Of a stretch of 64,000 bases of DNA, positions 1 to 64,000 are shown in pieces. The notes under the pieces were generated by a model. That model ran no database searches. It saw only the letters and a list, made by a program, of their open reading frames with translations, and had not been told where the DNA came from. The translations under genes and the position numbers were made by a program. Origin of the DNA: Nitrosopumilaceae archaeon (GTDB lineage: Archaea > Thermoproteota > Nitrososphaeria > Nitrososphaerales > Nitrosopumilaceae); the NCBI GenBank assembly GCA_965208905.1, contig OZ242365.1, positions 864,001-928,000 on the forward strand, given 5' to 3'. Numbering within the stretch: position 1 is the stretch's first letter; the number at the start of each line of letters is the position of its first letter.

Positions 1-532
1 GTGCATCTATAGATGAGGTTATGTTTAGAACCTGACTTTCTTGAGCGGAACCCACTGCAGTATATGTGGCAGTAAATTCATCACCACCTGTGTGGAATAA
101 CAGTCCTGCTCCAGAGTACTCAAAGTATCCTACCTTCGAGTCAATATCCATAAATGTCCAACCGTATACTCTATCATCATCTATTCTCCAAATTGCTTGA
201 CCACGTGAATCCTCATTGTTCATCTCATGAAGTATAACAATATCTATAGGCTCACTGGCGACATATGACACAGTACCAGCGTATATGATGCCATCACTTG
301 GCTCTAGTACTCTGACTATCTGGTGTGTCTCATGTCCTAGTCCGGGTGAGAGGGCTGAGTCTGCTGTCTGGGTAAAGCGGTACTCGTGACTTGTTGGCTC
401 CATATGCTCCATACTATCCATATGCTCTCCATCATCTGAGGCCGCGATTGCTGCTTGCTCTGACATAGACCAAGATAGGAAGATTGCGCCTAACATTGCA
501 GCTGTAGCTACTCCCATTAGTATCATTTTCAT
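1..532 (-). CDS. Secreted/membrane-anchored hypothetical protein, runs off window start
   Basis: Manual translation from ATG at 532: MKMILMGVATAAMLGAIFLSWSMSEQAAIAA..., signal-peptide-like N-terminus, open to window edge. Confidence 0.7.
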   Translation of the reverse strand, partial: MKMILMGVATAAMLGAIFLSWSMSEQAAIAASDDGEHMDSMEHMEPTSHEYRFTQTADSALSPGLGHETHQIVRVLEPSDGIIYAGTVSYVASEPIDIVILHEMNNEDSRGQAIWRIDDDRVYGWTFMDIDSKVGYFEYSGAGLLFHTGGDEFTATYTAVGSAQESQVLNITSSIDA

Positions 533-609
533 TGCCCTTAAGGATTGATCACTATATAAAAACATTAACTCTGTAGGTTATCTGGAAAATACGGCTGATG
601 GTAGTTTTA

Positions 610-2035
610 GGGAATTACATACAAAAGTACAGATCCTACGCATCCTTAAATATCAGTATACCGTATTACACATTATGATACGGATAGTCAAGGTACCGCT
701 ACGAAAGGATGTGTTGTTTGCAGAGTGGGCGCACCGCACGAATCATGCGTCAAGATATGTGTACAATCAGGCTGTATCGGAGTACCTGTTTGGCGGGGAA
801 TACATGGAGAGGGTGGTAGTGGACATCCTACAGCCCTTCAAACTGCCAAACACGCTGGACGATTTTACATCAGGTACGCTGGAAGATGACTACCAGGCAT
901 ATGATTTTGGACCGTCTAAATATGCGCTAAAGTACGGCATGTACAAACAGCTTACAGAGTGGCGCGCCAAACATACATGGTTGCGCGAATGCCCCATGGT
1001 ATTTGGCCGCGGCGCCATACAGGATGCCTCGGTTGCATGTAGAAGAGTTATACATGACAACTCCGGCCACGCGCCGTACCGCCGTAAAGACGGCCGCATC
1101 ATACTATATAGTGTAAACCCGCCTGTACGGAAGGATGATCATACAGTACGAATACCCGGATATGGTATGGTAAAGACCGCAAAACCCATAGACGAAACAT
1201 GGGACATGCGGTCATTCAAGATAGTTGATGTTACCAAGAAGGTGACCAAATACACCAAACCATCCGACCATATGTTTGAGCTGCACATTGCTGTATACAC
1301 ACCAGTGGAACAGCACCGTACTACGGGCGTAATACGGGGTGTCGATGTGGGTGGCAAACACCTGGCAGTCACGGTAGACACAAACGGCAACGTTACAATA
1401 CACAACACGCGCCATAGAATAATCCTGCGGGAGATTGACGCGCTAAAGAGCCTGCGCGACCGCAAGGTACGGCATGGCCGGAAGTGGCATATATTGAACG
1501 ACCAAATAAAGCGGCTATACAGGAAGGCTGATGGCATCGCCGTGAATACGATAAACCAGACCGTATCGCGTGTAGTACAGGGAGTGGATGCAGTCATAGC
1601 CGAGATATTATCCATACAAGACATGACTGCACATGGCGGGAATTACAAAAGACACATGAACCGCTCCATGCGGGAGAACCGACTTGGTGAATTTCTACGG
1701 AAGTTGGCGCAGCGATGCGAGAGGGAAGACATTCCGCTATACGGGGTGATGGCCGCATATACGAGCCAGACGTGTCATGTGTGCGGTCACACAGACTCGG
1801 AATCGCGTGTATCACGCGACAAATTCATTTGCACTAATTGTACCAGAGTGTTTCACGCGGATGTCAATGCCGCCTGGAATATTTTACATCGGGCGGCGGG
1901 GAACGTCGTCCTAAGACGGCCGGGGCACAAGGAGGGCTACAAGCCAACACCCGCCATGCTCCGTTCCATACAACGAGGTCGTCAGAAAAGACATGAGTGT
2001 ACAGCTACGGCTGTGTACTTTTGTATATAATTCCC
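610..2035 (+). mobile_element. Non-autonomous TIR element carrying tnpB (TIR family GGGAATTA)
   Basis: 22-bp TIRs GGGAATTACATACAAAAGTACA / GGGAATTATATACAAAAGTACA (1 mismatch); 8-bp direct repeat TAGTTTTA at 602-609 and 2036-2043. Confidence 0.93.
675..2030 (+). CDS. tnpB: TnpB-family RNA-guided nuclease (lineage 1)
   Basis: RuvC-I GVDVG, RuvC-II VIAE, Zn finger CHVC..CTNC, RuvC-III HADVNAAWNI; stop codon lies inside the right TIR. Confidence 0.92.
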   Translation: MIRIVKVPLRKDVLFAEWAHRTNHASRYVYNQAVSEYLFGGEYMERVVVDILQPFKLPNTLDDFTSGTLEDDYQAYDFGPSKYALKYGMYKQLTEWRAKHTWLRECPMVFGRGAIQDASVACRRVIHDNSGHAPYRRKDGRIILYSVNPPVRKDDHTVRIPGYGMVKTAKPIDETWDMRSFKIVDVTKKVTKYTKPSDHMFELHIAVYTPVEQHRTTGVIRGVDVGGKHLAVTVDTNGNVTIHNTRHRIILREIDALKSLRDRKVRHGRKWHILNDQIKRLYRKADGIAVNTINQTVSRVVQGVDAVIAEILSIQDMTAHGGNYKRHMNRSMRENRLGEFLRKLAQRCEREDIPLYGVMAAYTSQTCHVCGHTDSESRVSRDKFICTNCTRVFHADVNAAWNILHRAAGNVVLRRPGHKEGYKPTPAMLRSIQRGRQKRHECTATAVYFCI

Positions 2036-2255
2036 TAGTTTTACGTATACCCGGACTCACAAATTTGTCTATGACGTTATACAAGAGAGATGCTCAAAGT
2101 AATACTGTGTTTACGACCGAACGTTGTCAAAAATATATCCTAACCTGAATACGTCCTGACCATCTATATGTGGCTCAATTTAGGTCCGCACCAAACTTTG
2201 GGGACGAAACTATATTCCATAAGATAATTAAGAGCCACATTACAGTATTTACAGT

Positions 2256-2423
2256 ATGACCAAATGTAGTGAATGTGACGCGGATATATCCACTCCCACA
2301 GATGCCTTAGAAGGAGAGATTGTGACGTGCGCTGATTGTGGAGCAAGTTTCGAGTTGATTGGTAGTTCGGATCCGTTTAGTCTCAAACCCGCCCAGACGG
2401 TAGGCGAGGATTGGGGGCAGTGA
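2256..2423 (+). CDS. lysW: LysW/ArgW amino-group carrier protein (55 aa, missing from ORF track)
   Basis: MTKCSECD...VTCADCGASFEL...GEDWGQ; zinc ribbon and EDWG C-terminus; stop overlaps lysX GTG. Confidence 0.92.
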   Translation: MTKCSECDADISTPTDALEGEIVTCADCGASFELIGSSDPFSLKPAQTVGEDWGQ

Positions 2424-3268
2424 ATCCTGACATAGCCATACTTTACGATACTATCAGGTGGGAAGAGAAGGCCTTGCTGGCGTCAGCAAAAGATATGGGT
2501 GTGACTACCAGTATGGTAAACTGTAAGGGCCTGCATCTGGATTTGGAGGGCAAGACAGACAAGTTTGGTGTGGTACTTCAAAGATGTGTCAGCTATTACA
2601 GAAATGTTCACTCCACAGCGGCACTAGAAGGCATGGGCGTGGATGTAATTAACTGTCATATGACTGGCATACTCGCTGGCAATAAACTATACTCTCACAT
2701 GTTACTCAAAAATGCCGGCGTACCCACACCCAAGGCAACTGTCTCATTTTCACAAGAGGCTGCCTTAAAAGCACTGGATGAGATTGGATATCCTGCAGTC
2801 ATAAAGCCAACCGTGGGAAGCTGGGGCCGACTAATATCAAAGATAAATGATCCAGAGATAGCAGGCAGTATACTGGAGAGCAGGGAGAGTATGTATCCCA
2901 TATACCAGATACACTACATCGAAGAGTTCGTAAAGCGACCTCCTAGAGATATCCGTGCTATAATGGTGGGTGATGAAATAGTGGCAGCCATATATCGTAC
3001 CTCCCATGATAACATGTGGAAGACCAATACGGCCTTGGGTGGAACCGCGGATCCGTGTCCTGTAACACCTGAGATGGAAGAGATGTGCATAAAAGCATCA
3101 AATGCCGTAAGTGGTAAAATCGTGGGTGTGGATTTGATGGAGAGTGATGATGGGTTGTTAGTACATGAAGTAAACAACACAACTGAATTCAAGAACACTG
3201 TACGGGTTACAGGTATTGACATAGCCGGCGCCATGATAAAGTACGCAATACAGAGGGCCAGACGATGA
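2420..3268 (+). CDS. lysX: LysX/ArgX ATP-grasp ligase
   Basis: RimK-like motifs KPTVGSWGR, EVNNTTEF; follows lysW. Confidence 0.92.
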   Translation: MNPDIAILYDTIRWEEKALLASAKDMGVTTSMVNCKGLHLDLEGKTDKFGVVLQRCVSYYRNVHSTAALEGMGVDVINCHMTGILAGNKLYSHMLLKNAGVPTPKATVSFSQEAALKALDEIGYPAVIKPTVGSWGRLISKINDPEIAGSILESRESMYPIYQIHYIEEFVKRPPRDIRAIMVGDEIVAAIYRTSHDNMWKTNTALGGTADPCPVTPEMEEMCIKASNAVSGKIVGVDLMESDDGLLVHEVNNTTEFKNTVRVTGIDIAGAMIKYAIQRARR

Positions 3269-4395
3269 TGTATGGGGCCAATGTAAGTTCAAAATATGCA
3301 GTCAAGATGCTCGAAAAAGCTCTCCGACTCTATACGCCATCACTAAGCGAGCGACCCATGACAGAATTTTTGGCAGACAAGTGCGATGAGCTGGGATTTA
3401 ATGATATACGAATAGATGGTGTGGGTAATGTCATCGCCACAAAGGGCTCTGGTTCACCTACAACAATACTGTGTGGTCATATGGATACGGTGCCCGGCAA
3501 GATACGGGTTCGCCGAGATGGTGACACACTGTATGGCCGTGGAGCCTCAGATGCCAAGGCTCCTTTGATGGCAATGTTGTTTGCCGCAGCATCAGTCGGT
3601 GATGGTAATGGAACTGTGATCTTTGTAGGCGCCGTAGATGAGGAGGGTAACGCTACAGGGATAAAAAATCTGGTCAAAAAGAGAATGAATGTAGATTATG
3701 CTGTATTTGGCGAACCTAGTAGATTAGATCAGGTAACAATAGCCTATAAAGGTAGACTGGCTATCAGCTTGCGTGTAGATGTAAAAGACAGCTCCCATGC
3801 CAGCGCGCCTTGGCTATCAAAGAATGCTATAGAAGAGACTGCATACTTTACATCCAAATTAAAGAGTGCCTTGGAGGCTAGACATGCCGATAGTCGTAGT
3901 ATGCAGATGACTGCTGCTATAACCGAGATTCGCGGCGGCTCCAGTCACAATGTTACTCCGCAAGAGTGCACCACCACTATGGATATACGCATACCTGTCA
4001 CCACCAACTGTAAAATGATTGAGGAGAAGATATCCGACCTTGTTAGAAGCATTAGCGAGGAGAGGGACGTGGAGGTATTCTATTCTATATTGGATGAGAC
4101 CGAACCCTTTGAGGCTCCTCACAACTCGCCTCTGGTACGAGCGTTTACACTGGGAATAATTGAGTGTGAGGGGAACAGACCCACATTGATAAGAAAGACA
4201 GGTACCGGAGACATGAATGTTATGGGAAGTCGATGGGGAATTCCAGTAATCACATATGGACCTGGCGATCCACATGCTTCCCACACAATAAATGAGAGTG
4301 TGTCAGTATCTGAGTATCTGCGAGGAATCGATGTACTCAAAAAATCACTGGCTCACTTGAAGAGACTTCATGATAAAAGACGGGCCACTGTATAA
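3265..4395 (+). CDS. lysK: [LysW]-lysine/ornithine hydrolase (M20 peptidase)
   Basis: GHMDTVPG, GRGASDAK, DEEG, GTGDMN motifs; operon context. Confidence 0.9.
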   Translation: MMYGANVSSKYAVKMLEKALRLYTPSLSERPMTEFLADKCDELGFNDIRIDGVGNVIATKGSGSPTTILCGHMDTVPGKIRVRRDGDTLYGRGASDAKAPLMAMLFAAASVGDGNGTVIFVGAVDEEGNATGIKNLVKKRMNVDYAVFGEPSRLDQVTIAYKGRLAISLRVDVKDSSHASAPWLSKNAIEETAYFTSKLKSALEARHADSRSMQMTAAITEIRGGSSHNVTPQECTTTMDIRIPVTTNCKMIEEKISDLVRSISEERDVEVFYSILDETEPFEAPHNSPLVRAFTLGIIECEGNRPTLIRKTGTGDMNVMGSRWGIPVITYGPGDPHASHTINESVSVSEYLRGIDVLKKSLAHLKRLHDKRRATV

Positions 4396-5408
4396 TGTTG
4401 CATATAGTGGGATTGGGCGTATCGGATGACTCCATACCATATAACATTGAAGATATAATACAAAAAGCAGACATAGTATATCTGGAGGTATTCACCAGCC
4501 CAGACATCAATACCTCCCAGATAAGGCGCATATGCCCCACACTACAGATGGCCCCTAGGTGGCTGGTGGAGGATGGTCGCCGCATACTAGAAGAATCAGA
4601 ATACAAAGATGTGGTTTTAGCATCATATGGAGACCCCTTGGTGGCCACTACCCACACTGAACTTCGAGTACGTGCAGCACAAAGGGGCATACCCGTAAAT
4701 GTGGTGCATGGCCCCTCTGCCATCACAACCTTAGTGGGTGAGTGCGGCCTACATCATTACATGATGGGCCGCATGGCTACCATAATGAGCGAAGATACAC
4801 TGTTGGAGACACCATACATGGTCTCGTATAGAAATGCCGTATTGGGGAATCACACACTGTTATTATTGGAGTATAATCAGGATGCAGACTTTTTTCTAAA
4901 AGCAGATGTGGCACTACAGGGGCTATCTGATGCTGAAAAGAGTTATCGGCGAGGCGTATTTACACCTGACAGACACTGTATAGTGGCATGTCGTATAGGG
5001 ACAAAGAGACAACTTGTAGTATCTGGAAGTCTCTCAAGCCTTGAGGGATACGACTTTGGCGAACCCCCACACTCCATAATACTGACTGGAAGGCTCCACT
5101 TTACTGAATGTGACGCTATACGGGTATTAACCAGATGTATGGATGACCCCCCAGAAAATCAAACCATAAAGAGCATACCACAACAGATGATTGAAAAATA
5201 TACTCCAATGATACACAAATCCATTCAAGATCTTCCAGACTGCTCTAATAATGAAAAATTGATAGTACAAAATGCCATCTCATACATACAAGACGCTCAG
5301 AGGGCTTTGGAGAGTGGCCAAGACGAGGTGGCCATACTGTCTATAGGTTATGCAGATGGTCTAGTAGATGCGTTACGTATTTCACATGGCATGGATCCGA
5401 AAATATAA
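4395..5408 (+). CDS. dph5: Diphthine synthase with C-terminal DUF357-like extension
   Basis: IVGLG, YLEVFTS, GDPLVATTH, DFGEPPHSII; C-terminal LSIGYADGLVDALR. Confidence 0.85.
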   Translation: MLHIVGLGVSDDSIPYNIEDIIQKADIVYLEVFTSPDINTSQIRRICPTLQMAPRWLVEDGRRILEESEYKDVVLASYGDPLVATTHTELRVRAAQRGIPVNVVHGPSAITTLVGECGLHHYMMGRMATIMSEDTLLETPYMVSYRNAVLGNHTLLLLEYNQDADFFLKADVALQGLSDAEKSYRRGVFTPDRHCIVACRIGTKRQLVVSGSLSSLEGYDFGEPPHSIILTGRLHFTECDAIRVLTRCMDDPPENQTIKSIPQQMIEKYTPMIHKSIQDLPDCSNNEKLIVQNAISYIQDAQRALESGQDEVAILSIGYADGLVDALRISHGMDPKI

Positions 5409-5432
5409 TATTCCAAAAAACAACCTACTATT

Positions 5433-6044
5433 TTGCAGATGGATTCAATACAAGGCAGTGTGATATTTGCTGCATATGTTGCGCAGATCACCGACAAACC
5501 ACTACAAGATGTGTGTGCGCAGCGAGGAGTGCCTGATTATGTTATGCGCAAAGGTATCGCTAGACTGAACCGTAATGGTCTGATGGATGAACATACACTG
5601 ACGGCACTGGGCCGAGAGTCTATTCGGGTAGTTTTAACTGGAGGTGTCTTTGATATAATACATCCTGGTCACATACACACACTCAATGCCGCCAAGGGTC
5701 TAGGGGATATATTGGTGGTGGTTGTTGCCAGTAATAGTACGGCTACTAAAAAGAGTGATAACATAATACACTCCCAGACACAGCGGCAGACTTTAGTGGA
5801 GTCACTACAGATTGTAGATGTCTGTGTGATAGGACACCAGAATAATATATTCAAGACTGTTCAGGATATAATGCCTGATATTGTAGCGCTGGGATATGAT
5901 CAAGGACATCATGAAAAATATATCGCTGATGGGTGCAAAAAAATCAATCCGCGAATTCAGGTGGCACGACTGCAGTCACCTGTACCAGACATATCCAGCT
6001 CAGAGATAAAACGTGTATATGGTGACAATATACATAATCTCTAA
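5433..6044 (+). CDS. ribL: FAD synthase / cytidylyltransferase family
   Basis: GGVFDIIHPGH (HxGH), PDIVALGYDQ, ISSS; adjacent to ribK. Confidence 0.75.
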   Translation: MQMDSIQGSVIFAAYVAQITDKPLQDVCAQRGVPDYVMRKGIARLNRNGLMDEHTLTALGRESIRVVLTGGVFDIIHPGHIHTLNAAKGLGDILVVVVASNSTATKKSDNIIHSQTQRQTLVESLQIVDVCVIGHQNNIFKTVQDIMPDIVALGYDQGHHEKYIADGCKKINPRIQVARLQSPVPDISSSEIKRVYGDNIHNL

Positions 6045-6721
6045 CTCTCCGCCAGTATGGATACTGTAATCTGTGATCCGTCAGATATATTTGCCCGGGT
6101 TCTTAGATGCACATCAGATATTATCTCCATTATGCACGGGTCATGATGAGTTCTCTCCAAACGAATCATATAGCAGTTGATGTCTGGCAGTATCCGTATG
6201 GGATAGCAGCGTACCCAACCATATGTTCTTTGACCATCCGAGAAACCTTCAATCAATATGCTGGGAAAATCCTCAACACCTGATATGGTACGGGCAGACT
6301 CTGTATCCAATTGTACATTTAGTGTGCCCGGAAAAGGAGTCAAGTCAATCTTTGCGCAAAATTGTGTTATATATCCGGGTAACGACATGTAATATGCGCC
6401 CTCACCAACACCAGACACTATCCTCCCCCGGAGAGTTGCACTGCGAGGCTTGTGTTGTACAGCATTGTTCAATATGGATGAGACTCTCATCACCTCGGCA
6501 TACCCTTTCTTTGTGACCCGTATGTGTCTACCACGTCCTTTGGCTTCACGCTGAATCAGACCACTACTCTCCAACTCTGCTAGATGACTAGATGCTGCCT
6601 GCTGAGATACGCCCACCGCCCGACCCAACGTCAATGTGGTTACAGGTACAAATCCATTCTGACACCCCAAAGTCATCAAATGGGCCAAAGTCATCAAATG
6701 ATGGATCTTTAATGTTGCCAA
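6041..6721 (-). CDS. ribK: CTP-dependent riboflavin kinase with N-terminal HTH
   Basis: SQQAAS HTH, GRIVSGVGEGAYY, PFPGTLN, ERTHH. Confidence 0.9.
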   Translation of the reverse strand: MATLKIHHLMTLAHLMTLGCQNGFVPVTTLTLGRAVGVSQQAASSHLAELESSGLIQREAKGRGRHIRVTKKGYAEVMRVSSILNNAVQHKPRSATLRGRIVSGVGEGAYYMSLPGYITQFCAKIDLTPFPGTLNVQLDTESARTISGVEDFPSILIEGFSDGQRTYGWVRCYPIRILPDINCYMIRLERTHHDPCIMEIISDVHLRTRANISDGSQITVSILAES

Positions 6722-7912
6722 CTAACGAATATCCAAGTCCGCAAATGATGTGAGCACCACTCCGCCTGTGTTAGTCACCTTTGCCACCCGGTGTCCCACT
6801 ATATACTGCACGCCTGCACTTCGGGCACCATCCAGCAATCTCTGTGTTATTATTCCGTCCAGAAACAAGAAATGAACATTTGACTGTGTAGATATGGTGC
6901 GTACTAATTCATTGATTGGCACTCGAAACATCTCCTCTTGGCTCTCATCCAGCGCAACTGCCTCTAATGTCTCTTTTAGTTTTGGATATATGACCGCAGC
7001 AAGTGACTGAACTGCCTTTTCAGAACTACTCAACTCCGGTGCAGGTTCATCCCCCGACTCAATCTGCTTTACTATGGGTCTTAGTATTTCGTCAATACGT
7101 AGAGGAGTCAACTCTTCGACCTCCATTCCCGGGTCGGCACGTAACTCATAATCGACAGTAACCACAGATTTTAGACCTTTCAGTATAAAACCTCCTGCTC
7201 TATCCCCATCGGTAAATGCTACTATCTTCTCCTTTGCAGAACACAGATCTTTTATGGAGTCGTCTATCTTTGCGCCCTCAATTGCTATGGCATTATCGTA
7301 GCCGGCCCTCAGTAGATTGATGACATCAGCCCTCCCCTCTACTAGAATTATCCAGTTACTCTCGTATACGCCAGAACCACAGGTAAGTTTTGATGGTCCA
7401 TAAGATGCCAGTGTTCTTGAAGCGCCCTGATGTATGTCACGAATCATGGACTCGCCCTCGCTTATGGTCTTTGTGGCCCAACGTTGTTTTATCTCCTTGG
7501 CGCGCCGTACTATGTCATCTTTCTTGACGGCTCGTATATCTTCTAATGAGATGAGCTTGTAATTACAGTCAAAGGGACCTACCTTTTCAATACTTTCTAT
7601 GGCTGCAGCTATCAGAGCGCAGGGATCGATATCGGTACTCATAGGAATATTTACCTCACCACTGGTGGCATTTCCAGAGACACGTATGTCAACTTCGATA
7701 CGTCCTACCTTTGATGCTCGCTGCAGTTCGTTGAGGTTCATTTCGGGACCTAGCAGACCTTCGGTCTGCCCAAAGATGGCACCGATTATATCTGTCCGCT
7801 CAACGATCCCATCCACTTTGAAGGAAAGCTTAACATTATATTTGTCAGCGCCCGTGCTGGGCATAAACCAATCAACTCCTGAATTATCATGTATGAATAA
7901 TCTGGATTGCAT
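6722..7912 (-). CDS. dnaG: Archaeal DnaG-like protein
   Basis: GAIFGQTEGLLG, VEGRADV TOPRIM, DGDRAG, DGIITQRL. Confidence 0.93.
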   Translation of the reverse strand: MQSRLFIHDNSGVDWFMPSTGADKYNVKLSFKVDGIVERTDIIGAIFGQTEGLLGPEMNLNELQRASKVGRIEVDIRVSGNATSGEVNIPMSTDIDPCALIAAAIESIEKVGPFDCNYKLISLEDIRAVKKDDIVRRAKEIKQRWATKTISEGESMIRDIHQGASRTLASYGPSKLTCGSGVYESNWIILVEGRADVINLLRAGYDNAIAIEGAKIDDSIKDLCSAKEKIVAFTDGDRAGGFILKGLKSVVTVDYELRADPGMEVEELTPLRIDEILRPIVKQIESGDEPAPELSSSEKAVQSLAAVIYPKLKETLEAVALDESQEEMFRVPINELVRTISTQSNVHFLFLDGIITQRLLDGARSAGVQYIVGHRVAKVTNTGGVVLTSFADLDIR

Positions 7913-7955
7913 TATAATAGTCTAACGAAATTGAAAAATGGGAAAAATTTGAAAA

Positions 7956-8306
7956 CTACTCGGTATTAAAGGAGTGTCCGCAAGAGCAGGACTTTACTAC
8001 ATTGGGATTGTTAATCTTAAATCCAGAGCCCATGAGACTCTCAATGTAGTCCACATTAGCGCCTTTGAGGTGGTCTAAACTCATGCTATCCACTAGTAAC
8101 TTTACACCAGCCTCTTCTATGACTAGGTCGTCCTCCTCTGGCTTGGCCTCAAAGCCCATGCCGTATGAGAGGCCAGAACATCCTCCTCCCTGTACGTATA
8201 CACGCAGATATTCGGGCTTGGCTTCCTCTTCGGCCATAAACTCTTTAATCTTTGTAGCCGCAGTCGCGGTAACGGTTATCAACTTTTGTGTCTGTTTAGT
8301 CTCCAT
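7956..8306 (-). CDS. erpA: HesB/IscA/ErpA Fe-S cluster carrier
   Basis: GGGCSGLSY and CSCGHSF motifs. Confidence 0.88.
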   Translation of the reverse strand: METKQTQKLITVTATAATKIKEFMAEEEAKPEYLRVYVQGGGCSGLSYGMGFEAKPEEDDLVIEEAGVKLLVDSMSLDHLKGANVDYIESLMGSGFKINNPNVVKSCSCGHSFNTE

Positions 8307-8352
8307 TGTATGGTACTTTGTTAATTTTTGTTATAATAACTTTGTGGAGTTA

Positions 8353-8512
8353 GGTTCTTGCAAGGACAGGTGATTTGGCCATGCCCAAACGTAGGGCATT
8401 CTGCGGCGTACCATCCCATCAATATCCCTCCTACGATACATGTTGGATGTGGCGGGTGTCTGGCGGTATCACACTTCGTCTCGGGCCGTCACCCCGTCTT
8501 GCGGGAGTAACC
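8353..8512. mobile_element. Degenerate MITE-like remnant with GGTTCC-family-like ends
   Basis: Left GGTTCTTGCAAGGACAGGTGAT; right (rev-comp) GGTTACTCCCGCAAGACGGGGTGAC; no clean TSD. Confidence 0.5.
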
Positions 8513-8691
8513 CATTTGTGGGGGCTAAATGGTTACCATGCCCCCTGCTAATTTTAGGCGCTCGATATAGGTTGTTGCTACATATTGCTAATTAACACCG
8601 TTTTGCGCCGTTAGTAAGGCTGCAATGCCCGTATCACATCAAAATCGGACCTAGAACGGGGGCGGGGTTGAGCATGTACGCCCTTCAGATG

Positions 8692-10309
8692 GGTTCCTCC
8701 TGCAAAGTCGGGTGATGTTACACCACCGCCATGCGGGATAGTCTGTCAGCCCAGTTGCTCCAGCAACCCTGTATGAGTGGTGTGGGATCGAGGATTACAT
8801 CCACGCCACGACGGACTTCGCCCAGACTGGCCGAAACCTGACGACCATATCGGGATACGGCACTTGTTCGCCGTATATTCTCCACTGCGTTGACGTCACG
8901 ATCTACGCCAACTATATGGCAGCGGGTGCAGTCTTTTCTATGATAAGTTCCAGTTAGTATGGTTCTGCACGCAGCACATAGCTTGGATGTGTTGTGTGGA
9001 CGCATATGTAATGCCTCCACTCCCAAAAACCGGGACTTTTCATAAATTAAATCCGATGCCTTTCGCATCATGGCAGAGTATAGCCTGCGACGCATACTGC
9101 GTCCAAACTTCCCATTCTTCTGCCAATTGTACGATATGTGGGTTAACTCCTCTAACATCACCAAGCATCCGGACTGTGCGGCCCACTGTGCAATGCATAG
9201 TGCTATCACGTTCAGCACATGTTCGTGGTGGCGCACGGCTTTGGCCACCCTGCGTTTTTTATCATTCTTTTTTGACTTTGTGTGGTTATGCTGTATGCTC
9301 AATATGCATCTGCTCATCTGCCTCTTTATCTCGGCGGCCCTCTTGTGTTTGCCCTCCCTTTTGAGTTTCCTGTATCTGCGTTTGAGTTTGCTGTGTAACT
9401 TATGACCACCATGTGTGACTTGTTGCTTTTCTCTGCGCTCCTCCTCTTTTTTGTGTACAACACGCCTTCCGGTACGTGCCGTATATGCGATATTATCATG
9501 TGTACGAGTATACGTATTGTTTGCATCCTCCGTCTTTGCCTCCTCAATGGCTTGTATGGTATCTGATAGATCAAACCGTACCATCGTGTTTTTATCACCT
9601 ACGGTGATGTTCTTTTCATTAATATCAACACCAATCACATCCTTTGGCGTGCCGCCCACATATCCCACATCCGTAAGCAACTCGATAATCTCCGATTTGC
9701 CGTGTGGGTGTGGCTTTTCAACCTCGGGCACTTTATTATGATATGTTATGGTGTATGTGGTCGGCGTAATCCACAACTCGCCCAACTCATTTTGCCCTAT
9801 TTTACGTACCGCATCTGGAGAGACGGGAATTGCTATCATGTGTCGGTGTTTTGACGAGCCAACATTTGCAACAGCCATATATCCACCCGCTATCGGATTC
9901 AGCCTCCAATTTTGGTTTTTCAGCTTTACCACTGGATTGCGAAACACGGGCTCAGATACCTTCATGCCCTGTGCAGCCTTTGTATTGCACGTTTTATGGG
10001 CGGCAACCCCGTCCCGTATGGCGGTCTGTGTTATAGATGAATGTACTTTGGGATCAGAACCGCGCATTGTACGATACATCAATGCGTTAACATCATAGGT
10101 ATTCCTCCCTGTATTATTCGCTATAATGTACGCCACTTCTGCTACCTTCCTGACATGTTCAAACACATGTCGCATGCCCAAATTTTTTGTGTATGGGCGT
10201 GTTATCGCCCTGCTATTTTTCACAAAAGCCATCATATAGTACGGTTTAATGACGTATTTAACGCTATCTAACAACACATCAACCATCTCCCGACTTTACA
10301 GGAGGAACC
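8692..10309 (-). mobile_element. Non-autonomous TIR element carrying tnpB, family A copy 1
   Basis: 21-bp TIRs GGTTCCTCCTGCAAAGTCGGG / GGTTCCTCCTGTAAAGTCGGG; TSD TTCAGATG at 8684-8691 and 10310-10317. Confidence 0.95.
8718..10286 (-). CDS. tnpB: TnpB-family nuclease (lineage A)
   Basis: GVDINE, VMLEEL, CAAC..CTRC, DRDVNAVENI. Confidence 0.9.
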   Translation of the reverse strand: MVDVLLDSVKYVIKPYYMMAFVKNSRAITRPYTKNLGMRHVFEHVRKVAEVAYIIANNTGRNTYDVNALMYRTMRGSDPKVHSSITQTAIRDGVAAHKTCNTKAAQGMKVSEPVFRNPVVKLKNQNWRLNPIAGGYMAVANVGSSKHRHMIAIPVSPDAVRKIGQNELGELWITPTTYTITYHNKVPEVEKPHPHGKSEIIELLTDVGYVGGTPKDVIGVDINEKNITVGDKNTMVRFDLSDTIQAIEEAKTEDANNTYTRTHDNIAYTARTGRRVVHKKEEERREKQQVTHGGHKLHSKLKRRYRKLKREGKHKRAAEIKRQMSRCILSIQHNHTKSKKNDKKRRVAKAVRHHEHVLNVIALCIAQWAAQSGCLVMLEELTHISYNWQKNGKFGRSMRRRLYSAMMRKASDLIYEKSRFLGVEALHMRPHNTSKLCAACRTILTGTYHRKDCTRCHIVGVDRDVNAVENIRRTSAVSRYGRQVSASLGEVRRGVDVILDPTPLIQGCWSNWADRLSRMAVV

Positions 10310-10351
10310 TTCAGATGTAAGCTATTTAGTAGTGTGCATATTGTCTGAATC

Positions 10352-12184
10352 ATGGAAAGGGCAAAACGAGTGGTTGTCGATACCAGCGTTATAGTAAACA
10401 GTCGGCTATTGAACCGTGTTGAATCAGGTGATATGCGTAACTATGAGATAATAATACCGCAGGTGGTACTTGATGAACTATATGCGCAGGCCAACAACCA
10501 TCGCCAGCAGGGGTGGGCAGGCCTTGGGACACTTCAACAACTATTTGAATTGTCCTCAGATGCTGGTATTACCGTCACCATACATGGTAATCACGCAACA
10601 GCCGAAGATCTGGAGCTGTCCAGTAGCGGCAGACTGGACAATCTCATAAACGATACTGCAAAACGACTTCGGGCAACACTATACACATCAGATAACCTTC
10701 AGCACCTCGCGGCGCGCGCGACAGGCATGGATGCAATCCTCCTTCCACCTGACACCGAATCTGTGGACATGGAGTTTCCCAAATACTTTGATTCAGATAC
10801 GATGAGTGTGCACCTAAAAGAGAATATGGCTCCTGTGGCCAAAAGAGGAGGCCCCGGCTCATTTATAATGGTCTCACTAGACAGCGCCCCCCTGACACAC
10901 GTGGATTTGGAGCGAATAGCCTCTAAAATAGTAGATGCCACTCGAAGTTCCAATGGAATAATTGAGATAGAAAAGCCCGGAGCCACCGTCGTACAATACG
11001 AAGATTACAGAATCGCAATAACCCGACCACCATTCTCAGAAGCAATAGAGATAACAATTGTACATCCACTAGTCAATCTATCTTTGAATGACTATGATGT
11101 ATCTGATGAACTGATGGAGCGGTTTGCTGATACTGCAGAGGGTGTGGTGGTGGCCGGCCCGCCGGGCTCTGGTAAGTCCACATTGGCATCAAGTTTGGCC
11201 GACTTTTACAGTGCGAAGGGTCGTATAGTCAAGACATTTGAATCTCCTAGAGACCTACAAGTGAGCTCCAATATCACACAATATGCTAAATTAGATGGCA
11301 GTTTTGAAAACTCTGCAGACATACTTCTCTTGGTAAGGCCTGACTGTACCATATTTGATGAGGTGCGCCGGCGTGAGGACTTTGAAACGTTCACTGATCT
11401 TCGACTTGCTGGTGTAGGGATGGTGGGAGTAGTACATGCTAACTCGCCCATGGATGGCATTCAAAGATTCATTGGGAAGGTGGATTTGGGAATAATCCCA
11501 AGCGTATTGGATACTGTAGTGTTTGTTCAGGATGGTGGTATTGAAAAAGTCTATGAGCTGGACCTGAAGGTAAAAGTACCTTCTGGCATGATAGAGGCAG
11601 ATTTGGCACGACCAGTCATCGAGGTTCGCGACTTTACAACCAAGGCACTGGAACACGAAATTTACACGTTTGGTCAGGAGAATGTTATAGTGCCGGTGTT
11701 AGATGGCCATACAAAGGGTATAGGTGGACTTGCCGAAGACAAGATACGCTCAATGTTTGAGCGATACGACCCCAATGTGGCCGTAGAGATACTCTCTGAT
11801 AGTCGTGTCGTGGTTCGCGTGGCAAAGGATCGTATACCCAGCGTTATAGGACGCCGAGGCTCTAACATCAGTGATTTGGAACGAAAGTTGGGAATATCCA
11901 TAGATGTGGAGGCGCGAGATAACGAATCAATTGTTGATGGTCTTGAAGTGCCTACCAGCTTTTCAGAGTCCAAGACCGCCTTGTTGCTGGATGTGGGCTC
12001 ACAATATGCTTCCATGTCCGCTACAGTCTTTGTCGATAATACGCCTCTGACATCCAGGCGGGTGGGGCGCAAGGGTCAAATAAAACTACCAAAGAGATCC
12101 GAAGCTGCGCGGCGTTTTATAGATATGGTCTCTGAAGATGGAGATATTCGCGTGATTGTTAAAGACGCCCAAACTCCTCAATAA
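10352..12184 (+). CDS. PIN-domain / P-loop ATPase / KH-domain protein (PINA-like)
   Basis: N-terminal VVDTS PIN, Walker A GPPGSGKST, FDEVR, KH IGRRGSNI. Confidence 0.88.
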   Translation: MERAKRVVVDTSVIVNSRLLNRVESGDMRNYEIIIPQVVLDELYAQANNHRQQGWAGLGTLQQLFELSSDAGITVTIHGNHATAEDLELSSSGRLDNLINDTAKRLRATLYTSDNLQHLAARATGMDAILLPPDTESVDMEFPKYFDSDTMSVHLKENMAPVAKRGGPGSFIMVSLDSAPLTHVDLERIASKIVDATRSSNGIIEIEKPGATVVQYEDYRIAITRPPFSEAIEITIVHPLVNLSLNDYDVSDELMERFADTAEGVVVAGPPGSGKSTLASSLADFYSAKGRIVKTFESPRDLQVSSNITQYAKLDGSFENSADILLLVRPDCTIFDEVRRREDFETFTDLRLAGVGMVGVVHANSPMDGIQRFIGKVDLGIIPSVLDTVVFVQDGGIEKVYELDLKVKVPSGMIEADLARPVIEVRDFTTKALEHEIYTFGQENVIVPVLDGHTKGIGGLAEDKIRSMFERYDPNVAVEILSDSRVVVRVAKDRIPSVIGRRGSNISDLERKLGISIDVEARDNESIVDGLEVPTSFSESKTALLLDVGSQYASMSATVFVDNTPLTSRRVGRKGQIKLPKRSEAARRFIDMVSEDGDIRVIVKDAQTPQ

Positions 12185-12620
12185 TTTTTGGGTTTGCCTT
12201 TAAATACGTGATGAACTTTCGTAACTGAAATACAGTCTCCGGGTTCAAATGGTGTTCTATACCCTCGGCATCCTGATTTGCGGCATCACCAGTTATGCCC
12301 AACATATCAAAGAACTCCAACAGAGTACCATGCCTCTGTCGTATGGAGTCGGCCAACTTGCGTCCTTTGTTAGTCAAGTTTATGCCATGGTACTTTTCAT
12401 ACTTTAGAAAGCCGCCCTCATCCAATCGATGTAGCATCTTGGTGACACTAGGCGCACTTACATTCATGTATCTGGATATGTCCAAAGTGGTGGCATATCC
12501 TTTTAGTTCTACAAGCTCTGCCATCACCTCTAGATAGTCTTCCATACGGGGACTTGAATCTCGACGGCCCACGCCATGTGCAGCACGAATGGAATCTAAT
12601 CTGCTAACATCCGGCGGCAT
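12159..12620 (-). CDS. DtxR/MntR metal-dependent regulator
   Basis: MEDYLE, VSAPSVTKML, DAEGIEHH; start placed at MPPDV. Confidence 0.87.
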   Translation of the reverse strand: MPPDVSRLDSIRAAHGVGRRDSSPRMEDYLEVMAELVELKGYATTLDISRYMNVSAPSVTKMLHRLDEGGFLKYEKYHGINLTNKGRKLADSIRQRHGTLLEFFDMLGITGDAANQDAEGIEHHLNPETVFQLRKFITYLKANPKIIEEFGRL

Positions 12621-12710
12621 AATACTAATACGTCTACACCATATTAAAGAGCTCCATTTGTTATACCTGCACAGGATACGATTTTTAATGGCATTGCACA
12701 ACGTGTAGTA

Positions 12711-13202
12711 ATGGCCACCCGAATGCAAGTACTAATACCCGTGGCTGCCGCCGCCGTAATAGTTGGTGTGGTTGGCATAATATCCATACCAGCAGATACC
12801 AAGATGGACTTTGCTGAATTTCCACAAGGTACCATACGGGTAGATGATGTTGTAGTTCAGGTGCAGATAGCTGATACAGAGCCACGCCGCGTACTAGGCC
12901 TAATGCATCAAAACGAACTCCCATATGATCAGGGAATGATATTCATATTTGACTCTGTAGGGCAATACAGTCTGTGGATGCGTAACGTACAGTTTCCCTT
13001 GGATATGATATGGTTTGATGAAGATGGTGTTGTGGTCCACATCGAAGAACGTGTACCTCCATGTCTTACCGCCTTGGAAGCCATGACCTGCCCGTCCATT
13101 GCCCCGGAAGTTGATGCGCTATACATACTTGAGGCCACCGGTGGTTTTGTCGAGCTGCACAATATACAGTTGGGCTCGCAGCTATACCTGATATCAGTAT
13201 AA
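12711..13202 (+). CDS. DUF192 family protein
   Basis: GLM..GMIFIF..WMRNVQFPLDMIW..YILE; N-terminal TM helix. Confidence 0.85.
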   Translation: MATRMQVLIPVAAAAVIVGVVGIISIPADTKMDFAEFPQGTIRVDDVVVQVQIADTEPRRVLGLMHQNELPYDQGMIFIFDSVGQYSLWMRNVQFPLDMIWFDEDGVVVHIEERVPPCLTALEAMTCPSIAPEVDALYILEATGGFVELHNIQLGSQLYLISV

Positions 13203-13207
13203 CTAAT

Positions 13208-13413
13208 GGAAATTACATCTCTAAGTAAACATGACCACTCTTTCGAGTGATGTTGGCGCCGGGTGCTGTCCGTGAGGGACAATTCCCACGCCATCCAAGG
13301 GGGCTCTGATGAGACGTTCTTTGTTGGTCAGGTTTTGACGCCCGACCTTTGGACAACTTGTGCCGGCCATCACATCACCAACGGCACTGGATATAGTGAG
13401 TGTCACGAGATGT
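13208..13413 (-). mobile_element. 3'-end remnant of a tnpB/TIR element (putative omegaRNA region plus TIR)
   Basis: Terminus GGAAATTACATCTCTAAGTAAAC resembles the 51398 TIR GGGAATTACATCTTTAAGTGAAC; reading frame ends VMFT* like HVFT* of 49946 TnpB; interior homologous to 38576-38715. Confidence 0.7.
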
Positions 13414-13422
13414 CTGCAACAC

Positions 13423-15145
13423 GGGTATGTCCCACTAGTATAAAGCCACTGGAGTCTCCTCCGGCAGCGCTACACCAGCAGCACAATTGGATACATCCAG
13501 GTGGTCGTCCAGGGACGGTAAATCATCACCCACGCGTAGTGAGTTCATCACCTCCCCTTTAGGCCGCCGCCCTTCACCGTCCTGCGGAAACCACAAGACG
13601 GTAGCATCCAACAACCGTTGGACGCACTGCTCCCAATCCCCGGCCACCCACCGATTAGAATCGGCTGCCGGTTCACAGTATTTGAGGATGCCGCGCCATA
13701 CAATATTGATGGCTGCGACATCATCCCTGTCGATATGGTATAAACAAATCTCACACCCTTTAATACGCCTCCATTCCTCCCATATTTTCGTGTCGTACTT
13801 TGGTTCCCACAACGCTTTCTTACAGGTAGGGCAAGTAGAACTAGTACCCTTAGCAACGACACCAATCACGGGAAGACCATGCTTTCCGTATACGCTTTTA
13901 GCCACCGCCCATATCGTACCCTGACTCCGCCCCATCTTCAACAAGTCGCGCGTCTCGTTTGACATCTGTTTGTTACTCTTTTTCATCATCCTGTCGATGG
14001 TTGGCTCCTCCAACACCAACACAAAGCCCAACGCGGCCAACCTGTACATCAGCTTGAACAGCCAGTCCTTCTTTTGGTTGTTGTATCTGGTGTTTATGCG
14101 GGCGCGTTCGCGACGACTAACTCTCTCATCTCGCCGCTTGTTCTTTGGCTTGCGGCCTGCATGTTTGATGTGCTTTGGCAGAGTACGCCTCCCTTTCTTT
14201 GGTTTTTGGGCTTGTTTACTCTTCGGTTTGCCACCAGTCATGCCTAGGTTGGCGTGTTTCTGCCGTCGTGTCTAAGCGGCTTCAAGCGCCCATTTGGAAT
14301 GCGTTTTACATTACCGTCGGTGTCAACCGTTACATGCTGTACTTTGTTGACATCCATACCCATCATACCTTTGGCCTGCACTGGTGTGGTTGGTTGTGGT
14401 TCATACGCGATGGATACCGTTTTGTCATTTATGGTAACCGCCCCCACACTTACGGCAGTAGCCAACTTTTCTACCATGTACGGCGTGAGTTGTATCTCCA
14501 CGGTGTGTTTATGTGGTGTGATGGGAAACCGCAACACCACGTATGGTGATACCTGTAGGGGTTGATTCGGTGCGTCAGATAACCTACATCGGAAACCTTG
14601 ACCATATATCCGACAAGACCCAGCATTCTGCCGCAGTACTGGACTTGTACACTTTGGCCGCCGCGCGTTGGGGTCTTGCGCACGCCTCTTGTAGTATGCA
14701 CGCATCTTAGCCTCACACTCATCTTTCATGGTTAACGCGAACTGCGCCATGTATTTGTTGTCGCGGTGCTTGAGCAGTCTGTATATGTTCTTGGCTCTGA
14801 CATCATACTCTTCTAACTCATCTTCACTATACGCTTCCCGTACTTTTGGAAAATCCCTGATCAATTCGGACCAAAGACGGTATCCCAGCCCAGTCTTATG
14901 TCCTGCATATTGTAAGGCGGATTCCAGTATATCATCTGGGTCGTATTTGGGCGGTCTACGAGATCCTGTCAGTTCACAAAACTTTGCAGGATGGTATATC
15001 TTACCGTGTGGCATTGCTACTGCTACGGTGTCACCACATCGTCTTTTCATAGAGTACTATACTATGTTTTACTATTTAATATTTGATTACCGTTATTGGC
15101 ATACACCATTCACTGTTTTTGGATATTTACCTGCGGGACACACCC
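13423..15145 (-). mobile_element. Non-autonomous TIR element carrying disrupted tnpB (TIR family GGGTRTGTCCC)
   Basis: Imperfect 26-bp TIRs GGGTATGTCCCACTAGTATAAAGCCA / GGGTGTGTCCCGCAGGTAAATATCCA (19/26); 9-bp TSD CTGCAACAC at 13414-13422 and 15146-15154. Confidence 0.85.
13435..15050 (-). pseudogene. tnpB: TnpB-family nuclease split by frameshift/stop near 14240-14295 (lineage 2)
   Basis: 5' ORF has GMDVN (RuvC-I); 3' ORF has LVLEE, CPTC..CEIC, DRDDVAAINI. Confidence 0.85.
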
Positions 15146-15188
15146 CTGCAACACCAAAGAATTTATTTTGATTTCATAATTAGAAAAC

Positions 15189-15836
15189 ATGAGACGCAGT
15201 ATACTGATTACAATAATTATTTTGATTGGTGTGAGCATGTCTGCTCTTGTTTTGATATATAATTTGGGCCAACAACCTGAAATTGAAATACAAGCATCAG
15301 AGTCGTATATCTGCGCGGATGATTTGACTGAGAGTGAACTATCTGTAACACCCTTATCGTATGATGATAACAACTTGATTCGGTCTGCGCTCGAAAGACA
15401 CGATATACAGATGTCCTCATCACTAGAGTTTTCTGGCGAAAAGGCTGCAGAATTTTGCTCGTTCTTTGCAGATGGCACTGTACCCGTATACTGCACATCT
15501 ACCGAACTCGTACAGAGTGGTGAATTTTTGGGCAACGTCCACATGGTGGGTACGACTGATGAGCCCTCTGCTGTGTTGGGGGTTGTACGATCTGACACCA
15601 TACCTTCTGGTGTACATACCGTGACTGCTGTAGCTGATTCGATTATTGGAAGTGTATTTGAGTGCACAGGTGGCACATCCGCCCTCTGGATAGAGCAGTT
15701 ATCGGATAGACATACAAGAGAGAGTACTATGGCCACAAAGTCCACTATCGATGGTCTACCAACACCGGTCTTGTTGGAGCTGACCGGCTCATCTGGCAAC
15801 TATTTATGGACAATTTTGATTGGTAACACTCCATGA
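15189..15836 (+). CDS. Membrane-anchored hypothetical protein
   Basis: 215-aa ORF with N-terminal hydrophobic helix; overlaps next gene start. Confidence 0.7.
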   Translation: MRRSILITIIILIGVSMSALVLIYNLGQQPEIEIQASESYICADDLTESELSVTPLSYDDNNLIRSALERHDIQMSSSLEFSGEKAAEFCSFFADGTVPVYCTSTELVQSGEFLGNVHMVGTTDEPSAVLGVVRSDTIPSGVHTVTAVADSIIGSVFECTGGTSALWIEQLSDRHTRESTMATKSTIDGLPTPVLLELTGSSGNYLWTILIGNTP

Positions 15837-16678
15837 TACAGTGGATTATCATATTACTCGTTATTGGATTGCTGATTTTAGCCGCACTCTTTGGTGGTTC
15901 AGCACTGGTACCCGACGTGCAGACTGCCGTATTCTTTGTGTTCCTGGCAACTGCAGCTAGTACATTGGCATCTATAGCGGGTCTGGGAGGCGGCCTTGTC
16001 ATAATACCCATACTGATATTTCTGGGACTATCGCCTCCGGTTGCCGCCTTTGGCAGTCTTGCCGCCACAATGTCCAACGCAACCGCCTCAAGTCTGATAT
16101 ATGGACGACAAAGACGCATAGAGTACAAGGAAGCTCTGAAACTGGGCATGATAGCCATACCTGGCAGTATATTGGGCGCCATACTATCAAAGGATGCCGA
16201 GGTTGGCTCTTACAGCATACTTTTAGCTACTATTCTAATATCTGCAGGTGTCTATGTGTATATCCGTCCCCGTCTGCGCAACCGTCCACATCCGGGAACC
16301 CCCATCTTTTTGACACTCTCTGCAGGTACCAGCTTCCTTGCAGGTTTGGTCTCTTCGTACTTTGGAATAGGTGGAGGTGTGGTCTTTATTCCATTATTGG
16401 TGATGCTATACGGCATGAGCGTAATGCGTGCAGCCCCCACATCCATAATGGCACTTTTGTTGACCTCCATAGCTGGGATAACTACTCATGGTGTATTGGG
16501 TAATACCGATGCTATACTGGCGTTACTGTTATCTGCAGGAGGATTGTTGGGCGGCATGACCGGAGCCAAACTCTCACTGGAGGTAGGTGAAAAGTACGCC
16601 CGAGTGTTGGTGATGGCGACCATGACTGTCACGGCCATCATGATGATATGGAATAGTGCTGCCCCTGATACTGCCTAA
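15833..16678 (+). CDS. TauE/SafE (TSUP) family membrane protein
   Basis: GLGGGLVIIP and GIGGGVVFIP repeats, multiple TM helices. Confidence 0.85.
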   Translation: MIQWIIILLVIGLLILAALFGGSALVPDVQTAVFFVFLATAASTLASIAGLGGGLVIIPILIFLGLSPPVAAFGSLAATMSNATASSLIYGRQRRIEYKEALKLGMIAIPGSILGAILSKDAEVGSYSILLATILISAGVYVYIRPRLRNRPHPGTPIFLTLSAGTSFLAGLVSSYFGIGGGVVFIPLLVMLYGMSVMRAAPTSIMALLLTSIAGITTHGVLGNTDAILALLLSAGGLLGGMTGAKLSLEVGEKYARVLVMATMTVTAIMMIWNSAAPDTA

Positions 16679-16944
16679 GAGAATTATGTGCCAAAGTTTG
16701 ATGTTTTCATTATACTTGATGTTGCGGGTCGATTTTGCGCCATATTTATCACATAACTATATGATATCTGGCACTACTTTGTCCCCATCAAAGCTCTAAG
16801 TTTGCATCTTTCAAGCAAACACCCGCCGCTGTGGGAACCATGTCGAATGGTTTTCTATTAGTGTAGCCATTATAACAGCACATATACTATGTTAGCCGTA
16901 ATAACCAAACCATTCGTCTGACAGCTAACTTTGTATCTAGATTC

Positions 16945-18690
16945 CTATCTAGATTCATCCACGTTAAATATAACCTCGCCAGAGTGACGTGCGTCATCTG
17001 ACAGCGAATAGTCTAAAACTTTGGCTATCTCATGGTGGTTTGGCTCAGATCCAGATGTGGTTCCTGGTAATACTGTAAATACCCGCGCATTTGACTTTAA
17101 CACATCGCTGAGCTCCTGATTTATGGTTGTTGTAAACGGCCTCAGACTTCCCCGAAATATCTCAACTTTGGCTCGCTCTGCGCCGGATATCTTTCTGCCT
17201 TGGGGAAGACTGGGACCCACTATCAGTATGCTGCCGTCTGCCCCTGCAAATTTGCGAGGATCTCCACCTCCACCCGGCACAAAGTACTCTAAAGCCTCCT
17301 GTACGGTCTTAGCCGGTCGATTGATGAATTTATCCACTAACCCATCCCACTCTGCTCGACTCATCTGTGTAATCTTATCGATATCTGGCAAGTCTCCGGT
17401 TATGTGTACTATGGAGCGTATATCTCCCATCTTTATGGCCGCAGTACCAAACCATCTACGTAACTGCGCAGTATCATCCATGTCTATGTAATGTGAGTGG
17501 AACTCACTTAGTGTGTCTGATATGGATTTGGGCGTGGACTCTGGCATGAGCAGTACCACCTTGCCTCCAAACTTTATGATGTGTTGTGCTAATGTAACTA
17601 CTCTCTGCACATCTGCATCTTTGGTGGGGTCTAGGACAATGACAACACAACTGCCACTGTAGTCAGCCGTCGCCGGAGGAGTGCGATTACATACATGCGG
17701 CCTTACTGGATAAAATACACGGTCTCCGGGTATGACTTTGCCATTTACAATCTCCCCTATACTGTCATCACAGAGATTAAGTACAGTCTCTGCCACCTGC
17801 CTCTGAGATAGAAACTGTCTGTCTGCGATCATATGTGATGTGTTCTTCTGTATCTTTTCGGCTATACTCTGTATCTTTTGGAGCATTCTACGTAGTACAT
17901 CTGCATCGACGTTTAGAGTCTCTGCAGCATTGTCTATGCCACTCTTTATTATGGACTCATCCTCTCCTAGCAGTGGCAGTATCTGCTTACTTGCCTCTTC
18001 TACCTGCTGAGGCACTAAACCCTCAAATCCGCTCACTCTCATAAATTCAGCCGCTGCCTTGGGATACACTGTCTTGTATATGCGATCCGAATGTACCGGG
18101 CCTGGGTTTGTAGCTATTGATATGATTCCATCGCCCACCAACTCCCATGACATTGCCTCGGCCAATCGATTTTTGGCCCCCTGTGATGCAGTATATGGTC
18201 CCCGGAATCGATAAGGACGCTGCTCCAGCGGCCTCTCTTCAGTAAAGAATGTAGATATGGTGATTATCTTGCCTCCCCTCTTCATGCATTGTAGGCCACA
18301 TACGGAACCCCAAAATGTACCTGTTAGGTGTATTGCCACAGTCCCCGTAAAGTCATCCATACTCGCATTGGGAAAACATGTTACGGGACCTGAGACACCT
18401 GCATTATTCACAATATAGTCTACTGTGACACCATCAGCCTTTAGTGTACTATACATATCAGATATGTCTTCCTCATTACTGACATCAACACCTGGGAATA
18501 TTCTGACACCGGCCCCACTCTTACTTTTATCAATTATCTGTTGCAGCTCGGAGGCCGCCTCGACTAATGGCTCCTTACGTCTGCCCAGAATTATTACGCT
18601 GGCGCCCTGCTCTACAAACGCCGTGGCTATGGCCTTGCCGATCCCAGTTCCACTTCCAGTAATGAGGGCAGTCTTTTGCAGAAACTTCAC
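16945..18690 (-). CDS. Two-domain SDR family oxidoreductase
   Basis: TGSGTGIG Rossmann, NNAG, NPGPV; second degenerate SDR domain. Confidence 0.85.
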   Translation of the reverse strand: MKFLQKTALITGSGTGIGKAIATAFVEQGASVIILGRRKEPLVEAASELQQIIDKSKSGAGVRIFPGVDVSNEEDISDMYSTLKADGVTVDYIVNNAGVSGPVTCFPNASMDDFTGTVAIHLTGTFWGSVCGLQCMKRGGKIITISTFFTEERPLEQRPYRFRGPYTASQGAKNRLAEAMSWELVGDGIISIATNPGPVHSDRIYKTVYPKAAAEFMRVSGFEGLVPQQVEEASKQILPLLGEDESIIKSGIDNAAETLNVDADVLRRMLQKIQSIAEKIQKNTSHMIADRQFLSQRQVAETVLNLCDDSIGEIVNGKVIPGDRVFYPVRPHVCNRTPPATADYSGSCVVIVLDPTKDADVQRVVTLAQHIIKFGGKVVLLMPESTPKSISDTLSEFHSHYIDMDDTAQLRRWFGTAAIKMGDIRSIVHITGDLPDIDKITQMSRAEWDGLVDKFINRPAKTVQEALEYFVPGGGGDPRKFAGADGSILIVGPSLPQGRKISGAERAKVEIFRGSLRPFTTTINQELSDVLKSNARVFTVLPGTTSGSEPNHHEIAKVLDYSLSDDARHSGEVIFNVDESR

Positions 18691-18737
18691 GATTTACCAC
18701 ATTTTATTACATTATTTAATTTTGCGATGTTCAACTC

Positions 18738-18782
18738 GGGAATCATATACATGAGTAATGTTTACTCATGCATATAATTCCC
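18738..18782. mobile_element. 45-bp palindromic mini-MITE (TIR-TGT-TIR), GGGAAT family
   Basis: GGGAATCATATACATGAGTAA-TGT-TTACTCATGCATATAATTCCC; flanks TTCAACTC / TTCCACTC (8 bp, 1 mismatch). Confidence 0.82.
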
Positions 18783-18940
18783 TTCCACTCCAGCAAAGAT
18801 AGATTATAACCAAGACCAGAGTTGTGACCAGCTAAATGTCATTACTTATGATGCCCAGCACAATACATCTGAAATATAGTCATATCTCTCTGCAAGAATC
18901 CATCAGATACTTTATTTATGGTGGTTTGAGTATTGTCTAT

Positions 18941-19177
18941 ATGCGCGACTCTGAACCTGACACATTTCTCTATCAGACATGGCCAGAAAAGTTCTCTGAT
19001 ATATTGCGTGAGATCAATGTGGATTCACAGGCTAACGATGTGGGCTCGGAAGCTTTGGAGAGTGGAGACTATTACTCTAGACACTACTCTCAAACACCTA
19101 GAATGGTCACCAATAGAGGAACATTAAACATAAAGGACTCTAACATAGATATGGTGCAGATAATCCAAAAGGGGTGA
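18941..19177 (+). CDS. Small hypothetical protein
   Basis: ORF from MRDSEP, tightly coupled to next gene. Confidence 0.6.
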   Translation: MRDSEPDTFLYQTWPEKFSDILREINVDSQANDVGSEALESGDYYSRHYSQTPRMVTNRGTLNIKDSNIDMVQIIQKG

Positions 19178-19178
19178 T

Positions 19179-19592
19179 ATGGTGCCGCAAGATCCTAATC
19201 CAATACCATGGGGAGCAATGGACCGCTTTCAAGCTCATTACATTGTAAAGACATCATCTGATGATCCCCACATGTATCTTGCTAGGACCCGCCTAAAAAC
19301 AAAGGGCCATTTTGCATCAAAAAAACTAGAGTCTGTATCGTGGGAGGGAGTTGGTGATCTGGCAGTATCTTTGAACAATGATGAGGAACTAAAGAATATG
19401 ATACTGAAACAAGATGTACGCGATGCCAACATACTTGTAGAGCCCACCGATGGTGCAGTACGCATACATGGGAAATGGAAAAATCATCTGGAGTTTGGAG
19501 TTACTAAAGAACAGTTTGATATCTACGACAGGATTGCCGGTCATGTGAAATCATTGAATACGTTTAAGCCTTCCACCAATCCAGAGCCATAA
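19179..19592 (+). CDS. Hypothetical protein
   Basis: 137-aa ORF preceded by GGGGTGA SD-like motif. Confidence 0.7.
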   Translation: MVPQDPNPIPWGAMDRFQAHYIVKTSSDDPHMYLARTRLKTKGHFASKKLESVSWEGVGDLAVSLNNDEELKNMILKQDVRDANILVEPTDGAVRIHGKWKNHLEFGVTKEQFDIYDRIAGHVKSLNTFKPSTNPEP

Positions 19593-20097
19593 AATCTACA
19601 TTTTTGCCCCGGGGTATAGCCAAGATGAACTGTTTTCTGACGGTGGTGGCTAGTCTGCCCGCCAAAACAAGACTGGTTGTTGTGATGGCGTCTCGCGTAC
19701 CATATACGTGAACCAGATACGGCGCATGGTCTATGCCTGGCCCTGATTTGTATACGGCAAAATCACATCCAAACTTTATACCTGGAGTCACTACATATCC
19801 CAAGTCACGAAACGTCTTGTATACTAGATACTTTCTATCAAAGTTACTATACTTGGACTTGCATATCTCTTTCATTGTCGGTATGCTTACTACTTTATGA
19901 GCTAGGCGAACATCTATGCGACCTGTCTCCAAAAGATATAGCCCCTCTATAAGGTCCAGCACCAGAGGCACGTCTATCTGCTCGGGCTTGGGCTTTGGTA
20001 TACCTATGGGTTTTCCGTAGTAACCACTACAAAATAGTCTTTTAGAGTCCTGTATGTCCCATATGATTATACGATTTTCCACAAGGTTACCCTTCAT
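19564..20097 (-). CDS. endA: tRNA-splicing endonuclease
   Basis: LIEGLYL, GIKFGCDFAVY, HAPY, RLATTVRK. Confidence 0.92.
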   Translation of the reverse strand: MKGNLVENRIIIWDIQDSKRLFCSGYYGKPIGIPKPKPEQIDVPLVLDLIEGLYLLETGRIDVRLAHKVVSIPTMKEICKSKYSNFDRKYLVYKTFRDLGYVVTPGIKFGCDFAVYKSGPGIDHAPYLVHVYGTRDAITTTSLVLAGRLATTVRKQFILAIPRGKNVDFMALDWWKA

Positions 20098-20120
20098 TAA
20101 ACAATGTAAGATGATGTCTT

Positions 20121-20774
20121 TTATAGACTAAATGCTAACATTATGAAAGAATCCGAGACCTCTTGACATTTATCGGCCATCTCTTCTATGCCATCAATAA
20201 CGTCTTTCATTAGTATTAGTTCTGCAGGATCCTTTAGACTCTTCATCGCCTTTATTGTCGCTTGACGATATTTGGTGTCTATCTCTCTTTCTATCTCTTG
20301 TGTCTCTTGAGCTAACTCTATGGCCTTACTACTGTTGGTGTTGAGGTTTCTTGTAATCTCGTTTAGTTTGAGAACCTCATCTACTACTAACTCTATCAGA
20401 TCTGTCAAATCTTTGTCCATCTTGGAATTTTTGAGCGTAGTTGCCTTGATGTTGGACAGCTTAAATGAGATGCCCGTAATGTGTCCTGCTATCTCATCAA
20501 TAGTAAATGCCGTATTCAACAAATTCTCTCGGTTCATTATGAGGCCTCCAACATCACCCACCTCTTTTGTTATTTTTCGTCTATGGGTTTCAACCTCATC
20601 TTCAATATCCGCTATCTGGTTTAACAGGTCCTTTATGCCCTCTTTATCCCTCCTTGTCATGAGATCTGGCAGTCGGGCCAGCTCCCTTGTAGCATTTAGT
20701 ATACGATTTATTTCATCTTGTAGTATAGAAGTTGCCTTCCTTTTAGCCTGCTCTTCTAACGCTCCACTATACAT
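20121..20774 (-). CDS. DUF47/PhoU-like phosphate transport regulator
   Basis: Two helical repeats IEDEVE / IEREID, EEMADKC. Confidence 0.75.
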   Translation of the reverse strand: MYSGALEEQAKRKATSILQDEINRILNATRELARLPDLMTRRDKEGIKDLLNQIADIEDEVETHRRKITKEVGDVGGLIMNRENLLNTAFTIDEIAGHITGISFKLSNIKATTLKNSKMDKDLTDLIELVVDEVLKLNEITRNLNTNSSKAIELAQETQEIEREIDTKYRQATIKAMKSLKDPAELILMKDVIDGIEEMADKCQEVSDSFIMLAFSL

Positions 20775-21058
20775 AACTTTACTATATAAGTTAGAAGGCG
20801 CATAATTTAAACTCTCTTTAATACAAATATCCGACTTTGTTATGGCGACTAAAATATTACGATATGTAGTCAGATAAAATCACCCTGGACACTACGCCAC
20901 AGTAACACACCGCCCCTGTGGACCAGATGGAGGTGCAACCAGTCCAAATGTATCGGGAGTGCAAGTCAGAGTACATCGCCGGACTGTCGATGTCCATGGT
21001 GTATAAAAGTTGCGAGGCCATCAGAGCCACGATGCTCTCTTGACTATATATGCCCCTT

Positions 21059-22801
21059 TCAGTATGACTTTGCCTGGCCGTTGTATAATGTGAGTATCTC
21101 TTCTGCAGTGGACGCCTGCTCGGCTGATTTATCTACCCTTATGCGACCAGTAAAACGAGGGAATCGTAATGCAAACCCTGAATCGCCATCTGCTTTACCT
21201 GTAGTGTGTATCGGACTGCGAGTTATCTCTGCTGCCACAACCTCAATTACAAGTTCTGGGGCAAACCATACGTCTGCCTCCATTATGCTGTCCACACGCA
21301 GGTCCACCTTTGTTAAGATCTTTTCATTAAGTATCTGGTATAATGTGTCTAGGTCCTCATCTTTGAAACCACTACCCACCTTACATATACTCAAAAACAT
21401 ATCTTGCGCATCATCATATGTTGCCAAAAGAAGCGTTCCATAGGTGCCGGCCCGGCGCCCCTTTCCGTAGAATGCGCCTATGACAACTAAATCCAACGTG
21501 TCCCCAACTCCCTTCTGATAGTCCTGCTTTAATTTCAGCCACTGGCTGCCCCGGGATCCGGCGCGATATATGCTGTCCGTGGCCTTTAACATCAACCCCT
21601 CACACCCTGCATTTACACTACTCTCCATGAATTCAACAATATCTGCCTCGGTCTTTATGATCATCATTGGTACTAAACGCGCGATACCGCCTTCCTTTAT
21701 AACATATTGAAGCATCTGTCGCCTTTTTTCGTATACTTCATCCAAAAAACTTTGATCATCTACGTATAATATGTCAAAAAAGTTCACCACGACCGGATAA
21801 TCGGATATTGCCTTTTCCAGACCATGCTTTCGTCGGCGGTGCATTATATTTTGAAACGGCAGAAACTCCCCGGTCTCTGTATTTATGGGAACAGCTTCCG
21901 CCTCCAATATTATATTACTTGATTTGGATATGTCTGGCATGGCCTCAATAACATCCAGATAGTACTCGGTTATCCTCTCCAATTTCCGCGAAAAGATCTC
22001 AACATGACCATCTGCCATATGTATTTGGACCCGTTCGCCATCTAGCTTGTATTCGGCAGCAAAACCAACACCCATCTTACTTAGGGCATCGCTTTCAGTA
22101 CGAATGCGCTCTGCAAGCATGGGTCGTATGGGACTAAACGGTGTAACCTTGAATGACTTTAAACCCCCAAGTCCATATTTGGCTGTGGTGTGTGCGACGC
22201 GACCCAGATCGCTGGACACATTGTATGCCTCCTCTAATAAAGTGCGGTTTGCGCGCTCGCCAGTATATGCCTCGGCCAAGGCATCCATGATGGTGTTCTC
22301 TGCTACCCCTAACCTCATTGAACCTAGCAGTATTTTGAGTATGAATCTGGCTTCGGTGGGGCTTGCATCATTCAGTAGACTTGATATGTACTTTATCTTC
22401 ATGTCTTGTGAACGTGATCCTTCAATCTGGGCCACTTTGAGTATGGTGTTGTATACACGATCCACAGTTACCTCCTGCGCAAAGAGTGTGGTCTGCGACT
22501 TCTTCTCTAGTATATGGGATGCTGCCTCTCCTAAGTCACCGGTCTCTACATACTTTGCCTGTATGGCTGCTTGTGATATGCCTGAGGATTTGGCGATGGC
22601 GCGTATTGCCATCTTCTCTGCAACGCCCACCTCCACTCCCTCGTAGTCGGGCCGCACCTTGCCCTGCAACAGATACACAATCTCTGCTATATGATCTGGA
22701 TTCACCTGCTTGAATATATCCACCATGATTGATGTCAACTCCAGCCTTTTGGTAGTCTCTTCCATCTTTGCCAAACTTTCGGCCAATATAGAGAACAGCA
22801 T
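21059..22801 (-). CDS. lig: ATP-dependent DNA ligase
   Basis: EYKLDGER, EGLMLK, WLKLK, LRFPRF; start placed at MLFSIL. Confidence 0.95.
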   Translation of the reverse strand: MLFSILAESLAKMEETTKRLELTSIMVDIFKQVNPDHIAEIVYLLQGKVRPDYEGVEVGVAEKMAIRAIAKSSGISQAAIQAKYVETGDLGEAASHILEKKSQTTLFAQEVTVDRVYNTILKVAQIEGSRSQDMKIKYISSLLNDASPTEARFILKILLGSMRLGVAENTIMDALAEAYTGERANRTLLEEAYNVSSDLGRVAHTTAKYGLGGLKSFKVTPFSPIRPMLAERIRTESDALSKMGVGFAAEYKLDGERVQIHMADGHVEIFSRKLERITEYYLDVIEAMPDISKSSNIILEAEAVPINTETGEFLPFQNIMHRRRKHGLEKAISDYPVVVNFFDILYVDDQSFLDEVYEKRRQMLQYVIKEGGIARLVPMMIIKTEADIVEFMESSVNAGCEGLMLKATDSIYRAGSRGSQWLKLKQDYQKGVGDTLDLVVIGAFYGKGRRAGTYGTLLLATYDDAQDMFLSICKVGSGFKDEDLDTLYQILNEKILTKVDLRVDSIMEADVWFAPELVIEVVAAEITRSPIHTTGKADGDSGFALRFPRFTGRIRVDKSAEQASTAEEILTLYNGQAKSY

Positions 22802-22995
22802 GTATAATGATGATAAAATCAACATAAAAGATTGATTTTCTAAATTAGGTTGTATGCTGATTACATAATATTGTATCATACATGACAGTCAAAACTAACA
22901 CCTGTCTTGTTTGATAATGGCAAAGTATCTGATATCTTTGCTGTGCAAACACCAGAGTGTCGCTTGGACATATATTATACACGGCATGCTAATGT

Positions 22996-24003
22996 GTGGT
23001 TATGACGGTAACAATCGTAGTGGGCGGTTTCTTTGGTGATGAGGGTAAAGGAAAAGTAATATCCCACTTAGCCAGAGCGGATGATCCGGATATAGTCGTT
23101 CGGGGTGGAGCTGGGCCTAATGCAGGTCATACCATTCGCAGCGGCAATGACACTTACAAAGTCAGAATGCTACCCTGTGGTTTTTTAAACAAGAGTGCCC
23201 GTCTGCTGGTTGGACCTGGTGTAGTGATAAACCCTAAAGTGTTGTATAGTGAGATAGCTGAGTTTGGTGTCGGTGGCCGGGCGTTTATAGACAAAAATTG
23301 TGGCATTATAGAGCAGTCCCATATAGATATGGATTCTAAGGGAGACTTGAAAGAGAAGATTGGTAGTACGGGTTCGGGTACGGGACCGGCCAATGCAGAT
23401 AGAGCCATGAGGGTACTAAAACTTGCCTGTCACATCAATGAGCTGGAGGATGTCACCATCGATGTTCCCGCTGAGATTGACAGGACAGTGCGAGCAGGCG
23501 GAGATGTACTGGTGGAGGGCACTCAGGGGACATTTTTGTCTTTGTGGCATGGAACATATCCGTATGTAACCTCCAAGGATGTAACTGCCTCGGGAATATG
23601 CGCCGATGTGGGCATTGGTCCTACAATAGTAGATGATGTCATAATGGTGGTAAAGGCATTTGTAACTCGTGTAGGCACGGGTCCGTTGAACAACGAACTA
23701 TCTCATGAGGATACTGTACGACGAGGATGGAACGAGAAGGGTACCGTCACTGGTCGGGACCGCAGGGCTGCTGCGTTTGACTACGAGTTGGGCAGGCGGG
23801 CAGTGATGTTGAATGGTGCCAATCAACTGGCACTGACCAAACTTGACATGCTATTTCCTGAATGCTCAAAGATGACATCCTATGATAATCTGAGCCTTGA
23901 GGCAAAATCATTTGTAAAAAAGATGGAGGATGAGTTAGGCATACCTGTGACAATAGTTGGTACTGGCCCAGAGGATACATCAGTTATTGATCGGAGAAGT
24001 TAA
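22996..24003 (+). CDS. purA: Adenylosuccinate synthetase
   Basis: GDEGKGK, NAGHT, EGTQG, YPYVTS, GTVTGR. Confidence 0.95.
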   Translation: MVMTVTIVVGGFFGDEGKGKVISHLARADDPDIVVRGGAGPNAGHTIRSGNDTYKVRMLPCGFLNKSARLLVGPGVVINPKVLYSEIAEFGVGGRAFIDKNCGIIEQSHIDMDSKGDLKEKIGSTGSGTGPANADRAMRVLKLACHINELEDVTIDVPAEIDRTVRAGGDVLVEGTQGTFLSLWHGTYPYVTSKDVTASGICADVGIGPTIVDDVIMVVKAFVTRVGTGPLNNELSHEDTVRRGWNEKGTVTGRDRRAAAFDYELGRRAVMLNGANQLALTKLDMLFPECSKMTSYDNLSLEAKSFVKKMEDELGIPVTIVGTGPEDTSVIDRRS

Positions 24004-24006
24004 AGT

Positions 24007-24711
24007 ATGACTTTTCGTGATCGTTTGGCAAAGTCCGCAGAACGTCATGGCCCCATAATATTGGCTGCAGATACTACACACAGAACCGTACAAAACATCA
24101 CGTATAATATGAACAATTTAAATGATCATATATGCGCAATTAAAATGAATTTTCAGGTGTTATTGACATTAGGTATCGCCGAAATAAAAGAGATTACAGA
24201 TGCAGCTCATGCAAGAGACTTGCAGTGCATTGCGGATATCAAACTAAACGACATTAATAATACAAACCTGGACACCTCTGATATACTCTGGAGAGCAGGC
24301 TTTGATGCCATCATAGCAAACCCAATAATGGGCCCAGAAGCGCTATCTGCATTAGTACAAAAGGCACACAGCGTAGATAATGGAATAATATCTCTATGTC
24401 ATATGAGTTCGTCCGAAGGTGCGGTCTCATATGAGCTTCAGGTGGGGGGCGGGCCACTATACAAAAAGTTTCTAGAGTGGGGACTGGCTGCCAAAGTAGA
24501 TGGAGTCATAGTGGGTGCCACATTTCCAGAGATAATCTCCGCATGCAAACGTGAGACTAAAGATCGTCTTGATATACTCTCACCAGGCATAGGTGTGCAG
24601 GGCGGCAGCGCAAAGACATCCTTTGCCAACGGTACAGACTATATCATAGTGGGACGAACTCTTCTAAACGCCAAGAACCCCTCTGAAATGGCAGTATCTA
24701 TTTTGTCATGA
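24007..24711 (+). CDS. pyrF: Orotidine-5'-phosphate decarboxylase
   Basis: DIKLNDI, PGIGVQGG, IVGR. Confidence 0.9.
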   Translation: MTFRDRLAKSAERHGPIILAADTTHRTVQNITYNMNNLNDHICAIKMNFQVLLTLGIAEIKEITDAAHARDLQCIADIKLNDINNTNLDTSDILWRAGFDAIIANPIMGPEALSALVQKAHSVDNGIISLCHMSSSEGAVSYELQVGGGPLYKKFLEWGLAAKVDGVIVGATFPEIISACKRETKDRLDILSPGIGVQGGSAKTSFANGTDYIIVGRTLLNAKNPSEMAVSILS

Positions 24712-25135
24712 CGTGAAGAAACCTATATGCGCTGGTCAATATTCTTCTAGCATTATCAAAGGTTACTCGCTGTAGTGAATCTTCATAGTTTAGCCACACA
24801 TAATCAAGATGCTCATTGGATAGATGGACATCTTCTTCTAATGTACGGCCCAAAAAGAAGATAACCTGTTTTCTCATTGTGCGACCAGCATAATTATAAG
24901 AGTAGAGGATACGTTTCTTAAAACCACTCACAAATACTACGTCTTTTATGCCTGTCTCCTCTTCCACCTCGCGAACAGCAGCTTGTTTGTTGGTCTCGCC
25001 CACCTCCCTGTGCCCCTTGGCAAAGTCCCAATGTCCAGCTGGGTACTTTAGTAGCAAGAAGAGTTTATCTAAACTGTCGTATCTATACAACACTACTCCC
25101 GCGGATGTCTGCATGTTGTATATCATATAATACAT
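24698..25135 (-). CDS. NUDIX hydrolase (Ap4A hydrolase-like)
   Basis: HWDFAKGHREVGE..AAVREVEEETG Nudix box. Confidence 0.88.
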   Translation of the reverse strand: MYYMIYNMQTSAGVVLYRYDSLDKLFLLLKYPAGHWDFAKGHREVGETNKQAAVREVEEETGIKDVVFVSGFKKRILYSYNYAGRTMRKQVIFFLGRTLEEDVHLSNEHLDYVWLNYEDSLQRVTFDNARRILTSAYRFLHVMTK

Positions 25136-25145
25136 TGTTTAATAA

Positions 25146-25376
25146 TTAATCCCATTCATCTAATGTACCCGAAGACTGACCCTCCGTACTACCTGCATAG
25201 TCTCCTAGTATGTCTGAGTATGTAGCATCATTATGCGCCACGAATCTGACGTACTCCCCATAGGATATGTCCAGGCCACAGTGTGAACATATAACACATG
25301 AAAAGTCTGGATAGAGCTCTGCACTATCTTTGCATTTGGGACACTTTATCTTCACAAGTATACTTGGGATAATCAA
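25146..25376 (-). CDS. Small zinc-ribbon protein
   Basis: CPKC..CSHC. Confidence 0.65.
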   Translation of the reverse strand: MIIPSILVKIKCPKCKDSAELYPDFSCVICSHCGLDISYGEYVRFVAHNDATYSDILGDYAGSTEGQSSGTLDEWD

Positions 25377-25476
25377 GATATTATACTTTGTACAACAAGT
25401 CAGGCGGCGAATATGACTTATCTACTGTATGTTATGACTTCAACGCTGTGCATGCCACTGTACAAGGCGCCAAGGT

Positions 25477-25508
25477 ATGAGTAATGTTTACTCATGTATA
25501 TGATTCCC
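25477..25508. repeat. Truncated second copy of the 45-bp mini-MITE
   Basis: ATGAGTAATGTTTACTCATGTATATGATTCCC matches 18751-18782 with 2 differences; left arm truncated. Confidence 0.78.
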
Positions 25509-25551
25509 TATAACTTTGTCCAAAGGGATAAATTTATCATGCCGCCTAAAC

Positions 25552-25827
25552 ATGGTGATGGCTATGACCTGCACAAAATGCAAGAGTGCTATTCCCGAGG
25601 ATGATGTCTTGGATCCGTTTGCAGCCAAGTATCCTTGCTGTAATACATGTTGGACTGCATGGAAAGAGTATAGAATAATGGTAATGAACGAAATGCGATT
25701 GGACATGTCAATGTTAGACCACCGCAAAGTACTCAAAAAACACGAAAAGATCTTTGTGGGCGTTCTGACACCTGAAGGCGGTATTGTAAATTATGCAGAC
25801 GAAGAAAACCGCAACCCTGACGCTTAG
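25552..25827 (+). CDS. Fe(II)-trafficking (YggX-like) small protein
   Basis: CTKC..CCNTCWTAWKEYRIMVMNEMRLDM resembles YggX W..W....INE.RL. Confidence 0.65.
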   Translation: MVMAMTCTKCKSAIPEDDVLDPFAAKYPCCNTCWTAWKEYRIMVMNEMRLDMSMLDHRKVLKKHEKIFVGVLTPEGGIVNYADEENRNPDA

Positions 25828-26285
25828 ATATCTAGTATCTGTTTGATTGACTCGGGCGTTAAGGCTATCAATTTACTTTTATCGTTATCGTCCATATCGC
25901 TCAAGATCATGCGCAATGTAGTGATGATTGTGTTCTGTCTATTTGGTTCAAGTCCCAAAAACACATCCACAATGCCATCCATGTGTAATTGAACTAATTT
26001 ATCGGGGTTTGATAGTATTTCACTGGCATATGACTCCAACAATACACGTCTGTCTTCAGCTTCCTGCTCTGATACCACCTCCAACCAAGTCTGTAACAAC
26101 GTACTAAACTTGTCAAACGGGATTGTGGGACTGGCATCTAATGCATGGTGGATAACGTCTACCTGCTCATTCTTTGGGAGGCGAGGAAACTCGGATACTC
26201 GAGCGCTTAACATTGGCTTGCGCAGAAATTCAGGTAGCGAGGCCAACGTCACGATTATGTTTGCAGCATAGTTTGGTTCACTCAA
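25824..26285 (-). CDS. Hypothetical protein
   Basis: 153-aa ORF, convergent overlap with previous gene. Confidence 0.7.
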   Translation of the reverse strand: MSEPNYAANIIVTLASLPEFLRKPMLSARVSEFPRLPKNEQVDVIHHALDASPTIPFDKFSTLLQTWLEVVSEQEAEDRRVLLESYASEILSNPDKLVQLHMDGIVDVFLGLEPNRQNTIITTLRMILSDMDDNDKSKLIALTPESIKQILDI

Positions 26286-26371
26286 CTATTTGATTAGACA
26301 TTGTGGTTTTATATACTTTCGAGATTTCACGTGCCTGACAATAAAAAGAAGAATTATAAAACCCTCACGAT

Positions 26372-26836
26372 GTGTTTATATACTTGTCAGAATTTGAGAC
26401 AGCCGATGATTTGGATAATATGGGGGATCAGGTGTTGGAGAAAGCAGTAATAGCGTTCAGAAAGAGAATGGAACGTGATGATCTCACAGACGAACAGAGG
26501 GAAGAGATAGAGATAAGAGCAAAGGCCATGGAGACCAGGGATGTAATCGAGTACAACGAGGAACATACTGCCACCGAGATTGTATCTGAGGGTGATGAAC
26601 GCAGAGTTCTCATAGGCCCGCCCACATTAACCAGATTTGAGAAGGCCAGAATTATGGGGGCCCGGGCATTACAACTATCCATGGGAGCACCACCATTCGT
26701 AGACTTGACTTCGGATATTAAAACTTCATTGGCAATAGCCCAAGAGGAGTTGAATTTAAGAGTGATCCCTATTGTAATACGACGCGCACTACCCAATGGA
26801 GACTTTCAAAATATACCCATAGGATACTTTAATTGA
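26372..26836 (+). CDS. rpo6: RNA polymerase subunit Rpo6 (RpoK)
   Basis: [28 protein letters not shown]. Confidence 0.93.
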
Positions 26837-26876
26837 AAATTCAACAAAATTTAATAAATGATGCAGGTGTGAACGG

Positions 26877-27173
26877 TTGATGTCAGAACAAAAGAAAACT
26901 AAAGCCGGCATACCTCGGGATCAGATATTAATAATCAGCGGTGCTCCGATAATGAGTATTGTTATCGAAGCGATGTCAAAATTAGGAGAGAAGGGACTAT
27001 TGTCCATACGGGCTCGAGAGAACAACATACCCCGTGCTGTAGTGGTGGCCAACATATTGACCGAAAAGATGATGCAAGAAAACTCACAGATATATCGTAT
27101 ACTTTTAGATGGTGCGATGCGTCCCGACGGGAGTATGGCATCTACAATTGAGATAATTATCACTAAAATTTAG
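26877..27173 (+). CDS. Alba-like nucleic-acid-binding protein (divergent)
   Basis: IRARENNIPRAVVVA and STIEIII resemble Alba KARG..I..AVDVA / S.IEI. Confidence 0.65.
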   Translation: MMSEQKKTKAGIPRDQILIISGAPIMSIVIEAMSKLGEKGLLSIRARENNIPRAVVVANILTEKMMQENSQIYRILLDGAMRPDGSMASTIEIIITKI

Positions 27174-27586
27174 TATACTGTGCCAGGACCTTTTAGCAAC
27201 ATACTCTCGCATTCCTTACAAATCTGCTCATCTATACCTGACTCCATCTGATGGTGTATATCACATATGAGTAAGCTTGATTTGATATAGTTACACAGAC
27301 CAATGAACTTTGCGAGGCTAGATGGAGTATATGCTCTATCGGATGCCAAGTTATTACTGAGATCCTCAATCAATTCAGACACTTTCTTGTTTTGAAGGAG
27401 TTTCTCTATAAGTGCAGGATCTCCCCGGGTGCCGCGAACATAGTTACTGATGGCCGCTTGCGTCACACCCAACATCTTTGATATTGTGTCTTCAGGTATC
27501 CCATAGTTGGCTGTTAATTTCTTTGCCAAGATTGCTCTTATTGCCGGGATAAGCGTCTTTGATTCTATCTCTGCTGGTAGTAGCAT
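27170..27586 (-). CDS. HTH transcriptional regulator
   Basis: IPAIRA..ISKMLGVTQAAISNY..RG; C-terminal C..H..C..C. Confidence 0.8.
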   Translation of the reverse strand: MLLPAEIESKTLIPAIRAILAKKLTANYGIPEDTISKMLGVTQAAISNYVRGTRGDPALIEKLLQNKKVSELIEDLSNNLASDRAYTPSSLAKFIGLCNYIKSSLLICDIHHQMESGIDEQICKECESMLLKGPGTVY

Positions 27587-27630
27587 ATACTCATTATTTT
27601 TTGTCAACAATTTATTCTTTACCTCATGTT

Positions 27631-29246
27631 GGTTCCTCCCGCAAAGTCAGGTGACGGTTGATGTGTGTTGGATAGTGTTAAATACGTTATTGAACCGTAC
27701 TATATGATGGCTCTAGTCAAAAATAGCAGGGCAGTAACACGTCCATACACAAAAAATTTGGGCATGCGACATGTGTTTGAACATGTCAGGAAGGTGGCAG
27801 AAGTGGCGTACATTATAGCAGATAACACGGGGAAGAATACCTATGGTGTTAACGCATTAATATATCATATAATGCGCGGCCCTGACCCCAAAGTATATTC
27901 GTCCATAACGCAGACCGCCATACGGGACGGGGTTGCCGCCCATAAAACGTACAATACAAAGGCTGCGCAGGGCACGAAGGTGTCTGAACCTATATTTCGT
28001 AATCCGGTTGTAAAGTTGAAAAACCAAGATTGGAGGCTGAATCCGATAGCGGGTGGATATATGGCTATTGCAAATGTTGGCTCATCAAAACACCCACATA
28101 TGATAGCAATTCCCGTCTCTTCAGATGTGGTACGTAAAATAGGGCAAAATGAGTTGGGAGAGTTGTGGATCACGCCAACCACATATACCATTACATATTA
28201 CAACAAAGTGCCCAAGGTTGAAAAATCCCACCCACACGGCAAGTCAGAGATTATCGAACTACTTACGGATGTGGGCTGTGTGGGCGGTACACCAAAGGAT
28301 GTAATTGGCGTGGATATTAATGAAAAGAACATCACCGTAGGTGATAAAGATACAATGGTACAGTTTGATCTATCATACACGATACAGGCCATTGAGGGGG
28401 CAAAGACTGAGGATGTAAACAATACGTATACCCGTACACATGATAATATCGCATATGCGGCACGTACCGGAAGGTGTGTTGTACACAAGAAAGAGGAGGA
28501 GCGCAGAGAAAAGCAACAAGTCACACATGGTGGTCACAAGTTACACAGCAAACTCAAACGCAGATACAATAAACTCAAGAGGGAGGGCAAACACAAGAGG
28601 GCCGCCGAGATAAAGAAGCAGATGAGCAGATGCATATTGAGCATACCACATAACCACACAAAATCAAGGAAGAATGCTAAAAAGCGCAGGGTGGCCAAAG
28701 CCATGCGCCACCACGAACATGTGCTGAATGTGATAGCGTTATGTATAGCACAGTGGGCCGCACAATCCGGGTGCTTGGTGATGTTGGAGGATTTAACCCA
28801 TATATCGTATGGTTGGCAGAAGAATGGGAAGTTTGGCCATAATATGCGTCGCAGGTTACATTCTGCCATGATGCGAAAAGCATCGAATTTAATTTATGAA
28901 AAGTCCCAATTTTTGGGAGTAGAGGCATTACATATGCGTCCACACAACACATCCAAGCTATGTGCTGCATGTAGAACCCCACTAACTGGAGCTTATCATA
29001 AAAAAGACTGCACCCGCTGCCATACGGTTGGCGTAGATCGCGACGTCAACGCAGTGGAGAACATACGGCGAACAAGCGCCGTATCCCGATATGGTCGTAA
29101 GGTTTCGGCCAGTCTGGGCGAAGTCCGTCGTGGTGTGGATGTAATCCTCGATCCCACACCACTCATACAGGGTTGCTGGAGCAACTGGGCTGACAGGCTA
29201 TCCCGCATGGCGGGGGGTGTAATCACCCGACTTTGCGGGAGGAACC
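27631..29246 (+). mobile_element. Non-autonomous TIR element carrying tnpB, family A copy 2
   Basis: TIRs GGTTCCTCCCGCAAAGTCAGG / GGTTCCTCCCGCAAAGTCGGG; flanks CCTCATGTT (27622-27630) / CCTCGTGTT (29247-29255), 9 bp with 1 mismatch. Confidence 0.92.
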
Positions 29247-29356
29247 CCTCGTGTTTTGGGAAATTAAAAATGATCCAGGTCTGGTATGGTGATCGTTTTG
29301 AGTGCGTGGCACGCTTGTGTGGTTTGGCTGCAAAAAATCCCACACCCTATGATTAA
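27665..29356 (+). CDS. tnpB: TnpB-family nuclease (lineage A); ORF reads through the right TIR because of a G-run indel
   Basis: Close paralog of 8718..10286; RuvC D/E/D and Zn finger intact. Confidence 0.88.
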   Translation: MLDSVKYVIEPYYMMALVKNSRAVTRPYTKNLGMRHVFEHVRKVAEVAYIIADNTGKNTYGVNALIYHIMRGPDPKVYSSITQTAIRDGVAAHKTYNTKAAQGTKVSEPIFRNPVVKLKNQDWRLNPIAGGYMAIANVGSSKHPHMIAIPVSSDVVRKIGQNELGELWITPTTYTITYYNKVPKVEKSHPHGKSEIIELLTDVGCVGGTPKDVIGVDINEKNITVGDKDTMVQFDLSYTIQAIEGAKTEDVNNTYTRTHDNIAYAARTGRCVVHKKEEERREKQQVTHGGHKLHSKLKRRYNKLKREGKHKRAAEIKKQMSRCILSIPHNHTKSRKNAKKRRVAKAMRHHEHVLNVIALCIAQWAAQSGCLVMLEDLTHISYGWQKNGKFGHNMRRRLHSAMMRKASNLIYEKSQFLGVEALHMRPHNTSKLCAACRTPLTGAYHKKDCTRCHTVGVDRDVNAVENIRRTSAVSRYGRKVSASLGEVRRGVDVILDPTPLIQGCWSNWADRLSRMAGGVITRLCGRNPSCFGKLKMIQVWYGDRFECVARLCGLAAKNPTPYD

Positions 29357-29384
29357 TAAAAGAGGCCAATTCCATACGATACAA

Positions 29385-29498
29385 GCCGGCCATAGCGTCA
29401 GGGCGCGACCCAACCCCATTCCGAACTTGGAAGTCAAACCTGATGTCGCTGTTGTGCTACTAAGGTGCGAGAGCTCTTGGGAAGCAACAGTGCTGGCA
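29385..29498 (+). rRNA. rrf: 5S rRNA
   Basis: GGCCATAGC..CCCATTCCGAAC..GAAGTCAA; GCCGGC/GCTGGC terminal helix; ~114 nt. Confidence 0.9.
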
Positions 29499-29521
29499 TT
29501 ATTTATTAATAGTTACTGTGC

Positions 29522-29665
29522 ATGATTATTGTGCCTGTAGATCCAGTATGTGGTATTGAATTGGACGAAGAGTTGGCCCTAAAGTACGTGCGCAAAGGAA
29601 AGACGTACTACTTTTGTTGTAATGGCTGCCGTCTAATATTCATGAAGCCCCGACTATGGCGGTAA
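29522..29665 (+). CDS. YHS/TRASH-domain small protein (missing from ORF track)
   Basis: VDPVCGIELD..GKTYYFCCNGC..F. Confidence 0.82.
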   Translation: MIIVPVDPVCGIELDEELALKYVRKGKTYYFCCNGCRLIFMKPRLWR

Positions 29666-29666
29666 T

Positions 29667-30611
29667 TTAAACCGGGAAAGCTCCGCACATTCTGCAGAAC
29701 CTTGACTCTGTAACCGTGCATTTACAATATGGACAGTTATGGGAGCCATGTTCACCAGCTGGAGGGACTCCAAATTTTTGTTTGTACTGCTCGTAATAGA
29801 ACAAAGACTCTTTGGTGCGAATTTTGATGCCATCCTCCTTTAATATGTCGGATGTTTTTGTGTCAAACTGTACGTCTGAGATGAGCGATTCTAGTAGATT
29901 TGTCAACCCTGCAGTTCCGGCCCCATCCTGCATAGGAGTCTTTTCTCGCCACAATATGCCTGGAGGCAACAAATTCCGGAACGTCTGACGCAGTACCATC
30001 TTGCCCATGACACGTCCCTGATGATTCCCTATCATATCTTTGGGCGCAATACGTGATGCAGCATCCATTACGGCGTGGTCTAAAAAGGGCGATTCAACCT
30101 GTACACCCATGAATTTACCAATTTTGTGTGATGTAAAGTGCATTATGTTTCGAAGCCGACGAAGCTCATCACCAAGATTCTCTGTCCTTATCAAAAAATT
30201 ATACCCGGCAAAGATCTCATCTGCTCCATCACCAGTAATTATACTATCAATATTGCACTGTTTGGCCTCTCTAATGGCAAAGTACATGACTAAACTGTTG
30301 CGAATCTCTATATCGTTAAAGTTACCCAATATATTGATGGTTTGCCCAGCCCCTTCTAACATCTCTGCTAGAGTGGGTGTTATCATCTTCAATGACATAT
30401 TCAAATTCTTTGATACCATTTGAACATACGTCAAATCTGTCGATACAAACTCTTCGGCAATTACCGATATGGCCTGCATCTGCCTCTCTTGTGTTAGATA
30501 TGCAATTATGGTACTGTCTAATCCGCCCGACAAAGATATTGTGTTGGCCTTTGTGTCTATGCAGGCCTGCCGTATGATGTTATACAAATCTTCCATACAA
30601 TTTAGATTCAC
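29667..30611 (-). CDS. Asparagine synthase C-terminal-domain protein
   Basis: SLSGGLDS, TGDGADEIFAGY, PFLD, REK; C-terminal Zn ribbon. Confidence 0.85.
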   Translation of the reverse strand: MNLNCMEDLYNIIRQACIDTKANTISLSGGLDSTIIAYLTQERQMQAISVIAEEFVSTDLTYVQMVSKNLNMSLKMITPTLAEMLEGAGQTINILGNFNDIEIRNSLVMYFAIREAKQCNIDSIITGDGADEIFAGYNFLIRTENLGDELRRLRNIMHFTSHKIGKFMGVQVESPFLDHAVMDAASRIAPKDMIGNHQGRVMGKMVLRQTFRNLLPPGILWREKTPMQDGAGTAGLTNLLESLISDVQFDTKTSDILKEDGIKIRTKESLFYYEQYKQKFGVPPAGEHGSHNCPYCKCTVTESRFCRMCGAFPV

Positions 30612-30658
30612 AAAATCTTAACAAATATGTATTTAGGCTCCTCCCGCAAAGTCGGGCG

Positions 30659-32224
30659 ATGGTTGATGTATTGTTGGATAGTGTTAAATACATTATTAAA
30701 CCGTACTATGTGATGGCTCTTGTAAAAAATAGCAGGGCAATAACACGTACATACACAAAAAATTTGGGTATGCGGTATGTGTTTGAGCATGTCAGGAAGG
30801 TGGCAGAAGTGGCGTACATTATAGCGAATAATACGGGGAAGAATACCTATGGTGTTAACGCATTAATGTATCGTACAATGCGCGGTCTTGACCCCAAAGT
30901 ACGTTCATCCATAACGCAGACCGCCATACGGGACGGGGTTGCCGCCCATAAAACGTACAATACAAAGACTGCGCAGGGCATGAAGGTATCTGAACCTGTA
31001 TTCTGTAATCCGGTTGTAAAGTTAACAAATCAAAGTTGGAGGCTGAATCCGATAGCGGGTGGATATATGGCTGTTGCAAATGTTGGCTCATCAAAACACC
31101 GACACATGATAGCAATTCCCATCTCTTTAGATGTGGTACGCAGAATAGGACAAAATGAGTTGGGCGAGTTGTGGATCACGCCAACCACCTATACAATTAC
31201 ATATTACAACAAAGTACCAACGGTTGAAAAACCCCACCCACACGGCAAGTCGGAGATTATTGAACTACTTACGGATGTGGGGCAGGTGGGCGGCACGCCA
31301 AAGGATGTGATTGGTGTTGATATTAATGAAAAGAACATCACCGTAGGTGATAAAAACACGATGGTACGGTTTGATCTATCATGTACAATACAGGCCATTG
31401 AGGAGGCAAAGACCGCGGATGTAAACAATACGTATACACGCACACATGATGATGCCGCATATGCAGCACGTACCGGAAGGCGTGTTGTACACAAGAAGGA
31501 GGAGGAGCGCAGGGGAAAACAACAAGTCACACATGGTGGTCCCAAACTATACAACAAACTCAGACGCAGATACAAGAAACTCAAGAGGGAGGGCAAACAC
31601 AAGAGGGCCGCGGAGATAAAGAAGCAGACGAACAGATGTATACTGAGCATACCACATAACCACACAAAGTCAAAAAAGAATGATAAAAAACGCAGGGTGG
31701 CCAAAGCCGTGCGCCGCCACGAACACGTGCTGAATGTAATAGCATTATGTATAGCACAGTGGGCCGCACAATCCGGGTGCTTGGTGATGTTGGAGGATTT
31801 AACCAATATATCGTACAGTTGGCAGAAGAATGGGAAGTTTGGCCATAATATGCGTCGCAGATTATATTCTGCCATGATGCGGAAAGCATCGAATTTAATT
31901 TATGAAAAGTCCCGGTTTTTGGGAGTGGAGGCATTACATATGCGTCCACACAATACATCCAAGTTGTGTGCTGCATGTAGAAACATACTAACTGGGACTT
32001 ATCATAAAAAAGACTGCACCCACTGTTGTACAGTTGGCGTAGATCGCGACGTCAATGCAGTGGAGAATATACGGCGAACAAGCGCCGTATCCCGATATGG
32101 TCGTCAGGTTTCGGCCAGTCTGGGCGAAGTCCGTCGTGATGTGGATGTAATCCTCGATCCCACACCACTCATACAGGGTTGCTGGAGCAACTGGGCTGAC
32201 AGACTATCCCGCATGGTGGTGTAA
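30659..32224 (+). CDS. tnpB: TnpB-family nuclease (lineage A)
   Basis: GVDINE, VMLED, CAAC..CTHC, DRDVNAVENI. Confidence 0.9.
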   Translation: MVDVLLDSVKYIIKPYYVMALVKNSRAITRTYTKNLGMRYVFEHVRKVAEVAYIIANNTGKNTYGVNALMYRTMRGLDPKVRSSITQTAIRDGVAAHKTYNTKTAQGMKVSEPVFCNPVVKLTNQSWRLNPIAGGYMAVANVGSSKHRHMIAIPISLDVVRRIGQNELGELWITPTTYTITYYNKVPTVEKPHPHGKSEIIELLTDVGQVGGTPKDVIGVDINEKNITVGDKNTMVRFDLSCTIQAIEEAKTADVNNTYTRTHDDAAYAARTGRRVVHKKEEERRGKQQVTHGGPKLYNKLRRRYKKLKREGKHKRAAEIKKQTNRCILSIPHNHTKSKKNDKKRRVAKAVRRHEHVLNVIALCIAQWAAQSGCLVMLEDLTNISYSWQKNGKFGHNMRRRLYSAMMRKASNLIYEKSRFLGVEALHMRPHNTSKLCAACRNILTGTYHKKDCTHCCTVGVDRDVNAVENIRRTSAVSRYGRQVSASLGEVRRDVDVILDPTPLIQGCWSNWADRLSRMVV

Positions 32225-32248
32225 TCACCCGACTTTGCGGGAGGAACC
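32069..32248 (+). ncRNA. Putative omegaRNA scaffold of family A (equivalent regions in the other three copies)
   Basis: Hairpins ATACGGCG/CGCCGTAT, GGTCG/CGGCC, GTTGC/GCAAC, TCCCGCA/TGCGGGA; more conserved between copies than the ORF body; position matches known tnpB omegaRNAs; 5' boundary uncertain. Confidence 0.65.
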
Positions 32249-32298
32249 TGTATTTACCAACAGCATGCATAAAATACAGAACATAATGTAAGTACATT

Positions 32299-34083
32299 AT
32301 GACACATCGTGTGGCTGTTCTAGACAGCGATCTCTGCCAACCGCGAAAATGCGGCTTGGAATGCATAAAATATTGTCCAGTAAACAAGAGCGGCGCAGAC
32401 TGCATAGTATTGGATGAGGGTGAAAAAAAAGCTCAGATTGATGAAGACATATGCAATGGATGTGGAATCTGCGTCAAAGTCTGCCCCTTTGATGCTATTA
32501 CAATAGTGAATTTGGCATCCGAGTTAAAGACGGACAAGATACATCAGTACGACCAAAACTCATTTAGATTGTATAGACTTCCCACGCCTAGAAAAGGAGA
32601 GGTGGTTGGGCTGCTTGGCCGCAATGGCATGGGAAAGAGTACCGTGGTGAATATACTTTCAGGTGGATTAATACCAAACTTGGGAGACTATGAGACTGAC
32701 CCAAGTTGGGACGGCATAATCAAACACTTTGCTGGAACCGAACTGAAACAGCATTTTGAAAGCATACGCGATGGGAATATTGTATCATCCATCAAACCAC
32801 AACAGGTACACCGAGTGGCATCTGCATTTAATGGTACAGGCAAAGATCTGATTGAGCAGTTTGATCAGAGAGGCGTGGGCAGACAGATGATACAAGAGTT
32901 GGACTTGACCAATGCTATCCATCAACCTCTGAATGAGCTCAGCGGAGGTGAACTGCAGCGAATATCCATAGCTGTGGCCGCCTGTAAAAAGGCCGACTTT
33001 TACTTCTTTGATGAACCCTCCTCGTATAATGACATATTTCAAAGGACTGGTGTCGCCCGGGTAATTCAAAGTCTGGCCAATGCAGGGAGTAGCGTGATGG
33101 TAGTGGAGCACGACCTGACACTTTTGGACTTTCTGAGCGACTACATAGAGGTTCTGTATGGTGAGCCAGGTGCATACGGTATAGTCTCCAATGTTTTATC
33201 CACAAAGGTTGGAATAAACGTATTTCTGGATGGCTATCTACCTCAAGAGAATGTGAGGTTTCGAGAGAAAAAGTTCACATTTGTGGCATCATCTAGTAGT
33301 GATGACTTTACAAACTCTCCACCGATGGTGGAGTATACTGATATAACAAAAAAGTACGAGTCGTTCTCACTTTCGGTACATTCTGGAATGGTGAGAAAAG
33401 GTGAGATTTTAGGTATAATGGGTGCCAATGCTTTAGGCAAAACCACATTTATGAAGATCTTGGCGGGGGTTGAGGAGTCCGACTCGGGTACGGTTACAGG
33501 AGATATCAAGCTCTCTTACAAACCTCAATATTTACAAGCAGATACGGATATGGAGGTATCTGAACTGTTGAGTCGAACCATTGATGGTACTATAGAAGGT
33601 AGTGATGAGGAAGAGCGCATCGTATACCCACTAAGGGTGACCAAACTATACACAAAAAAGATAAACAGTCTCTCTGGAGGCGAACTGCAGAAGGTGGCCG
33701 TAGCTGCTTCTTTACTGCGAAAGGCAGACTTGTACTGTTTGGATGAACCATCGGCATTTTTGGATGTTGAAGATAGGATAGCGGTTGCCAAGTTTATTCA
33801 AAAGTTTGTCAGATCATTTGGTAAATCTGCAGTGATCATTGATCATGATTTACAGCTTATGGATTTGGTCTCTGACAGGATTGTGATATTTGAGGGAGAG
33901 TCCGGCAGGTCGGGTATAGCTCATCCTCCCACAACCAAATCTGATGCGATGAATAAATTTTTAGAGACACTGAATATCTCTTTTCGGCGAGATGAAAAGA
34001 GCATGAGACCCCGTGTAAATAAAACAAACAGTAGACTAGACAAGCAGCAGAAGGCAAGTGGCACATTTTATCTTTCTCGTTGA
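32299..34083 (+). CDS. Ribosome recycling ATPase ABCE1/Rli1
   Basis: N-terminal Fe-S Cys cluster, two ABC domains with LSGGELQ. Confidence 0.95.
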   Translation: MTHRVAVLDSDLCQPRKCGLECIKYCPVNKSGADCIVLDEGEKKAQIDEDICNGCGICVKVCPFDAITIVNLASELKTDKIHQYDQNSFRLYRLPTPRKGEVVGLLGRNGMGKSTVVNILSGGLIPNLGDYETDPSWDGIIKHFAGTELKQHFESIRDGNIVSSIKPQQVHRVASAFNGTGKDLIEQFDQRGVGRQMIQELDLTNAIHQPLNELSGGELQRISIAVAACKKADFYFFDEPSSYNDIFQRTGVARVIQSLANAGSSVMVVEHDLTLLDFLSDYIEVLYGEPGAYGIVSNVLSTKVGINVFLDGYLPQENVRFREKKFTFVASSSSDDFTNSPPMVEYTDITKKYESFSLSVHSGMVRKGEILGIMGANALGKTTFMKILAGVEESDSGTVTGDIKLSYKPQYLQADTDMEVSELLSRTIDGTIEGSDEEERIVYPLRVTKLYTKKINSLSGGELQKVAVAASLLRKADLYCLDEPSAFLDVEDRIAVAKFIQKFVRSFGKSAVIIDHDLQLMDLVSDRIVIFEGESGRSGIAHPPTTKSDAMNKFLETLNISFRRDEKSMRPRVNKTNSRLDKQQKASGTFYLSR

Positions 34084-34931
34084 CCCGATTTTTAAAACGC
34101 CTTCTGGCTGATACACTAAACGATTATGAACTTGACAGTCTGATATCGGCATTTGATCAAATTGGCGACATTATAATAATTCGCATACCATCATCATTAT
34201 ACCCTAAAAGGATGGAGATTGGCAATGTTCTCTTAAATGAGATAAATGTGGTGAACCGTGTGTTTTGCCAGATAACTGATATCGGCGGCGAATATCGCAC
34301 CCGGAGTTTAGAGTTGGTGGCCGGTCAGGGAGACACTACTACTACATACAAAGAGAACGGCTGCACATTCGAGGTGGATGTGGAGAGGGTCTTTTTTACA
34401 CCACGTCTGGCAACGGAGAGAGCAAGGATATCTACAATGGTTCAGCCAAATGAAAAAGTACTGAACATGTTTGGCGGTGCAGGCATGTTCTCTATACAGA
34501 TGGCCAAAGACACTAACTGTACTGTGTATAATGTAGACATAAATCCTCAAGCTACTACTTTGTGTATACGCAATACACAACTGAACCGTCTAAAGGGCAG
34601 TGTCATATCTATCACAAACAATGCCAGTGCTATATGCCAAAGCATGCCAGATACCTTTGATAGGATTGTAATGCCGCTACCCGAGAGGACAGACGAATTT
34701 CTCAAAGATGCCGTATCGGCTATAAAAGATACTGGAGTAATACACTACTACTCCCACGTACATGCAGACCGCAAACAAAATGCCGTATCGGTTTTAAAAG
34801 AGCACTTTGATGATATATCGCCAACTTTACATAAAATAACTGATGGCCGGTTGGTACGGGCAGTTGGGCCCAGATACTATCAGGTCGTAATTGATGTTAT
34901 AATATACAAAATACTAGGCATCTGTGATTGA
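34080..34931 (+). CDS. Trm5/Met-10+-like tRNA methyltransferase
   Basis: IGDIII, KENGC.F.VD, FFTPRL..ER, NMFGGAG.F, DRIVMPLP. Confidence 0.83.
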   Translation: MTRFLKRLLADTLNDYELDSLISAFDQIGDIIIIRIPSSLYPKRMEIGNVLLNEINVVNRVFCQITDIGGEYRTRSLELVAGQGDTTTTYKENGCTFEVDVERVFFTPRLATERARISTMVQPNEKVLNMFGGAGMFSIQMAKDTNCTVYNVDINPQATTLCIRNTQLNRLKGSVISITNNASAICQSMPDTFDRIVMPLPERTDEFLKDAVSAIKDTGVIHYYSHVHADRKQNAVSVLKEHFDDISPTLHKITDGRLVRAVGPRYYQVVIDVIIYKILGICD

Positions 34932-35129
34932 TGCAGAGGAGCGACGTGTAGTTGCCATGGAGTATCCTATCCAAGCTATTACGGCTAGCAGCGCACCTAC
35001 AATCATGAGCATGGATAACTGCATCACTATGGGACTCCATTCAGAGAGCATCAACAAGTATGCGTATGTGAAGAAGCCACCTATGCATAGTATGAATATC
35101 ATCAGACCTCCAGCTTTTCGCCTGTCCAT
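34914..35129 (-). CDS. Small two-TM membrane protein
   Basis: 71 aa, two hydrophobic helices, WIGYSMATT. Confidence 0.7.
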   Translation of the reverse strand: MDRRKAGGLMIFILCIGGFFTYAYLLMLSEWSPIVMQLSMLMIVGALLAVIAWIGYSMATTRRSSASITDA

Positions 35130-35157
35130 CGAATTGTATCTACAAGTACCTAATTTA

Positions 35158-35673
35158 TCACTTTGAAGGAAATTCTATTGCCATGAGAAAAGCATCCTCA
35201 CCATCTCTATAGTATGAATTTAGTTGTTGCTTTATGACAAAGCCCAACCTTTCATATAGTCGTACAGCTCCATTGTTACTACATCTCACTTCAAGATACA
35301 TCTCTACACACTGCTTGCTTTGTATGCCTTTGATGGACTCCTCGACTAAAATGCGGCCTATGCCCCGTTTACGATAGTCGGGGAGTACTGCTACTGATAC
35401 CATGTGGCCCTTTTTGACAAATCCCAATCGTCGAAAAGACGAAAAACCATACTCGGTCTTGCACATTATATAACCAACATACTTGTCGCCTTCTAAAGCC
35501 ACTATGAAGGCTTCAGGTATCTCTGCTAGAAGGCTCTCATAAAAGTAGTCCGAATAGTGTTCTGGTAATGTCTTTAGATTTATCTCCATTATGGGTATGA
35601 GGTCTGATGGTTGTGCACGTCTGTATATACACCCATCACTCTCTCGCAATATGGATTGCATCGTAAACAACAC
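35158..35673 (-). CDS. Ard1/RimI-like N-acetyltransferase
   Basis: LPEHY, GHMVSVAV, RKRGIG, YLEVR.SN..A..LY, YYRDGEDA. Confidence 0.9.
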   Translation of the reverse strand: MLFTMQSILRESDGCIYRRAQPSDLIPIMEINLKTLPEHYSDYFYESLLAEIPEAFIVALEGDKYVGYIMCKTEYGFSSFRRLGFVKKGHMVSVAVLPDYRKRGIGRILVEESIKGIQSKQCVEMYLEVRCSNNGAVRLYERLGFVIKQQLNSYYRDGEDAFLMAIEFPSK

Positions 35674-35698
35674 AAACTATGTTTTAATTAAATCATCA

Positions 35699-36070
35699 CT
35701 AAATACTATCTCTGGGAACTTCAAATGGTATGTGCCGACTATGAGTAACCAGGCTATATGAACGAAGAAGTATGTTACATTCATTAGAGCATTTTGCATC
35801 ATCGTGTTTCATCCCTAGACCGTCTTTGGTGGTAAGAATAGATTGGATTAATGGTATTATGGCTGCCCTGCCGCCATATGCGCCAATTTTAGTTATAACC
35901 CAGAACATATCTGTGGCAGTATCATCTAGAATTTGTTTTCTGATTCGTTTACCCTCAGGCGTATAATGGCCAATTATGGTGAGATTGCTGCCTGAAAGTG
36001 CATCCACAACAAGGGCAAAGCGATGGCACATCTTACAGGTATCATCATATAACATTATTGGCAACTGCAC
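35699..36070 (-). CDS. DCC1/DUF393-like thiol-disulfide protein
   Basis: N-terminal YDDTCKMC (DxxCxxC). Confidence 0.7.
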   Translation of the reverse strand: MQLPIMLYDDTCKMCHRFALVVDALSGSNLTIIGHYTPEGKRIRKQILDDTATDMFWVITKIGAYGGRAAIIPLIQSILTTKDGLGMKHDDAKCSNECNILLRSYSLVTHSRHIPFEVPRDSI

Positions 36071-36201
36071 AATGAATATACGGTGTATGGTGGTTAAAAA
36101 TTTTCAGCGTTGTATATTTTCTGAAACAATAGTGTGGTATTGCCCACATCCAAGATAATTACTTTGTCACACTTATAACACAGAGCATTGATCTTTCACC
36201 A

Positions 36202-37407
36202 ATGAATAGAATATTCGCTACTTTAGTGGCGATAACAATTGTAAGTATGATGTCTGGTGCCGGCGTTGCATTAGCCGAGATACCAGAAGAGGTAACCGTA
36301 GGCGGCGTGTTTGACATTACAGGCAGCTGGTCTGAGGAGGGCAGCTTGAGCAGGACGGCCGCGCAATACGCGGTGGACGACTTCAATGCGTATCTGGTGG
36401 ATATAGGCGCCGAATGGCAAATGAAACTGCTCATCGAAGACTCACAGGCATTGGGGCCTGTCGCGTTTGATAAAGTGTCGTCGCTCAATAGCCGCGGTGC
36501 TGATATAATAATTGGTATGGGGTTTAGCTCGCACCTTCAGCAATCGGCCGCATACGTGGATAACCACAACATGCTGGTCATATCCCACGCCTCGCAGGCC
36601 GCCAACTTGGAGATTGACGATAACATGTTCCGGTTGGTGCCCAGTGACAGTAACCAGGCGCCGGCCGTTGTGGCCATGATAGAGAATGCTGGCATTGAGG
36701 TACTAGTTCCCTTTGTACGAGATGATACTTGGGGCAACGGAATGCTGAATGCAGTAAAGGAACAGTATAGCGGCACCATACCCGATGAGTTCAAGTATGC
36801 TACTACGAATCTGGAGTTCTCTGCTGAGATAGGCACGCTAGATCTGCGCATTGGAGACCTGATAGAAGAGCATGGAGCCGACAAGGTGGGCGTACTATAC
36901 GTGGGAACCGATGAGTTCCTGACAATAATAGAAGGAACGAAACTATACGACAATGTGGATAATGTCAGGTGGTTCAGCACCAACACACAAGCGACCAATG
37001 AAGCGCTGTTCCAAAACGAGGATGCCGCCGAGTTCGTCGATACCGTGATGTTGACAGTGACCAAGCAGGGCAGCACGAGTGCAAACCACGTTACCGCGCA
37101 CGTTGATGACATACTGAACGCCACCTCTGAAAGAGCCCCATCGCAGTACACCTACGCGTCGTACGATTCAGTCTGGCTTTTGGGTGTGACCATCCTGCAG
37201 ACTGGTACCACTGATATATCGACTTTAGTGAATGCCATACCATTGGTAGCGGAGCATATGATTGGCTCTGCCGGTCCACTAAGGCTTACTGATAACGGCG
37301 ACCTGGCATATGCCGAATACTCCATACTACAAGCCTCCGGTGGAGAGTTTGTGACCATATATGACTACGATCCGGCTACAGACTCGCTGATTGATGTGGG
37401 GAACTAG
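36202..37407 (+). CDS. ABC-type substrate-binding protein (LivJ/type I periplasmic fold)
   Basis: Signal peptide, ITGSWS..G, FRLVPSD..Q, YDSVW, NGD. Confidence 0.85.
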   Translation: MNRIFATLVAITIVSMMSGAGVALAEIPEEVTVGGVFDITGSWSEEGSLSRTAAQYAVDDFNAYLVDIGAEWQMKLLIEDSQALGPVAFDKVSSLNSRGADIIIGMGFSSHLQQSAAYVDNHNMLVISHASQAANLEIDDNMFRLVPSDSNQAPAVVAMIENAGIEVLVPFVRDDTWGNGMLNAVKEQYSGTIPDEFKYATTNLEFSAEIGTLDLRIGDLIEEHGADKVGVLYVGTDEFLTIIEGTKLYDNVDNVRWFSTNTQATNEALFQNEDAAEFVDTVMLTVTKQGSTSANHVTAHVDDILNATSERAPSQYTYASYDSVWLLGVTILQTGTTDISTLVNAIPLVAEHMIGSAGPLRLTDNGDLAYAEYSILQASGGEFVTIYDYDPATDSLIDVGN

Positions 37408-37700
37408 CCTATTTCCAAAACTGTGTTATTTTTATGATCTTTTTATAATGTGACTTGGATGTCGTGCGATGCCGGATGGTTCCGTATGGCAGCCCATATG
37501 CAGGGATCTTCTGGTGATCTAACTCTGACTGAATACGGTGATCTGGTTGGGTCAAAATTTGTGATAACGCAAGTTGTAGACGGTACTTGTGTCGAGCTCG
37601 CAGAAGAGTGATTCTTTTTTTAATAGTGAATCTCCACACTGATGGCTCAGATGGGTATGGCTTGCTCGAACTTTACAAGAGCGACTAATGGTGCCGCTCA

Positions 37701-38492
37701 TCACTTGCCCATGCGACGCTTACGTTTCTGAAACGTACGTATTGCTCTTAACAAATCTATTTTTCTAAATTCTGGCCATAATATGTCCATAAAGACAAGC
37801 TCACTATATGCTCCTTGCCACAGTAAAAATCCACTTAATCTCTTCTCCCCTGATGTGCGCAGTATCATATCTGGTGATGATTGGGGAAGGTGTGATGTAT
37901 ACAAGTTTGACTCAATCTCTTTGGCAGTAATGTCGTTCACATGAATTTCTCCTCTGCAAACCTTTGCAACAATCTTCTTTATTGCATCTAATACCTCATC
38001 TTGGCCGCCATACGCCATTGCTATGTTTAGATATCTACGGCTATACGACTTGGTTGCCTCATCCAGTTTTTTTAGTGCATCAAGTATGCTATCAGGTAAA
38101 AGTTCCATTTTGCCTATGGCACATACTCTGGTTTGATTGCGATGTATTCGAGGATCATTGTATAACTTCCAGAGCCGGGCCTCTATCAATTGATAGAGAT
38201 ACGATAACTCTTCATCTTCTCTAGATAGATTTTCTGCGGATAATACGTATAATGTAACTATTTTGATGCCTAACTCCTCGCACCAATCCAACAAGTTCTC
38301 TACAGCGTCGGCTCCACGAAAATGGCCTGCTTTCTCCAGAACAAGTTGTTTTTTTGCCCACCGCCTATTTCCATCAAGTATTACTGCTATGTGGCCAGGT
38401 ATGGTTCCTTGCTTTATCTCATGTTCTAATCGTCGTGAGTATATGTTGTACAGCCCCAAATAGCGAAGTATGATGTCGTGAGGATATCTCAT
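37701..38492 (-). CDS. uppS: cis-polyprenyl diphosphate synthase
   Basis: HIAVILDGNRRWA, SAEN, RTSGEKRLSGFLLWQ. Confidence 0.95.
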   Translation of the reverse strand: MRYPHDIILRYLGLYNIYSRRLEHEIKQGTIPGHIAVILDGNRRWAKKQLVLEKAGHFRGADAVENLLDWCEELGIKIVTLYVLSAENLSREDEELSYLYQLIEARLWKLYNDPRIHRNQTRVCAIGKMELLPDSILDALKKLDEATKSYSRRYLNIAMAYGGQDEVLDAIKKIVAKVCRGEIHVNDITAKEIESNLYTSHLPQSSPDMILRTSGEKRLSGFLLWQGAYSELVFMDILWPEFRKIDLLRAIRTFQKRKRRMGK

Positions 38493-38509
38493 TACTATGT
38501 TTGTGTGGT

Positions 38510-38871
38510 GGAGTTATATAGAAAGTATGAGCTGGTAACTAAACGTCGCGTCAGTTACCGGCCTGCCGTGCGGCAGATGTTGGTGGCGAACCACCATCCA
38601 GAGGAGTTACATTGAGACGTTCTTTGTTGGTTGGACTTTGACACCCGACCTTTGAACAGCCTGTACCGGCCATCACGTCACCAACGACACTGGGTATTGT
38701 GAGTGTCGCGAGATGTATCTTTCCTCTCAAGACCATTCCAGCCTGTCGTATAGCGAATAAACGGCCTATGGTTTCTAAACTTATTATTCTACTCAATGTG
38801 TAGTGAGAGATGTTGACTGTGGCATCCATATGCGCAATCCCAAAATTAGTTTGCAATCTACGTGACATCAT
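38510..38871 (-). pseudogene. Decayed tnpB C-terminus plus structured 3' region
   Basis: AHMDATVNI resembles RuvC-III; 38576-38715 homologous to 13249-13413; eroded TIR-like GGAGTTATATAGAAAGTA at 38510. Confidence 0.55.
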
Positions 38872-39119
38872 GTGCCCTCCCAGACTACTCGTCTACTATG
38901 GTGAATTCTTTAGGTAGCATCTTGCGTATAAACGCCTTGGCAGGATTTTCCAAATTGTCCCAACCCCGGGACATGTGAGGTCTGTGGTTCCCCTAGTGTA
39001 TAATCTCATGTATGTCTGAAAGCCACTTTTACTTGCGCGGTATCTCACCGTGAAACTACTCTAATTTGCCGTTTGTCTGGGCATGTTGCTTTATCTTTGT
39101 GGGCTGTATCTGCATAAAC

Positions 39120-40256
39120 TCATGGTTGAGACTCAGTCTCGTCTTTGTGTTTACGCTTCCTCCAAAACAGTAACGCTGCAATCGTTAGTGTTGCCGCCAA
39201 ACCTGCCAATAGTGGAGGTATCAGTGTGAATGAGGTCTCATCATGCAACACAATGTTGGTAAATTGATACACAATGGGATACAGTGATGCTAATACCGCC
39301 AGCCGAAGTATGTCTATGGTGTGGGCCCTATTACTGCCAACCATATTTCCTAGAAGTGTACCAGCAAAGATGACTCCTATTCCTACCCATAATATGGGGA
39401 GCGCTCCGGCCACAAACTGACCTAGTATCTCTTTGTCAGTTATGGCAGATATGATATCTGTTCCTCCACTAAGCACTATGGGATCCAGTGCTGTTAACCC
39501 AGCAGGTATGGATGATAGTATCAGTATAATTCCGCCTACCAGCATAAACAACCGAATGAATCCAGATGGGGTTGGCCGTGTCCACTTGTAGAGAGTCTTG
39601 TCCACATCAAAGGCACGCACCAACAGTGCTCCACCAAATATGCTGACTAGTACGGCAAATATCTCTGCAGTGTATCCAAAGACACTACCAATGCCTCCTA
39701 TAAGTAACAATATACCCGGTAGACCCAAGAAGAACTTGGAGTATTTGGGGTCATACGCTATCATATTTAGATACTTGCCAAAGACTGCGTACGAGTACTC
39801 GACACTTCGGCTTACCTTCATGACTACCCGCTTTACCGACACCACAGGCACAACCCCTTGTATTATGGGTATGACTGATTCATCATCCTCGCCATCTGAA
39901 ACAACTATGACACCTGTCGCCGGAAACTTTTCTATTGTGTATTTGACTTCCTTGATTATCTTTTCATCGGCGGCAACACCACGATCCGCTGATCCTGCTA
40001 CGGTGACTACTTCGGCTTTGTACCCCTGACTCACCAAATCCTCATACATCTTTATAGCTGCAAATATGGAGTTGGAGTCTGCATCTTCAGGGTCTTCCAG
40101 TGCCAACCGTTGTGCAGCCTCTATACACGCGTCTCTTCCTACTGCTGGCGTCTCTATATTGGCTTTATCACCAATGTCGTTGTCTCTATCTACACATATC
40201 ACCAGCAATCGACTGTCTTTGGTTTGGATTTTAGAATCTTTTATAGATTGTTTCAT
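39120..40256 (-). CDS. DUF373 family membrane protein
   Basis: LVICVDRDNDIG, DPEDADSN, VSDGEDDE; C-terminal TM helices. Confidence 0.85.
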   Translation of the reverse strand: MKQSIKDSKIQTKDSRLLVICVDRDNDIGDKANIETPAVGRDACIEAAQRLALEDPEDADSNSIFAAIKMYEDLVSQGYKAEVVTVAGSADRGVAADEKIIKEVKYTIEKFPATGVIVVSDGEDDESVIPIIQGVVPVVSVKRVVMKVSRSVEYSYAVFGKYLNMIAYDPKYSKFFLGLPGILLLIGGIGSVFGYTAEIFAVLVSIFGGALLVRAFDVDKTLYKWTRPTPSGFIRLFMLVGGIILILSSIPAGLTALDPIVLSGGTDIISAITDKEILGQFVAGALPILWVGIGVIFAGTLLGNMVGSNRAHTIDILRLAVLASLYPIVYQFTNIVLHDETSFTLIPPLLAGLAATLTIAALLFWRKRKHKDETESQP

Positions 40257-40567
40257 TGGTGATCTAGGTAATATTTTGTTTTTAACGATTACGCATTTTG
40301 GGTTCTGGAATTATATACTCGAGTCTACCGTGTGTATTGTTACTGGATTAGTAGGCGCGAACCCTCCCATTAAAAATGCATAGAGTAAGCCGGTCGTATA
40401 CCAGAAATATATGCTGGCAAAATAGATATGCAAACCTTGTACCTTTGGAACTATTATATCACTTGGTTAAACACAAGTTTTGTAACGCTGTTTTACTAGT
40501 ATATGTTTGTGGAATACATTTTCAGCCGAAGAATATTTTAAATACGCTTTGCATCATATTATACAAT

Positions 40568-40675
40568 ATGGATACTGTCGAGGAGCAGCTAAAAGAGATA
40601 GCTAGAATAAATACCAAAATCGATCGTCTTAGGAGTGATCTGAGAGATTGGAGAGCAAGATTGGATAAACTCTAG
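40568..40675 (+). CDS. Possible 35-aa coiled-coil peptide
   Basis: MDTVEEQLKEIARINTKIDRLRSDLRDWRARLDKL, preceded by TTTAAATA box. Confidence 0.4.
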   Translation: MDTVEEQLKEIARINTKIDRLRSDLRDWRARLDKL

Positions 40676-40920
40676 TAAATATCATTCCTTGTTTTCAAAT
40701 TGTATATCTCCCGCTCAATCTTCTCGTCATCCTCATAGATGAGCGTTAACTTTTGTTCTAACTCTTTACACTCTAGTCCCAACTCATTATACCTCCTAAC
40801 CAACTCCTCACGTTCGTGTTGTTTCTTTTGTAGATCGGAGCGTCCTTTCTCAAGCTCGTTTTTCAGCTCACTATATTTTGCTTCTAGTTCCGTCAGTTCA
40901 TCCTTAACAGAGTTACCCAT
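40672..40920 (-). CDS. Small coiled-coil protein
   Basis: 82 aa, heptad pattern. Confidence 0.6.
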   Translation of the reverse strand: MGNSVKDELTELEAKYSELKNELEKGRSDLQKKQHEREELVRRYNELGLECKELEQKLTLIYEDDEKIEREIYNLKTRNDIY

Positions 40921-41079
40921 ACCGTAATATCAGTTGGTGTTCGTTAAATAGCTACAGGGTTTTAGCAGATGTTATGTCACCTATAATGCAACTCTATTAA
41001 TGTGAATCAACAAAAATTGATGATTTACTTATTATTTTTTAACTTTGTACATTATAACGTATTCTGTGATTACTAATAA

Positions 41080-42471
41080 ATGAAAATTGTAATAATGCTC
41101 TTACTATTAGTTGCGGTGGGAACAGCATATGATGCATATGCACAGACCAATTCAGAACGTATACGGACTATAGAGTCGACCACATCTGACATAAAGGATG
41201 CAGTCGACGGTATTGTTGAGACTCTATCCCCAATCGCTGATATGGTGGCAAAACTTGACAATGTACTTGTATCTACAGCAGCAATAAACTCAGATCTGTC
41301 TGAGGTAAAGTCAACCATATCTGGATTTAACACTGCATTGTTGGCCATACAGACTACTGCAGAATCCAACAGGAACCAGCTAAATGGCCTCACATCTCAG
41401 ATACTAGAGATGAATTCAAAGATTGACTCTATTCAAACTGTACTTGGCAGTGGAGGTAGCTCTGGCATTGAGCAACGTCTGGATCTATTAAAGACAACTG
41501 TAGATAACAACAATCTTGCTATCAGTACACGCCTGCAAGCGATAGAGACTAGCCTAGGCTCTCTGGGAACACAACTTCAAGAACCGGCACAAGTTTCTTC
41601 AGCCAACCTAGTTCGTAAGGTACTCAATCAGGATGTAAACAGCTATGACTACAAAGTTAGTGGCAACAAGAGAACCGTATCTGGAGATACAGTCTACTTT
41701 TTGGACATGACGTTTAGTTGTGATGGACCTGTAAGCATAGACAGTGTCAGCACTGATGTTCGCACACCACAAACTCCCATAATACCAACGAACAGTCCTA
41801 ACTCTAGTACTAAAGAGAACTATCTGAAGGTGGATAACAGGGACTTGTATAACAGCAGATTTGAGATATCCTCGGGTAGTTATAGTGTCTTTAATCATGA
41901 TGCTGAGTTTAACCTAAGGCACCTACTTGTTGGAAGCACACTGGACTTTTCCAGTAGACAAGTTGAAGATGGCACAAGGATAGCTGACTCTACACGATCA
42001 TCGTACTCATTTGAATATCAGATCACAGTGGAATATCTAGGAAGCCAGTCTGTCACCTGCACTTTGGATACTGGTCGTGGTACCAGCTCCAATCCAACAC
42101 TGACCAATAGCGACACACTTCTTTTGACTATAACTGCTGATACTACTAGCAGCATCATAAAGCCATTCAGACAGGTTATATCATGTAACAATGACCCAGT
42201 ACAGATAACTAACATAATCGGCAATGCAGTAGGCAGTGGATGGAGTCCAGACTTGGCGAGCTTTGCAAGCTTTGATTTACAATTCCCCAACGATGCTAGT
42301 TCTAATGTATCAATAGGATTTGATTCGGACGGCGCAATATCGCCTACTGAATACCCAATATCGTTTAGTAATAGCAACATGGAAGTTCGCGGCAGCATGC
42401 CGAATGTAAGTCAGCTGTTGGTGCAGATACAATACTCTACAGTAGCTGGCGGCTCTTGTACGGCCCAGTAG
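41080..42471 (+). CDS. Secreted protein, N-terminal coiled coil plus Ser/Thr-rich beta-like domains
   Basis: Signal peptide, heptads to ~aa 165, paired Cys. Confidence 0.75.
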   Translation: MKIVIMLLLLVAVGTAYDAYAQTNSERIRTIESTTSDIKDAVDGIVETLSPIADMVAKLDNVLVSTAAINSDLSEVKSTISGFNTALLAIQTTAESNRNQLNGLTSQILEMNSKIDSIQTVLGSGGSSGIEQRLDLLKTTVDNNNLAISTRLQAIETSLGSLGTQLQEPAQVSSANLVRKVLNQDVNSYDYKVSGNKRTVSGDTVYFLDMTFSCDGPVSIDSVSTDVRTPQTPIIPTNSPNSSTKENYLKVDNRDLYNSRFEISSGSYSVFNHDAEFNLRHLLVGSTLDFSSRQVEDGTRIADSTRSSYSFEYQITVEYLGSQSVTCTLDTGRGTSSNPTLTNSDTLLLTITADTTSSIIKPFRQVISCNNDPVQITNIIGNAVGSGWSPDLASFASFDLQFPNDASSNVSIGFDSDGAISPTEYPISFSNSNMEVRGSMPNVSQLLVQIQYSTVAGGSCTAQ

Positions 42472-42660
42472 AAAAACTCTTCTTTTTTTAATTTGTTTTC
42501 TATATTTAGTCTTTCTATATAAAATGAGGTACATACCCTAAACTGTCATGATGCCGTCTATACCAGTGATGCATCCTGCATGGAAAAAATTTTAGGTCTA
42601 TGGAGGTCTGCCAGACATACACAAGACCACTGTCAGCCTGCCACACGTTATTTAGTTCTG

Positions 42661-44304
42661 GGTTCCTCCCGCAAAGTCGGGTGATTACACCCCCGCCATG
42701 CGGGATAGTCTGTCGGCCCAGTTGCTCCAGCAACCCTGTATGAGTGGTGTGGGATCGAGTATTACATCCACACCACGACGGACTTCGCCCAGACTGGCCG
42801 AAACCTGACGACCATACCGGGATACGGCGCTTGTTCGCCGTATGTTCTCCACTGCATTGACGTCGCGATCTACGCCAACTGTACAACAGTGGGTGCAGTC
42901 TTTTTTATGATAAGTTCCAGTTAGTGGGGTTCTACATACAGCACATAGCTTGGATGTGTTGTGTGGGCGCATATGTAATGCCTCCACTCCCAAAAATTGG
43001 GACTTTTCATAAATTAAATTCGATGCTTTCCGCATCATGGCAGAATATAATCTGCGACGCATATTATGGAAATCCTCCAACATCACCAAGCACCCGGATT
43101 GTGCGGCCCACTGTGCTATACATAATGCATCCCAAACTTCCCATTCTTCTATCCAACATCACCAAGCACCCGGATTGTGCGGCCCACTGTGCTATACATA
43201 ATGCTATTACATTCAGCACGTTCGTGGCGGCGCACGGCTTTGGCCACCCTGCGTTTTTTATCATTCTTTTTTGACTTTGTGTGGTTATGCGGTATGCTCA
43301 ATATGCATCTGCTCATCTGCCTCTTTATTTCGGCGGCCTTCTTGTGTTTGCCCTCCCTCTTGAGTTTATTGTATCTGCGTTTGAGTTTGCTGTGTAACTT
43401 GTGACCACCATGTGTGACTTGTTGCCTTTCTCTGCGCTCCTCTTTTTTGTGTACAACGCGCCTTCCGGTACGTGCCGCATATGCGATATTATCATGTGTA
43501 CGTGTATACGTATTGTTTGCATCCGCAGTCTTTGCCTCCTCAATGGCCTGTATGGTATCGGATAGATCAAACCGTACCATCGTGTTTTTATCACCTACGG
43601 TGATGTTCTTTTCATTGATGTCTATGCCAATTACATCCCTTGGTGTACCGCCCACATACCCCACATCCGTAAGTAGTTCAATAATCTCTGACTTGCCGTG
43701 TGGGTGGGGGTTTTCAACCTTTGGTACTTTGTTGTAATATGTAATTGTATATGTGGTTGGCGTGATCCACAACTCACCTAGTTCATTTTGTCCTATTCTG
43801 CGTACCACATCTGAAGAGACGGGAATTGCTATCATGTGTCGGTGTTTTGATGAGCCAACATTTGCAACAGCCATATATCCACCCGCTATCGGATTCAGTC
43901 TCCAATCTTGGTTTTTCAACTTTACAACCGGATTACGAAATATAGGCTCAGACACCTTCATGCCCTGCGCAGTCTTTGTTTTGTGCGTTTTATAGGCGAC
44001 GACCCCGTCCCGTATGGCGGTCTGCGTTATAGATGAACGTACTTTGGGGTCAGGGCCGCGCATTGTACTATACATCAATGCATTAACACCATAGGTATCC
44101 TTTCCCGTATTATTCGCTATAATGTACGCCACCTCTGCCACCTTCCTGACATGTTCAAACACATGCCGCATACCCAAATTTTTTGTGAGTGGGCGCGTTA
44201 TAGCCCTGCTATTTTTTACTGATGCCACTACATAGTACGGTTCAATGGTGTATTTAACATCATCCAACACACAACAACCACCACCCGTCCTTGCGGGAGG
44301 AACC
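42661..44304 (-). mobile_element. Non-autonomous TIR element carrying disrupted tnpB, family A copy 4
   Basis: TIRs GGTTCCTCCCGCAAAGTCGGG / GGTTCCTCCCGCAAGGACGGG; TSD TAGTTCTG at 42653-42660 and 44305-44312. Confidence 0.95.
42685..44270 (-). pseudogene. tnpB: TnpB (lineage A) broken by a 2-bp deletion and an internal duplication/rearrangement
   Basis: Three partial ORFs; 53-bp direct repeat 43076-43128 / 43152-43204. Confidence 0.88.
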
Positions 44305-44318
44305 TAGTTCTGTATGTA

Positions 44319-47150
44319 TTATTGCTCATCGCTTGTATCTGCGGTATATCCTTCTATGAATATTGCAGGATGGTATGACCTGGCAAACTTTGCCTTTCTA
44401 CCAGGATCATTAGATGCATCAGTATCGTTTGTATATACGTGAACATCGCAATCAAACTCTGTCTTTATCATGTATCTCATTTCAGACGCTAAAATACCCT
44501 CTTCATCAAATGTACTGTTGTTCAATCGAGCCTTACGTATGTCTGCAGGTTCTGAGAGTATGTCTTTGAGATACTTTGCAATTTTGTTGGGATGTCTCCT
44601 CAGGTGTGTGGTCTTGGGATTTGATGATATATCACTCATTACATCTTTCATGTTGGTCTTGTCATTCTGTACACAGTTTAACACGGCTTGATATATGTCG
44701 GTGGATTTATCTACGTATAATCGAATAATACTGGGCTTTATACCAGACACCTTTACTATGTTTGTAGTGTCTTTCAGAATAGACTTCATGTACCACTCTG
44801 CGTGTATTGTGTCATGATACTTGTTGGTAGACTCTGGCCATGCCGCCATAGATATTATGTTATCGTGCCCCAAATCACTCCACATCTGCTCGGCAACATG
44901 GGGGGCAAACGGCGCAAGCAGTCGAGCCCTGACATCTAATATGTAATGTGTAATGCCTGGCGGCGCCCTCCGTCCCTTTGCCAAGAGACGTCGGCGGTAC
45001 CATTGCACATCTTGCTCTAATGTATACAATATGTCATGTAAGGCTTCACGTAACCTCATTATCTCCATATTATACGTGACACGATTGATTATCTGATCTA
45101 GTTTAGCATGAATCCATCTATCCTCATGTGTATCATAGTTTTGTAACCCTGTCTGCACACCTTGGCATTCTTGTATCATGCGCTTTAGGCGATCTCCTAT
45201 ATTTGTCACTGACTCAAGGTTGATGTCTGAATCCTGTAGTAGTTCGGCAGAGATAACTATTCCCAGACGTATGGGATCCGCACCATATCTTTTGATGGCG
45301 CTGCGCAGAGGCACTATGTTTCCCATACTCTTTGACATCTTTTTACCATTCATCAGTACAGAACCATTGACTACTATCTGATGCGGCCAATGTTCTTTGG
45401 GGAATAATGCAACATGATTCATAACAAAGAAAGTAAGGTGGTTTGGTACCAAGTCCCGGCCAGAGTGGCGCGTATCCACTGGATAGTAGTATAGAAATTC
45501 ACTGCGAATCTTCTCCATCTGAGATGTAACGTGGCTATGTCTTTTACCATAAAATACATAATTGAAAAAGTCTTGGTCCATCAAATCTGGTGTTATATCG
45601 CCACTATTCACAAACTTCATAATTATGTAGAATGCCATGTATATGGTAGAATCCGACAGACTCTCCACTATCCAGTCATCATCCCAGGGTAGATTGGTTC
45701 CCATGCCGTGTTGTCTGGCACAGGCCCTCTCCCGTAGCCAATCTACAACATTGTTAAACTCTCCTGATATCTCATCTGGAAGTATGCTCATCCCATTTAG
45801 ACACTCTTTTGTCTTCTGCTTCCATGTGTGCTCACCGTAATTTAGAAACCATTGATCTGTAAGCGTCTTTACAACACACACTGTACCACATCTACATCGC
45901 ACCTCCCCATTTAGCTCGCGAAATATCTCCGAGTTGTGTTCTCTCTGTATCCACTCACGAATGTCGTCTTTGCATTCGGATACTATGCGACCTGCAAATT
46001 TGCCACATATACCTAACAGTCTTCCTGTATAGAACTCTTTGTTGTATATCTCCGATGTGGCCTCCTCTAACTTTGTATCGTTTTGATCTCTTATCTCTAA
46101 CTTTTGACAGACTTCTCTGGCTGGCACATCCCCATAATCAGGAACCGCAATCACCGGTATGGGCGATATACTGTAATCCTCTGATATATCATGCAGTGCC
46201 ATATAATCAAAGGGCGCATGCGCAGGAACCGACATCACAAAACCGGTTCCAGTATCTGGTTTAGCGAACTGCGCCGGCAGTACGGGTATGTATACGCCCA
46301 ATGGAGTCTTGACTGTGTTACCTATTATGTTTGCGCCTGGCATACTACCAATCTTTTTTACATCACTTCCTTGAAACTGCAATTTGGTGGTGCACTCTTT
46401 GGATACAATCCATTTTTCATCATTGCGCAGTATTATGTCATATATGACATCTGGATTTACCCACAAGTTGGTCACACCAAATATGGTCTCGGGTCGTAGA
46501 GTTGCTGTTGGAATTATGTAATCTTTCCAGATGAATCGAGCCAGAACATACTCTATAAAGTCCGGCTCCACATCACCTAATGTATCGTGCTGTGAGACTG
46601 GATTTTGATCTTCGGGACACCATCCGACCGGATGTGACCCTTGTATTATCAAATTTTTATCTCGCAGTGATGATATCTGCCACTCTATGAACTTTTTATA
46701 TGCTTCATCTATGGTGGTGAACTCGCGGCGCCAGTCTATCGAATAACCCATCTCCATCATTCCAGTCTTTATCTCATCACGAAAGTAGTTGGCTATGTTT
46801 ATTGGTTTGACAAATCCTTCTATGATTTGCTCGGGCACACCAAATGTATCGCGTAACCCCACCAACAATTCACTATCTCTGTTTAATACGCGCTTTGCCA
46901 TGCCCAGTATGGGCGTCCCCGTATAATGAAATCCCATTGGAAATAGTACATTGTACCCCCGCATGCGCCAGAACCTGGCGTTGACATCTGCTAGCGTGTA
47001 AGTACGACCATGTCCTATATGTTGGGGTGAGTTGGGATATGGATAAGCTACGGTGATTGTCTTTTTTGGTCGGTGATCAGGTTCAGCATCAAATGTATGG
47101 TTGTCTGCCCATACGTGTTGCCAGCGACCTTCAATCTCTTGCCATGTCAT
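44319..47150 (-). CDS. leuS: Leucine--tRNA ligase
   Basis: YPYPNSPQHIGH, TLRPET, KMSKS. Confidence 0.95.
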   Translation of the reverse strand: MTWQEIEGRWQHVWADNHTFDAEPDHRPKKTITVAYPYPNSPQHIGHGRTYTLADVNARFWRMRGYNVLFPMGFHYTGTPILGMAKRVLNRDSELLVGLRDTFGVPEQIIEGFVKPINIANYFRDEIKTGMMEMGYSIDWRREFTTIDEAYKKFIEWQISSLRDKNLIIQGSHPVGWCPEDQNPVSQHDTLGDVEPDFIEYVLARFIWKDYIIPTATLRPETIFGVTNLWVNPDVIYDIILRNDEKWIVSKECTTKLQFQGSDVKKIGSMPGANIIGNTVKTPLGVYIPVLPAQFAKPDTGTGFVMSVPAHAPFDYMALHDISEDYSISPIPVIAVPDYGDVPAREVCQKLEIRDQNDTKLEEATSEIYNKEFYTGRLLGICGKFAGRIVSECKDDIREWIQREHNSEIFRELNGEVRCRCGTVCVVKTLTDQWFLNYGEHTWKQKTKECLNGMSILPDEISGEFNNVVDWLRERACARQHGMGTNLPWDDDWIVESLSDSTIYMAFYIIMKFVNSGDITPDLMDQDFFNYVFYGKRHSHVTSQMEKIRSEFLYYYPVDTRHSGRDLVPNHLTFFVMNHVALFPKEHWPHQIVVNGSVLMNGKKMSKSMGNIVPLRSAIKRYGADPIRLGIVISAELLQDSDINLESVTNIGDRLKRMIQECQGVQTGLQNYDTHEDRWIHAKLDQIINRVTYNMEIMRLREALHDILYTLEQDVQWYRRRLLAKGRRAPPGITHYILDVRARLLAPFAPHVAEQMWSDLGHDNIISMAAWPESTNKYHDTIHAEWYMKSILKDTTNIVKVSGIKPSIIRLYVDKSTDIYQAVLNCVQNDKTNMKDVMSDISSNPKTTHLRRHPNKIAKYLKDILSEPADIRKARLNNSTFDEEGILASEMRYMIKTEFDCDVHVYTNDTDASNDPGRKAKFARSYHPAIFIEGYTADTSDEQ

Positions 47151-49756
47151 GGTAATAACTCCGTCTTTATCCACGATATGGCTGTATCTATATGCTCGGC
47201 TCCCCTGCCGCCTCCCTGTGCAAATCTTTGGTCTCCAGACGCTCTCCCCTCTAGCATACTTGATGCTGTATTAGCTATATGGAGTGCATCGTGTGTAGAG
47301 TCACTGCCACTATACACCATTATACGTATGGCCGGACCACTCTGAAATATGCCACAGTATGTGGCCATACTGTGAGCCTTTACCAATCTTTTCCCCATAT
47401 TTACATGAAAGTATTCATCGTATCTGTCACCATATATGATACATACTCCCTTGTTGTATGATATATCCTGAGTGTGTAGTGATTCAGTTGGTATCTTTTC
47501 TACTAGTGCAGATATAATCTCTCGATACTCTTTGCGCTTATCTGTATGATCCTTCTTTACTGTAGTGCTGACTGATTTAATGGTGGATGTATTACCTGCT
47601 ACAAACTCTAACCGCACTACTCCATCCTGTATTCTTTTGGCGCGAATTATTCTTATGGCCTTGACTTGCGAGGTGCGTGCCACATGCGTACCTCCACAGG
47701 CCTCTATGTCTATATCTCCTATGGAGACTATTCTGACTTTGTCCACAGGTACGACGCCCCCCTGATATATGCGAAAGCCGTACTTCTCTTCTGCCTCTCC
47801 TCGGTCCATATACTGTATTGATATGGGTATGTCTTGTTGTACTATACGGTTGGCCATATCTTCAATATCTTGAATCTCCGTCTTTGTGAGCGCCGAGTGA
47901 TGTGTTATGTCTAGACGGGCTTTGCCTTGGTCCTTATGGGCTGAGTGCTGCCAGACCCATGATCCCAATGTTAATCGCGATGATGCATTAAGAATATGAG
48001 TTGCTGTGTGATTCTTTGTTATGTCTGTGCGCCTCTCTGTATCTATTATACACTGTACTGTATCTCCACTTTGAGGTGGTGTGTCGTTGGTATAGTGTAG
48101 TATGGCATTCCCATATCTTTGAACATCGGTTATCTTGCAGTCGTTTATGGTGCCAAAGTCCGGCTCTTGTCCGCCACCCCGGGGATAGAATGATGTCTTG
48201 TCGAGTATAATGGCATTATCTACTATCTTGAGTACCTTGGCGGTGAATTGATGTGGATCACTACTGTAGTATAGTGGATCTGTAGATGGTAGTGACCCCA
48301 AGTCGTGCTCCTCTTTTGCCTTCTTTTGTCTCTGGTGTAGCTCAGACAGTCTCTCGTAAAATTCACTGGGGATCTCCTTAATGGCTCCTGTCTCTTTTAG
48401 ATACTCGGGGGTTATCCCATCCGACTCGTATAATGTTAATAACTCCTGCACTGTGGGCGGAGCATCCTGCTTTTGTATATGGTTAGATATCCTTGCCATG
48501 CGGCTCTTTGAGGCGCTATATCTGCCCAGTTCTATCTCTAGTATAGTTTGTACTTCTGAGCGTTTTTCGTCAAGTTCTGGATATGTCCCAGATAGATAGT
48601 CTATATGATGCCGTACCATCTCTGCCAAGTCGTAACCTTCTAGAACCTTGGCTATGCGCCGTATCATCATTCTTAGGTTGTATCCGCCCCCTACATTGCT
48701 GGGGAGAGAGCCATCACATATGGCAAATATCAGGCTTCTGAGATGATCTGTAATCACATATATGGATTCTAGAGGCTCTATGATGCTCTTGTATCTGTCA
48801 TCGGATATGCCCGCCTGTGACGCTGCCTGGCGCCGGAGTATGTTTATGTCGGTGCGCTCTAGACCCTGCGCTATCATGGTATAGTATGACTTTAAAATCT
48901 CAGTATCCCTATCTATTCCCGCTGAATCGGTCATTATGTCTAGTATGGGCCCAAAACAACAATCGTATGCGGTGGGGGTCCCCATGGTAATCCATGAAAA
49001 TCTCTCAAGACCCGCACCCATGTCTATTATGCGATTGTCCAGCACGCTGTGATTGTCTAGTGTGCCTTGGAACTCTGTAAATACCGCGTTGCCCAACTCC
49101 AACCCTCTTACAAAATACTCTAGTGATGAGCCAAAGGATCCTCCCCCCACCCAGACATCTTCCACGAATACTATCTCGTGGGGATTTAGCCCAAATGTTC
49201 GAGTCAATAAATCATAGTCCAACTGTATGCACTTGTCTTTCCAATACCCACCCTCCATGTCTGGTACTGCATGCTGTCCTACCATGCAAAAACTAGAAAA
49301 GTGCCTTCCGCTCACACCGACATTCTCTATATCCTTGAATCGAAGGCATGTCTGGGGTACGATTAGTGGGTTGGCTGGAAACTGAAAGGTTACTCTGCCT
49401 CCTGCCACCCTTTGAAAGTCCACTATGGATGCTATTGTGTAGTATAGGTCAGGACGCCATCTACATACCACCGGATATCTGGGTATTGAAGTGTGATTAT
49501 TTGATACAAAGAACGACTCTATCTGCTTCCATGCCTGAGCGTAATCAAAACGTTTTGTCGTTGGGGGCTCCCCTATGAATGAATACGTATCCAGCCCATC
49601 ATCAGGACATCGGTCTCTGGATGAATCCATAGACCAAAAGAATCTACCACACACACTGCATGCCTTCCTCTCAAACCCCTTCTCTGCAAATAGATCAACT
49701 GTATAGTATCGGTCAGGCTTCGAAGAGAACTTTTTGAGTATTTGAGACTTGTTCAT
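47147..49756 (-). CDS. alaS: Alanine--tRNA ligase
   Basis: Archaeal-type N-terminus, DMGAGLER, HTATH and ACGGTH editing motifs. Confidence 0.95.
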   Translation of the reverse strand: MNKSQILKKFSSKPDRYYTVDLFAEKGFERKACSVCGRFFWSMDSSRDRCPDDGLDTYSFIGEPPTTKRFDYAQAWKQIESFFVSNNHTSIPRYPVVCRWRPDLYYTIASIVDFQRVAGGRVTFQFPANPLIVPQTCLRFKDIENVGVSGRHFSSFCMVGQHAVPDMEGGYWKDKCIQLDYDLLTRTFGLNPHEIVFVEDVWVGGGSFGSSLEYFVRGLELGNAVFTEFQGTLDNHSVLDNRIIDMGAGLERFSWITMGTPTAYDCCFGPILDIMTDSAGIDRDTEILKSYYTMIAQGLERTDINILRRQAASQAGISDDRYKSIIEPLESIYVITDHLRSLIFAICDGSLPSNVGGGYNLRMMIRRIAKVLEGYDLAEMVRHHIDYLSGTYPELDEKRSEVQTILEIELGRYSASKSRMARISNHIQKQDAPPTVQELLTLYESDGITPEYLKETGAIKEIPSEFYERLSELHQRQKKAKEEHDLGSLPSTDPLYYSSDPHQFTAKVLKIVDNAIILDKTSFYPRGGGQEPDFGTINDCKITDVQRYGNAILHYTNDTPPQSGDTVQCIIDTERRTDITKNHTATHILNASSRLTLGSWVWQHSAHKDQGKARLDITHHSALTKTEIQDIEDMANRIVQQDIPISIQYMDRGEAEEKYGFRIYQGGVVPVDKVRIVSIGDIDIEACGGTHVARTSQVKAIRIIRAKRIQDGVVRLEFVAGNTSTIKSVSTTVKKDHTDKRKEYREIISALVEKIPTESLHTQDISYNKGVCIIYGDRYDEYFHVNMGKRLVKAHSMATYCGIFQSGPAIRIMVYSGSDSTHDALHIANTASSMLEGRASGDQRFAQGGGRGAEHIDTAISWIKTELLP

Positions 49757-49844
49757 CGTATCAAACAGTATGCATCACATTATGAGTATTTGCCTATCTT
49801 TTTTGTGTTGATGTTCCATTATATAGTACATAGATGATTTGAAC

Positions 49845-51398
49845 GGGAATTATATGGAACAGTGAACATTGGATGCTCATTCAAGTATGGAAACATGTGG
49901 TACATGACCACATACAACTTTATATCTGAAATATCATAATATATCATGCAGACCAAGAAAAACATAATCTATAGAACCCACAAATACAGGTTAAAGACCA
50001 ACAGTAATATCACATCATATGTTGAAAACCTAGAGGCCGAAAACCGTATGTGGGTTGAACTTGGCGTTATGGCACGCAACCTAAACGTACCGTTCACGGC
50101 CGGCAGCAGTCCTGACCCATACCCCCGAAGTATACTGAGGTGCGTTACGGTTGCTAAAGATATGATGGCGGAATGGGAGAACGTCAGTCCTAAATCAATA
50201 TCCATGATTCGCGGCGCAATACTGGCAGGTATTGAGATGAAGGACTGCAAACATCTTAAGGACGGTAAAATCTATCCGATATTCTTTCTTGGTGCGCCAA
50301 AACAAATTAAACATAATATGATATGGTTTACGAAATCCAACGTGCAATTCAGTATAGTACGGGGACGACTGCCCGACGGTACAACAATAGCATCACACAA
50401 AATAGTTGACATAACGAATGATGCAGACCGTAGGCGCGGCCACCGCCAATTCGAACTACACCTAACTATACAAGAACGCATCCCGGATAGAAAGATAACC
50501 AGTCTGACCGCTGGCGTTGATATGGGTAAGTTAACAGCATACGTAGCCTTATCGGACGGCACTACCCGCGTTCTTAGATTATATGATACGGAGATAAACA
50601 AACACATCAGAAAACTTCAATCAGAACGTGACAGGTGCACACATAACAGCAACAAATGGAATAGGATAAACAATCGCATTAGGCGGCAACGCAAGGTATT
50701 GTACAACTGGCAACTAAACGAATATAGACACTTTTGTAAAAAACTGTGTGTGGATTGTGATTTGATAAAATTCGAGAATCTTAACCTGATAAATATAACC
50801 CGCAAGGGAGGTGGCAGGATAAAAGGTAAGAACCGCACACTAAAAGAGAGTAAGGCCGGTGAGGTCCGTGATTGGTGTGTCAAGAAAGCACCCGAATATA
50901 ACACGGAAATAAGAGAGGTTAGACCACATAACACATCCAAAAAATGCCATATATGTCAGAGTAAAAACACTGAACGTTATGGCGGTTTTAAGACATGGCA
51001 TAATGACAAAATCATATATGAAAATTGGAGCCATAACCGAAAGTTCAAATGTAAAAATTGTGGCAACCTCACACACGCCGACTATAATGGTGCTTTCAAC
51101 ATCATGTATGGTCACGATAATAATTATAACAATAATTACGATTACACAAAACCAAACTCGAGACGCGCCCAGAAGGCAAGTCGTTTGTGTATAAAGTCCG
51201 GGTCGGACTTGAGGGACAGGATAAATCTACGCAACCGCACGCCCCCACCGGTTGTAAATGACTGGCAGGTAGTAAAGACCGCACTTCCCAAAAGGGAGAG
51301 CGCGCCAACCAAACACACCCTGAATGGTGTTGACAACACTCAACACCAACGAAAATTATCTCTGAATGAACATGTGTTCACTTAAAGATGTAATTCCC
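49845..51398 (+). mobile_element. Non-autonomous TIR element carrying tnpB (TIR family GGGAATTA)
   Basis: TIRs GGGAATTATATGGAACAGTGAACA / GGGAATTACATCTTTAAGTGAACA; TSD ATTTGAAC at 49837-49844 and 51399-51406. Confidence 0.9.
49946..51385 (+). CDS. tnpB: TnpB-family nuclease (lineage 3)
   Basis: YRTHKYRL N-terminus, GVDMG, IKFENL, CHIC..CKNC, HADYNGAFNI; stop inside TIR. Confidence 0.9.
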   Translation: MQTKKNIIYRTHKYRLKTNSNITSYVENLEAENRMWVELGVMARNLNVPFTAGSSPDPYPRSILRCVTVAKDMMAEWENVSPKSISMIRGAILAGIEMKDCKHLKDGKIYPIFFLGAPKQIKHNMIWFTKSNVQFSIVRGRLPDGTTIASHKIVDITNDADRRRGHRQFELHLTIQERIPDRKITSLTAGVDMGKLTAYVALSDGTTRVLRLYDTEINKHIRKLQSERDRCTHNSNKWNRINNRIRRQRKVLYNWQLNEYRHFCKKLCVDCDLIKFENLNLINITRKGGGRIKGKNRTLKESKAGEVRDWCVKKAPEYNTEIREVRPHNTSKKCHICQSKNTERYGGFKTWHNDKIIYENWSHNRKFKCKNCGNLTHADYNGAFNIMYGHDNNYNNNYDYTKPNSRRAQKASRLCIKSGSDLRDRINLRNRTPPPVVNDWQVVKTALPKRESAPTKHTLNGVDNTQHQRKLSLNEHVFT

Positions 51399-51480
51399 AT
51401 TTGAACAGATTTTGGAGCAGCAAAAGTCTCATCTGAGATATACCCCACCGTTAATAAACAAGATGCACAACTGCTTTATC

Positions 51481-52761
51481 ATGGCTATATCAACAGAGGT
51501 GTCTGCGCAGCTATACGATGAATCTGTCGGTGTCATTCCCGGCGGGGTAAACAGTCCTGTCCGACGCTATGACCCATACCCCTTCTTTGCATCAAAGTCT
51601 GATGGGTGCAATATATGGGATGTTGATGGTAACAGATTCATTGATTTGTGTAACGGGTATGGTTCGATGTTGCTGGGACACAGATATGATGATGTCATAC
51701 AGGCAGTTATTGCGCAGCTAAAGAGAGGCACATTATACTGTACTCCCACACAACTTGAAACTACACTGTCAAGTCTGATTGCAGAGAGTTATGCCTCCAT
51801 TGATATGGCGCGAGCTGTCAACACCGGCAGTGAGGCCACAATGACCGCTGTGCGATTGGCACGTGGTTACACTGAAAATACCAAGGTGGTAACATTTGAA
51901 GGTGGCTATCATGGGGCCCATGATTCAGTACTGGTAAAGGCCGGTAGTGGTTCTGCCACATTACCTACATCCAAAGGTGTACTTTCACAGACCACAGAGC
52001 AGACACTAGTTGCCAAATACAACGATACAGAGGGGTTTGCAGATGTTGTAGAGTCCTCTGAGGATGTGGCTGCTGTAATAATGGAGCCTGTAATGGCAAA
52101 TATGGGACTCATACTGCCTGACAAAAAATTTCTGGATGCGGTACGCCACATCACAAAACAGAGAGGCATAGTACTGATCTTTGATGAGGTGGTGACCGGC
52201 TTTCGAGTATCTGATGGTGGAGCCCAGAGATACTTTGGAGTTACACCAGATATCACAACACTGGCAAAGGCTCTGGGAAATGGCTTTGGTGTTGCCGCAG
52301 TGGGAGGCAGGCGAGATATAATGGAGATGCTAGCCCCACTAGGCGATGTCTATCAGGCCAGCACATTTGCTGGAAACCCTGTTGCCACTACTGCTGCTAT
52401 ATCATCCATACGTGCCATGAAAAGTATGGGCAGCAAGCTATACGATACACTTGATGTATACTGCACAAGGATATCTAACACAATACATGATGTGGCTGCA
52501 GATAATAAAATACCACATAGAGTACACCATATATCCTCAATGTTTCAGGTATTCTTTAGTGAGGAGGATGTATATGATTATGCGACTGCTAAAAAATCTG
52601 ACACTGTAAAATTTAAACAACTATTTAATTTATTATTAAATAGAGGTGTGTTTATTCCGCCATCTCAATTTGAAACTGCATTTTTGTCCGGAGCCATGAC
52701 TGATGATGACATTAATGATATAGTGACTGCGTATACTGAGTCGATGGAGGCGTTAGCATAA
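51481..52761 (+). CDS. hemL: Glutamate-1-semialdehyde 2,1-aminomutase
   Basis: PGGVNSPVR, YHGAHD, FDEVVTGFR, PSQFE. Confidence 0.95.
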   Translation: MAISTEVSAQLYDESVGVIPGGVNSPVRRYDPYPFFASKSDGCNIWDVDGNRFIDLCNGYGSMLLGHRYDDVIQAVIAQLKRGTLYCTPTQLETTLSSLIAESYASIDMARAVNTGSEATMTAVRLARGYTENTKVVTFEGGYHGAHDSVLVKAGSGSATLPTSKGVLSQTTEQTLVAKYNDTEGFADVVESSEDVAAVIMEPVMANMGLILPDKKFLDAVRHITKQRGIVLIFDEVVTGFRVSDGGAQRYFGVTPDITTLAKALGNGFGVAAVGGRRDIMEMLAPLGDVYQASTFAGNPVATTAAISSIRAMKSMGSKLYDTLDVYCTRISNTIHDVAADNKIPHRVHHISSMFQVFFSEEDVYDYATAKKSDTVKFKQLFNLLLNRGVFIPPSQFETAFLSGAMTDDDINDIVTAYTESMEALA

Positions 52762-53672
52762 TAAAATATACTGTTGCTACACGTGGGAGCAAACTCTCTT
52801 TGGCACAGACTAATCAAACATTACTGCAACTTAAAGAGGTCAACCCAAATATGGAGTTTGACATACTGAAGGTTACCACTCAGGGTGACCGTGTATCAAA
52901 ACCACTGTTTCAGATTGACAGACGCGGAATATTTGAAAAGGAGGTGGATCAGGCCGTGGCAGATGGGCGGGCTGACTTTGCTGTACACAGCATGAAGGAT
53001 GTGCCCTCAAATGTACCATCAGATCTTGTAATATCCAGCGTTCCACGTAGGGCTACTCCAAATGATGTAGTACTGTATAGGGATGATCTTGATACTGATG
53101 TAGAGATGCTAGTGGGCACTAGTAGCTTGCGCCGATTGGCACAGGCTCGTCGGTACTTTCCAGAGGTAAATGTTAGACCAATTCGAGGTAACGTGGACAC
53201 ACGCATATCTTGTCTGGGTAAACCATTTGATGCAGTAATACTTGCAAAAGCTGGAATAGAGCGTCTGAAAATCAACATACCTCATACAGTACTGCCAACC
53301 AGCGAGTTTATACCATCACCCGGCCAGGGGGCCTTGGCTATCGTATCTAGACGGGATGATCATGACACAACCCTGGTTTTGGAGTCTATACAACATATGC
53401 CCTCACGAGCTGAATCTGAAGCAGAGCGTGCATTCTCCCAGGTGATTGAATCCGGCTGTCGCTTTCCGGTGGGCGCCTATGCAAAAAGCCACAATGGCAC
53501 AATACATCTGCTATGCGCAGCATACCCTTTAGATGACTCTGCACCTATAAAGTGTGAGGCCAGTGGTGTGGACCCCACATCTGTGGGTATCTCTGCAGGA
53601 CGCCAAATGATAAAACAGGGCACTTCATCGTTTGCATTAAAATGGAGGCAAGCTGTAGAAGAGTGGAAATGA
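52758..53672 (+). CDS. hemC: Hydroxymethylbilane synthase (apparent ATA start)
   Basis: ATRGSKL, VHSMKDVP, GTSSLRR, IRGNVDTR, GCRFPVG. Confidence 0.9.
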   Translation: MIKYTVATRGSKLSLAQTNQTLLQLKEVNPNMEFDILKVTTQGDRVSKPLFQIDRRGIFEKEVDQAVADGRADFAVHSMKDVPSNVPSDLVISSVPRRATPNDVVLYRDDLDTDVEMLVGTSSLRRLAQARRYFPEVNVRPIRGNVDTRISCLGKPFDAVILAKAGIERLKINIPHTVLPTSEFIPSPGQGALAIVSRRDDHDTTLVLESIQHMPSRAESEAERAFSQVIESGCRFPVGAYAKSHNGTIHLLCAAYPLDDSAPIKCEASGVDPTSVGISAGRQMIKQGTSSFALKWRQAVEEWK

Positions 53673-54403
53673 CCGTCTATCTTGTGGGTGCTGGACCTGG
53701 AGATCCGGGATTGCTAACTATGCGGGCAGCTGAGCTTCTGCAGCAGGCTGATGTTGTATTATATGATAGATTGGTCGATGACTCTATCATTGCCATGATT
53801 CCCGATGACACTAAAAAAGTATATGTGGGTCGAACCGTGGGCGATGATACCTCACATCAGAATGATACTAACCAACAGATGTTGTATCATGCAAAAAGTA
53901 TGAAAAAAGTTGTACGTCTAAAGGGCGGAGACCCAATAATATTTGGGCGGGGTGGCGAAGAAGCCCAATTTCTTAAAAGACACAGCATCAAATATGAAAT
54001 AATCCCTGGAATCACTTCGGGGATAGGCTCGGCTACATACTCTGGAATACCCCTGACTTATAGGGGTCACTCATCCTCTGTTGTATTTGTCACCGGGCAC
54101 GAAGATCCACTAAAGAAGACTGAGTCTGTTCGATGGCAAAACCTAGCTAAATCAGTCGATACAATTGTAATCATGATGGGATTAAGTCGAATTAGAACAA
54201 TATGCAGTGAGCTGGCGCGTGGTGGCATGGACTTGGAGACCCCCGTCTCTGTAATACAGAATGGTACCACAACAAAACACAAAATGATCACAGGCACAAT
54301 ATCTGATATAGCCGATATTGTTGAGGAGAGTGGCATATCGCCTCCGGCCAACATAATAGTTGGCAGCGTAGTGAACCTTCATGAGGAGCTGAAATGGAGA
54401 TGA
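53669..54403 (+). CDS. cobA: Uroporphyrinogen-III C-methyltransferase
   Basis: LVGAGPGDPGLLT, RLKGGDP..FGRGGEE. Confidence 0.93.
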   Translation: MTVYLVGAGPGDPGLLTMRAAELLQQADVVLYDRLVDDSIIAMIPDDTKKVYVGRTVGDDTSHQNDTNQQMLYHAKSMKKVVRLKGGDPIIFGRGGEEAQFLKRHSIKYEIIPGITSGIGSATYSGIPLTYRGHSSSVVFVTGHEDPLKKTESVRWQNLAKSVDTIVIMMGLSRIRTICSELARGGMDLETPVSVIQNGTTTKHKMITGTISDIADIVEESGISPPANIIVGSVVNLHEELKWR

Positions 54404-55194
54404 CATTATCAAAAAAAAACTTGGCCATAACACGTAGCGCGGCAGACGCCGCTGAATTTGTAAATGCAGTAGAGTCCGAGGGTGGATGTGCCATGCCTCT
54501 TCCTACGATACAACTAGTGGCGTGTAGCTCTAAAATATCCCAAGATTATATGGATATCTGCAGATCGTACAAGCCTGATTATACTGTATTTATGAGCTCA
54601 AAAGCAGTTAAATTATTGTTTGATGATGCCAAAGAGAACCACATATTTGATAAAGTGCGCCTAGCTGTTGCTAACACAACAGTGGTCTCTGTTGGCCCAA
54701 AGACCAGTATGATGTTGGAAAATTACGAGATAAAGGTAAATCTTGTACCAAAATCAATATTTTCGTCGGTTGGCATAGGCGAAGTCTTTAGTTACATGTC
54801 CCGGGATAAAAATAAAGTATTAATTCCCCGTAGCGGCGCCTCGCCCCCATTTCTAAAAGACTTGCTGGTAAAAGAAGGGTTTGATGTTCGTGAATTATAT
54901 CTGTATGATGTCAAACCCCATCAGGGTGGAGATATCTGGGAGAAGTTTTATGCCATGTTGTGTAATGGTGAAATACATGGCGTGGTCTTTACAAGCGTCT
55001 CGTCGGTTCGGGCGTTCTTTGATATAATTTCACGTATGGACTCGGCAGATATAGTTCCGCTATTAAACGGCACAACCATAATTTCAATTGGTCCTTTTAC
55101 TTCTGAAGAATTGAATAAACTAGGAATTAATCACTATGTCTCTGCAGTACACACTGTGGGCGGCTCATTAAACGAGATGCGCCTTCGTATCTGA
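54400..55194 (+). CDS. hemD: Uroporphyrinogen-III synthase
   Basis: AITR, VGPKT, FTSVSSV, IGPFT; operon context. Confidence 0.88.
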   Translation: MTLSKKNLAITRSAADAAEFVNAVESEGGCAMPLPTIQLVACSSKISQDYMDICRSYKPDYTVFMSSKAVKLLFDDAKENHIFDKVRLAVANTTVVSVGPKTSMMLENYEIKVNLVPKSIFSSVGIGEVFSYMSRDKNKVLIPRSGASPPFLKDLLVKEGFDVRELYLYDVKPHQGGDIWEKFYAMLCNGEIHGVVFTSVSSVRAFFDIISRMDSADIVPLLNGTTIISIGPFTSEELNKLGINHYVSAVHTVGGSLNEMRLRI

Positions 55195-55597
55195 TATATG
55201 ATATAATCTGAAAATTTTTCAATCTTTAAACACATTTAGTGGCACAAAAGGTAGGCAAAAATTAAAGTATTTTAAATCTCATATTTTATCCTGCCAAAAA
55301 TTTCCATATGGCAAAGAAATTAAAAAAAATTTAATCTGAAAAACATAACAAAATCATTATACGCTAAATATCATTTGAAACAGAATGAAACAATTCTAAC
55401 AAAGTATAAAATAAATATAAACGGAATTTATCATCAGTTGTAACTTTAGCTATTAAATATATCTAGACGTACATAACCATGATGTTGCACAAGATCATTA
55501 ACCCAAATTTGTGATCATGTCTTTGCATTCTTCAATTTTGTAAAATACTCTGAAACAGAGATTTCATAGACATATATGTTTACTATGTGTATAGTGC

Positions 55598-56074
55598 ATG
55601 ATGATTGTGTTTCTGCTTCGGCATGGCAAGGCAGCGAGACCCTCAACTCTTATTCATAGCGATCATATGCGTCCTTTGACCAATGAGGGTCGTAGCGAAA
55701 TGGTAAAGATTGGTAGAGCTTTGAAGCACCTAGACATACAACCTGACATGCTCGTATCCAGCCCACTTGTAAGATCTGTTCAGACTGCAGAGATTGTGTC
55801 TGAATATGTAGATGCCAGCATAACATTATGGGATGAGCTCAAACCCGAGTCGCATCCATCTGCAACATTGAAACTGATACAAAGTCTGCACGTTAAATCG
55901 ATAATGTTAGTGGGGCATGAACCTCATCTAACAGATCTCATATCACATATGATATCTGCAACCATGCTGCCCATATCGTTAAAGAAAGGAGGCCTGGCAT
56001 GTATACGCATGCCTGCAAAGGGGTTTGCATCTTTACGATATCTACTGACACCTAGGCAAATGGGAAAGATGTGA
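55598..56074 (+). CDS. sixA: SixA-like phosphohistidine phosphatase
   Basis: LRHGKA, RPLT..G, SSP..R..QTA, VGHEP. Confidence 0.85.
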   Translation: MMIVFLLRHGKAARPSTLIHSDHMRPLTNEGRSEMVKIGRALKHLDIQPDMLVSSPLVRSVQTAEIVSEYVDASITLWDELKPESHPSATLKLIQSLHVKSIMLVGHEPHLTDLISHMISATMLPISLKKGGLACIRMPAKGFASLRYLLTPRQMGKM

Positions 56075-57579
56075 TGTGTGCTTTGACTATACAATCCAAT
56101 AAATACCCAAAAAAGATGGCCGTAATTGATGTAGGTTCTAATTCCGTTAAAATGGTCTGTTATTCCGCAGATCGCACTGGCATATATAGACCATATAATC
56201 GGGAGTCGTTTAGAGTGAGACTTGACAAGTATGGCGATGGTATTATACATGATTCACTCACAAGCAGTCTGATAGACGTACTCTTACTATTTCGTAATAT
56301 TGCAGCACACGAGAATGTAGATCGTATATTGCCTGTAGCGACAAGCGCCTTGCGTAGCGCTAAAAACCAAAAATTAGTATTAGACCGTGTATATGCAGAG
56401 ACTGGCTTTATACTTAATGTACTCTCAGGAAGTAGCGAGGCACTGTATTCATACGCTGGCGCTGCAAATAATTTGAATATTCCGTCTTGTATCTTTTTTG
56501 ATCTAGGCGGGGGCTCCATAGAACTTGTATCATCACGAAATCATACCATAATTAAGGCCCTCTCAGTTCCATTAGGCGCGTTAGTATTAACCCAAAAATT
56601 CACCGAAAATAATGATTTTAACAATAATACTATCCATCAATTACGCCAATATGTGAAAGAAACATTACCATCTGCTAGTAGTATGGGCCCACTGGGGAAC
56701 GATACAATTTTAGTTGGGGTGGGCGGAACGCTACGCACAGTTGCAAAGTATGTTCAGACACATATGGGCTATCCTTTGAATAAATTACATAATTACACCA
56801 TGAGTGCACATTCAATAAACATGGCAACCAATGATATATTATCCAAAAATATATCTGATTTAGCTGAAACATACGAGGTTGGTAGGGGCCGCGCTGATAT
56901 AATAAAGGCCGGTATTGTTACAATATCTGAGATATTATCCAAGTACAGCTTCAAAGAAGTACGGGTCTGCTCTACGGGTCTTCGAGAGGGTGTACTTGCT
57001 ATGGCTGCTCGTTATACAGGATTTGATAAGATGATTGTGTCTCCGTATCATGTTCGCGAGTTGATACGCGCACCCTCGGGGACTCCATCTATTCCACCTT
57101 TGGTACAGGGTATAATAAATTCATTTAAGTTATCAAATTTATTGTATAATGAAGAACCTACAATATTACAATCTGCTGCAATTAATTTAGGTTTATTAAG
57201 AACATTTCGTGATGCGGACGACTTTCTGTATAGTGTAATGGATGTGCCCACCGTGCTCTCACACCGTCAACAACTTTTGGCCTCATTATGTTTGACTTAT
57301 TCTAAAAAACCAAAAAGAACGAGACTACTAATAAAAAAATATTATTCTATAATAAATAAATTCGATGTGCAAATGATAAAAAAACTGGCCCCAATTTTGG
57401 AGTTGTGTGATCTGTTAATTACTACAGATGCTAACTCCTATGTACAATTTGATGATAATAGTCTGTCAATTACAATAAAGCGTAACCAAAGAGAGTTACC
57501 ATACATAATGTTTGGTCAAACATGCCAAAGTATAGGTGAGGCATTGGGCGCAAAGGTTACCACAAAGTTTATTCTATAA
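56071..57579 (+). CDS. ppx: Ppx/GppA exopolyphosphatase
   Basis: IDVGSNS, ATSALR, DLGGGS.E, GVGGT, GLREG. Confidence 0.88.
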   Translation: MMCALTIQSNKYPKKMAVIDVGSNSVKMVCYSADRTGIYRPYNRESFRVRLDKYGDGIIHDSLTSSLIDVLLLFRNIAAHENVDRILPVATSALRSAKNQKLVLDRVYAETGFILNVLSGSSEALYSYAGAANNLNIPSCIFFDLGGGSIELVSSRNHTIIKALSVPLGALVLTQKFTENNDFNNNTIHQLRQYVKETLPSASSMGPLGNDTILVGVGGTLRTVAKYVQTHMGYPLNKLHNYTMSAHSINMATNDILSKNISDLAETYEVGRGRADIIKAGIVTISEILSKYSFKEVRVCSTGLREGVLAMAARYTGFDKMIVSPYHVRELIRAPSGTPSIPPLVQGIINSFKLSNLLYNEEPTILQSAAINLGLLRTFRDADDFLYSVMDVPTVLSHRQQLLASLCLTYSKKPKRTRLLIKKYYSIINKFDVQMIKKLAPILELCDLLITTDANSYVQFDDNSLSITIKRNQRELPYIMFGQTCQSIGEALGAKVTTKFIL

Positions 57580-57623
57580 CCAACAGTTTAAATTGTCAAT
57601 TGAATGAATATTGACGATTTAAA

Positions 57624-59066
57624 ATGTCTAGCAGGACTCCAAAAAAAACCAAAGATGGTCAGTACATAATTGAACCGTCTGGCGACATGAAAGTTCCGGT
57701 TCGTATATACGCAACTGATTCACTTTTATCAAAAATGTTACATGATCGTACACTGCGCCAGGCATGTAATGTTGCATCCATGCCCGGAATACTAAGTCAT
57801 GGTGTAGTCTTGCCTGATGGCCATGAGGGATATGGGTTTCCAGTGGGCGGTGTGGCTGCTATGGATGTCGAAGAGGGCATGATAAGTCCTGGTGGTGTAG
57901 GCTATGACATAAACTGTGGTGTACGACTGTTGCGCAGTGAACTGACCGAGAGTGAATTACGACCACAACTAAAGGATTTGGTCTTTGATCTCTTTAATAC
58001 AATACCTTCCGGCGTAGGCTCCAAAGGAACAAGAAAACTATCTCATTCCGAGTTAGATGAGGTGCTGGTACGAGGCGTAAATTGGGCAGTTGATCACGGG
58101 TATGGTTCTATTGGTGATGCTGATGTGTGTGAGGAGAGTGGGTGTATTGCCGGTGCAGACCCTAACTCTGTATCTGATCGTGCACGGAAACGAGGCGCCC
58201 CACAACTAGGAAGTCTAGGCTCTGGCAATCACTTTTTAGAAGTTCAGAAGGTAGATCAAATCTACGATGAGGAAGCAGCTCAGCTTATGGGTCTAAAGAA
58301 GGATACAATCACAGTATTGATACATTGCGGATCCCGAGGATTTGGACACCAGGTATGTACCGATTACTTGCGAATATCCGAGAGGGCACTGACCAAGTAT
58401 GACATAGCACTGCAGGATAAGGAACTGGCATGCGTACCCATCACATCTGATGAGGGTGAATCTTATCGCAAAGCAATGTTTGCAGCACTTAATTTTGCAT
58501 GGAGTAATCGACAAATGATCACCCATTGGACCCGTAAGTCATTTGAGCGAGTATTTGGCCAGAGCGAGTCGGACTTGGACATGGATATGGTATATGATGT
58601 TGCGCACAACATCGCTAAAATAGAGACACATAATATAGATGGACGCAATCGCAAAGTTGTGGTACATCGTAAGGGTGCAACAAGGGCATTTCCAGCAGAT
58701 GCGCCTGAGGTTTCATCTAGATACCGCTCTGTGGGTCAGCCTGTATTGATACCTGGTTCGATGGGAACTTCCAGCTGGGTTTTATTGGGCCGCCCTGCAT
58801 CCATGGGACTTAGTTTTGGTTCTACAGCCCATGGTGCTGGACGGGTTATGTCTCGATCCAAGGCTCGCCGAAGTTATACTGAGTCAGGCATTCGTCAATC
58901 TTTGAATGAGCAGGGCATATTTGTAAAGTCGACTACCGGTAATGGTATAGTTGAAGAATCTCCTCAGGCATACAAGGATGTGGATGCAGTGGTTGAAGTC
59001 TCTCACAAGCTGGGCATTGCCACAAAGGTGGCCCGCTTAGTTCCTATTGGGGTGATCAAAGGTTGA
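57624..59066 (+). CDS. rtcB: RNA-splicing ligase RtcB
   Basis: PDGH.GYGFPVG, GYDINCG, GSGNHF, HRKGA, HGAGR, EE.P.AYK. Confidence 0.95.
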   Translation: MSSRTPKKTKDGQYIIEPSGDMKVPVRIYATDSLLSKMLHDRTLRQACNVASMPGILSHGVVLPDGHEGYGFPVGGVAAMDVEEGMISPGGVGYDINCGVRLLRSELTESELRPQLKDLVFDLFNTIPSGVGSKGTRKLSHSELDEVLVRGVNWAVDHGYGSIGDADVCEESGCIAGADPNSVSDRARKRGAPQLGSLGSGNHFLEVQKVDQIYDEEAAQLMGLKKDTITVLIHCGSRGFGHQVCTDYLRISERALTKYDIALQDKELACVPITSDEGESYRKAMFAALNFAWSNRQMITHWTRKSFERVFGQSESDLDMDMVYDVAHNIAKIETHNIDGRNRKVVVHRKGATRAFPADAPEVSSRYRSVGQPVLIPGSMGTSSWVLLGRPASMGLSFGSTAHGAGRVMSRSKARRSYTESGIRQSLNEQGIFVKSTTGNGIVEESPQAYKDVDAVVEVSHKLGIATKVARLVPIGVIKG

Positions 59067-59440
59067 GCAATGATGCTGAGCTGAACCGGCTAATGTCCAA
59101 AAGACTGGCTGAGATGCAACAACATGCCCAGGAACATCATACCACAGATAAAGGCGGTGAGCCATCACCCCGAGAGATTGTAGTATCAATGTTGGGATAT
59201 AGAGGACTTGAGGTACTAGAGACTGCCGAGAGACAGTTTCCCTCCCAAACCTCTGTATTAGTATCTGGTTTGGCCAAGATTATATCTTCTGGCAATCTAG
59301 ATCACAAACTCGATGGTGGAGACTTGATGCGTGTTTTTGCTCTTTCTGGATTGTCTCTGCGCATGAATACGCGTATAAATGTGGTAAAAGATGGGAAAAC
59401 CATATCTCTATCGGATAAACTAAGTGGTAAAAAACCTTGA
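59063..59440 (+). CDS. PDCD5-like dsDNA-binding domain protein
   Basis: N-terminal DAELNRLMSKRLAEMQ; weak similarity only. Confidence 0.55.
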   Translation: MSNDAELNRLMSKRLAEMQQHAQEHHTTDKGGEPSPREIVVSMLGYRGLEVLETAERQFPSQTSVLVSGLAKIISSGNLDHKLDGGDLMRVFALSGLSLRMNTRINVVKDGKTISLSDKLSGKKP

Positions 59441-59760
59441 GCCAGGCTGTACTACGAGTGGGCACAAAAGATTATGCTACTGATGTCGTTCTTTTAAAGA
59501 AGGCCATGTCCCAAATGGAGTCGTTGTTATCGGCCTATAATGGATATGCTCTTAGTGACCCCACCTCTAAACTTGGTTGGACGTTTTTTAGTATGGCATT
59601 CAAGGCTGACCTACAACAGAAGATTGAGCAGCGATTTGCAGACATGATAGGCCAATATCGCTGGGGCAGTTCTGATGAAAAGTTTACAAAATTTATGCAA
59701 GAGTACCTACATGCTCGGGGCTGTAATGTAGAGTTAAAACTGGACAAGCAGCGAATGTGA
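59437..59760 (+). CDS. Hypothetical protein
   Basis: 107-aa ORF translationally coupled to previous gene. Confidence 0.65.
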   Translation: MSQAVLRVGTKDYATDVVLLKKAMSQMESLLSAYNGYALSDPTSKLGWTFFSMAFKADLQQKIEQRFADMIGQYRWGSSDEKFTKFMQEYLHARGCNVELKLDKQRM

Positions 59761-59820
59761 GCAGATTATTATTGGTATAATTCCCAATGTTTTTTAAACC
59801 CATATTGGCATAACTGTTAC

Positions 59821-60717
59821 TTGACTGCTGATGTGAGCAAAGACATAGAAAACGTGGAGACAGATGTAACTGATTCTGTCACTGAAACAGACGCAAACTT
59901 GGATGCGACTGCAGAACCGGCAACTGACACAACACCTGATGATGTGATTGAACCTGATATGTCTGCTGCAGAACCTAGTGATGCTGACATTGAGACAGAC
60001 CAGTTGAGCAAGGATTCGGGTATAGAGTACGATGATTCTGCAGAACCTAGTGATGCTGACATTGAGACAGACCAGTTGAGCAAGGATTCGGGTATAGAGT
60101 CCGATGATGCTGACATTGAGACAGACCAGTTGAGCAAGGATTTGGGTATAGAGTCCGATGATGCTGCAGAACCCGACCCAAAAAAACCCCGTGAATTATC
60201 CGAGGAGGCGCGTGCTAAAATTGATGCTATGATCGCAGATGGAAGACTTGATGATGACTTTGGCGATGGACAGCCTGCAGTTATAGCTGATAAACCTGAA
60301 AAATGGGGCATAGCCCACATCTTTAGTAGTTTTAACAATACAATAATACATTTGACTGACCTTACGGGTGCTGAAACCATAGCCATAAGCTCTGGCGGAC
60401 AGCACTCTAATGCAGATAGATATGAGTCATCCCCATTTGCCGCCATGAAGGCAGCCAATGCGGTGGTAGATGTTGCACGTGCTAGAGGGTTTACAGGATT
60501 TCACATTCGCGTCCGTGCAGTTGGTGGCGTGGGCTCTCGAGTTCCAGGACCTGGTGCGCAGGCAGCCATTAGGGCACTGGCAAGGGCCACATCAAACAAA
60601 GATGATGATCCAGATTCTGGACTGGGTGCATTCCGTATAGGCCGTATAGATGATGTCACACCAATTCCTCATGATACCACTAGGAAGAAAGGCGGAAAAC
60701 GCGGAAGACGAGTCTAA
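59821..60717 (+). CDS. rps11: Ribosomal protein uS11 with long acidic N-terminal extension
   Basis: [44 protein letters not shown]. Confidence 0.9.
59980..60154 (+). repeat. Three in-frame copies of a 49-bp core ([12 protein letters not shown][S/L]GIE)
   Basis: Copies start at 59980, 60052, 60106 (periods 72 and 54 bp). Confidence 0.92.
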
Positions 60718-60821
60718 CAGGTTTGTCTCTAGAACTGTTTCTTGAGTTGTCAATATGTCCTATATCTGTGGTTAAACTCGGTTCCTACTGCAAGCACGGG
60801 GGTTCCCACACCTACAATACA

Positions 60822-62216
60822 TTACACGTCACGCCAGAGGACGACGGTGCATGACACATCTCGTTCCCCGGTCTGTGCTTGACGTTTCTCAGGGGAGCTA
60901 ACGCAAGAACCCTCCACGTCCAGACACCCCTTAACATGGGTGCTGCCGGTATTGTCCGGCAAGTTTCGTAAGTTTAGTTGACCATGTCTGGCCCTCGGGC
61001 CGAGTTTCTTCAGCCCCACATCCTCTATGTTTGAGCCCGCATTACAGTCGGCATGATACCTGTAGCCACACTTTTTACACAAGAACCGTCTACCATCCCG
61101 GTTATCTTTATGTGTATAACCGCACGAGTAGCACCGTTGGCTTGTATACGCTGCCGCAACCCAAATTATCTCTCCAGCCAACTTGTACGCCAATAGAGCG
61201 GCGAGCAGCCCCCAGCACTGCTCTAGGATGGCCTTATTGAGACCAGATTTTTGCGCAACGTTCTTGCCGGGTTTTTCTTTGGTACCTTTGACGGACTTTG
61301 CCATATTTTGTATGGGTAGATTCTCCATGGCTGCATGTGTGGTACTGTCCGATATAACGCGTGATATTTTATGCGCGGTGGTCTTTCGAATATTTGCGGC
61401 TTTGCGTTTGTTCTTGGCGGCACGTTTACTGGCTTTGGCCCACCGTCGGGAGCCGGGCTTGCGATTCGTATAATTGGGTTTATGCCTGCGCGAGGCTATC
61501 TTTTGCGCCTTAGAGGCTGTTTTTTCGGCGTTATTCATGCGACGTGTGACCTTTTCGGGTACCATTATTACACAGTCAGGTGTGGCCACATTACCGACAT
61601 TCCGGTCTATGCCAATAACGGTCTGCTCGGTCACGGTTGGCTTCTCGTCTGGTACATCACAAGATATGGTAATCCTCCACCCACCATCCGGTAGTTGAAA
61701 TAGTTGCGCGGTCTTGTATCGGTAATTCAGGACGGGAAACTCCCGAGACAGTTTAACCTCGCCCATCTTGGCTATCTTGATTGTACGTGTATCGGTGAAG
61801 CGCGCTTGGCCGACGGTGCCATCATGCGTTATTATAAACGGGATGGAGATTCGCTCACCGTGTCGTTTAAAGTGTGGTTCACCAAACTCCGCCTTAGGTT
61901 TGATGTCAGCAGCCTTCAGCCTCTCTGTTTCCACATATTGGTCATAATGCCTTCCCAAGTCATATAATATTTGGCGCGTCACCCCGGATATAGACTGACG
62001 CAGCCAACACGGACCCGAACGGTTGCGCAAGTCCGTATACCAGGCGTTTATCCTACCCTGTGTGGTGTTGACCCTTCCAGCTCGACGGTACTCCTCCTTG
62101 AAGGTTTCCAATAATTTGTTATACACGTACCTGTCCATGCCGGCCTGTCTGGCCAACATCTCCTTCTTGAACCCTTTACGGAATCTAACGCCGAATGTGT
62201 ATGTACGTAGTACCAT
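60822..62216 (-). CDS. tnpB: TnpB-family nuclease (lineage B)
   Basis: RYVYN, GIDRN, AMENL, YTSQRCYSC..CKKC, HADCNAGSNI. Confidence 0.93.
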   Translation of the reverse strand: MVLRTYTFGVRFRKGFKKEMLARQAGMDRYVYNKLLETFKEEYRRAGRVNTTQGRINAWYTDLRNRSGPCWLRQSISGVTRQILYDLGRHYDQYVETERLKAADIKPKAEFGEPHFKRHGERISIPFIITHDGTVGQARFTDTRTIKIAKMGEVKLSREFPVLNYRYKTAQLFQLPDGGWRITISCDVPDEKPTVTEQTVIGIDRNVGNVATPDCVIMVPEKVTRRMNNAEKTASKAQKIASRRHKPNYTNRKPGSRRWAKASKRAAKNKRKAANIRKTTAHKISRVISDSTTHAAMENLPIQNMAKSVKGTKEKPGKNVAQKSGLNKAILEQCWGLLAALLAYKLAGEIIWVAAAYTSQRCYSCGYTHKDNRDGRRFLCKKCGYRYHADCNAGSNIEDVGLKKLGPRARHGQLNLRNLPDNTGSTHVKGCLDVEGSCVSSPEKRQAQTGERDVSCTVVLWRDV

Positions 62217-62432
62217 TAGCGTATAGTACGGTCCACATGTTTAAAAAGATAGTTGAGGTGTGATATATGGCACCCGTCCTTGCGGGAGGAACCAGCGTTG
62301 AGGTTCCTCCCGCAAGGACGGGTGGTGGGGTAATTGTTTAGTCACTTTACGACTAGTGATTTTTGTACCAGATTGGGTCAAAATCGTCCCCGATTGCCGG
62401 CATCTTGAGAGTGGTGTTGAAAAGTTACGTAA

Positions 62433-63649
62433 TTGGTTAAGAAATCTTCTCCTATGATCTTAAATAATATGATAAATTGGAGTATGTATGGGACAGAAGA
62501 ACACCCGCAAGCCCCGGAATGGCAGGGCCTCGGGGAATGGTATAACGCGCCGCGGCTTCACATATACCAGAAGGGCGACCAGATCAAGACCCTGACCGGG
62601 AATCGTTGGGGCGTGGCCTCCCAGAGTGAGAATGTGTGGTATCGTGTATAGTTTGCGGACAAGAGCCCCACATGCGAGTGCGCTTACCACACCACCGGGA
62701 ATGGGTGCCGCGACATAGCACATGGCTGCGGTCGAGCACTATCTACTCGTATAGTCCGAGACCGCCCTCGGCAAGAATATCGAAATCAACGAGCATAAAC
62801 TGATGTGTCCAAAGTGCAAGGAAACAAAGTACCCCCGCGACGGATGGTATTGCGGCAAGCACAAAAAGAGGCAGAGGTACAAGTGTACCAAATGCGGGCG
62901 GCGGTTCGCAGGACAACCTGGGCTTTGAGTACCGACAGGTGCCGCGCCTGTACATCACGCTGGCCCTGATATTGTCGGGGATAGGGATGTCGGTGACCAA
63001 CACCCAAATGGCGCTCGGCCACCTGGGTGTAAAGGTGCACGTGGACACTACACCCAGGATACTGGAGCACTATTTTGAGGTGGTGCAAAGTACCCAGAGA
63101 CCATCAAGCCTCCGTGCGTGGGGGACAAGTGGGGCTGCGAGGGGAAGCACCAGAAGGTCCGCGGCAGGGAGTTATACGTCACGGTCATTATGTGTATCTC
63201 CACCCAATTCATACTGGCATTGAACACGACGCCCACCAAAAAGGGGTACGACACCGTCCCCCTACTGCAGAAGGCCCGAAATATGGCGGGGAAGGTTCTC
63301 AGGCTGTTCATTACAGACGGTACACACCAGTACCATGTGGCCTTCAAGAAGGTATTCCTCACGCTGAAGGGCCTCAGATGTATACACATACGCGACATCC
63401 ACATCCGGAACTTCATCTGCAACACCAACAAGCAGGAGCGGCTCAACGGAGAGCTGGCAGGCCACCATACGGTACGCCCGCGGCATAAACAGAGAAGAGT
63501 CGCCGATATTCCGCATGGCGATTATACGCCACAACTACATTAAACCCCACGGCGGCATAATGTACAGGACGCCGGCAGAGGCCGCTGGCATGGACATACG
63601 CGGCTCCAACATATGGCTGACGCTCATACAGAGTGCTGTAGCCGTCTGA
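62433..63649 (+). pseudogene. IS6/IS1-like DDE transposase with SWIM-like and Zn-ribbon domains, multiply frameshifted
   Basis: Fragments CECAYH..C, CPKC..RYKCTKCGRRF, FITDG..Y, NKQERLNG, HNYIKPH..TPAEAAG..W; first catalytic W..DE motif reads WGCEG. Confidence 0.8.
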
Positions 63650-63881
63650 GGAGCCCCAAACGCCCGACATCGTCGAACAGAATGGATTTTTACCCCCTCA
63701 CCCGTCCTGTTCCGGCAGGACTTTACAAAAAACCGGTCCGAAATGCATCCCGGCGGCCCCTGTATGCCCGGTTTGTACAGGATTGCGGCCCGGATCCAGA
63801 CCATTTAGAGCGACCGCCCGACTTTGCGGGAGGAACCTTAAACTCTAATGTAGCTCAACTAGAGTCTTCATAATGTGGACC

Positions 63882-64000
63882 ATGGATCAGGATGAGACAT
63901 ATTTTCGCATATTTGATTCAGAAAAACGTATCGCTGGATACTTTGATCCCCAATACGGTGAGCATGCCGATGATGATGAAATTGAATTAATGCTTAAAAA
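63882..64000 (+). CDS. Hypothetical protein, runs off window end
   Basis: MDQDETYFRIFDSEKRIAGYFDPQYG... open to edge. Confidence 0.5.
   Translation, partial: MDQDETYFRIFDSEKRIAGYFDPQYGEHADDDEIELMLK

What the first reader, a model, noticed from the sequence alone, without database searches (positions are those of the whole stretch)
1891..60920. The transposon TIR is built into the putative omegaRNA: terminal hairpin plus a loop complementary to the last TIR bases in unrelated lineages
Seen on the tnpB sense strand. (i) Lineage 1: stem GGGCGGCG/CGTCGTCC (1891-1911) has loop GGGAA, complementary to the terminal TTCCC (2031-2035); a UACG-capped hairpin (1997-2018) runs into the TIR. (ii) Family A: stem GGTCG/CGGCC (32099-32116) has loop TCAGGTTT, which can pair with terminal GAACC; TCCCGCA (32207-13) pairs with TIR TGCGGGA (32236-42), leaving GGAACC free. 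(iii) Lineage B (minus strand): a 15-bp stem TATTGTAGGTGTGGG/CCCGTGCTTGCAGTA (60786-60819, six G-U pairs, so valid only as sense RNA) again leaves GGAACC free; an upstream loop holds GGTTCT (60906-60911). (iv) Remnant 13277-13296: loop with GGGAA versus terminus TTTCC. Established: TnpB omegaRNAs overlap the tnpB 3' end, end at the transposon boundary and form a pseudoknot next to the guide. Inference: the loop tracks the TIR family (GGGAA vs GGTTY), i.e. the RNA co-evolved with its new DDE end, and the guide starts at the TSD. I could not find an equally clear loop for 49845 or 13423.
Basis: partly seen in the sequence, partly recalled or inferred. Interest (0 to 1): 0.9.

Follow-up and report, generated by a model that had tools for sequence, protein, structure and literature searches.

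The report
Guide RNA built into transposon ends
In an archaeon found in sponge metagenomes, small RNA-guided nuclease genes (tnpB) ride inside transposons that have inverted-repeat ends, and the sequence evidence suggests their guide RNA folds around that repeat, an arrangement so far described mainly for eukaryotic relatives.

Summary
Hairpins (i)-(iii) are reproduced by folding. Hairpin (iv) is not, and LB's GGTTCT is not a clean loop. The genome holds about 83 TnpB-like loci. L1 carries TIRs shared with IS1595-family transposase elements. FA and LB carry GGTTCC...GCAA TIRs (weakly IS6-like). All make 8-9 bp TSDs, and one FA copy is an empty site in a related strain.

The 3' ~145 nt look like an omegaRNA. 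dN/dS is about 0.2, and dS drops 1.6-7.5-fold in the last 48 codons. Stems covary, and the inner TIR forms the 3' arm of the last helix in 22 of 25 homologs. The loop sits at -137 (L1) and -145..-138 (FA), the place of the published TnpB pseudoknot. Across FA-like homologs (29-100% aa) GGUU is the only invariant internal motif, and RNAalifold pairs it with the GAACC tip.

An L1-like lineage with another TIR has loop AGAGCGU against tip CGCUAUA. A lineage-specific motif lies 5' of the left TSD only (L1 G 15/16; FA TA 14/14; LB T 17/17), which fits a TAM and a guide starting at the TSD.

Missing: RNA evidence, within-family loop/tip covariation, and clear loops in L4 and M. DDE-associated prokaryotic TnpBs and Fanzor TIR scaffolds are already published.

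The parts
598..601 (+). L1: TAM-like motif (ATGG, G at 601) immediately 5' of the left TSD
   Evidence: G at -1 in 15 of 16 TSD-supported L1 copies, against 2 of 8 in E1420 elements with the same TIR family (source rows)
602..609 (.). L1 left TSD, TAGTTTTA
   Evidence: Identical 8-mer at 2036-2043
610..632 (+). L1 left TIR (GGGAATTACATACAAAAGTACA...)
   Evidence: Copy alignment and TIR scan. The same terminal motif bounds four elements that encode PF12762 IS1595-family transposases
675..2030 (+). L1 tnpB (451 aa)
   Evidence: PF07282 E 1.2e-17. RuvC D/E/D motifs and two CxxC pairs are present. dN/dS 0.20 over 14 paralogs
1891..1911 (+). L1 stem-loop with the proposed pseudoknot strand in its loop (GGGAA, 1899-1903; -137..-133)
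   Evidence: In the MFE. Stem cells are 97.3% paired, with 2 pairs changed on both sides, in 14 distinct homologs
1915..1983 (+). L1 central helix of the putative scaffold
   Evidence: MFE and RNAalifold on 20 genome copies
1991..2024 (+). L1 guide-proximal hairpin. Its 3' arm lies in the right TIR
   Evidence: MFE. Outer stem CAUGAG/CUUUUG is replaced by GAUAAG/CUUAUC in two copies. Inner TIR is paired in 5 of 6 L1-like homologs
2012..2035 (+). L1 right TIR. The tip UUCCC (2031-2035) is left single-stranded
2036..2043 (+). L1 right TSD, predicted to be the first 8 nt of the guide
   Evidence: TSD. The guide role is inferred from the position of the TAM-like motif
30625..30627 (+). FA: TAM-like motif (ATA) 5' of the left TSD
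   Evidence: TA at -2,-1 in 14 of 14 TSD-supported FA-like elements from four genomes (G000, G002, G005, G007), against 2 of 17 LB-like elements
30628..30635 (.). FA left TSD, TGTATTTA (right copy at 32249-32256)
30636..30658 (+). FA left TIR (GGCTCCTCCCGCAAAGTCGGGCG)
30659..32224 (+). FA tnpB (521 aa, divergent)
   Evidence: PF07282 E 9.6e-7. D/E/D and CxxC motifs present. dN/dS 0.18
32099..32116 (+). FA stem-loop. Loop UCAGGUUU (-145..-138) holds GGUUU, complementary to tip GAACC with one G-U
   Evidence: MFE. GGUU is invariant in 12 of 12 FA-like sequences plus 3 of 3 metagenome loci, while the stem sequence changes. RNAalifold pairs it with the tip
32207..32242 (+). FA guide-proximal helix (TCCCGCA/TGCGGGA enclosing a small hairpin). 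Its 3' arm is the inner TIR
   Evidence: MFE. Inner TIR is paired in 7 of 8 FA-like homologs and in 1 metagenome locus
32226..32248 (+). FA right TIR. Tip GGAACC (32243-32248) is free
60772..60779 (.). 8-bp TSD (TTAAACTC) of the composite LB element plus degenerate transposase element. Second copy at 63838-63845
   Evidence: pair 924780-927837, 3058 bp
60780..60800 (-). LB right TIR (CCCGTGCTTGCAGTAGGAACC). Tip GGAACC is free
60786..60819 (-). LB guide-proximal 15-bp stem with six G-U pairs. Its 3' arm is the inner TIR
   Evidence: MFE. Inner TIR is paired in 9 of 10 LB-like homologs, each with a different sequence. Some G000 copies carry mismatches
60906..60912 (-). LB GGGUUCU (-132). Either the candidate pseudoknot strand or part of a local stem
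   Evidence: GGAGGGTTCT is invariant in 20 of 20 aligned sequences and in 25 of 26 LB-like 3' regions. It stays conserved in copies where the frame is broken upstream. RNAalifold pairs GGGUU locally
60822..62216 (-). LB tnpB (464 aa)
   Evidence: PF07282, PF01385 and PF12323. Motifs present. dN/dS 0.18
62271..62293 (-). LB left TIR (GGTTCCTCCCGCAAGGACGGGTG)
62302..63837 (+). Degenerate, frameshifted transposase element with the same TIRs, head-to-head with LB
   Evidence: TIR hits. ORF fragments. Weak IS6-family hits (E about 1e-3) and an IS1/IS1595 zinc ribbon. No Pfam hit
8692..10309 (-). Second FA copy. It is absent (empty site) in a related strain
   Evidence: A DNA contig of run X16 joins 8681 to 10308, skipping 1626 bp, with 10 letters that fit both sides. 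TSD
49845..51398 (+). L4 TnpB element with GGGAATTATAT-type TIR and TSD ATTTGAAC. No clear complementary loop
13208..13413 (-). 3' remnant of an M/L4-like element, cut by insertion of the L5 element (about 13414-15145)
   Evidence: The hairpin proposed in (iv) is not in the MFE

Best explanation
Each element is a non-autonomous TIR/TSD transposon whose only gene is tnpB. L1 has IS1595-type ends. FA and LB have IS6-like ends.

The last ~145-180 nt, which overlap the 3' end of tnpB, encode the scaffold of an omegaRNA (reRNA) that runs to the last base of the right TIR. The inner TIR bases are the 3' arm of the guide-proximal helix. The outer 5-6 TIR bases stay single-stranded and form the canonical TnpB pseudoknot with a loop about 130-145 nt upstream. 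Read-through into the flank then supplies the guide, whose first 8-9 nt are the TSD.

TnpB would recognise a lineage-specific TAM that lies just 5' of the TSD in an unoccupied site and cut that site. This would favour copying or retention of the element.

Shown here: the element anatomy, mobility, selection on TnpB, extra constraint and conserved structure on the sense strand, and the loop/tip complementarity with its conservation.

Inferred: transcription, the exact 3' scaffold boundary, the pseudoknot itself, TAM function and cleavage.
For: Anatomy
- TIRs with 8-bp TSDs: 13 L1, 10 FA and 7 LB copies in this genome, plus 8-9 bp TSDs in relatives.
- One FA copy is an empty site in a related strain.
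- The L1 TIR motif is shared with 4 intact PF12762 transposase elements.

Function of TnpB
- Catalytic and zinc-finger motifs are present.
- dN/dS is 0.18-0.20.

RNA-level constraint
- dS in the last 48 codons against the rest: L1 0.263 vs 0.521, FA 0.043 vs 0.321, LB 0.214 vs 0.337.
- L1 sense z = -3.69 against antisense +0.22.
- 17 of 35 RNAalifold pairs are compensatory in the FA family.
- The L1 stem is 97.3% paired with 2 compensatory pairs.
- The inner TIR is the 3' arm of the last helix in 22 of 25 homologs, and the sequences differ between lineages.

Pseudoknot
- Published geometry: the 5 nt beside the guide pair with an apical loop. In ISXfa1 this is U-130/A-3, validated by compensatory mutants (PMC10711439, passages). 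In ISDra2, -5..-3 pair with -103..-105 (PMC10097598, passages).
- Here the L1 loop is at -137..-133 and the FA loop at -145..-138.
- In the FA family the only invariant runs of 4 nt or more are the anchor codons, GGUU and the tip, whatever amino acids are encoded. RNAalifold pairs GGUUY with the tip in 12 of 12 sequences.
- Three metagenome relatives (29% aa identity) have GGCGUG-AGGUU-CGCGCC and tip AGAACC.
- The E1420 loop holds GGAAU in 9 of 10 sequences, against tip AUUCC.
- The L1-like lineage in G003 keeps the same stem but has loop AGAGCGU and a TATAGCGG-type TIR with tip CCGCUAUA. AGCG:CGCU holds in 10 of 13 copies, and one copy has AGCA with UGCC.

TAM
- One-sided motifs: L1 G 15/16, FA TA 14/14, LB T(-3) 17/17 with TTG or TCA by sublineage.
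- FA against LB, which share the TIR: Fisher p = 5e-7. L1 against E1420, which share the TIR: p = 0.0013.
Against: - No RNA evidence. Contigs of three metatranscriptome runs do not cover the elements, and contigs could not show ends in any case.
- Loop and tip never co-vary within a family. In the proposed L1 pseudoknot 0 of 5 pairs change on both sides, and the fifth pair is broken in 7 of 14 sequences.
- L1 loop bases are also a Gly codon, so part of their conservation is protein-level.
- FA and LB z-scores are not significant.
- RNAalifold places LB's GGGUU in a local stem.
- L4 and L4b have no complementary loop.
- In the M lineage the tips differ (GUUCC, GCUCC, GCCCA) while the candidate loop stays GGAAU and lies about 250 nt away.
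- E1420 shows no TAM-like motif in 8 copies.
- The G003 lineage is pseudogenised. I estimate its 4-bp match at roughly 9% by chance.
- Seven of 9 non-TnpB elements with the L1-type TIR have a G next to the TSD on at least one side, so some transposase preference is not excluded.
- Paralogs and congeners are not independent samples for the structure counts.
Confidence: 0.6

Rival explanations
1. An omegaRNA exists, but its functional scaffold ends upstream of the TIR. The TIR is then spacer-like, trimmed or irrelevant, and the loop/tip complementarity is incidental to a short conserved tip.
For: Tip and loop are invariant within families, so no compensatory change proves pairing. Only 4 of 11 representatives show a loop 5-mer match. 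In the M lineage the conserved RNA-like region ends far from the varying tips. LB's motif can pair locally.
Against: The loop lies at the published pseudoknot distance. GGUU is the only invariant internal motif in the FA family and is conserved independently of coding. The inner TIR is built into the last helix in 22 of 25 homologs. The TAM-like motif abuts the TSD, as expected if the scaffold ends at the tip.
Confidence: 0.15
2. The conserved 3' structures are not a guide RNA. They would be DNA-level features of the right end (transposase binding, end hairpins) or mRNA features such as stability or termination signals. The flank motif would be the target-site preference of the DDE transposase.
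For: The structures overlap the TIR, which the transposase must bind. FA folds equally well on both strands. Seven of 9 non-TnpB elements with the L1-type TIR have G beside the TSD on at least one side. No RNA was observed.
Against: Constraint reaches about 145 nt, well beyond the 21-24 bp TIR. G-U-rich stems and the L1 z-score are specific to the sense strand. The left ends lack the complementary arm. The flank motif is one-sided and differs between TnpB lineages that share a TIR family. A symmetric DDE transpososome would not be expected to give that pattern (inference). TnpB is under purifying selection with intact catalytic motifs.
Confidence: 0.12
3. The TnpBs are relics or have been domesticated (for example guide-RNA-directed regulators), and no longer act on empty sites. 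The structures would be inherited from an IS200/IS605-type ancestor and merely tolerated next to newly acquired TIRs.
For: Many copies are broken: the G003 lineage, the L5 in-frame stop, and FA and LB fragments. No intact transposase with GGTTCC ends was found in this genome.
Against: There are many intact paralogs with dN/dS about 0.2. One insertion is polymorphic between strains. TSDs are perfect. The loop matches the present TIR tip in three different TIR families, which implies adaptation to these ends.
Confidence: 0.08

Closest known systems
Canonical TnpB reRNA/omegaRNA of IS200/IS605 and IS607 (ISDra2, ISXfa1)
   Same: The RNA overlaps the 3' end of tnpB, has several stems, and has a pseudoknot between the roughly 5 nt next to the guide and an upstream loop (PMC10097598 and PMC10711439, passages). 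The TAM lies 5' of the target, and the guide is read from the flank of the right end.
   Different: These elements have TIRs and 8-9 bp TSDs. IS200/IS605 and IS607 have neither (review PMC13565253, passages). The pseudoknot strand and the last helix are made of TIR bases that a DDE transposase presumably also needs. The first 8-9 guide bases would be the duplicated target.
Fanzor1 / Fanzor2* reRNAs in eukaryotic TIR transposons
   Same: A TnpB-family nuclease is cargo of TIR/TSD transposons, often non-autonomous. TIR bases are predicted to be part of the RNA scaffold (PMC10711439, passages).
   Different: In Fanzors the TSD is described as absorbed into the scaffold, and Fanzor1 is predicted to lack the pseudoknot. 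Here the TSD varies between copies, so it cannot be scaffold, and a pseudoknot-like complementarity is kept. The host is an archaeon.
DDE-transposase-associated prokaryotic TnpB branches (Altae-Tran et al. 2023, PNAS; IS630-linked and others)
   Same: Prokaryotic TnpBs flanked by inverted terminal repeats, with the TnpB 3' end within 250 bp of the transposon end, and solo TnpBs with ends like those of transposase-bearing elements (PMC10691335, passages).
   Different: The passages I read name IS630. The review adds ISL2 and IS1031. 'IS1595' does not occur in the main text, and I could not open the supplements. In the passages I read I found no description of the RNA fold, of a TIR tip acting as pseudoknot strand, or of a TAM placed 5' of the TSD.

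Membership tests
TnpB (OMEGA RNA-guided nuclease) | RuvC-like domain with D/E/D catalytic residues and a zinc finger between RuvC-II and RuvC-III | tested here: met
   PF07282 is over its cut-off in L1, FA, LB, L4 and L5. D, E, D and two CxxC motifs are found in L1 (RuvC-I read by eye), FA and LB
TnpB (OMEGA RNA-guided nuclease) | A structured RNA encoded at and overlapping the 3' end of tnpB | tested here: inconclusive
   Structure, covariation and dS suppression support it. No transcript was observed, and no Rfam family matched
TnpB (OMEGA RNA-guided nuclease) | A TAM next to the target that matches the flank-derived guide | tested here: inconclusive
   A one-sided, lineage-specific motif lies 5' of the left TSD in L1, FA and LB. 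None is seen in E1420. Function was not tested
TnpB (OMEGA RNA-guided nuclease) | RNA-guided DNA cleavage | not testable with these tools
   Needs a biochemical or interference assay
Canonical reRNA pseudoknot architecture | About 5 nt flanking the guide pair with an apical loop about 100-130 nt upstream | tested here: inconclusive
   Complementarity at -137 (L1) and -145..-138 (FA). GGUU/GAACC is kept in 15 of 15 FA-like sequences. The loop switches with the TIR family in the G003 lineage. There is no within-family compensatory change. LB is ambiguous. L4 is negative
IS200/IS605 (IS1341-type solo tnpB) | No TIRs, no TSDs, asymmetric ends with subterminal hairpins | tested here: not met
   21-24 bp TIRs and 8-9 bp TSDs
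IS1595-family derived non-autonomous element (L1, L4, E1420) | TIRs shared with elements that encode a DDE_Tnp_IS1595 transposase; 8-bp TSD | tested here: met
   GGGAATTATA... ends bound three examined elements (C1:675271-677401, 1043578-1046414, 1770047-1772736; a fourth pair at C1:1211856-1213986 has the same TIR and length as the first). Each encodes a ~320-aa transposase ORF, and the four strongest PF12762 hits (140-142 bits) fall inside these intervals. All have 8-bp TSDs. That 8 bp is typical of the family is recalled, not tested
IS6-family derived element (FA, LB) | IS6-type DDE transposase with matching TIRs; 8-bp TSD | tested here: inconclusive
   The only partner is a frameshifted element with weak NCBIfam IS6 hits (E 0.001-0.002) and no Pfam hit. 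The 13 PF13610 loci lie elsewhere, and none of the 75 GGTTCC-type TIR hits lies at their coordinates. The resemblance of GGTTC.....GCAAA to IS26-type ends is recalled, not tested
Fanzor-type reRNA | TSD incorporated into the constant scaffold | tested here: not met
   TSD sequences differ between copies

The most novel reading that the evidence does not exclude
Archaeal TnpBs have repeatedly re-fitted their guide RNA to TIR/TSD-type (DDE-type) ends. The transposase-bound TIR tip doubles as the pseudoknot strand, and the TSD becomes the seed of the guide. TnpB cutting of TAM-TSD-flank empty sites then acts as a filter or drive, and that leaves a lineage-specific TAM imprint on the insertion sites of otherwise non-specific IS1595/IS6-like elements. 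This would be a prokaryotic counterpart of the Fanzor solution, with a different treatment of the TSD.
Probability: 0.4. Interest if true: 0.75.

Novelty: new variant of a known kind. Interest (0 to 1): 0.6.

Why it matters
If correct, it shows how one RNA can meet two demands at once: the end sequence that a DDE transposase needs and the TnpB scaffold.

It would also show how RNA-guided homing can work for transposons that duplicate their target. Yoon et al. 2023 raise as an open question why prokaryotic TnpBs were known only with IS200/605 and IS607 (passage). A 2026 review discusses the low association of OMEGA systems with DDE transposases (passage).

The finding gives directly testable predictions for several compact TnpBs with short candidate TAMs (G, WTA, TTG, TCA). 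It also offers a natural series of scaffolds for study: FA-like loci from 29% to 100% identity.

Tried and rejected
- RNA evidence. One run search and one laying of three metatranscriptome contig sets plus one DNA run. The RNA contigs do not cover the elements, so nothing can be said about expression or ends.
- Rfam at gathering threshold. Only 5S rRNA was found in the window.
- Wider homolog sampling to find new tip types:
  - The genome-contig scan with an L1 alignment returned only 10 loci, all from congeners or close kin.
  - The metagenome scan with an FA alignment returned 3 loci, all with the same GAACC tip.
  - So no further independent loop/tip switches were obtained.
- L098, the one LB-like locus with GGCUC instead of GGUUC, has no recognisable TIR or right end. 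It was dropped from alignment A2. L079, L084 and L086 were also left out of A2 as near-duplicates of L078.
- M lineage. TIRs of 22-57 bp and several tip types were found by an inverted-repeat search. No loop follows the tips. I did not resolve where its RNA would end.
- The L5 (13423) RNA was not analysed beyond its boundaries.
- L092, an LB-related element with tip GUCCC, has GGGAC at -98, but in a predicted stem. It is suggestive only.
- Identifying the GGTTCC-end transposase by Pfam failed.

Full report
**What is there.** The window lies in a 2.21-Mb single-contig genome with 45.6% G+C. Its relatives' records are titled Nitrosopumilaceae and Cenarchaeum MAGs. Parts of the window occur in sponge and marine metatranscriptome libraries. 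Five ORFs in the window carry the TnpB TNB domain: L1 at 675-2030, FA at 30659-32224, LB at 62216-60822, L4 at 49946-51385, and L5 at 15050-13435 with an in-frame stop. With these five proteins as queries, tblastn merges into 83 TnpB-like loci genome-wide. These include 15 full-length L1, 12 FA and 8 LB elements.

**Element boundaries.** Aligning the copies fixes the ends.
- L1 runs from GGGAATTAYATACAAAAGTACA... to ...TGTACTTTTGTATATAATTCCC (window 610-2035).
- FA runs from GGYTCCTCCCGCAAAGTCGGG... to ...CCCGACTTTGCGGGAGGAACC (30636-32248).
- LB runs from GGTTCCTCCCGCAAGGACGGGTG to ...CCCGTGCTTGCAGTAGGAACC (62293-60780, minus strand).

A TIR-pair scan finds 8-bp TSDs (at most 1 mismatch) for 13 L1, 10 FA (2 of them deletion derivatives) and 7 LB (1 derivative) copies. 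Relatives show 8- or 9-bp TSDs. A DNA contig from a related strain (run X16) joins 8681 to 10308 and skips 1626 bp, so the FA copy at 8692-10309 is a true insertion polymorphism.

The L1-type end motif also bounds four elements that encode PF12762 (IS1595-family) transposases. The only transposase-like partner for the GGTTCC ends is a frameshifted element at 62302-63837, with weak IS6-family hits. That element and LB together are flanked by one TSD, TTAAACTC. These features rule out IS200/IS605-type elements.

**Check of the observation.** All quoted strings are at the stated coordinates.
- L1: the MFE reproduces the 1891-1911 hairpin with the 5-nt loop GGGAA and the 1991-2024 hairpin, and leaves AUAUAAUUCCC free. 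z = -3.69 on the sense strand against +0.22 on the antisense strand.
- FA: both described helices appear and GGAACC is free, but z is about -1.4 on both strands.
- LB: the 15-bp, six-G-U stem appears and GGAACC is free, with z = -0.19.
- Remnant (iv): the proposed hairpin is not in the MFE (all).
- LB's GGTTCT is not a clean loop. RNAalifold on 20 homologs pairs GGGUU with AGCUC locally.

**Is the 3' end a constrained RNA?** TnpB is under purifying selection: dN/dS is 0.20, 0.18 and 0.18 for L1, FA and LB. Synonymous divergence falls in the last 48 codons: 0.263 against 0.521, 0.043 against 0.321, and 0.214 against 0.337. In four LB copies the frame is broken upstream of this segment, yet the nucleotides stay conserved.

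In 12 FA-like sequences from seven genomes (G000, G001, G002, G005-G008), at 31-100% aa identity, 17 of 35 RNAalifold pairs have compensatory changes. In 14 distinct L1-like sequences the loop-bearing stem is 97.3% paired. It shows C-G to U-A changes, and its closing pair is seen as C-G, G-C, A-U and U-G.

I folded the last 75 nt of 25 representatives with the final 5 nt held unpaired. The inner TIR (-25..-7) is the 3' arm of a helix, with at least 9 of 19 nt paired, in 22 of them. The exceptions are L094, L037 and L019. The helix sequence differs from lineage to lineage, as the TIR does. The left ends do not carry the complementary arm.

**The loop/tip pairing.** Published work places the TnpB pseudoknot between the roughly 5 nt that flank the guide and an apical loop.
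- ISXfa1: U-130 pairs with A-3, confirmed by compensatory mutants (PMC10711439, passages read).
- ISDra2: -5..-3 pair with -103..-105 (PMC10097598, passages read).

Here the L1 loop is at -137..-133 and the FA loop at -145..-138. LB's GGUUC starts at -132.

In the FA family the stem changes through seven forms: GGUCG/CGGCC, GGCCA/UGGCC, GGGGCC/GGCCCC, GGCC/GGCC, CGGCCG/CGGCCG, GGGCCC/GGGCCC and, in three metagenome loci at 29% identity, GGCGUG/CGCGCC. The loop always holds GGUU. The codon before it always ends in G and the Val codon is always GUU, although the neighbouring amino acids differ. GGUU is the only invariant internal run of 4 nt or more. RNAalifold itself pairs GGUUY with the tip in 12 of 12 sequences (G-C 12, G-C 12, U-A 12, U-A 8/U-G 4, C-G 8/U-G 4).

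In E1420 elements, which have the same TIR family as L1, the second hairpin's loop holds GGAAU in 9 of 10 sequences, against tip AUUCC at -6..-2.

The most telling case is an L1-like, pseudogenised lineage in genome G003. It keeps the stem GGGCGGC/GUCGUCC. Its loop is AGAGCGU (MFE loop GAGCG at -138), its 20-bp TIR is TATAGCGGTCACCATAAGTC, and its tip is CCGCUAUA. AGCG:CGCU is present in 10 of 13 copies, and one copy has AGCA with UGCC. So the loop follows the TIR family in position-homologous hairpins.

**Limits of the loop/tip evidence.**
- Within families nothing co-varies. The L1 pseudoknot columns are G-C 14/14, G-C 14/14, G-C 13/14, A-U 13/14 and A-U 7/14, with no double change.
- The L1 loop is also a Gly codon.
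- I estimate a 4-bp match like the G003 one at roughly 9% by chance.
- L4 and L4b show no loop.
- In the M lineage the tips vary without any loop change.

**Where would the guide start?** I oriented every TSD-supported copy by tnpB and tallied the 5 nt upstream of the left TSD (rows).
- L1: G at -1 in 15 of 16, with A and T preferred at -4 and -3.
- FA-like: TA at -2,-1 in 14 of 14, across four genomes (G000, G002, G005, G007).
- LB-like: T at -3 in 17 of 17, followed by TG in the G000, G005, G001 and G006 copies and by CA in 3 of 4 G009/G002 copies.
- E1420: no preference in 8 copies.

The mirror positions 3' of the right TSD show no motif. FA and LB share a TIR family yet differ (Fisher p = 5e-7). 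L1 and E1420 share a TIR family yet differ (p = 0.0013). A one-sided motif that follows the TnpB lineage rather than the TIR is what a TAM would look like if the target is TSD plus right flank, that is, if the guide begins at the TSD. One caveat: 7 of 9 non-TnpB elements with L1-type ends have a G beside the TSD on at least one side, so some transposase preference cannot be excluded.

**Comparison with what is known.** The scheme works like a canonical TnpB omegaRNA, but the elements fail the IS200/IS605 definition because they have TIRs and TSDs. It resembles Fanzor reRNAs, where TIR and TSD are predicted to be scaffold. Here, however, the TSD varies and a pseudoknot-like pairing is kept. Prokaryotic DDE-associated TnpBs with inverted terminal repeats are already reported (PMC10691335, passages; review PMC13565253, passages). 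The main text of the first never mentions IS1595, and I could not see its supplements.

Four literature searches returned no paper whose title or abstract describes TnpB in Nitrososphaerota, a TIR tip used as pseudoknot strand in a prokaryote, or a TAM placed 5' of a TSD. These searches cover only the held library.

**Verdict.** I put its probability at about 0.6. It still lacks RNA or activity data and within-family covariation. It is a new variant of a known kind.

Noticed in passing
window 60772-63845: The LB TnpB element and a degenerate, frameshifted transposase element with the same TIRs lie head-to-head, 8 bp apart. Together they are flanked by one 8-bp TSD (TTAAACTC), as if the 3058-bp pair had moved as one unit using its outer ends.
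   Followed up: partly
window 8681-10308: A DNA contig from a related strain (run X16) skips 1626 bp here. This is an empty site for an FA TnpB element, with 10 letters that fit both sides of the joint.
   Followed up: yes
window 13208-15145: The L5 TnpB element (own TIR type, CTGCA...GGGT.TGTCCC; in-frame TAG near 14242) is inserted into the 3' part of an M/L4-like element. That leaves a roughly 200-nt remnant ending in GATGTAATTTCC.
   Followed up: partly
window 2037 and 13423: A contig of run X16 joins 2037 to 13423 (skips 11385, side only 29 letters, 'between: not known'). Both places lie beside TnpB element ends. This may be a repeat artefact or a rearrangement in the related strain.
   Followed up: no
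window 29382-29501: A 5S rRNA gene (Rfam, 74.8 bits) lies 136 bp downstream of the right end of the FA copy at 27631-29246.
   Followed up: no
G000 C1:1043578-1046414 and C1:1770047-1772736 (outside the window): IS1595-type elements with the L1-type TIRs and 8-bp TSDs carry cargo as well as the transposase: a large ORF that looks like a DNA methyltransferase fused to an HNH motif (read by eye, not searched).
   Followed up: no
E1420 copies (e.g. G000 C1:352058-353477), L4 (window ~51280-51300), L092: In three lineages the sequence complementary to the tip (GGGAA, GGGAG, GGGAC) is paired in a local hairpin with an internal copy of the tip-like sequence (UUCCC, GUUCC). This could be chance or an alternative pairing.
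   Followed up: no
G000, M lineage (e.g. C1:402556, 2209997, 768211): A further TnpB lineage of about 14 copies has long TIRs (22-57 bp) of another type (GGAACTGTCCC... / TGGGCTGTGAC...) with several tip variants and 8-bp TSDs. Its conserved RNA-like region ends about 100-150 nt before the tip.
   Followed up: partly
G000 C1:1493807-1494006, 1694379-1694542, 2197132-2197327: Solo 3' fragments of L1 elements, 160-200 nt long, begin close to the start of the putative omegaRNA region and end at the TIR tip.
   Followed up: no

Follow-up and report, generated by a model that had tools for sequence, protein, structure and literature searches.

A one-sided WTR motif next to the target site duplications of IS6-type tnpB elements in a Nitrosopumilaceae archaeon is a candidate TAM

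Results

A one-sided motif marks the tnpB-start side of GGTTCC-ended elements

The GGTTCC-ended tnpB elements of a sponge-associated Nitrosopumilaceae archaeon have a three-base motif, WTR, immediately outside one of their two target site duplications (TSDs), and the orientation of the motif is locked to that of tnpB. Among the 24 GGTTCC-ended units of the genome with both ends present, the bases just 5' of the TSD on the tnpB-start side (the left end, LE) were T at -2 and W at -3 in all 24 and R at -1 in 23. We consider it probable, with moderate confidence, that the motif is the transposon-adjacent motif (TAM) of the encoded TnpB and that the TnpB guide begins with the TSD.

The window, the whole 64,000-nt stretch of DNA analysed, contains six GGTTCC-bounded units: family A contributes four, families B and C one each. 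An initial annotation had counted five insertions; B and C share an outer TSD. Its five upstream pentamers and five opposite-flank dinucleotides were all confirmed when we read the ends directly. The terminal inverted repeats (TIRs) of copy 1 are ~21-26 bp and read GGTTCCTCC(T/C)G(C/T)AAAGTCGGG. The features are as follows, with upstream junctions in tnpB sense and a slash before the TSD.

8692-10309, (-): family A copy 1, 1618 bp; tnpB at 8718-10286, 522 aa; upstream junction GCTTA/CATCTGAA
10310-10317: copy 1 LE-side TSD, TTCAGATG on the + strand
8684-8691: copy 1 TSD on the right end (RE) side
10318-10320: copy 1 candidate TAM, TAA on + (TTA in tnpB sense)
8692-8880, (-): copy 1 omegaRNA-like structured region with covariation, ending at the last base of RE
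27631-29246, (+): family A copy 2; upstream junction CTTTA/CCTCATGTT
27622-27630 and 29247-29255: copy 2 TSD, 9 bp with one mismatch
27619-27621, (+): copy 2 candidate TAM, TTA
30636-32248, (+): family A copy 3; upstream junction AAATA/TGTATTTA
30628-30635 and 32249-32256: copy 3 TSD, TGTATTTA
30625-30627, (+): copy 3 candidate TAM, ATA
42661-44304, (-): family A copy 4, internally rearranged, tnpB cut to 373 aa; upstream junction ACATA/CAGAACTA
42653-42660 and 44305-44312: copy 4 TSD, TAGTTCTG
44313-44315: copy 4 candidate TAM, TAT on + (ATA)
60780-62293, (-): family B element, 1514 bp; tnpB at 60822-62216, 464 aa, a canonical TnpB
62302-63837, (+): element C, a decayed IS6-family insertion sequence with TIRs of the same kind
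~62529-63637, (+): element C transposase pseudogene, DDE_Tnp_IS240-like, with stops and frameshifts
60780-63837, (-): B+C composite (60772-63848 with TSDs and motif); upstream junction CATTA/GAGTTTAA
60772-60779 and 63838-63845: composite outer TSD, TTAAACTC, common to B and C
63846-63848: composite candidate TAM, TAA on + (TTA), at the end opposite RE of B

Genome-wide, the LE triplets were WTA in 17/24, TTG in 6/24 and TTT in 1/24. The triplets TTA, ATA and TTG together account for 23/24 units at LE versus 2/24 at the mirror position of RE. Hence the one-sided motif first described as WTA is real, with the consensus broadened to WTR by the TTG units. Family A has TTA or ATA and family B has mostly TTG, also TTA; G at -1 was found in 0/14 family A and 6/9 family B units (Fisher p = 8e-4). 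Information content was 0.9-1.9 bit at -3 to -1 versus 0.07-0.27 bit at TSD positions 6-8. The 3' end of the TSD showed no motif in the 24 units, which argues against a Fanzor-like arrangement with the TSD serving as TAM.

In copy 2 and in the comparator T7 (below), both with 9-bp TSDs, the motif tracks the TSD boundary rather than the distance to the element end. In the composite the motif lies 3 kb off, at the outer end of C and opposite RE of B. The LE flank also has an AT-rich patch at -13 to -4, on that side only (AT 0.84 in B and 0.72 in A versus ~0.6), which a 3-nt TAM does not predict. MITE-like derivatives bear the motif as well; they retain the RNA region of RE, however, and so do not make a clean control for the absence of tnpB.

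The motif is present in targets before insertion and recurs in other genomes

In the close relative G005 the copy 2 site is empty and reads TTCTTTA, CCTCATGCT, TTGGG, with a single copy of the TSD, which validates the 9-bp TSD. The copy 3 site in G005 likewise lacks the element and has AAATA, TGTATTTA and C once. Thus the target already has the motif (TTA or ATA) and one copy of the TSD before insertion. The two remaining family A sites did not serve as clean empty sites in G005, since that of copy 1 is occupied by 876 bp of unrelated AT-rich DNA and that of copy 4 is interrupted by 9.6 kb.

The A-like elements of G005 had TTA in 5/5. The initial annotation had allowed that the motif might disappear with more copies; it persisted in the 23/24 units here and in 13/17 relatives elsewhere, with L048 (no TSD) and L050 (one end only) left out among the A-like elements. 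The four relatives lacking it are three in the GC-rich genome G009 (GCA, TCA and TGT), which were all of the G009 elements examined, and one in G006 (TTC). For the B relatives, 10/19 loci were without credible inverted repeats by script and were left uncounted.

The ends and the likely partner transposase are of the IS6 type

The TIRs (GGTTCC...GCAAAG) have the GG tips and CAAA motif of IS6/IS26 family ends. The element C pseudogene, whose stops are visible in translation, matched genomic paralogues by blastx (summed E 5e-23), and one stretch of it without stops shares 74% identity with an intact G009 transposase of 388 aa that matches PF13610, DDE_Tnp_IS240, at 30.4 bits (cut-off 27). The PF13610 profile did not detect the pseudogene itself and its ORF fragments gave no Pfam match. 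Sister genomes have intact copies that encode the transposase alone between the same inverted repeats, flanked by 8-bp TSDs; these autonomous copies are 1.44-1.48 kb and encode transposases of 388-396 aa, and paired copies had exact 8-bp TSDs in 9/13.

Transposase-only copies were one of the comparisons named in the initial annotation, and there the motif is not obligatory: TTA, ATA or TTG was found on 3/18 sides, either side, versus 23/24 for the tnpB units (Fisher p = 1.2e-7), the controls being drawn from G009 and G004, with loci of 61.8% GC versus 45.6% in this genome. These copies had TT at -3/-2 on 6/18 sides and T at -2 on 10/18; hence the transposase may contribute some bias. Tandem units lie exactly 8 bp apart both in the window (B and C, spaced by 62294-62301) and at locus L078 of G006, a hint of insertion into an existing TSD.

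Other mobilizers were considered. No Y1 TnpA (PF01797) match was found in this genome (99.57% complete), the control genomes being positive. Three rve families, IS630 and IS1595 of the same genome have unrelated ends, and its ~13 intact IS240-like genes have no GGTTC-type repeats nearby. The IS240-like gene of G005 lies inside a ~3.8 kb element with a different end, GGCAACTGGGAAG.

Comparator tnpB-only families

Two tnpB-only elements with other ends lie in the window.

13423-15145, (-): T7 tnpB-only element, TIR GGGTGTGTCCCAC; ORF split at 14241/14244
13414-13422 and 15146-15154: T7 TSD, CTGCAACAC, 9 bp
15155-15157: T7 flank triplet, CAA on + (TTG in tnpB sense)
610-2035, (+): T1 tnpB-only element, IS1595-type TIR GGGAATTA(C/T)ATAC
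602-609 and 2036-2043: T1 TSD, TAGTTTTA
599-601: T1 flank triplet, TGG

T1, which encodes a different TnpB, had G at -1 in 13/13 elements with a TSD, and other ends of its TIR class had G there in 8/31. T1 has a leader of 108 nt and a one-sided motif of its own, WNG. In family T5 no motif was found in four copies.

Both TnpBs keep their catalytic residues and an RNA-like structure ends at RE

Both proteins have the RuvC-like D-E-D and the zinc ribbon (TNB) of TnpB. That of family B matches Pfam HTH_OrfB_IS605, OrfB_IS605 and TNB and aligns full-length to ISDra2 TnpB with D-E-D present. The family A protein matches TNB at 29.8 bits (cut-off 26.3), phmmer against the PDB gave chance-level matches only, and hhalign of A with B aligned only the TNB/RuvC-III stretch (E = 5.8e-4). 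D221, E379, D464, C437 and C440 are invariant in 24 family A relatives, C453 and C456 nearly so. An AF2 model of pLDDT 75.9 (an earlier model from five sequences, pLDDT 47.7, was discarded) gave Foldseek matches to Cas12f (E = 3.7e-14) and ISDra2 TnpB 8h1j (E = 1.3e-9). The median dN/dS values, 0.24 (A) and 0.27 (B), indicate that both TnpBs are under purifying selection.

A structured RNA from the tnpB 3' end reaching the right boundary, as in an omegaRNA, is indicated by covariation and by RNA contigs enriched at 8703-9095. In the tails of eight A and A-like elements from six genomes, double changes were seen in 18/41 pairs, a value reached in 0/500 shuffles (slid controls gave 2-9 such pairs), and pairing cells were 92.5% versus 78% in shuffles. 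Three metatranscriptome runs gave copy 1 RNA contigs at 8703-9095, 8703-8897 and 8710-8937 with depth 8-24 near RE versus 0-2.6 over the remaining tnpB; these are assembled contigs of one study that carry no strand or end information. They stop at 8703 (11 nt inside the element) or 8710, where the copies differ, and give no cover beyond the terminus. The folding energy of the RE 209 nt was unremarkable (z = 0.12 versus -1.10 for an internal control), and an Rfam gathering scan of the window found 5S rRNA only and no omegaRNA match.

Discussion

Families A and B are IS6-type elements that carry tnpB as a passenger in place of the transposase gene. Their mobilization would depend on a DDE transposase of the IS6 type, acting in trans or, in the B+C composite, in cis. 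The putative omegaRNA, made from the tnpB 3' end, would end with the final base of the right inverted repeat; hence read-through would supply its guide, made up of the variable TSD and ~8-12 nt of the flank to the right. Read in tnpB sense, the motif lies precisely where a 5' TAM would have to be in an empty allele. In the element-free allele the guide match would be contiguous and preceded by the WTR of the left flank (TTA or ATA for A, TTG or TTA for B). TnpB would take WTR as its TAM and cut this allele, and recombination with the occupied copy would then install the element (homing or drive). The occupied RE junction would be protected by being preceded by ...GGAACC, and the LE junction, where the TAM is kept, by having only 8-9 matching bases. 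The initial annotation suggested that the 8-nt seed left there might permit binding but no cutting. The near-100% association would arise if drive fixed only the TAM-adjacent insertions in the correct orientation, with perhaps some help from a mild preference of the transposase for TT. We infer these steps (TAM recognition, a TSD-started guide, cleavage, homing and fixation by drive). IS6-family elements are described as copy-in and non-excising in the accessible text of PMC7986276, and thus the classical restorative role of TnpB would not apply and drive would need empty alleles, supplied by polyploidy or DNA exchange.

The TAM reading was already put forward in the initial annotation, and it has gained from the position of the motif, the copy number, the transposase-only control, the family difference, the TSD tracking and the right-end RNA. 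It has also had to give ground, in that WTA becomes a family-specific WTR, the MITE control is unclean, the AT patch lies beyond it and the G009 elements are motif-free. In an unlikely variant, recognition of the TAM, alone or together with the 8-9 nt TSD seed of an existing LE junction, may steer the site and orientation of IS6-type insertion. The RNA-guided nuclease and the DDE transposase would then be coupled in a minimal, CAST-like manner, and each new copy would be born with a usable TAM. Steering would give the near-100% association without population-level drive, as well as a one-sided flank signature despite symmetric ends and tandem units one TSD apart. As a corollary, the TAM and 8-nt seed at LE, lying over the tnpB start, could autoregulate tnpB.

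Chance, or the composition of AT-rich intergenic DNA, had been a natural concern given an initial sample of five with AT-rich flanks, but its probability is now negligible and we discard it: the motif was found in 18/19 independent units outside the window, where its frequency in the genome predicts 0.059 (binomial p = 1.5e-21), the mirror side has it in 2/24 only, and it recurs in G005, G001 and other MAGs. It is possible, but rather doubtful, that the IS6-type transposase recognizes an asymmetric target (the AT patch plus WTR) and puts LE beside it with TnpB uninvolved. Both the motif and the patch are already present in the target, the patch of ~10 nt exceeds typical TAMs, and the T bias of transposase-only copies is seen even at 62% GC loci. 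Moreover, the available text of PMC13565253 has the TAM of IS200/IS605 elements as the transposase target, which would make transposase preference a normal source of such motifs. However, the nearly identical terminal repeats of family A give no obvious basis for the choice of a side, which a symmetric transpososome would not be expected to make, and the transposase-only copies seldom have the motif and have it on either side. Families A and B have the same TIR type yet differ in motif, the IS1595-type ends of T1 are common to MITEs and autonomous copies that lack its motif, and in the composite only the tnpB of B gives a reference for the motif, which lies at the outer C end.

The motif might instead reflect promoters: a TATA-like box upstream of LE could be required for an insertion to persist, or to occur at all, with the box driving tnpB or with archaeal promoter complexes attracting integration. 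The AT patch is limited to ~10 nt, on the LE side. In 11/24 cases the start of a divergent ORF is 9-46 nt away from LE (copy 1 read directly), so that the patch would often be the TATA box of the neighbour, and family A, with its tnpB ATG 23 nt inside the element, has no space for an internal promoter. We nevertheless think this improbable, since the T at -2 is invariant and fixed to the TSD, tighter than promoter spacing needs, and TTG is unlike TATA. Family B, whose 77-nt leader includes a TTTTTAAA box, still has the stronger patch and motif; T1 despite its leader has its one-sided motif; and LE of copy 4 adjoins the 3' end of a gene.

The elements resemble the OMEGA systems of IS200/IS605 and IS607 (e.g., ISDra2) in the split RuvC D-E-D and zinc-ribbon TNB, in a structured RNA that overlaps the tnpB 3' end and ends at the transposon boundary, in the T-rich motif on the LE side and in the excess of tnpB-only over transposase copies. 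They are not IS200/IS605 members: Y1 TnpA is missing from this genome, the inverted repeats are perfect and 21-26 bp long, the TSDs are 8-9 bp, and the partner transposase is of a type described as non-excising. Here the TSD also separates the motif from LE and thus would be the TAM-proximal part of the guide. The DDE-associated and solo TnpBs of Altae-Tran et al. 2023 (PMC10691335) likewise lie inside inverted-repeat DDE-type transposons with the 3' end <=250 bp from the transposon end, solo copies presumably being mobilized in trans; in the available main text of that paper IS630 is the sole DDE partner named, target sites are left undiscussed, and no IS6-type partner, TSD geometry or candidate TAM is given. 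Fanzor1 and Fanzor2* (PMC10711439, PMC13565253) are TnpB relatives in cut-and-paste-type TIR/TSD elements whose guide RNA, in the available accounts, also runs through the TIR into the flank. Their TSD is described there as fixed in sequence, the 5' copy being all or part of the TAM and the 3' copy lying in the RNA scaffold, whereas here the TSD is variable, there is no 3' motif and the candidate TAM lies outside the TSD. With the IS6 (IS26) family, as presented in the accessible part of Varani et al. 2021 (PMC7986276), the elements share GG tips, the CAAA motif, 8-bp target repeats and, in autonomous relatives, a DDE_Tnp_IS240-type transposase, and an archaeal clade exists; the 1.44-1.48 kb autonomous copies exceed the typical 0.7-0.9 kb. 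The same part of that review gives one IS6-family member with a passenger gene and none with tnpB.

In the main texts of openly available literature we found no paper pairing "transposon-adjacent motif" with "target site duplication" or TnpB with Cenarchaeum. Current accounts link prokaryotic TnpB to IS200/IS605 and IS607 elements, which excise without a scar. According to the available text of one review (PMC13565253), TnpB is of little benefit to DDE transposons. Here tnpB is the sole gene of TSD-making IS6-type elements, of a transposase family described as non-excising, and the flank signature gives a concrete geometry: TAM, then TSD as guide seed, then flank. If this is correct, OMEGA homing in archaea would extend to DDE elements that form TSDs, several compact divergent archaeal nucleases would have predicted TAMs (WTA for A, TTR for B and WNG for T1) and guide starts, and these elements would offer a natural setting in which to ask if TnpB acts by driving fixation or by aiding target choice.

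Anatomy of the GGTTCC-ended units

The genome (G000) is a single contig of 2.21 Mb (45.6% GC), in which the window occupies G000:C1:864001-928000. Six units in the window are bounded by inverted repeats of ~21-26 bp that start with GGTTCC:

Family A (copies 1-4): four units of 1.6 kb each, with a single 522-aa ORF
Family B: one unit of 1514 bp, with a 464-aa ORF
Unit C: one unit of 1536 bp

In family A, 23 nt separate one end of the element from the ORF start and 26 nt separate the ORF stop from the opposite end, and the two terminal repeats of this family are nearly identical. B and C, separated by an 8-bp gap, have one outer 8-bp duplication in common and together form the composite. Genome-wide we found 24 units with both ends, each of which was oriented by its tnpB gene (LE and RE denote the tnpB start and end sides): 14 of family A (two MITE-like), nine of family B (one MITE-like and one containing a nested IS) and the composite. 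Copy 4 (window 42661-44304) is rearranged: family A positions 1-1159 are joined to about 1103-1618, with a small duplication or gap inside the element, the LE carries a B-type repeat (GGTTCCTCCCGCAAGGACGGG), and tnpB is shortened to 373 aa. Pairs of GGTTCC-type units spaced by exactly 8 bp are found at window 62294-62301 and in a relative (G006 locus L078:957-1128), where the spacer is identical to the flanking target site duplication (TSD; TGTTTTTT). Such pairs suggest insertion into the TSD of a pre-existing copy and, in the window, later joint mobilization of the two.

A probable IS6-type mobilizing transposase

Genes encoding Y1 TnpA gave no matches in G000 (99.57% completeness), although control genomes were positive. 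When unit C was compared with the genome's own ORFs by blastx, it matched DDE_Tnp_IS240-type proteins with a summed E of 5e-23. Its reading frame is interrupted by stops, and a stop-free stretch of 136 aa matches, at 74% identity (E = 3e-70), a protein of 388 aa from the relative G009 that is intact and carries PF13610 above the cut-off. These data identify unit C as a degraded transposase gene. In the relatives G009 and G004 the intact gene lies in transposase-only units 1.44-1.48 kb in length with inverted repeats GGTTCCTCCCGCAA(A/G)GACGGGTG, and 9/13 paired units have exact 8-bp TSDs. Passages of PMC7986276 give GG tips, a CAAA motif and 8-bp repeats as the IS6-family signature, and record a single member with a passenger gene. 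Given the transposase match of C and the IS6-type ends and TSDs, A and B are IS6-type shells with tnpB cargo and B plus C is a transposase-plus-tnpB composite. Inverted repeats were not detected at the ~13 intact IS240-like genes of G000. The close relative G005 has at least three copies, identical to one another, of a ~3.8-kb element (G005:C1:836551-840354; L055, L060-L063) that encodes an IS240-like protein of 406 aa; one end of the element is GGCAACTGGGAAG and a matching inverted repeat at the other end was not found.

A one-sided motif precedes the target site duplication

The initial annotation had described a WTA motif directly 5' of the TSD, in the tnpB sense, at five GGTTCC-ended insertions of the window, and upon direct reading of the ends its five flanking pentamers and five opposite-flank dinucleotides were all correct. 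Among the 24 units the LE side had T at -2 and W at -3 in every case and R at -1 in 23. Hence, the motif persists with more copies, but in its strict form (TTA or ATA) only in 17, the remainder having TTG (six) or TTT (one), and the candidate TAM is better written WTR. At the mirror position of the other end TTA, ATA or TTG was present in 2/24 units. Outside the window 18/19 units had the motif, the frequency of which in the genome is 0.059 (p = 1.5e-21). No motif was seen at the 3' end of the TSD in the 24 units, which is at odds with a geometry like that of Fanzor, where the TSD acts as TAM and part of the scaffold according to passages of PMC10711439 and PMC13565253.

Copy 2 carries the motif only if its TSD is 9 bp, the length chosen in the initial annotation. 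This length was confirmed by G005, which lacks family A, is 92-99% identical over these flanks and has a single ...TTCTTTA-CCTCATGCT-TTGGG... at the copy 2 site. The empty copy 3 site, AAATA-TGTATTTA-C, is likewise present once. These single-copy empty sites indicate that the TSDs are genuine and that the motif is part of the target rather than of the element. The flanks of one family B copy (G000:C1:703872-705390; LE CTTGGACTAGTA, RE CTTGTAGTA) are not a simple TSD and look as if ~12 bp including TTG had been duplicated, with 3 nt lost later.

Flanks of other tnpB families

G000 contains at least seven multi-copy tnpB families. The arrangement of tnpB cargo within the ends of another IS family is repeated outside the IS6 type: the tnpB-only families T1 (17 copies) and T5 have ends GGGAATTATATAC... 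common to the IS1595-family elements of the genome, a 13-nt terminus with 152 matches in G000 (≤2 mismatches), many in short MITE-like pairs. Two comparator elements lie in the window:

610-2035 (599-2043 with TSDs and motif): T1, tnpB-only, IS1595-type ends
13423-15145 (13414-15157 with TSD and motif): T7, tnpB-only, terminal inverted repeat (TIR) GGGTGTGTCCCAC, 9-bp TSD

The T1 TSDs are 8 bp, AT-rich and begin with T or A. The T1 flank motif is one-sided and reads WNG, with G at -1 in 13/13 elements having a TSD. Scored with a loose script class it was present at 14/18 T1 sites; ends of this TIR class outside T1 had it in 8/31 cases (p = 8e-4), and T1's own RE in 7/20. Four T5 copies showed no flank motif. 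T7 differs in its ends and has TSDs of 9 bp; its three copies gave TTA, TTG and TTA, and tnpB of the window copy is split into two 268-aa ORFs. In G005 the empty copy 3 site has a T7-like element 9 nt away, adjoining a TTA. Three IS1595-family elements of G000 (C1:1043578-1046414, L041; 1770047-1772736, L042; 675271-677392, L043) have TIRs GGGAATTATA..., 8-bp TSDs and a DDE transposase; in two of the three a passenger gene encodes a 454-aa N6/N4 DNA methylase-HNH nuclease fusion (split in L042).

Does the motif belong to TnpB?

Several features of the sequences favor assignment of the motif to TnpB, as its TAM, rather than to the transposase. The orientation of family A relative to the motif never varies despite the nearly identical repeats; A and B, which have the same repeat type, differ in G at -1 (0/14 versus 6/9, p = 8e-4); and in the composite the motif flanks C on its outer side, at the far end from the RE of B. 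The T7 triplets and the different one-sided WNG motif of T1 also favor TnpB. Moreover, the motif is not equally frequent at insertions lacking tnpB: in the nine IS6-type units that have a transposase only and an exact TSD, TTA, ATA or TTG occurred at 3/18 sides, on either side, versus 23/24 for the units of G000 (p = 1.2e-7), the control being from other genomes with loci of 61.8% GC. The MITE-like units, a comparison proposed in the initial annotation, have the motif but retain 115-490 nt of the RE and thus are not a tnpB-free control. Counting against TnpB, the transposase-only control is still enriched in TT at -3/-2 (6/18 sides). The four T5 copies without a motif are a further complication, as is the picture outside G000, where the motif was present in 13/17 tnpB elements, but in 0/3 of those from G009, and one G006 element has TTC.

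Recognition of a 3-nt TAM does not account for an AT-rich patch of ~10 nt upstream of the motif. An oriented target preference would explain both, and is kept alive by the one-sidedness of that patch, which is found only at the LE (0.81 in the last 10 nt versus about 0.58 elsewhere) and reaches 0.84 in B but 0.72 in A; by eye, the family B pattern resembles A-T-M-T-T-R. Promoter targeting or promoter capture could also account for motif and patch, and is likewise alive: 11/24 units have a divergent ORF beginning 9-46 nt away from their LE, and there the patch is often the TATA box of the neighbor, as at copy 1. However, one-sided motifs are also found at B and T1, whose leaders are long and contain promoter-like boxes of their own, and thus promoter capture does not explain the motifs in general.

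TnpB proteins and the putative guide RNA

The family B protein is a canonical TnpB. It has the Pfam domains HTH_OrfB_IS605, OrfB_IS605 and TNB, aligns over its full length with ISDra2 TnpB and retains all three RuvC acidic residues. The family A protein is very divergent, with TNB the sole Pfam domain detected, and has 34 homologues among 5.8 billion proteins, all annotated ones having PF07282. In an alignment of 24 relatives D221, E379, D464, C437 and C440 never vary, and C453 and C456 are almost constant. The AF2 model obtained from this alignment (pLDDT 75.9) matched Cas12f (E = 3.7e-14), ISDra2 TnpB (1.3e-9) and Fanzor2 over the whole length. The family A copies had a median dN/dS of 0.24 (36 pairs), and those of family B a median of 0.27 (21 pairs). 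The identity between copies 2 and 3 is only ~92%, and both are missing from G005, the flanks of which differ by only a few per cent; hence the family A copies diverged as active lineages rather than by decay in place.

The last ~190 nt of A and A-like elements (proteins 33-39% identical to A) from six genomes were aligned as RNA. The alignment supports eight helices, the structure finishing exactly with the final nucleotide of the element, where the terminal GAACC pairs with an invariant internal GGUUC. Pairing was seen in 92.5% of cells versus 78.2% in shuffles, and 18/41 pairs had compensatory double changes (shuffle mean 10.9; 0/500 shuffles as high; 2-9 pairs in slid controls), values that are somewhat biased toward the structure because it was predicted from the alignment on which it was scored. 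Contigs from three metatranscriptome runs, all belonging to a single study, lie at 8703-9095, 8703-8897 and 8710-8937 and had depths of 8-24, versus 0-2.6 over the remaining tnpB; these contigs show neither strand nor ends and stop at the point where the copies diverge. The RE of copy 2 is followed, after 136 nt, by a 5S rRNA gene (window 29382-29501; Rfam, 74.8 bits), so the predicted copy 2 guide would be directed at the 5S upstream region.

Discussion

In the literature searched (without supplements or subscription journals) we found no paper combining "transposon-adjacent motif" with "target site duplication", none on TnpB with Cenarchaeum and, by title or abstract, nothing relevant on TnpB with IS1595; the relevant titles and abstracts on TnpB, TAM and TSD concerned Fanzor or were reviews. 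TnpB within DDE-type inverted-repeat transposons, together with solo copies having the same ends, was already known, as passages of PMC10691335 describe. Not found described in the literature searched were the IS6-type partner, the proposed use of the variable TSD as the TAM-proximal guide segment and the displacement of the candidate TAM by one TSD length.

We propose that an IS6-type transposase inserts the unit and thereby creates the TSD. The omegaRNA would end its structure at the right repeat, with read-through into the TSD and flank providing the guide, and TnpB would recognize WTR 5' of the TSD in element-free alleles and cut them, the break then being repaired by copying from the occupied allele. 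Passages of PMC7986276 describe IS6-family elements as copy-in, which makes restoration of the element after excision an unlikely benefit. The likely benefit is drive into empty alleles, either on sister chromosomes or in incoming DNA, which would leave nearly all fixed insertions with the motif in the right orientation.

Follow-up and report, generated by a model that had tools for sequence, protein, structure and literature searches.

Organisation of the composite unit

Two mobile elements lie end to end at positions 60780-63837 of the window, the 64,000-nucleotide stretch of Nitrosopumilaceae DNA analysed here (source genome G000; sister genomes are labelled G001, G002, G005, G006, G007 and G009, and public runs X1, X5, X6 and X7). 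They form a unit of 3058 bp, in which a tnpB element of 1514 bp (60780..62293, minus strand) is joined to a decayed transposase element of 1536 bp (62302..63837, plus strand). The 8-bp sequence TTAAACTC brackets this unit as a target-site duplication, with its left copy at 60772..60779 and its right copy at 63838..63845. The flanks match at 8/8 positions when the unit is taken as a whole, and at 0/8 for either module by itself.

Both modules end in inverted terminal repeats (TIRs) of 21 nt. The outer TIR of the tnpB module, on the tnpB 3′ side (60780..60800, plus strand), has three mismatches to the inner one (62273..62293, minus strand, 0 mismatches). In the transposase module, the inner TIR (62302..62322, plus strand) was identified by TIR search and by its match across the junction, and the outer TIR (63817..63837, minus strand) carries two mismatches and is identical to the TIR common in tnpB family A. 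The inner TIRs of the two modules match at 21/21 positions and meet in a junction at 62273-62322, CCCGTCCTTGCGGGAGGAACC / AGCGTTGA / GGTTCCTCCCGCAAGGACGGG, whose arms of 23 nt each are 100% complementary and enclose the 8-bp spacer AGCGTTGA (62294..62301). With up to three mismatches allowed, the window contains 11 occurrences of the TIR, against 0.01 expected from shuffles. A first-pass annotation had described the outer TTAAACTC pair, the 3058-bp span, the TIR-8 bp-TIR junction and the lack of a duplication belonging to either module, and all of these were found in place.

Two other assignments were considered and rejected. A compound transposon does not fit, since the modules are different elements with only 8 bp between them, and only one of them was ever transposase-coding. 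Nor is this an IS200/IS605 or IS607 element, as the unit has 21-nt TIRs and 8-bp duplications and its only other gene is a DDE transposase.

Insertion as a single unit

The site is empty in the sister genome G005, where flanks 96.7-98.4% identical to those of the source genome enclose a single TTAAACTC. Contigs of X6 and X7 also represent the empty site, joining position 60771 directly to 63838. The spacer AGCGTTGA is absent from the empty site and is therefore foreign to the present one. An empty site with one TTAAACTC, together with a foreign spacer, means that the pair inserted as one unit via its outer ends, which bears out the earlier proposal of a joint move. Had two insertions occurred independently at this place, the spacer should be TTAAACTC or some other 8-mer of the site, and each module should have a duplication of its own; neither is observed.

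A misassembly could mimic such a unit, because the junction is a perfect 23-8-23 palindrome and lies between multi-copy repeats, a setting in which assembly errors can arise. A contig of X1 (19,450 nt) is identical to 62264-64000 throughout and crosses the spacer to include, without a difference, 9 nt of the tnpB module past the TIR. Its left overhang amounts to 38 letters before the boundary between spacer and transposase module, and to 30 before that between tnpB module and spacer, where the rule was 31; that the contig ends 30 nt into the tnpB module is a point in favour of an artefact. A second X1 contig (741 nt) spans 60600-60853. X1 is possibly the genome's own sample, and its contigs are then independent of the assembler and not of the sample. 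In X5, from a second study, both outer ends are held by contigs, one with 37 letters of the transposase-module end and the right flank, and another with the left flank and 28 letters of the tnpB-module end. Finally, the same geometry recurs three more times in two other genomes, as described below. Taken with the spacer, these observations leave both the artefact and the two-insertion scenario close to refuted.

The transposase module and its family

The transposase module is an IS6-like insertion sequence (IS) and the sole full copy of its kind in the source genome; its DNA is 72-79% identical to the best full-length copies in sister genomes. Three-frame translation, and tblastn with an intact protein from G009, reveal five frameshifts and two in-frame stops in its gene (62488..63649, plus strand) relative to the intact 388-aa homologue; as the first reading of the sequence had concluded, the gene is a pseudogene. 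Broken into pieces, the window transposase itself has no Pfam match. Classification therefore relied on intact homologues. One of these (L002:868-2034) scores 30.4 bits against Pfam DDE_Tnp_IS240 (PF13610; cutoff 27), and this domain is precomputed for most of 125 homologues. The NCBIfam IS6 model NF033587 gives 73.8 bits, which is below its cutoff of 125 and is still the best score among nine transposase models (IS1, 41.9). These matches narrow the original IS6/IS1-like call to IS6-like.

Hallmarks of the IS6/IS26 group in ISfinder are a single DDE transposase with a DDE_Tnp_IS240 domain, short TIRs and 8-bp duplications. The present family differs in the length of its elements (about 1.45-1.54 kb), in its 388-aa enzyme, which bears an extra N-terminal SWIM-like finger and an N-terminal zinc ribbon of the IS1/IS1595 type, and in the 9-bp duplications of some sister elements.

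The elements that house the intact 388-aa homologues measure 1453 and 1482 bp, have near-identical TIRs and are flanked by 8/8 duplications. Such duplications were found for L002, L007 and six more G009 copies, with TIRs of at least 20 nt. The expectation that an intact transposase exists elsewhere was thus borne out for the sister genome G009, with at least eight open copies, and failed for G000, which has no intact cognate gene. Other DDE transposase genes of G000 (25-29% identical) have no GGTTCC-type TIRs around them at 12 places.

tnpB elements that share these ends

The source genome contains about 25 tnpB elements in two families (A and B) that share these TIRs and duplications, alongside no intact cognate transposase. 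Of 30 TIR pairs, 14 are flanked by 8/8 duplications and three more by 7/8 (17/30 with at least 7/8). Over its first 27 nt the transposase module agrees letter for letter with the end of family A copy 4 (window 44304-44278), as previously noted, and with a further copy at G000:838959. With the 21/21 match of the inner TIRs, this places the TnpB here among DDE-associated TnpBs in the sense of Altae-Tran et al. (2023). The common TIRs and 8-bp duplications, of L002 and L007 (8/8) and of the 17 pairs in G000, support the idea, put forward in the first-pass annotation, that one enzyme family mobilises the GGTTCC-ended tnpB elements.

The arrangement extends beyond this TIR class. In G006, G001 and G009, tnpB likewise lies within TIRs of two further classes that are shared with DDE-transposase elements, and in sister genomes the duplications of some related tnpB elements measure 9 bp. 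Two family A copies at different sites are 99.7% identical, which indicates recent activity. Among copies without duplications no reciprocal flank pairs, which would be the trace of inversions or cointegrates, were found, a result that speaks neither for nor against cointegrates. In G002 and G007, long open frames (609-946 aa) surround family-A-like genes; they were dismissed as artefacts of GC-rich sequence and are not fusions.

The tnpB module itself belongs to family B, which has eight further full-length copies in the source genome (89-94% identity) and one copy with an insertion; most of these relatives have 8-bp duplications of their own. Its ORF (60822..62216, minus strand) is intact and encodes 464 aa, in which three acidic motifs can be read that we take to be those of RuvC. 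The protein matches NCBIfam guided_TnpB (4.8e-46; NF040570, 157.8 bits, cutoff 100) and Pfam OrfB_IS605, Cas12f1-like_TNB and HTH_OrfB_IS605 (PF01385, PF07282 and PF12323, all over cutoff), as befits a TnpB with its RuvC-like domain and zinc ribbon. Residues 3-402 align with the solved ISDra2 TnpB (8h1j, 8bf8), a full-length match. Median dN/dS among copies is 0.19 for family B (21 pairs) and 0.23 for family A (35/36 pairs, one near-identical pair having no ratio because dS = 0).

At its 3′ end tnpB overlaps a structured region, a putative omega-RNA scaffold, that reaches the end of the element (60780..60965, minus strand). This region is almost invariant among homologues whose elements share just 64-68% identity. 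RNAalifold predicts 37 pairs, five with compensatory changes, in a partly covarying structure that extends to the TIR. An Rfam scan of 60600-64000 assigned the region to no family and returned two chance miRNA-like matches on the palindrome. Intact ORF, full-length match, low dN/dS and conserved 3′ RNA region together make for a functional-looking TnpB. The 60780-60965 region may act as its guide RNA. By its geometry, the adjoining flank (60760..60779, minus strand), made up of the duplication and 12 further nt, would be the putative source of the guide.

Junctions formed by abutting insertion

A search for TIR-TIR junctions with gaps of 4-12 bp recovered four in 3/10 genomes of the genus, with gaps of 8, 8, 8 and 7 bp. 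The three besides that of the composite are spread over two other genomes, G009 and G006. One junction in G009 has the order CGCCGGAC-IS-CGCCGGAC-MITE-CGTCGGGC, the third copy matching at 6/8 positions; the 7-bp junction of the same genome shows a related three-copy pattern in which the outer copy is not cleanly resolved. The junction in G006 reads TGTTTTTT-MITE-TGTTTTTT-IS. The occurrence of the same 8-mer three times at two junctions indicates that the duplication next to a resident end serves as the insertion site of new copies. The suggestion that one end had attacked next to another thus gains support from three further junctions of the genus, with spacers of 8, 8 and 7 bp. A corresponding pattern for the GGTTC-N4-GCAA TIR class, which is unable to match the window's own class, gave no hits in the 10 genomes.

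Across genome contigs, the junction pattern was found in 19 stretches, the only related one being a Nitrosopumilaceae record with a junction of the G006 type. The remaining 18 stretches come from unrelated bacteria and have other spacings.

Abutting inverted repeats are known as tandem dimers or IR-IR junctions in IS30 (PMC9333248) and in the IS3, IS21 and IS256 families (PMC3299598), where these sources describe them as reactive intermediates of copy-out-paste-in transposition. The junctions reported here resemble them in that two ends abut with few bp between. They differ from the junctions so described in that roughly the same 8-mer flanks both elements on either side at 2/4 junctions, a pattern consistent with ordinary insertion into the duplication beside a resident end, and in that the joints are stable enough to be passed on and mobilised.

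The spacer AGCGTTGA of the composite is probably the duplication remaining from the site where both elements first adjoined. A donor site with AGCGTTGA adjoining a TIR was found neither in G000 nor in G005, G009, G006, G001 or G002, so that this first step is reconstructed rather than seen. The composite may be a snapshot of an autonomous tnpA+tnpB element in formation, as was first proposed; its transposase, however, is by now dead, and the 10 genomes of the genus yielded no intact composite.

The converse history would make the composite an ancestral autonomous bipartite element, with an old junction, from which solo tnpB elements and ISs were freed as halves via the internal TIRs. An older remnant in the source genome (1047821-1048609) speaks for such a history: positions 1-387 of the tnpB module are joined to 691-835 and 1283-1536 of the transposase module, in the order and polarity of the composite and at 67-82% identity. 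This remnant, however, is without a junction and has no duplication (2/8). Transposase-only ISs with their own 8/8 duplications are common in sister genomes, where tnpB homologues in other TIR classes are found without a transposase. The three-copy 8-mer junctions of G009 show joints arising anew by insertion, and an intact composite is absent from the 10 genomes of the genus. We therefore consider descent from an ancestral composite improbable, and favour the joining of two separate elements.

A site motif beside the duplication

Directly outside the right copy of the duplication, and thus just 5′ of it in tnpB orientation, lies TAAT (63846..63849, minus strand), a TAM-like motif that reads ATTA on the tnpB strand. 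In G000, TTR occurs 5′ of the duplication in 9/10 family B elements, the composite included, versus 1/10 on the mirror side (P = 5e-13). In family A the motif is TA, present in 14/14 elements versus 1/14 on the mirror side (P = 7e-17). Exceptions are one family B copy with GTTT, one G006 copy with TTC, and two of four distant family-A-like copies without TA. MITE copies were examined as a second control (13, of which two have 8/8 duplications) and proved too decayed to be informative. A motif specific to each tnpB family fits a TAM that serves TnpB homing.

An unlikely alternative is that the motif is no TAM, and reflects either a transposase whose target preference is orientation-specific, or a TnpB that steers insertion to the side of its TAM rather than acting through later selection. 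Even the youngest pair (99.7% identical) has the motif, and three of eight transposase-only copies in other genomes, used as a control, carry an upstream ATT on the 5′ side of the transposase when re-oriented by TIR type. Against this alternative, these copies show no consistent motif (TTR on 3/16 sides, on no consistent side), the motif is one-sided where DDE strand transfer is symmetric, and TTR and TA differ between tnpB families of one TIR class in one genome. Moreover, in the sister genomes G005, G001 and G006 a given tnpB family keeps its motif where its TIR class is a different one. As for steering, an old guide cannot match new sites, so that it could use the TAM only.

A proposed two-step origin and a putative role for TnpB

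In our favoured explanation, in which we place good confidence, the composite pairs two different members of one TIR family, which were joined elsewhere and then moved as one, and the tnpB elements of the genus are passengers of IS6-like transposases. The cargo element carries only tnpB and its 3′ structured RNA; its partner is the IS6-like insertion sequence whose gene has decayed. In a first step, at another site, one element would have inserted into the AGCGTTGA duplication abutting the end of the other, giving the TIR-8 bp-TIR joint. In a second step, an IS6-like transposase supplied in trans would have used the two outermost TIRs, moving 3058 bp to the site downstream of rps11 and generating the new 8-bp duplication TTAAACTC. 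As the transposase of the unit is dead and G000 has no intact cognate, the enzyme that moved it is hypothetical.

TnpB would probably aid persistence of these passengers, with a guide copied from the flank at the tnpB 3′ end and starting with the duplication. The empty allele consists of motif, duplicated 8-mer and flank; a TAM outside the duplication would thus let TnpB cleave alleles that are empty while leaving occupied ones intact.

A more far-reaching reading, which we offer tentatively, is that TnpB is fitted to a transposase with arbitrary duplications, and that the composite is the next step, a self-sufficient transposase+tnpB element assembled by insertion-attracting IS6-like ends. 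The duplicated 8-mer would serve as the first 8 nt of the guide, with the TAM just outside. Only insertions beside a TAM would then drive into empty alleles, so that every surviving tnpB element would adjoin one. An IS inserting exactly into the 8-mer between TAM and tnpB element would keep TAM, duplication and guide in register, and the resulting self-sufficient element would be the one that did move.

Relation to known systems

TnpB in DDE/TIR elements has already been published for other DDE families, and the IS6-like case described here is a variant of that theme. The main text of Altae-Tran et al. (2023; PMC10691335) names IS630 only among the transposases of DDE-associated TnpB transposons, and proposes mobilisation in trans for solo tnpB copies with the ends of transposase-bearing elements; a 2026 review (PMC13565253) lists ISL2, IS630 and IS1031 as DDE partners. 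The present elements resemble those transposons, as the main text describes them, in having tnpB within inverted terminal repeats and its 3′ end less than 250 bp from the element end. Neither that main text nor the review mentions an IS6-like partner, a Nitrosopumilaceae host, variable 8-9-bp duplications with an outside motif, or a TIR-8 bp-TIR composite, and the supplements of the former (DDE-1 to DDE-6) may list an IS6-like partner. The literature searched contained nothing relevant on a link between IS6 and TnpB.

In common with the tnpB elements of IS200/IS605 and IS607, those studied here have TnpB, a 3′ structured RNA and a short T-rich motif 5′ of the left end, given in the review as TTAC for IS608 and TTGAT for ISDra2 (PMC13565253). 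Unlike them, they lack a Y1 or serine TnpA, have TIRs and duplications, and have the duplicated 8-mer between motif and element end. Fanzor, the eukaryotic TnpB, is likewise an RNA-guided nuclease carried by duplication-making DDE transposons with TIRs. There, according to the same review, the TAM includes the 5′ duplication and the RNA scaffold includes the 3′ one, an arrangement that suits fixed duplications (TA, TTAA). Here, in contrast, a variable duplication has the motif beyond it and would itself supply the first 8 nt of the guide.

The review suggests that the scarcity of DDE partners among prokaryotes stems from inflexible target recognition by TnpB (PMC13565253). The question of how TnpB serves transposons beyond IS200/IS605 and IS607 is addressed in this genus by a multi-copy natural system, with two tnpB families, at least three TIR classes, intact sister-genome transposases, clean empty sites and a family-specific outside motif. 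With a motif outside a variable duplication, homing alongside a transposase that generates duplications acquires a concrete geometry that can be tested. Together with the three other joints, the composite documents insertion beside a resident end in an IS6-like family, and such abutting insertion would be a simple route to fusing cargo and transposase elements.

Structure of the composite unit

In the closed genome of this Nitrosopumilaceae archaeon (G000; 2.21 Mb, 45.6% G+C), the window (G000:C1:864001-928000) contains a composite unit of 3058 bp at 60780-63837, downstream of rps11 (59821-60717; Pfam Ribosomal_S11) and flanked on both sides by TTAAACTC. Module B (60780-62293) has tnpB on the minus strand, an intact gene of 464 aa, and module T (62302-63837) has the transposase gene, which lies on the plus strand. 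The module B protein matches the NCBIfam model guided_TnpB (4.8e-46) and three Pfam TnpB domains, and aligns over its full length to the solved ISDra2 TnpB. The modules meet at a junction of inner TIR, AGCGTTGA and inner TIR, with perfectly complementary arms of 23 nt each, and neither module alone has matching flanks (0/8 for both). The first-pass annotation had described this TIR-8 bp-TIR joint and a duplication around the whole unit but around neither module, and both are present. The left end of module T equals the tnpB-5'-side end of tnpB family B over 23 nt, its right end is the common end of family A, and 27 nt of the module T end are common to two family A copies. The neighbouring rps11 encodes an acidic-rich N-terminal extension of ~160 aa with three near-identical repeats.

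Insertion as one piece

The composite unit moved as one piece, as had been proposed. In the sister genome G005, where the flanks are 96.7-98.4% identical, the site downstream of rps11 is empty and the flanks overlap by exactly one TTAAACTC. Contigs from two public sequencing runs of different studies (X6 and X7) likewise run straight from 60771 to 63838, 8 letters being assignable to either side. Under the 31-letter rule by which such joins were scored, a contig of run X5 (another study) joins 37 letters of the module T end to the right flank; a second X5 contig has the left flank and 28 letters of the module B end, below the rule. A 19,450-nt contig of run X1 matches 62264-64000 exactly. Two separate local insertions at this site would not account for the spacer, since AGCGTTGA is no part of the empty site. 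A second, old and degraded remnant of 789 bp (G000:C1:1047821-1048609) has B positions 1-387 fused to two stretches of T, positions 691-835 and 1283-1536, in the order and polarity of the window composite and at 67-82% identity; it has no duplication, and an earlier composite is therefore hinted at, not proven.

Transposase family and state

The annotation took the module T gene for a pseudogene of an IS6/IS1-like enzyme and expected an intact copy to exist or have existed elsewhere, and these inferences are supported. Relative to an intact 388-aa homologue in sister genome G009 (L002:868-2034), the window gene has five frame changes and two in-frame stops. The homologue passes Pfam DDE_Tnp_IS240 (30.4 bits, cutoff 27), has IS6 as its best NCBIfam model, though below cutoff (73.8 bits against 125), and bears an IS1/IS1595-type zinc ribbon at its N-terminal side. 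Its 125 database homologues, without informative names in the sources, mostly contain PF13610, and some have SWIM or InsA zinc-finger domains. Intact elements in sister genomes measure 1453-1482 bp, with near-identical TIRs and perfect 8-bp duplications; among 17 transposase loci inspected, 8 have 8/8 duplications, namely L002, L007 and another six copies of G009. A search of G000 found no further copy of the subfamily except one old fragment, and the remaining DDE genes of G000 share 25-29% identity and are without these TIRs.

Contigs of X5 and X6, diverged by 4-8% from module T, show 1-nt length differences near two frameshifts (window 62553 and 63086), and other populations may harbour relatives that are less degenerate. 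Three IS6-like copies in G009 (L051 at G009:C1:1256200-1260300, L052 and L053) are split by an insert of 1.6-3.3 kb, whose 403-aa product we take to resemble an IS110-type transposase. The insert lies at IS position ~995 in two copies and ~940 in one, suggesting site-specific insertion into the IS.

tnpB elements sharing the TIRs

At up to 5 mismatches, G000 contains 78 TIR-like matches and 30 plus/minus TIR pairs, with duplications of 8/8 in 14 and 7/8 in 3; one further pair has a 9-bp duplication matching 8/9. The pairs fall into two families. Family B (~1515 bp) comprises nine copies, including the window module and one with an insertion, and one MITE; family A (~1615 bp) comprises twelve full copies, and two MITEs, with four copies inside the window. 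The 521-aa family A protein passes Pfam Cas12f1-like_TNB (29.3 bits) and matches guided_TnpB weakly. Among G000 copies, dN/dS has a median of 0.19 in family B (21 pairs) and of 0.23 in family A (36 pairs, of which one yielded no ratio, its dS being 0).

Two family A copies (window 27631-29246, a site empty in G005, and G000:C1:329442-331057) differ at 5/1619 positions and have unlike flanks, which indicates recent transposition, though G000 is without an intact cognate transposase. Two other family A sites, at window 30636-32248 and 42661-44304, have no clean empty counterpart in G005, where the conserved flanks are separated by other sequence, 3.3 kb and 9.6 kb long.

Homologues of the family B TnpB in sister genomes (62-67% identical) reside in elements whose TIRs belong to other IS6-like classes. 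Because the TIRs of sister-genome tnpB elements match those of co-resident transposase ISs within 2-3 mismatches, the tnpB-IS6-like association is genus-wide. The tnpB elements are probably passengers of the IS6-like family. Sister-genome tnpB elements of other IS6-like TIR classes (L023, L029, L031, L025, L030, L026 and L037) have perfect 9-bp, not 8-bp, duplications.

Origin of the joint

Outward-facing TIRs separated by 4-12 bp were sought in 10 genomes of the genus, and four junctions were found in three of them, with gaps of 8, 8, 8 and 7 bp. In G009, the junction near 1,345,092 reads CGCCGGAC-IS-CGCCGGAC-MITE-CGTCGGGC; near 1,814,521, one 8-mer occurs twice, in full to the right of the IS and lacking a base in the spacer, with a degenerate third copy beyond the MITE that is not cleanly resolved. 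The G006 junction reads TGTTTTTT-MITE-TGTTTTTT-IS, followed by unrelated flank. From their sequences, these G009 and G006 junctions would be the expected outcome of ordinary insertion into a duplication abutting a resident end. The earlier idea that one end attacked beside another is supported by these three further cases (gaps of 8, 8 and 7 bp). Of the four junctions, only that of the window unit combines a spacer foreign to its site with a fresh outer duplication, and this unit is therefore the only one that moved later. The search for AGCGTTGA as a duplication at a donor site was fruitless: no surviving donor was found in G000, G005, G009, G006, G001 or G002.

A motif beside the duplication and its possible role

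Each element was oriented by its tnpB, and on the tnpB-5' side the tetranucleotide lying 5' of the duplication was read. G000 family B has TTR in 9/10 cases (four ATTG, two CTTG, three ATTA including the composite, and one GTTT; mirror side 1/10). Family A has TA in 14/14 (TTA 9, ATA 5; mirror side 1/14), the duplication always beginning with C or T (14/14). Given genome backgrounds of 0.033 (TTR) and 0.070 (TA), the family B count has P = 5e-13 and the family A count P = 7e-17. Elsewhere, we found TTR in 4/4 (G005 family B), TTA in 5/5 (G005 family-A-like), TTG in 3/4 (G001/G006 family B), TCA in 3/4 (G009/G002 family B) and TA in 2/4 (distant family-A-like). Loci L073, L074, L081, L095, L096 and L036, without a credible TIR pair by script, and L079 and L080, with an evidently false one, were excluded.

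Transposase-only copies with perfect duplications (n=8) have TTR on 3/16 sides, with no consistent side. The motif could stem from a preference of the enzyme or from steering of insertion; our preferred explanation is selection of insertions beside a TAM. In the composite, ATTA stands past the outer end of module T and the 5' side of module B is preceded by the T TIR, in keeping with insertion of the unit as a whole. All five G000 tnpB copies without a duplication (92955, 703872, 805876, 838959 and 945644, all outside the window) retain the motif at a distance of 8 nt from the tnpB-5' end, so that in each case it is the flank on the tnpB 3' (RNA) side that has changed.

The ~190-nt region between the tnpB 3' end and the TIR hardly varies, though the elements are otherwise 64-68% identical, and has a partly covarying predicted fold (37 pairs, 5 with compensatory changes). 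By its position, which is that of TnpB guide RNAs in known systems, it is a putative guide RNA. Transcription into the flank would give a guide whose first bases are the duplicated 8-mer. An empty allele (motif, 8-mer and flank) would then be a TnpB target, and the occupied allele would be spared, its 3' 8-mer copy coming after a TIR and its 5' copy having a TIR next. A homing nuclease could in this way be of use to a transposase whose target duplications are arbitrary 8-mers, if insertion adjoins a TAM.

Relation to known systems

The kind of system is already known. Six TnpB branches are tied to DDE transposases, all with inverted terminal repeats, and solo TnpBs bear the ends of transposase-bearing elements, for which in-trans mobilisation has been proposed; IS630 is the only DDE family that the main text names (Altae-Tran et al. 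2023, PMC10691335). A 2026 review lists ISL2, IS630 and IS1031 (PMC13565253). Its account of Fanzor places the 5' duplication within the TAM and the 3' duplication within the scaffold (PMC13565253), whereas in the G000 tnpB elements the motif lies outside the duplication. Literature searches yielded no IS6-TnpB link and nothing for Thaumarchaeota, as judged for PMC10691335 from its main text. As far as checked, four details are apparently new: the IS6-like partner, the geometry with a putative TAM outside the duplication, the mobile composite and the insertion beside resident ends. The composite is real, and the earlier interpretation of it is supported. In principle this is an ordinary system, and in its details an unusually informative one.
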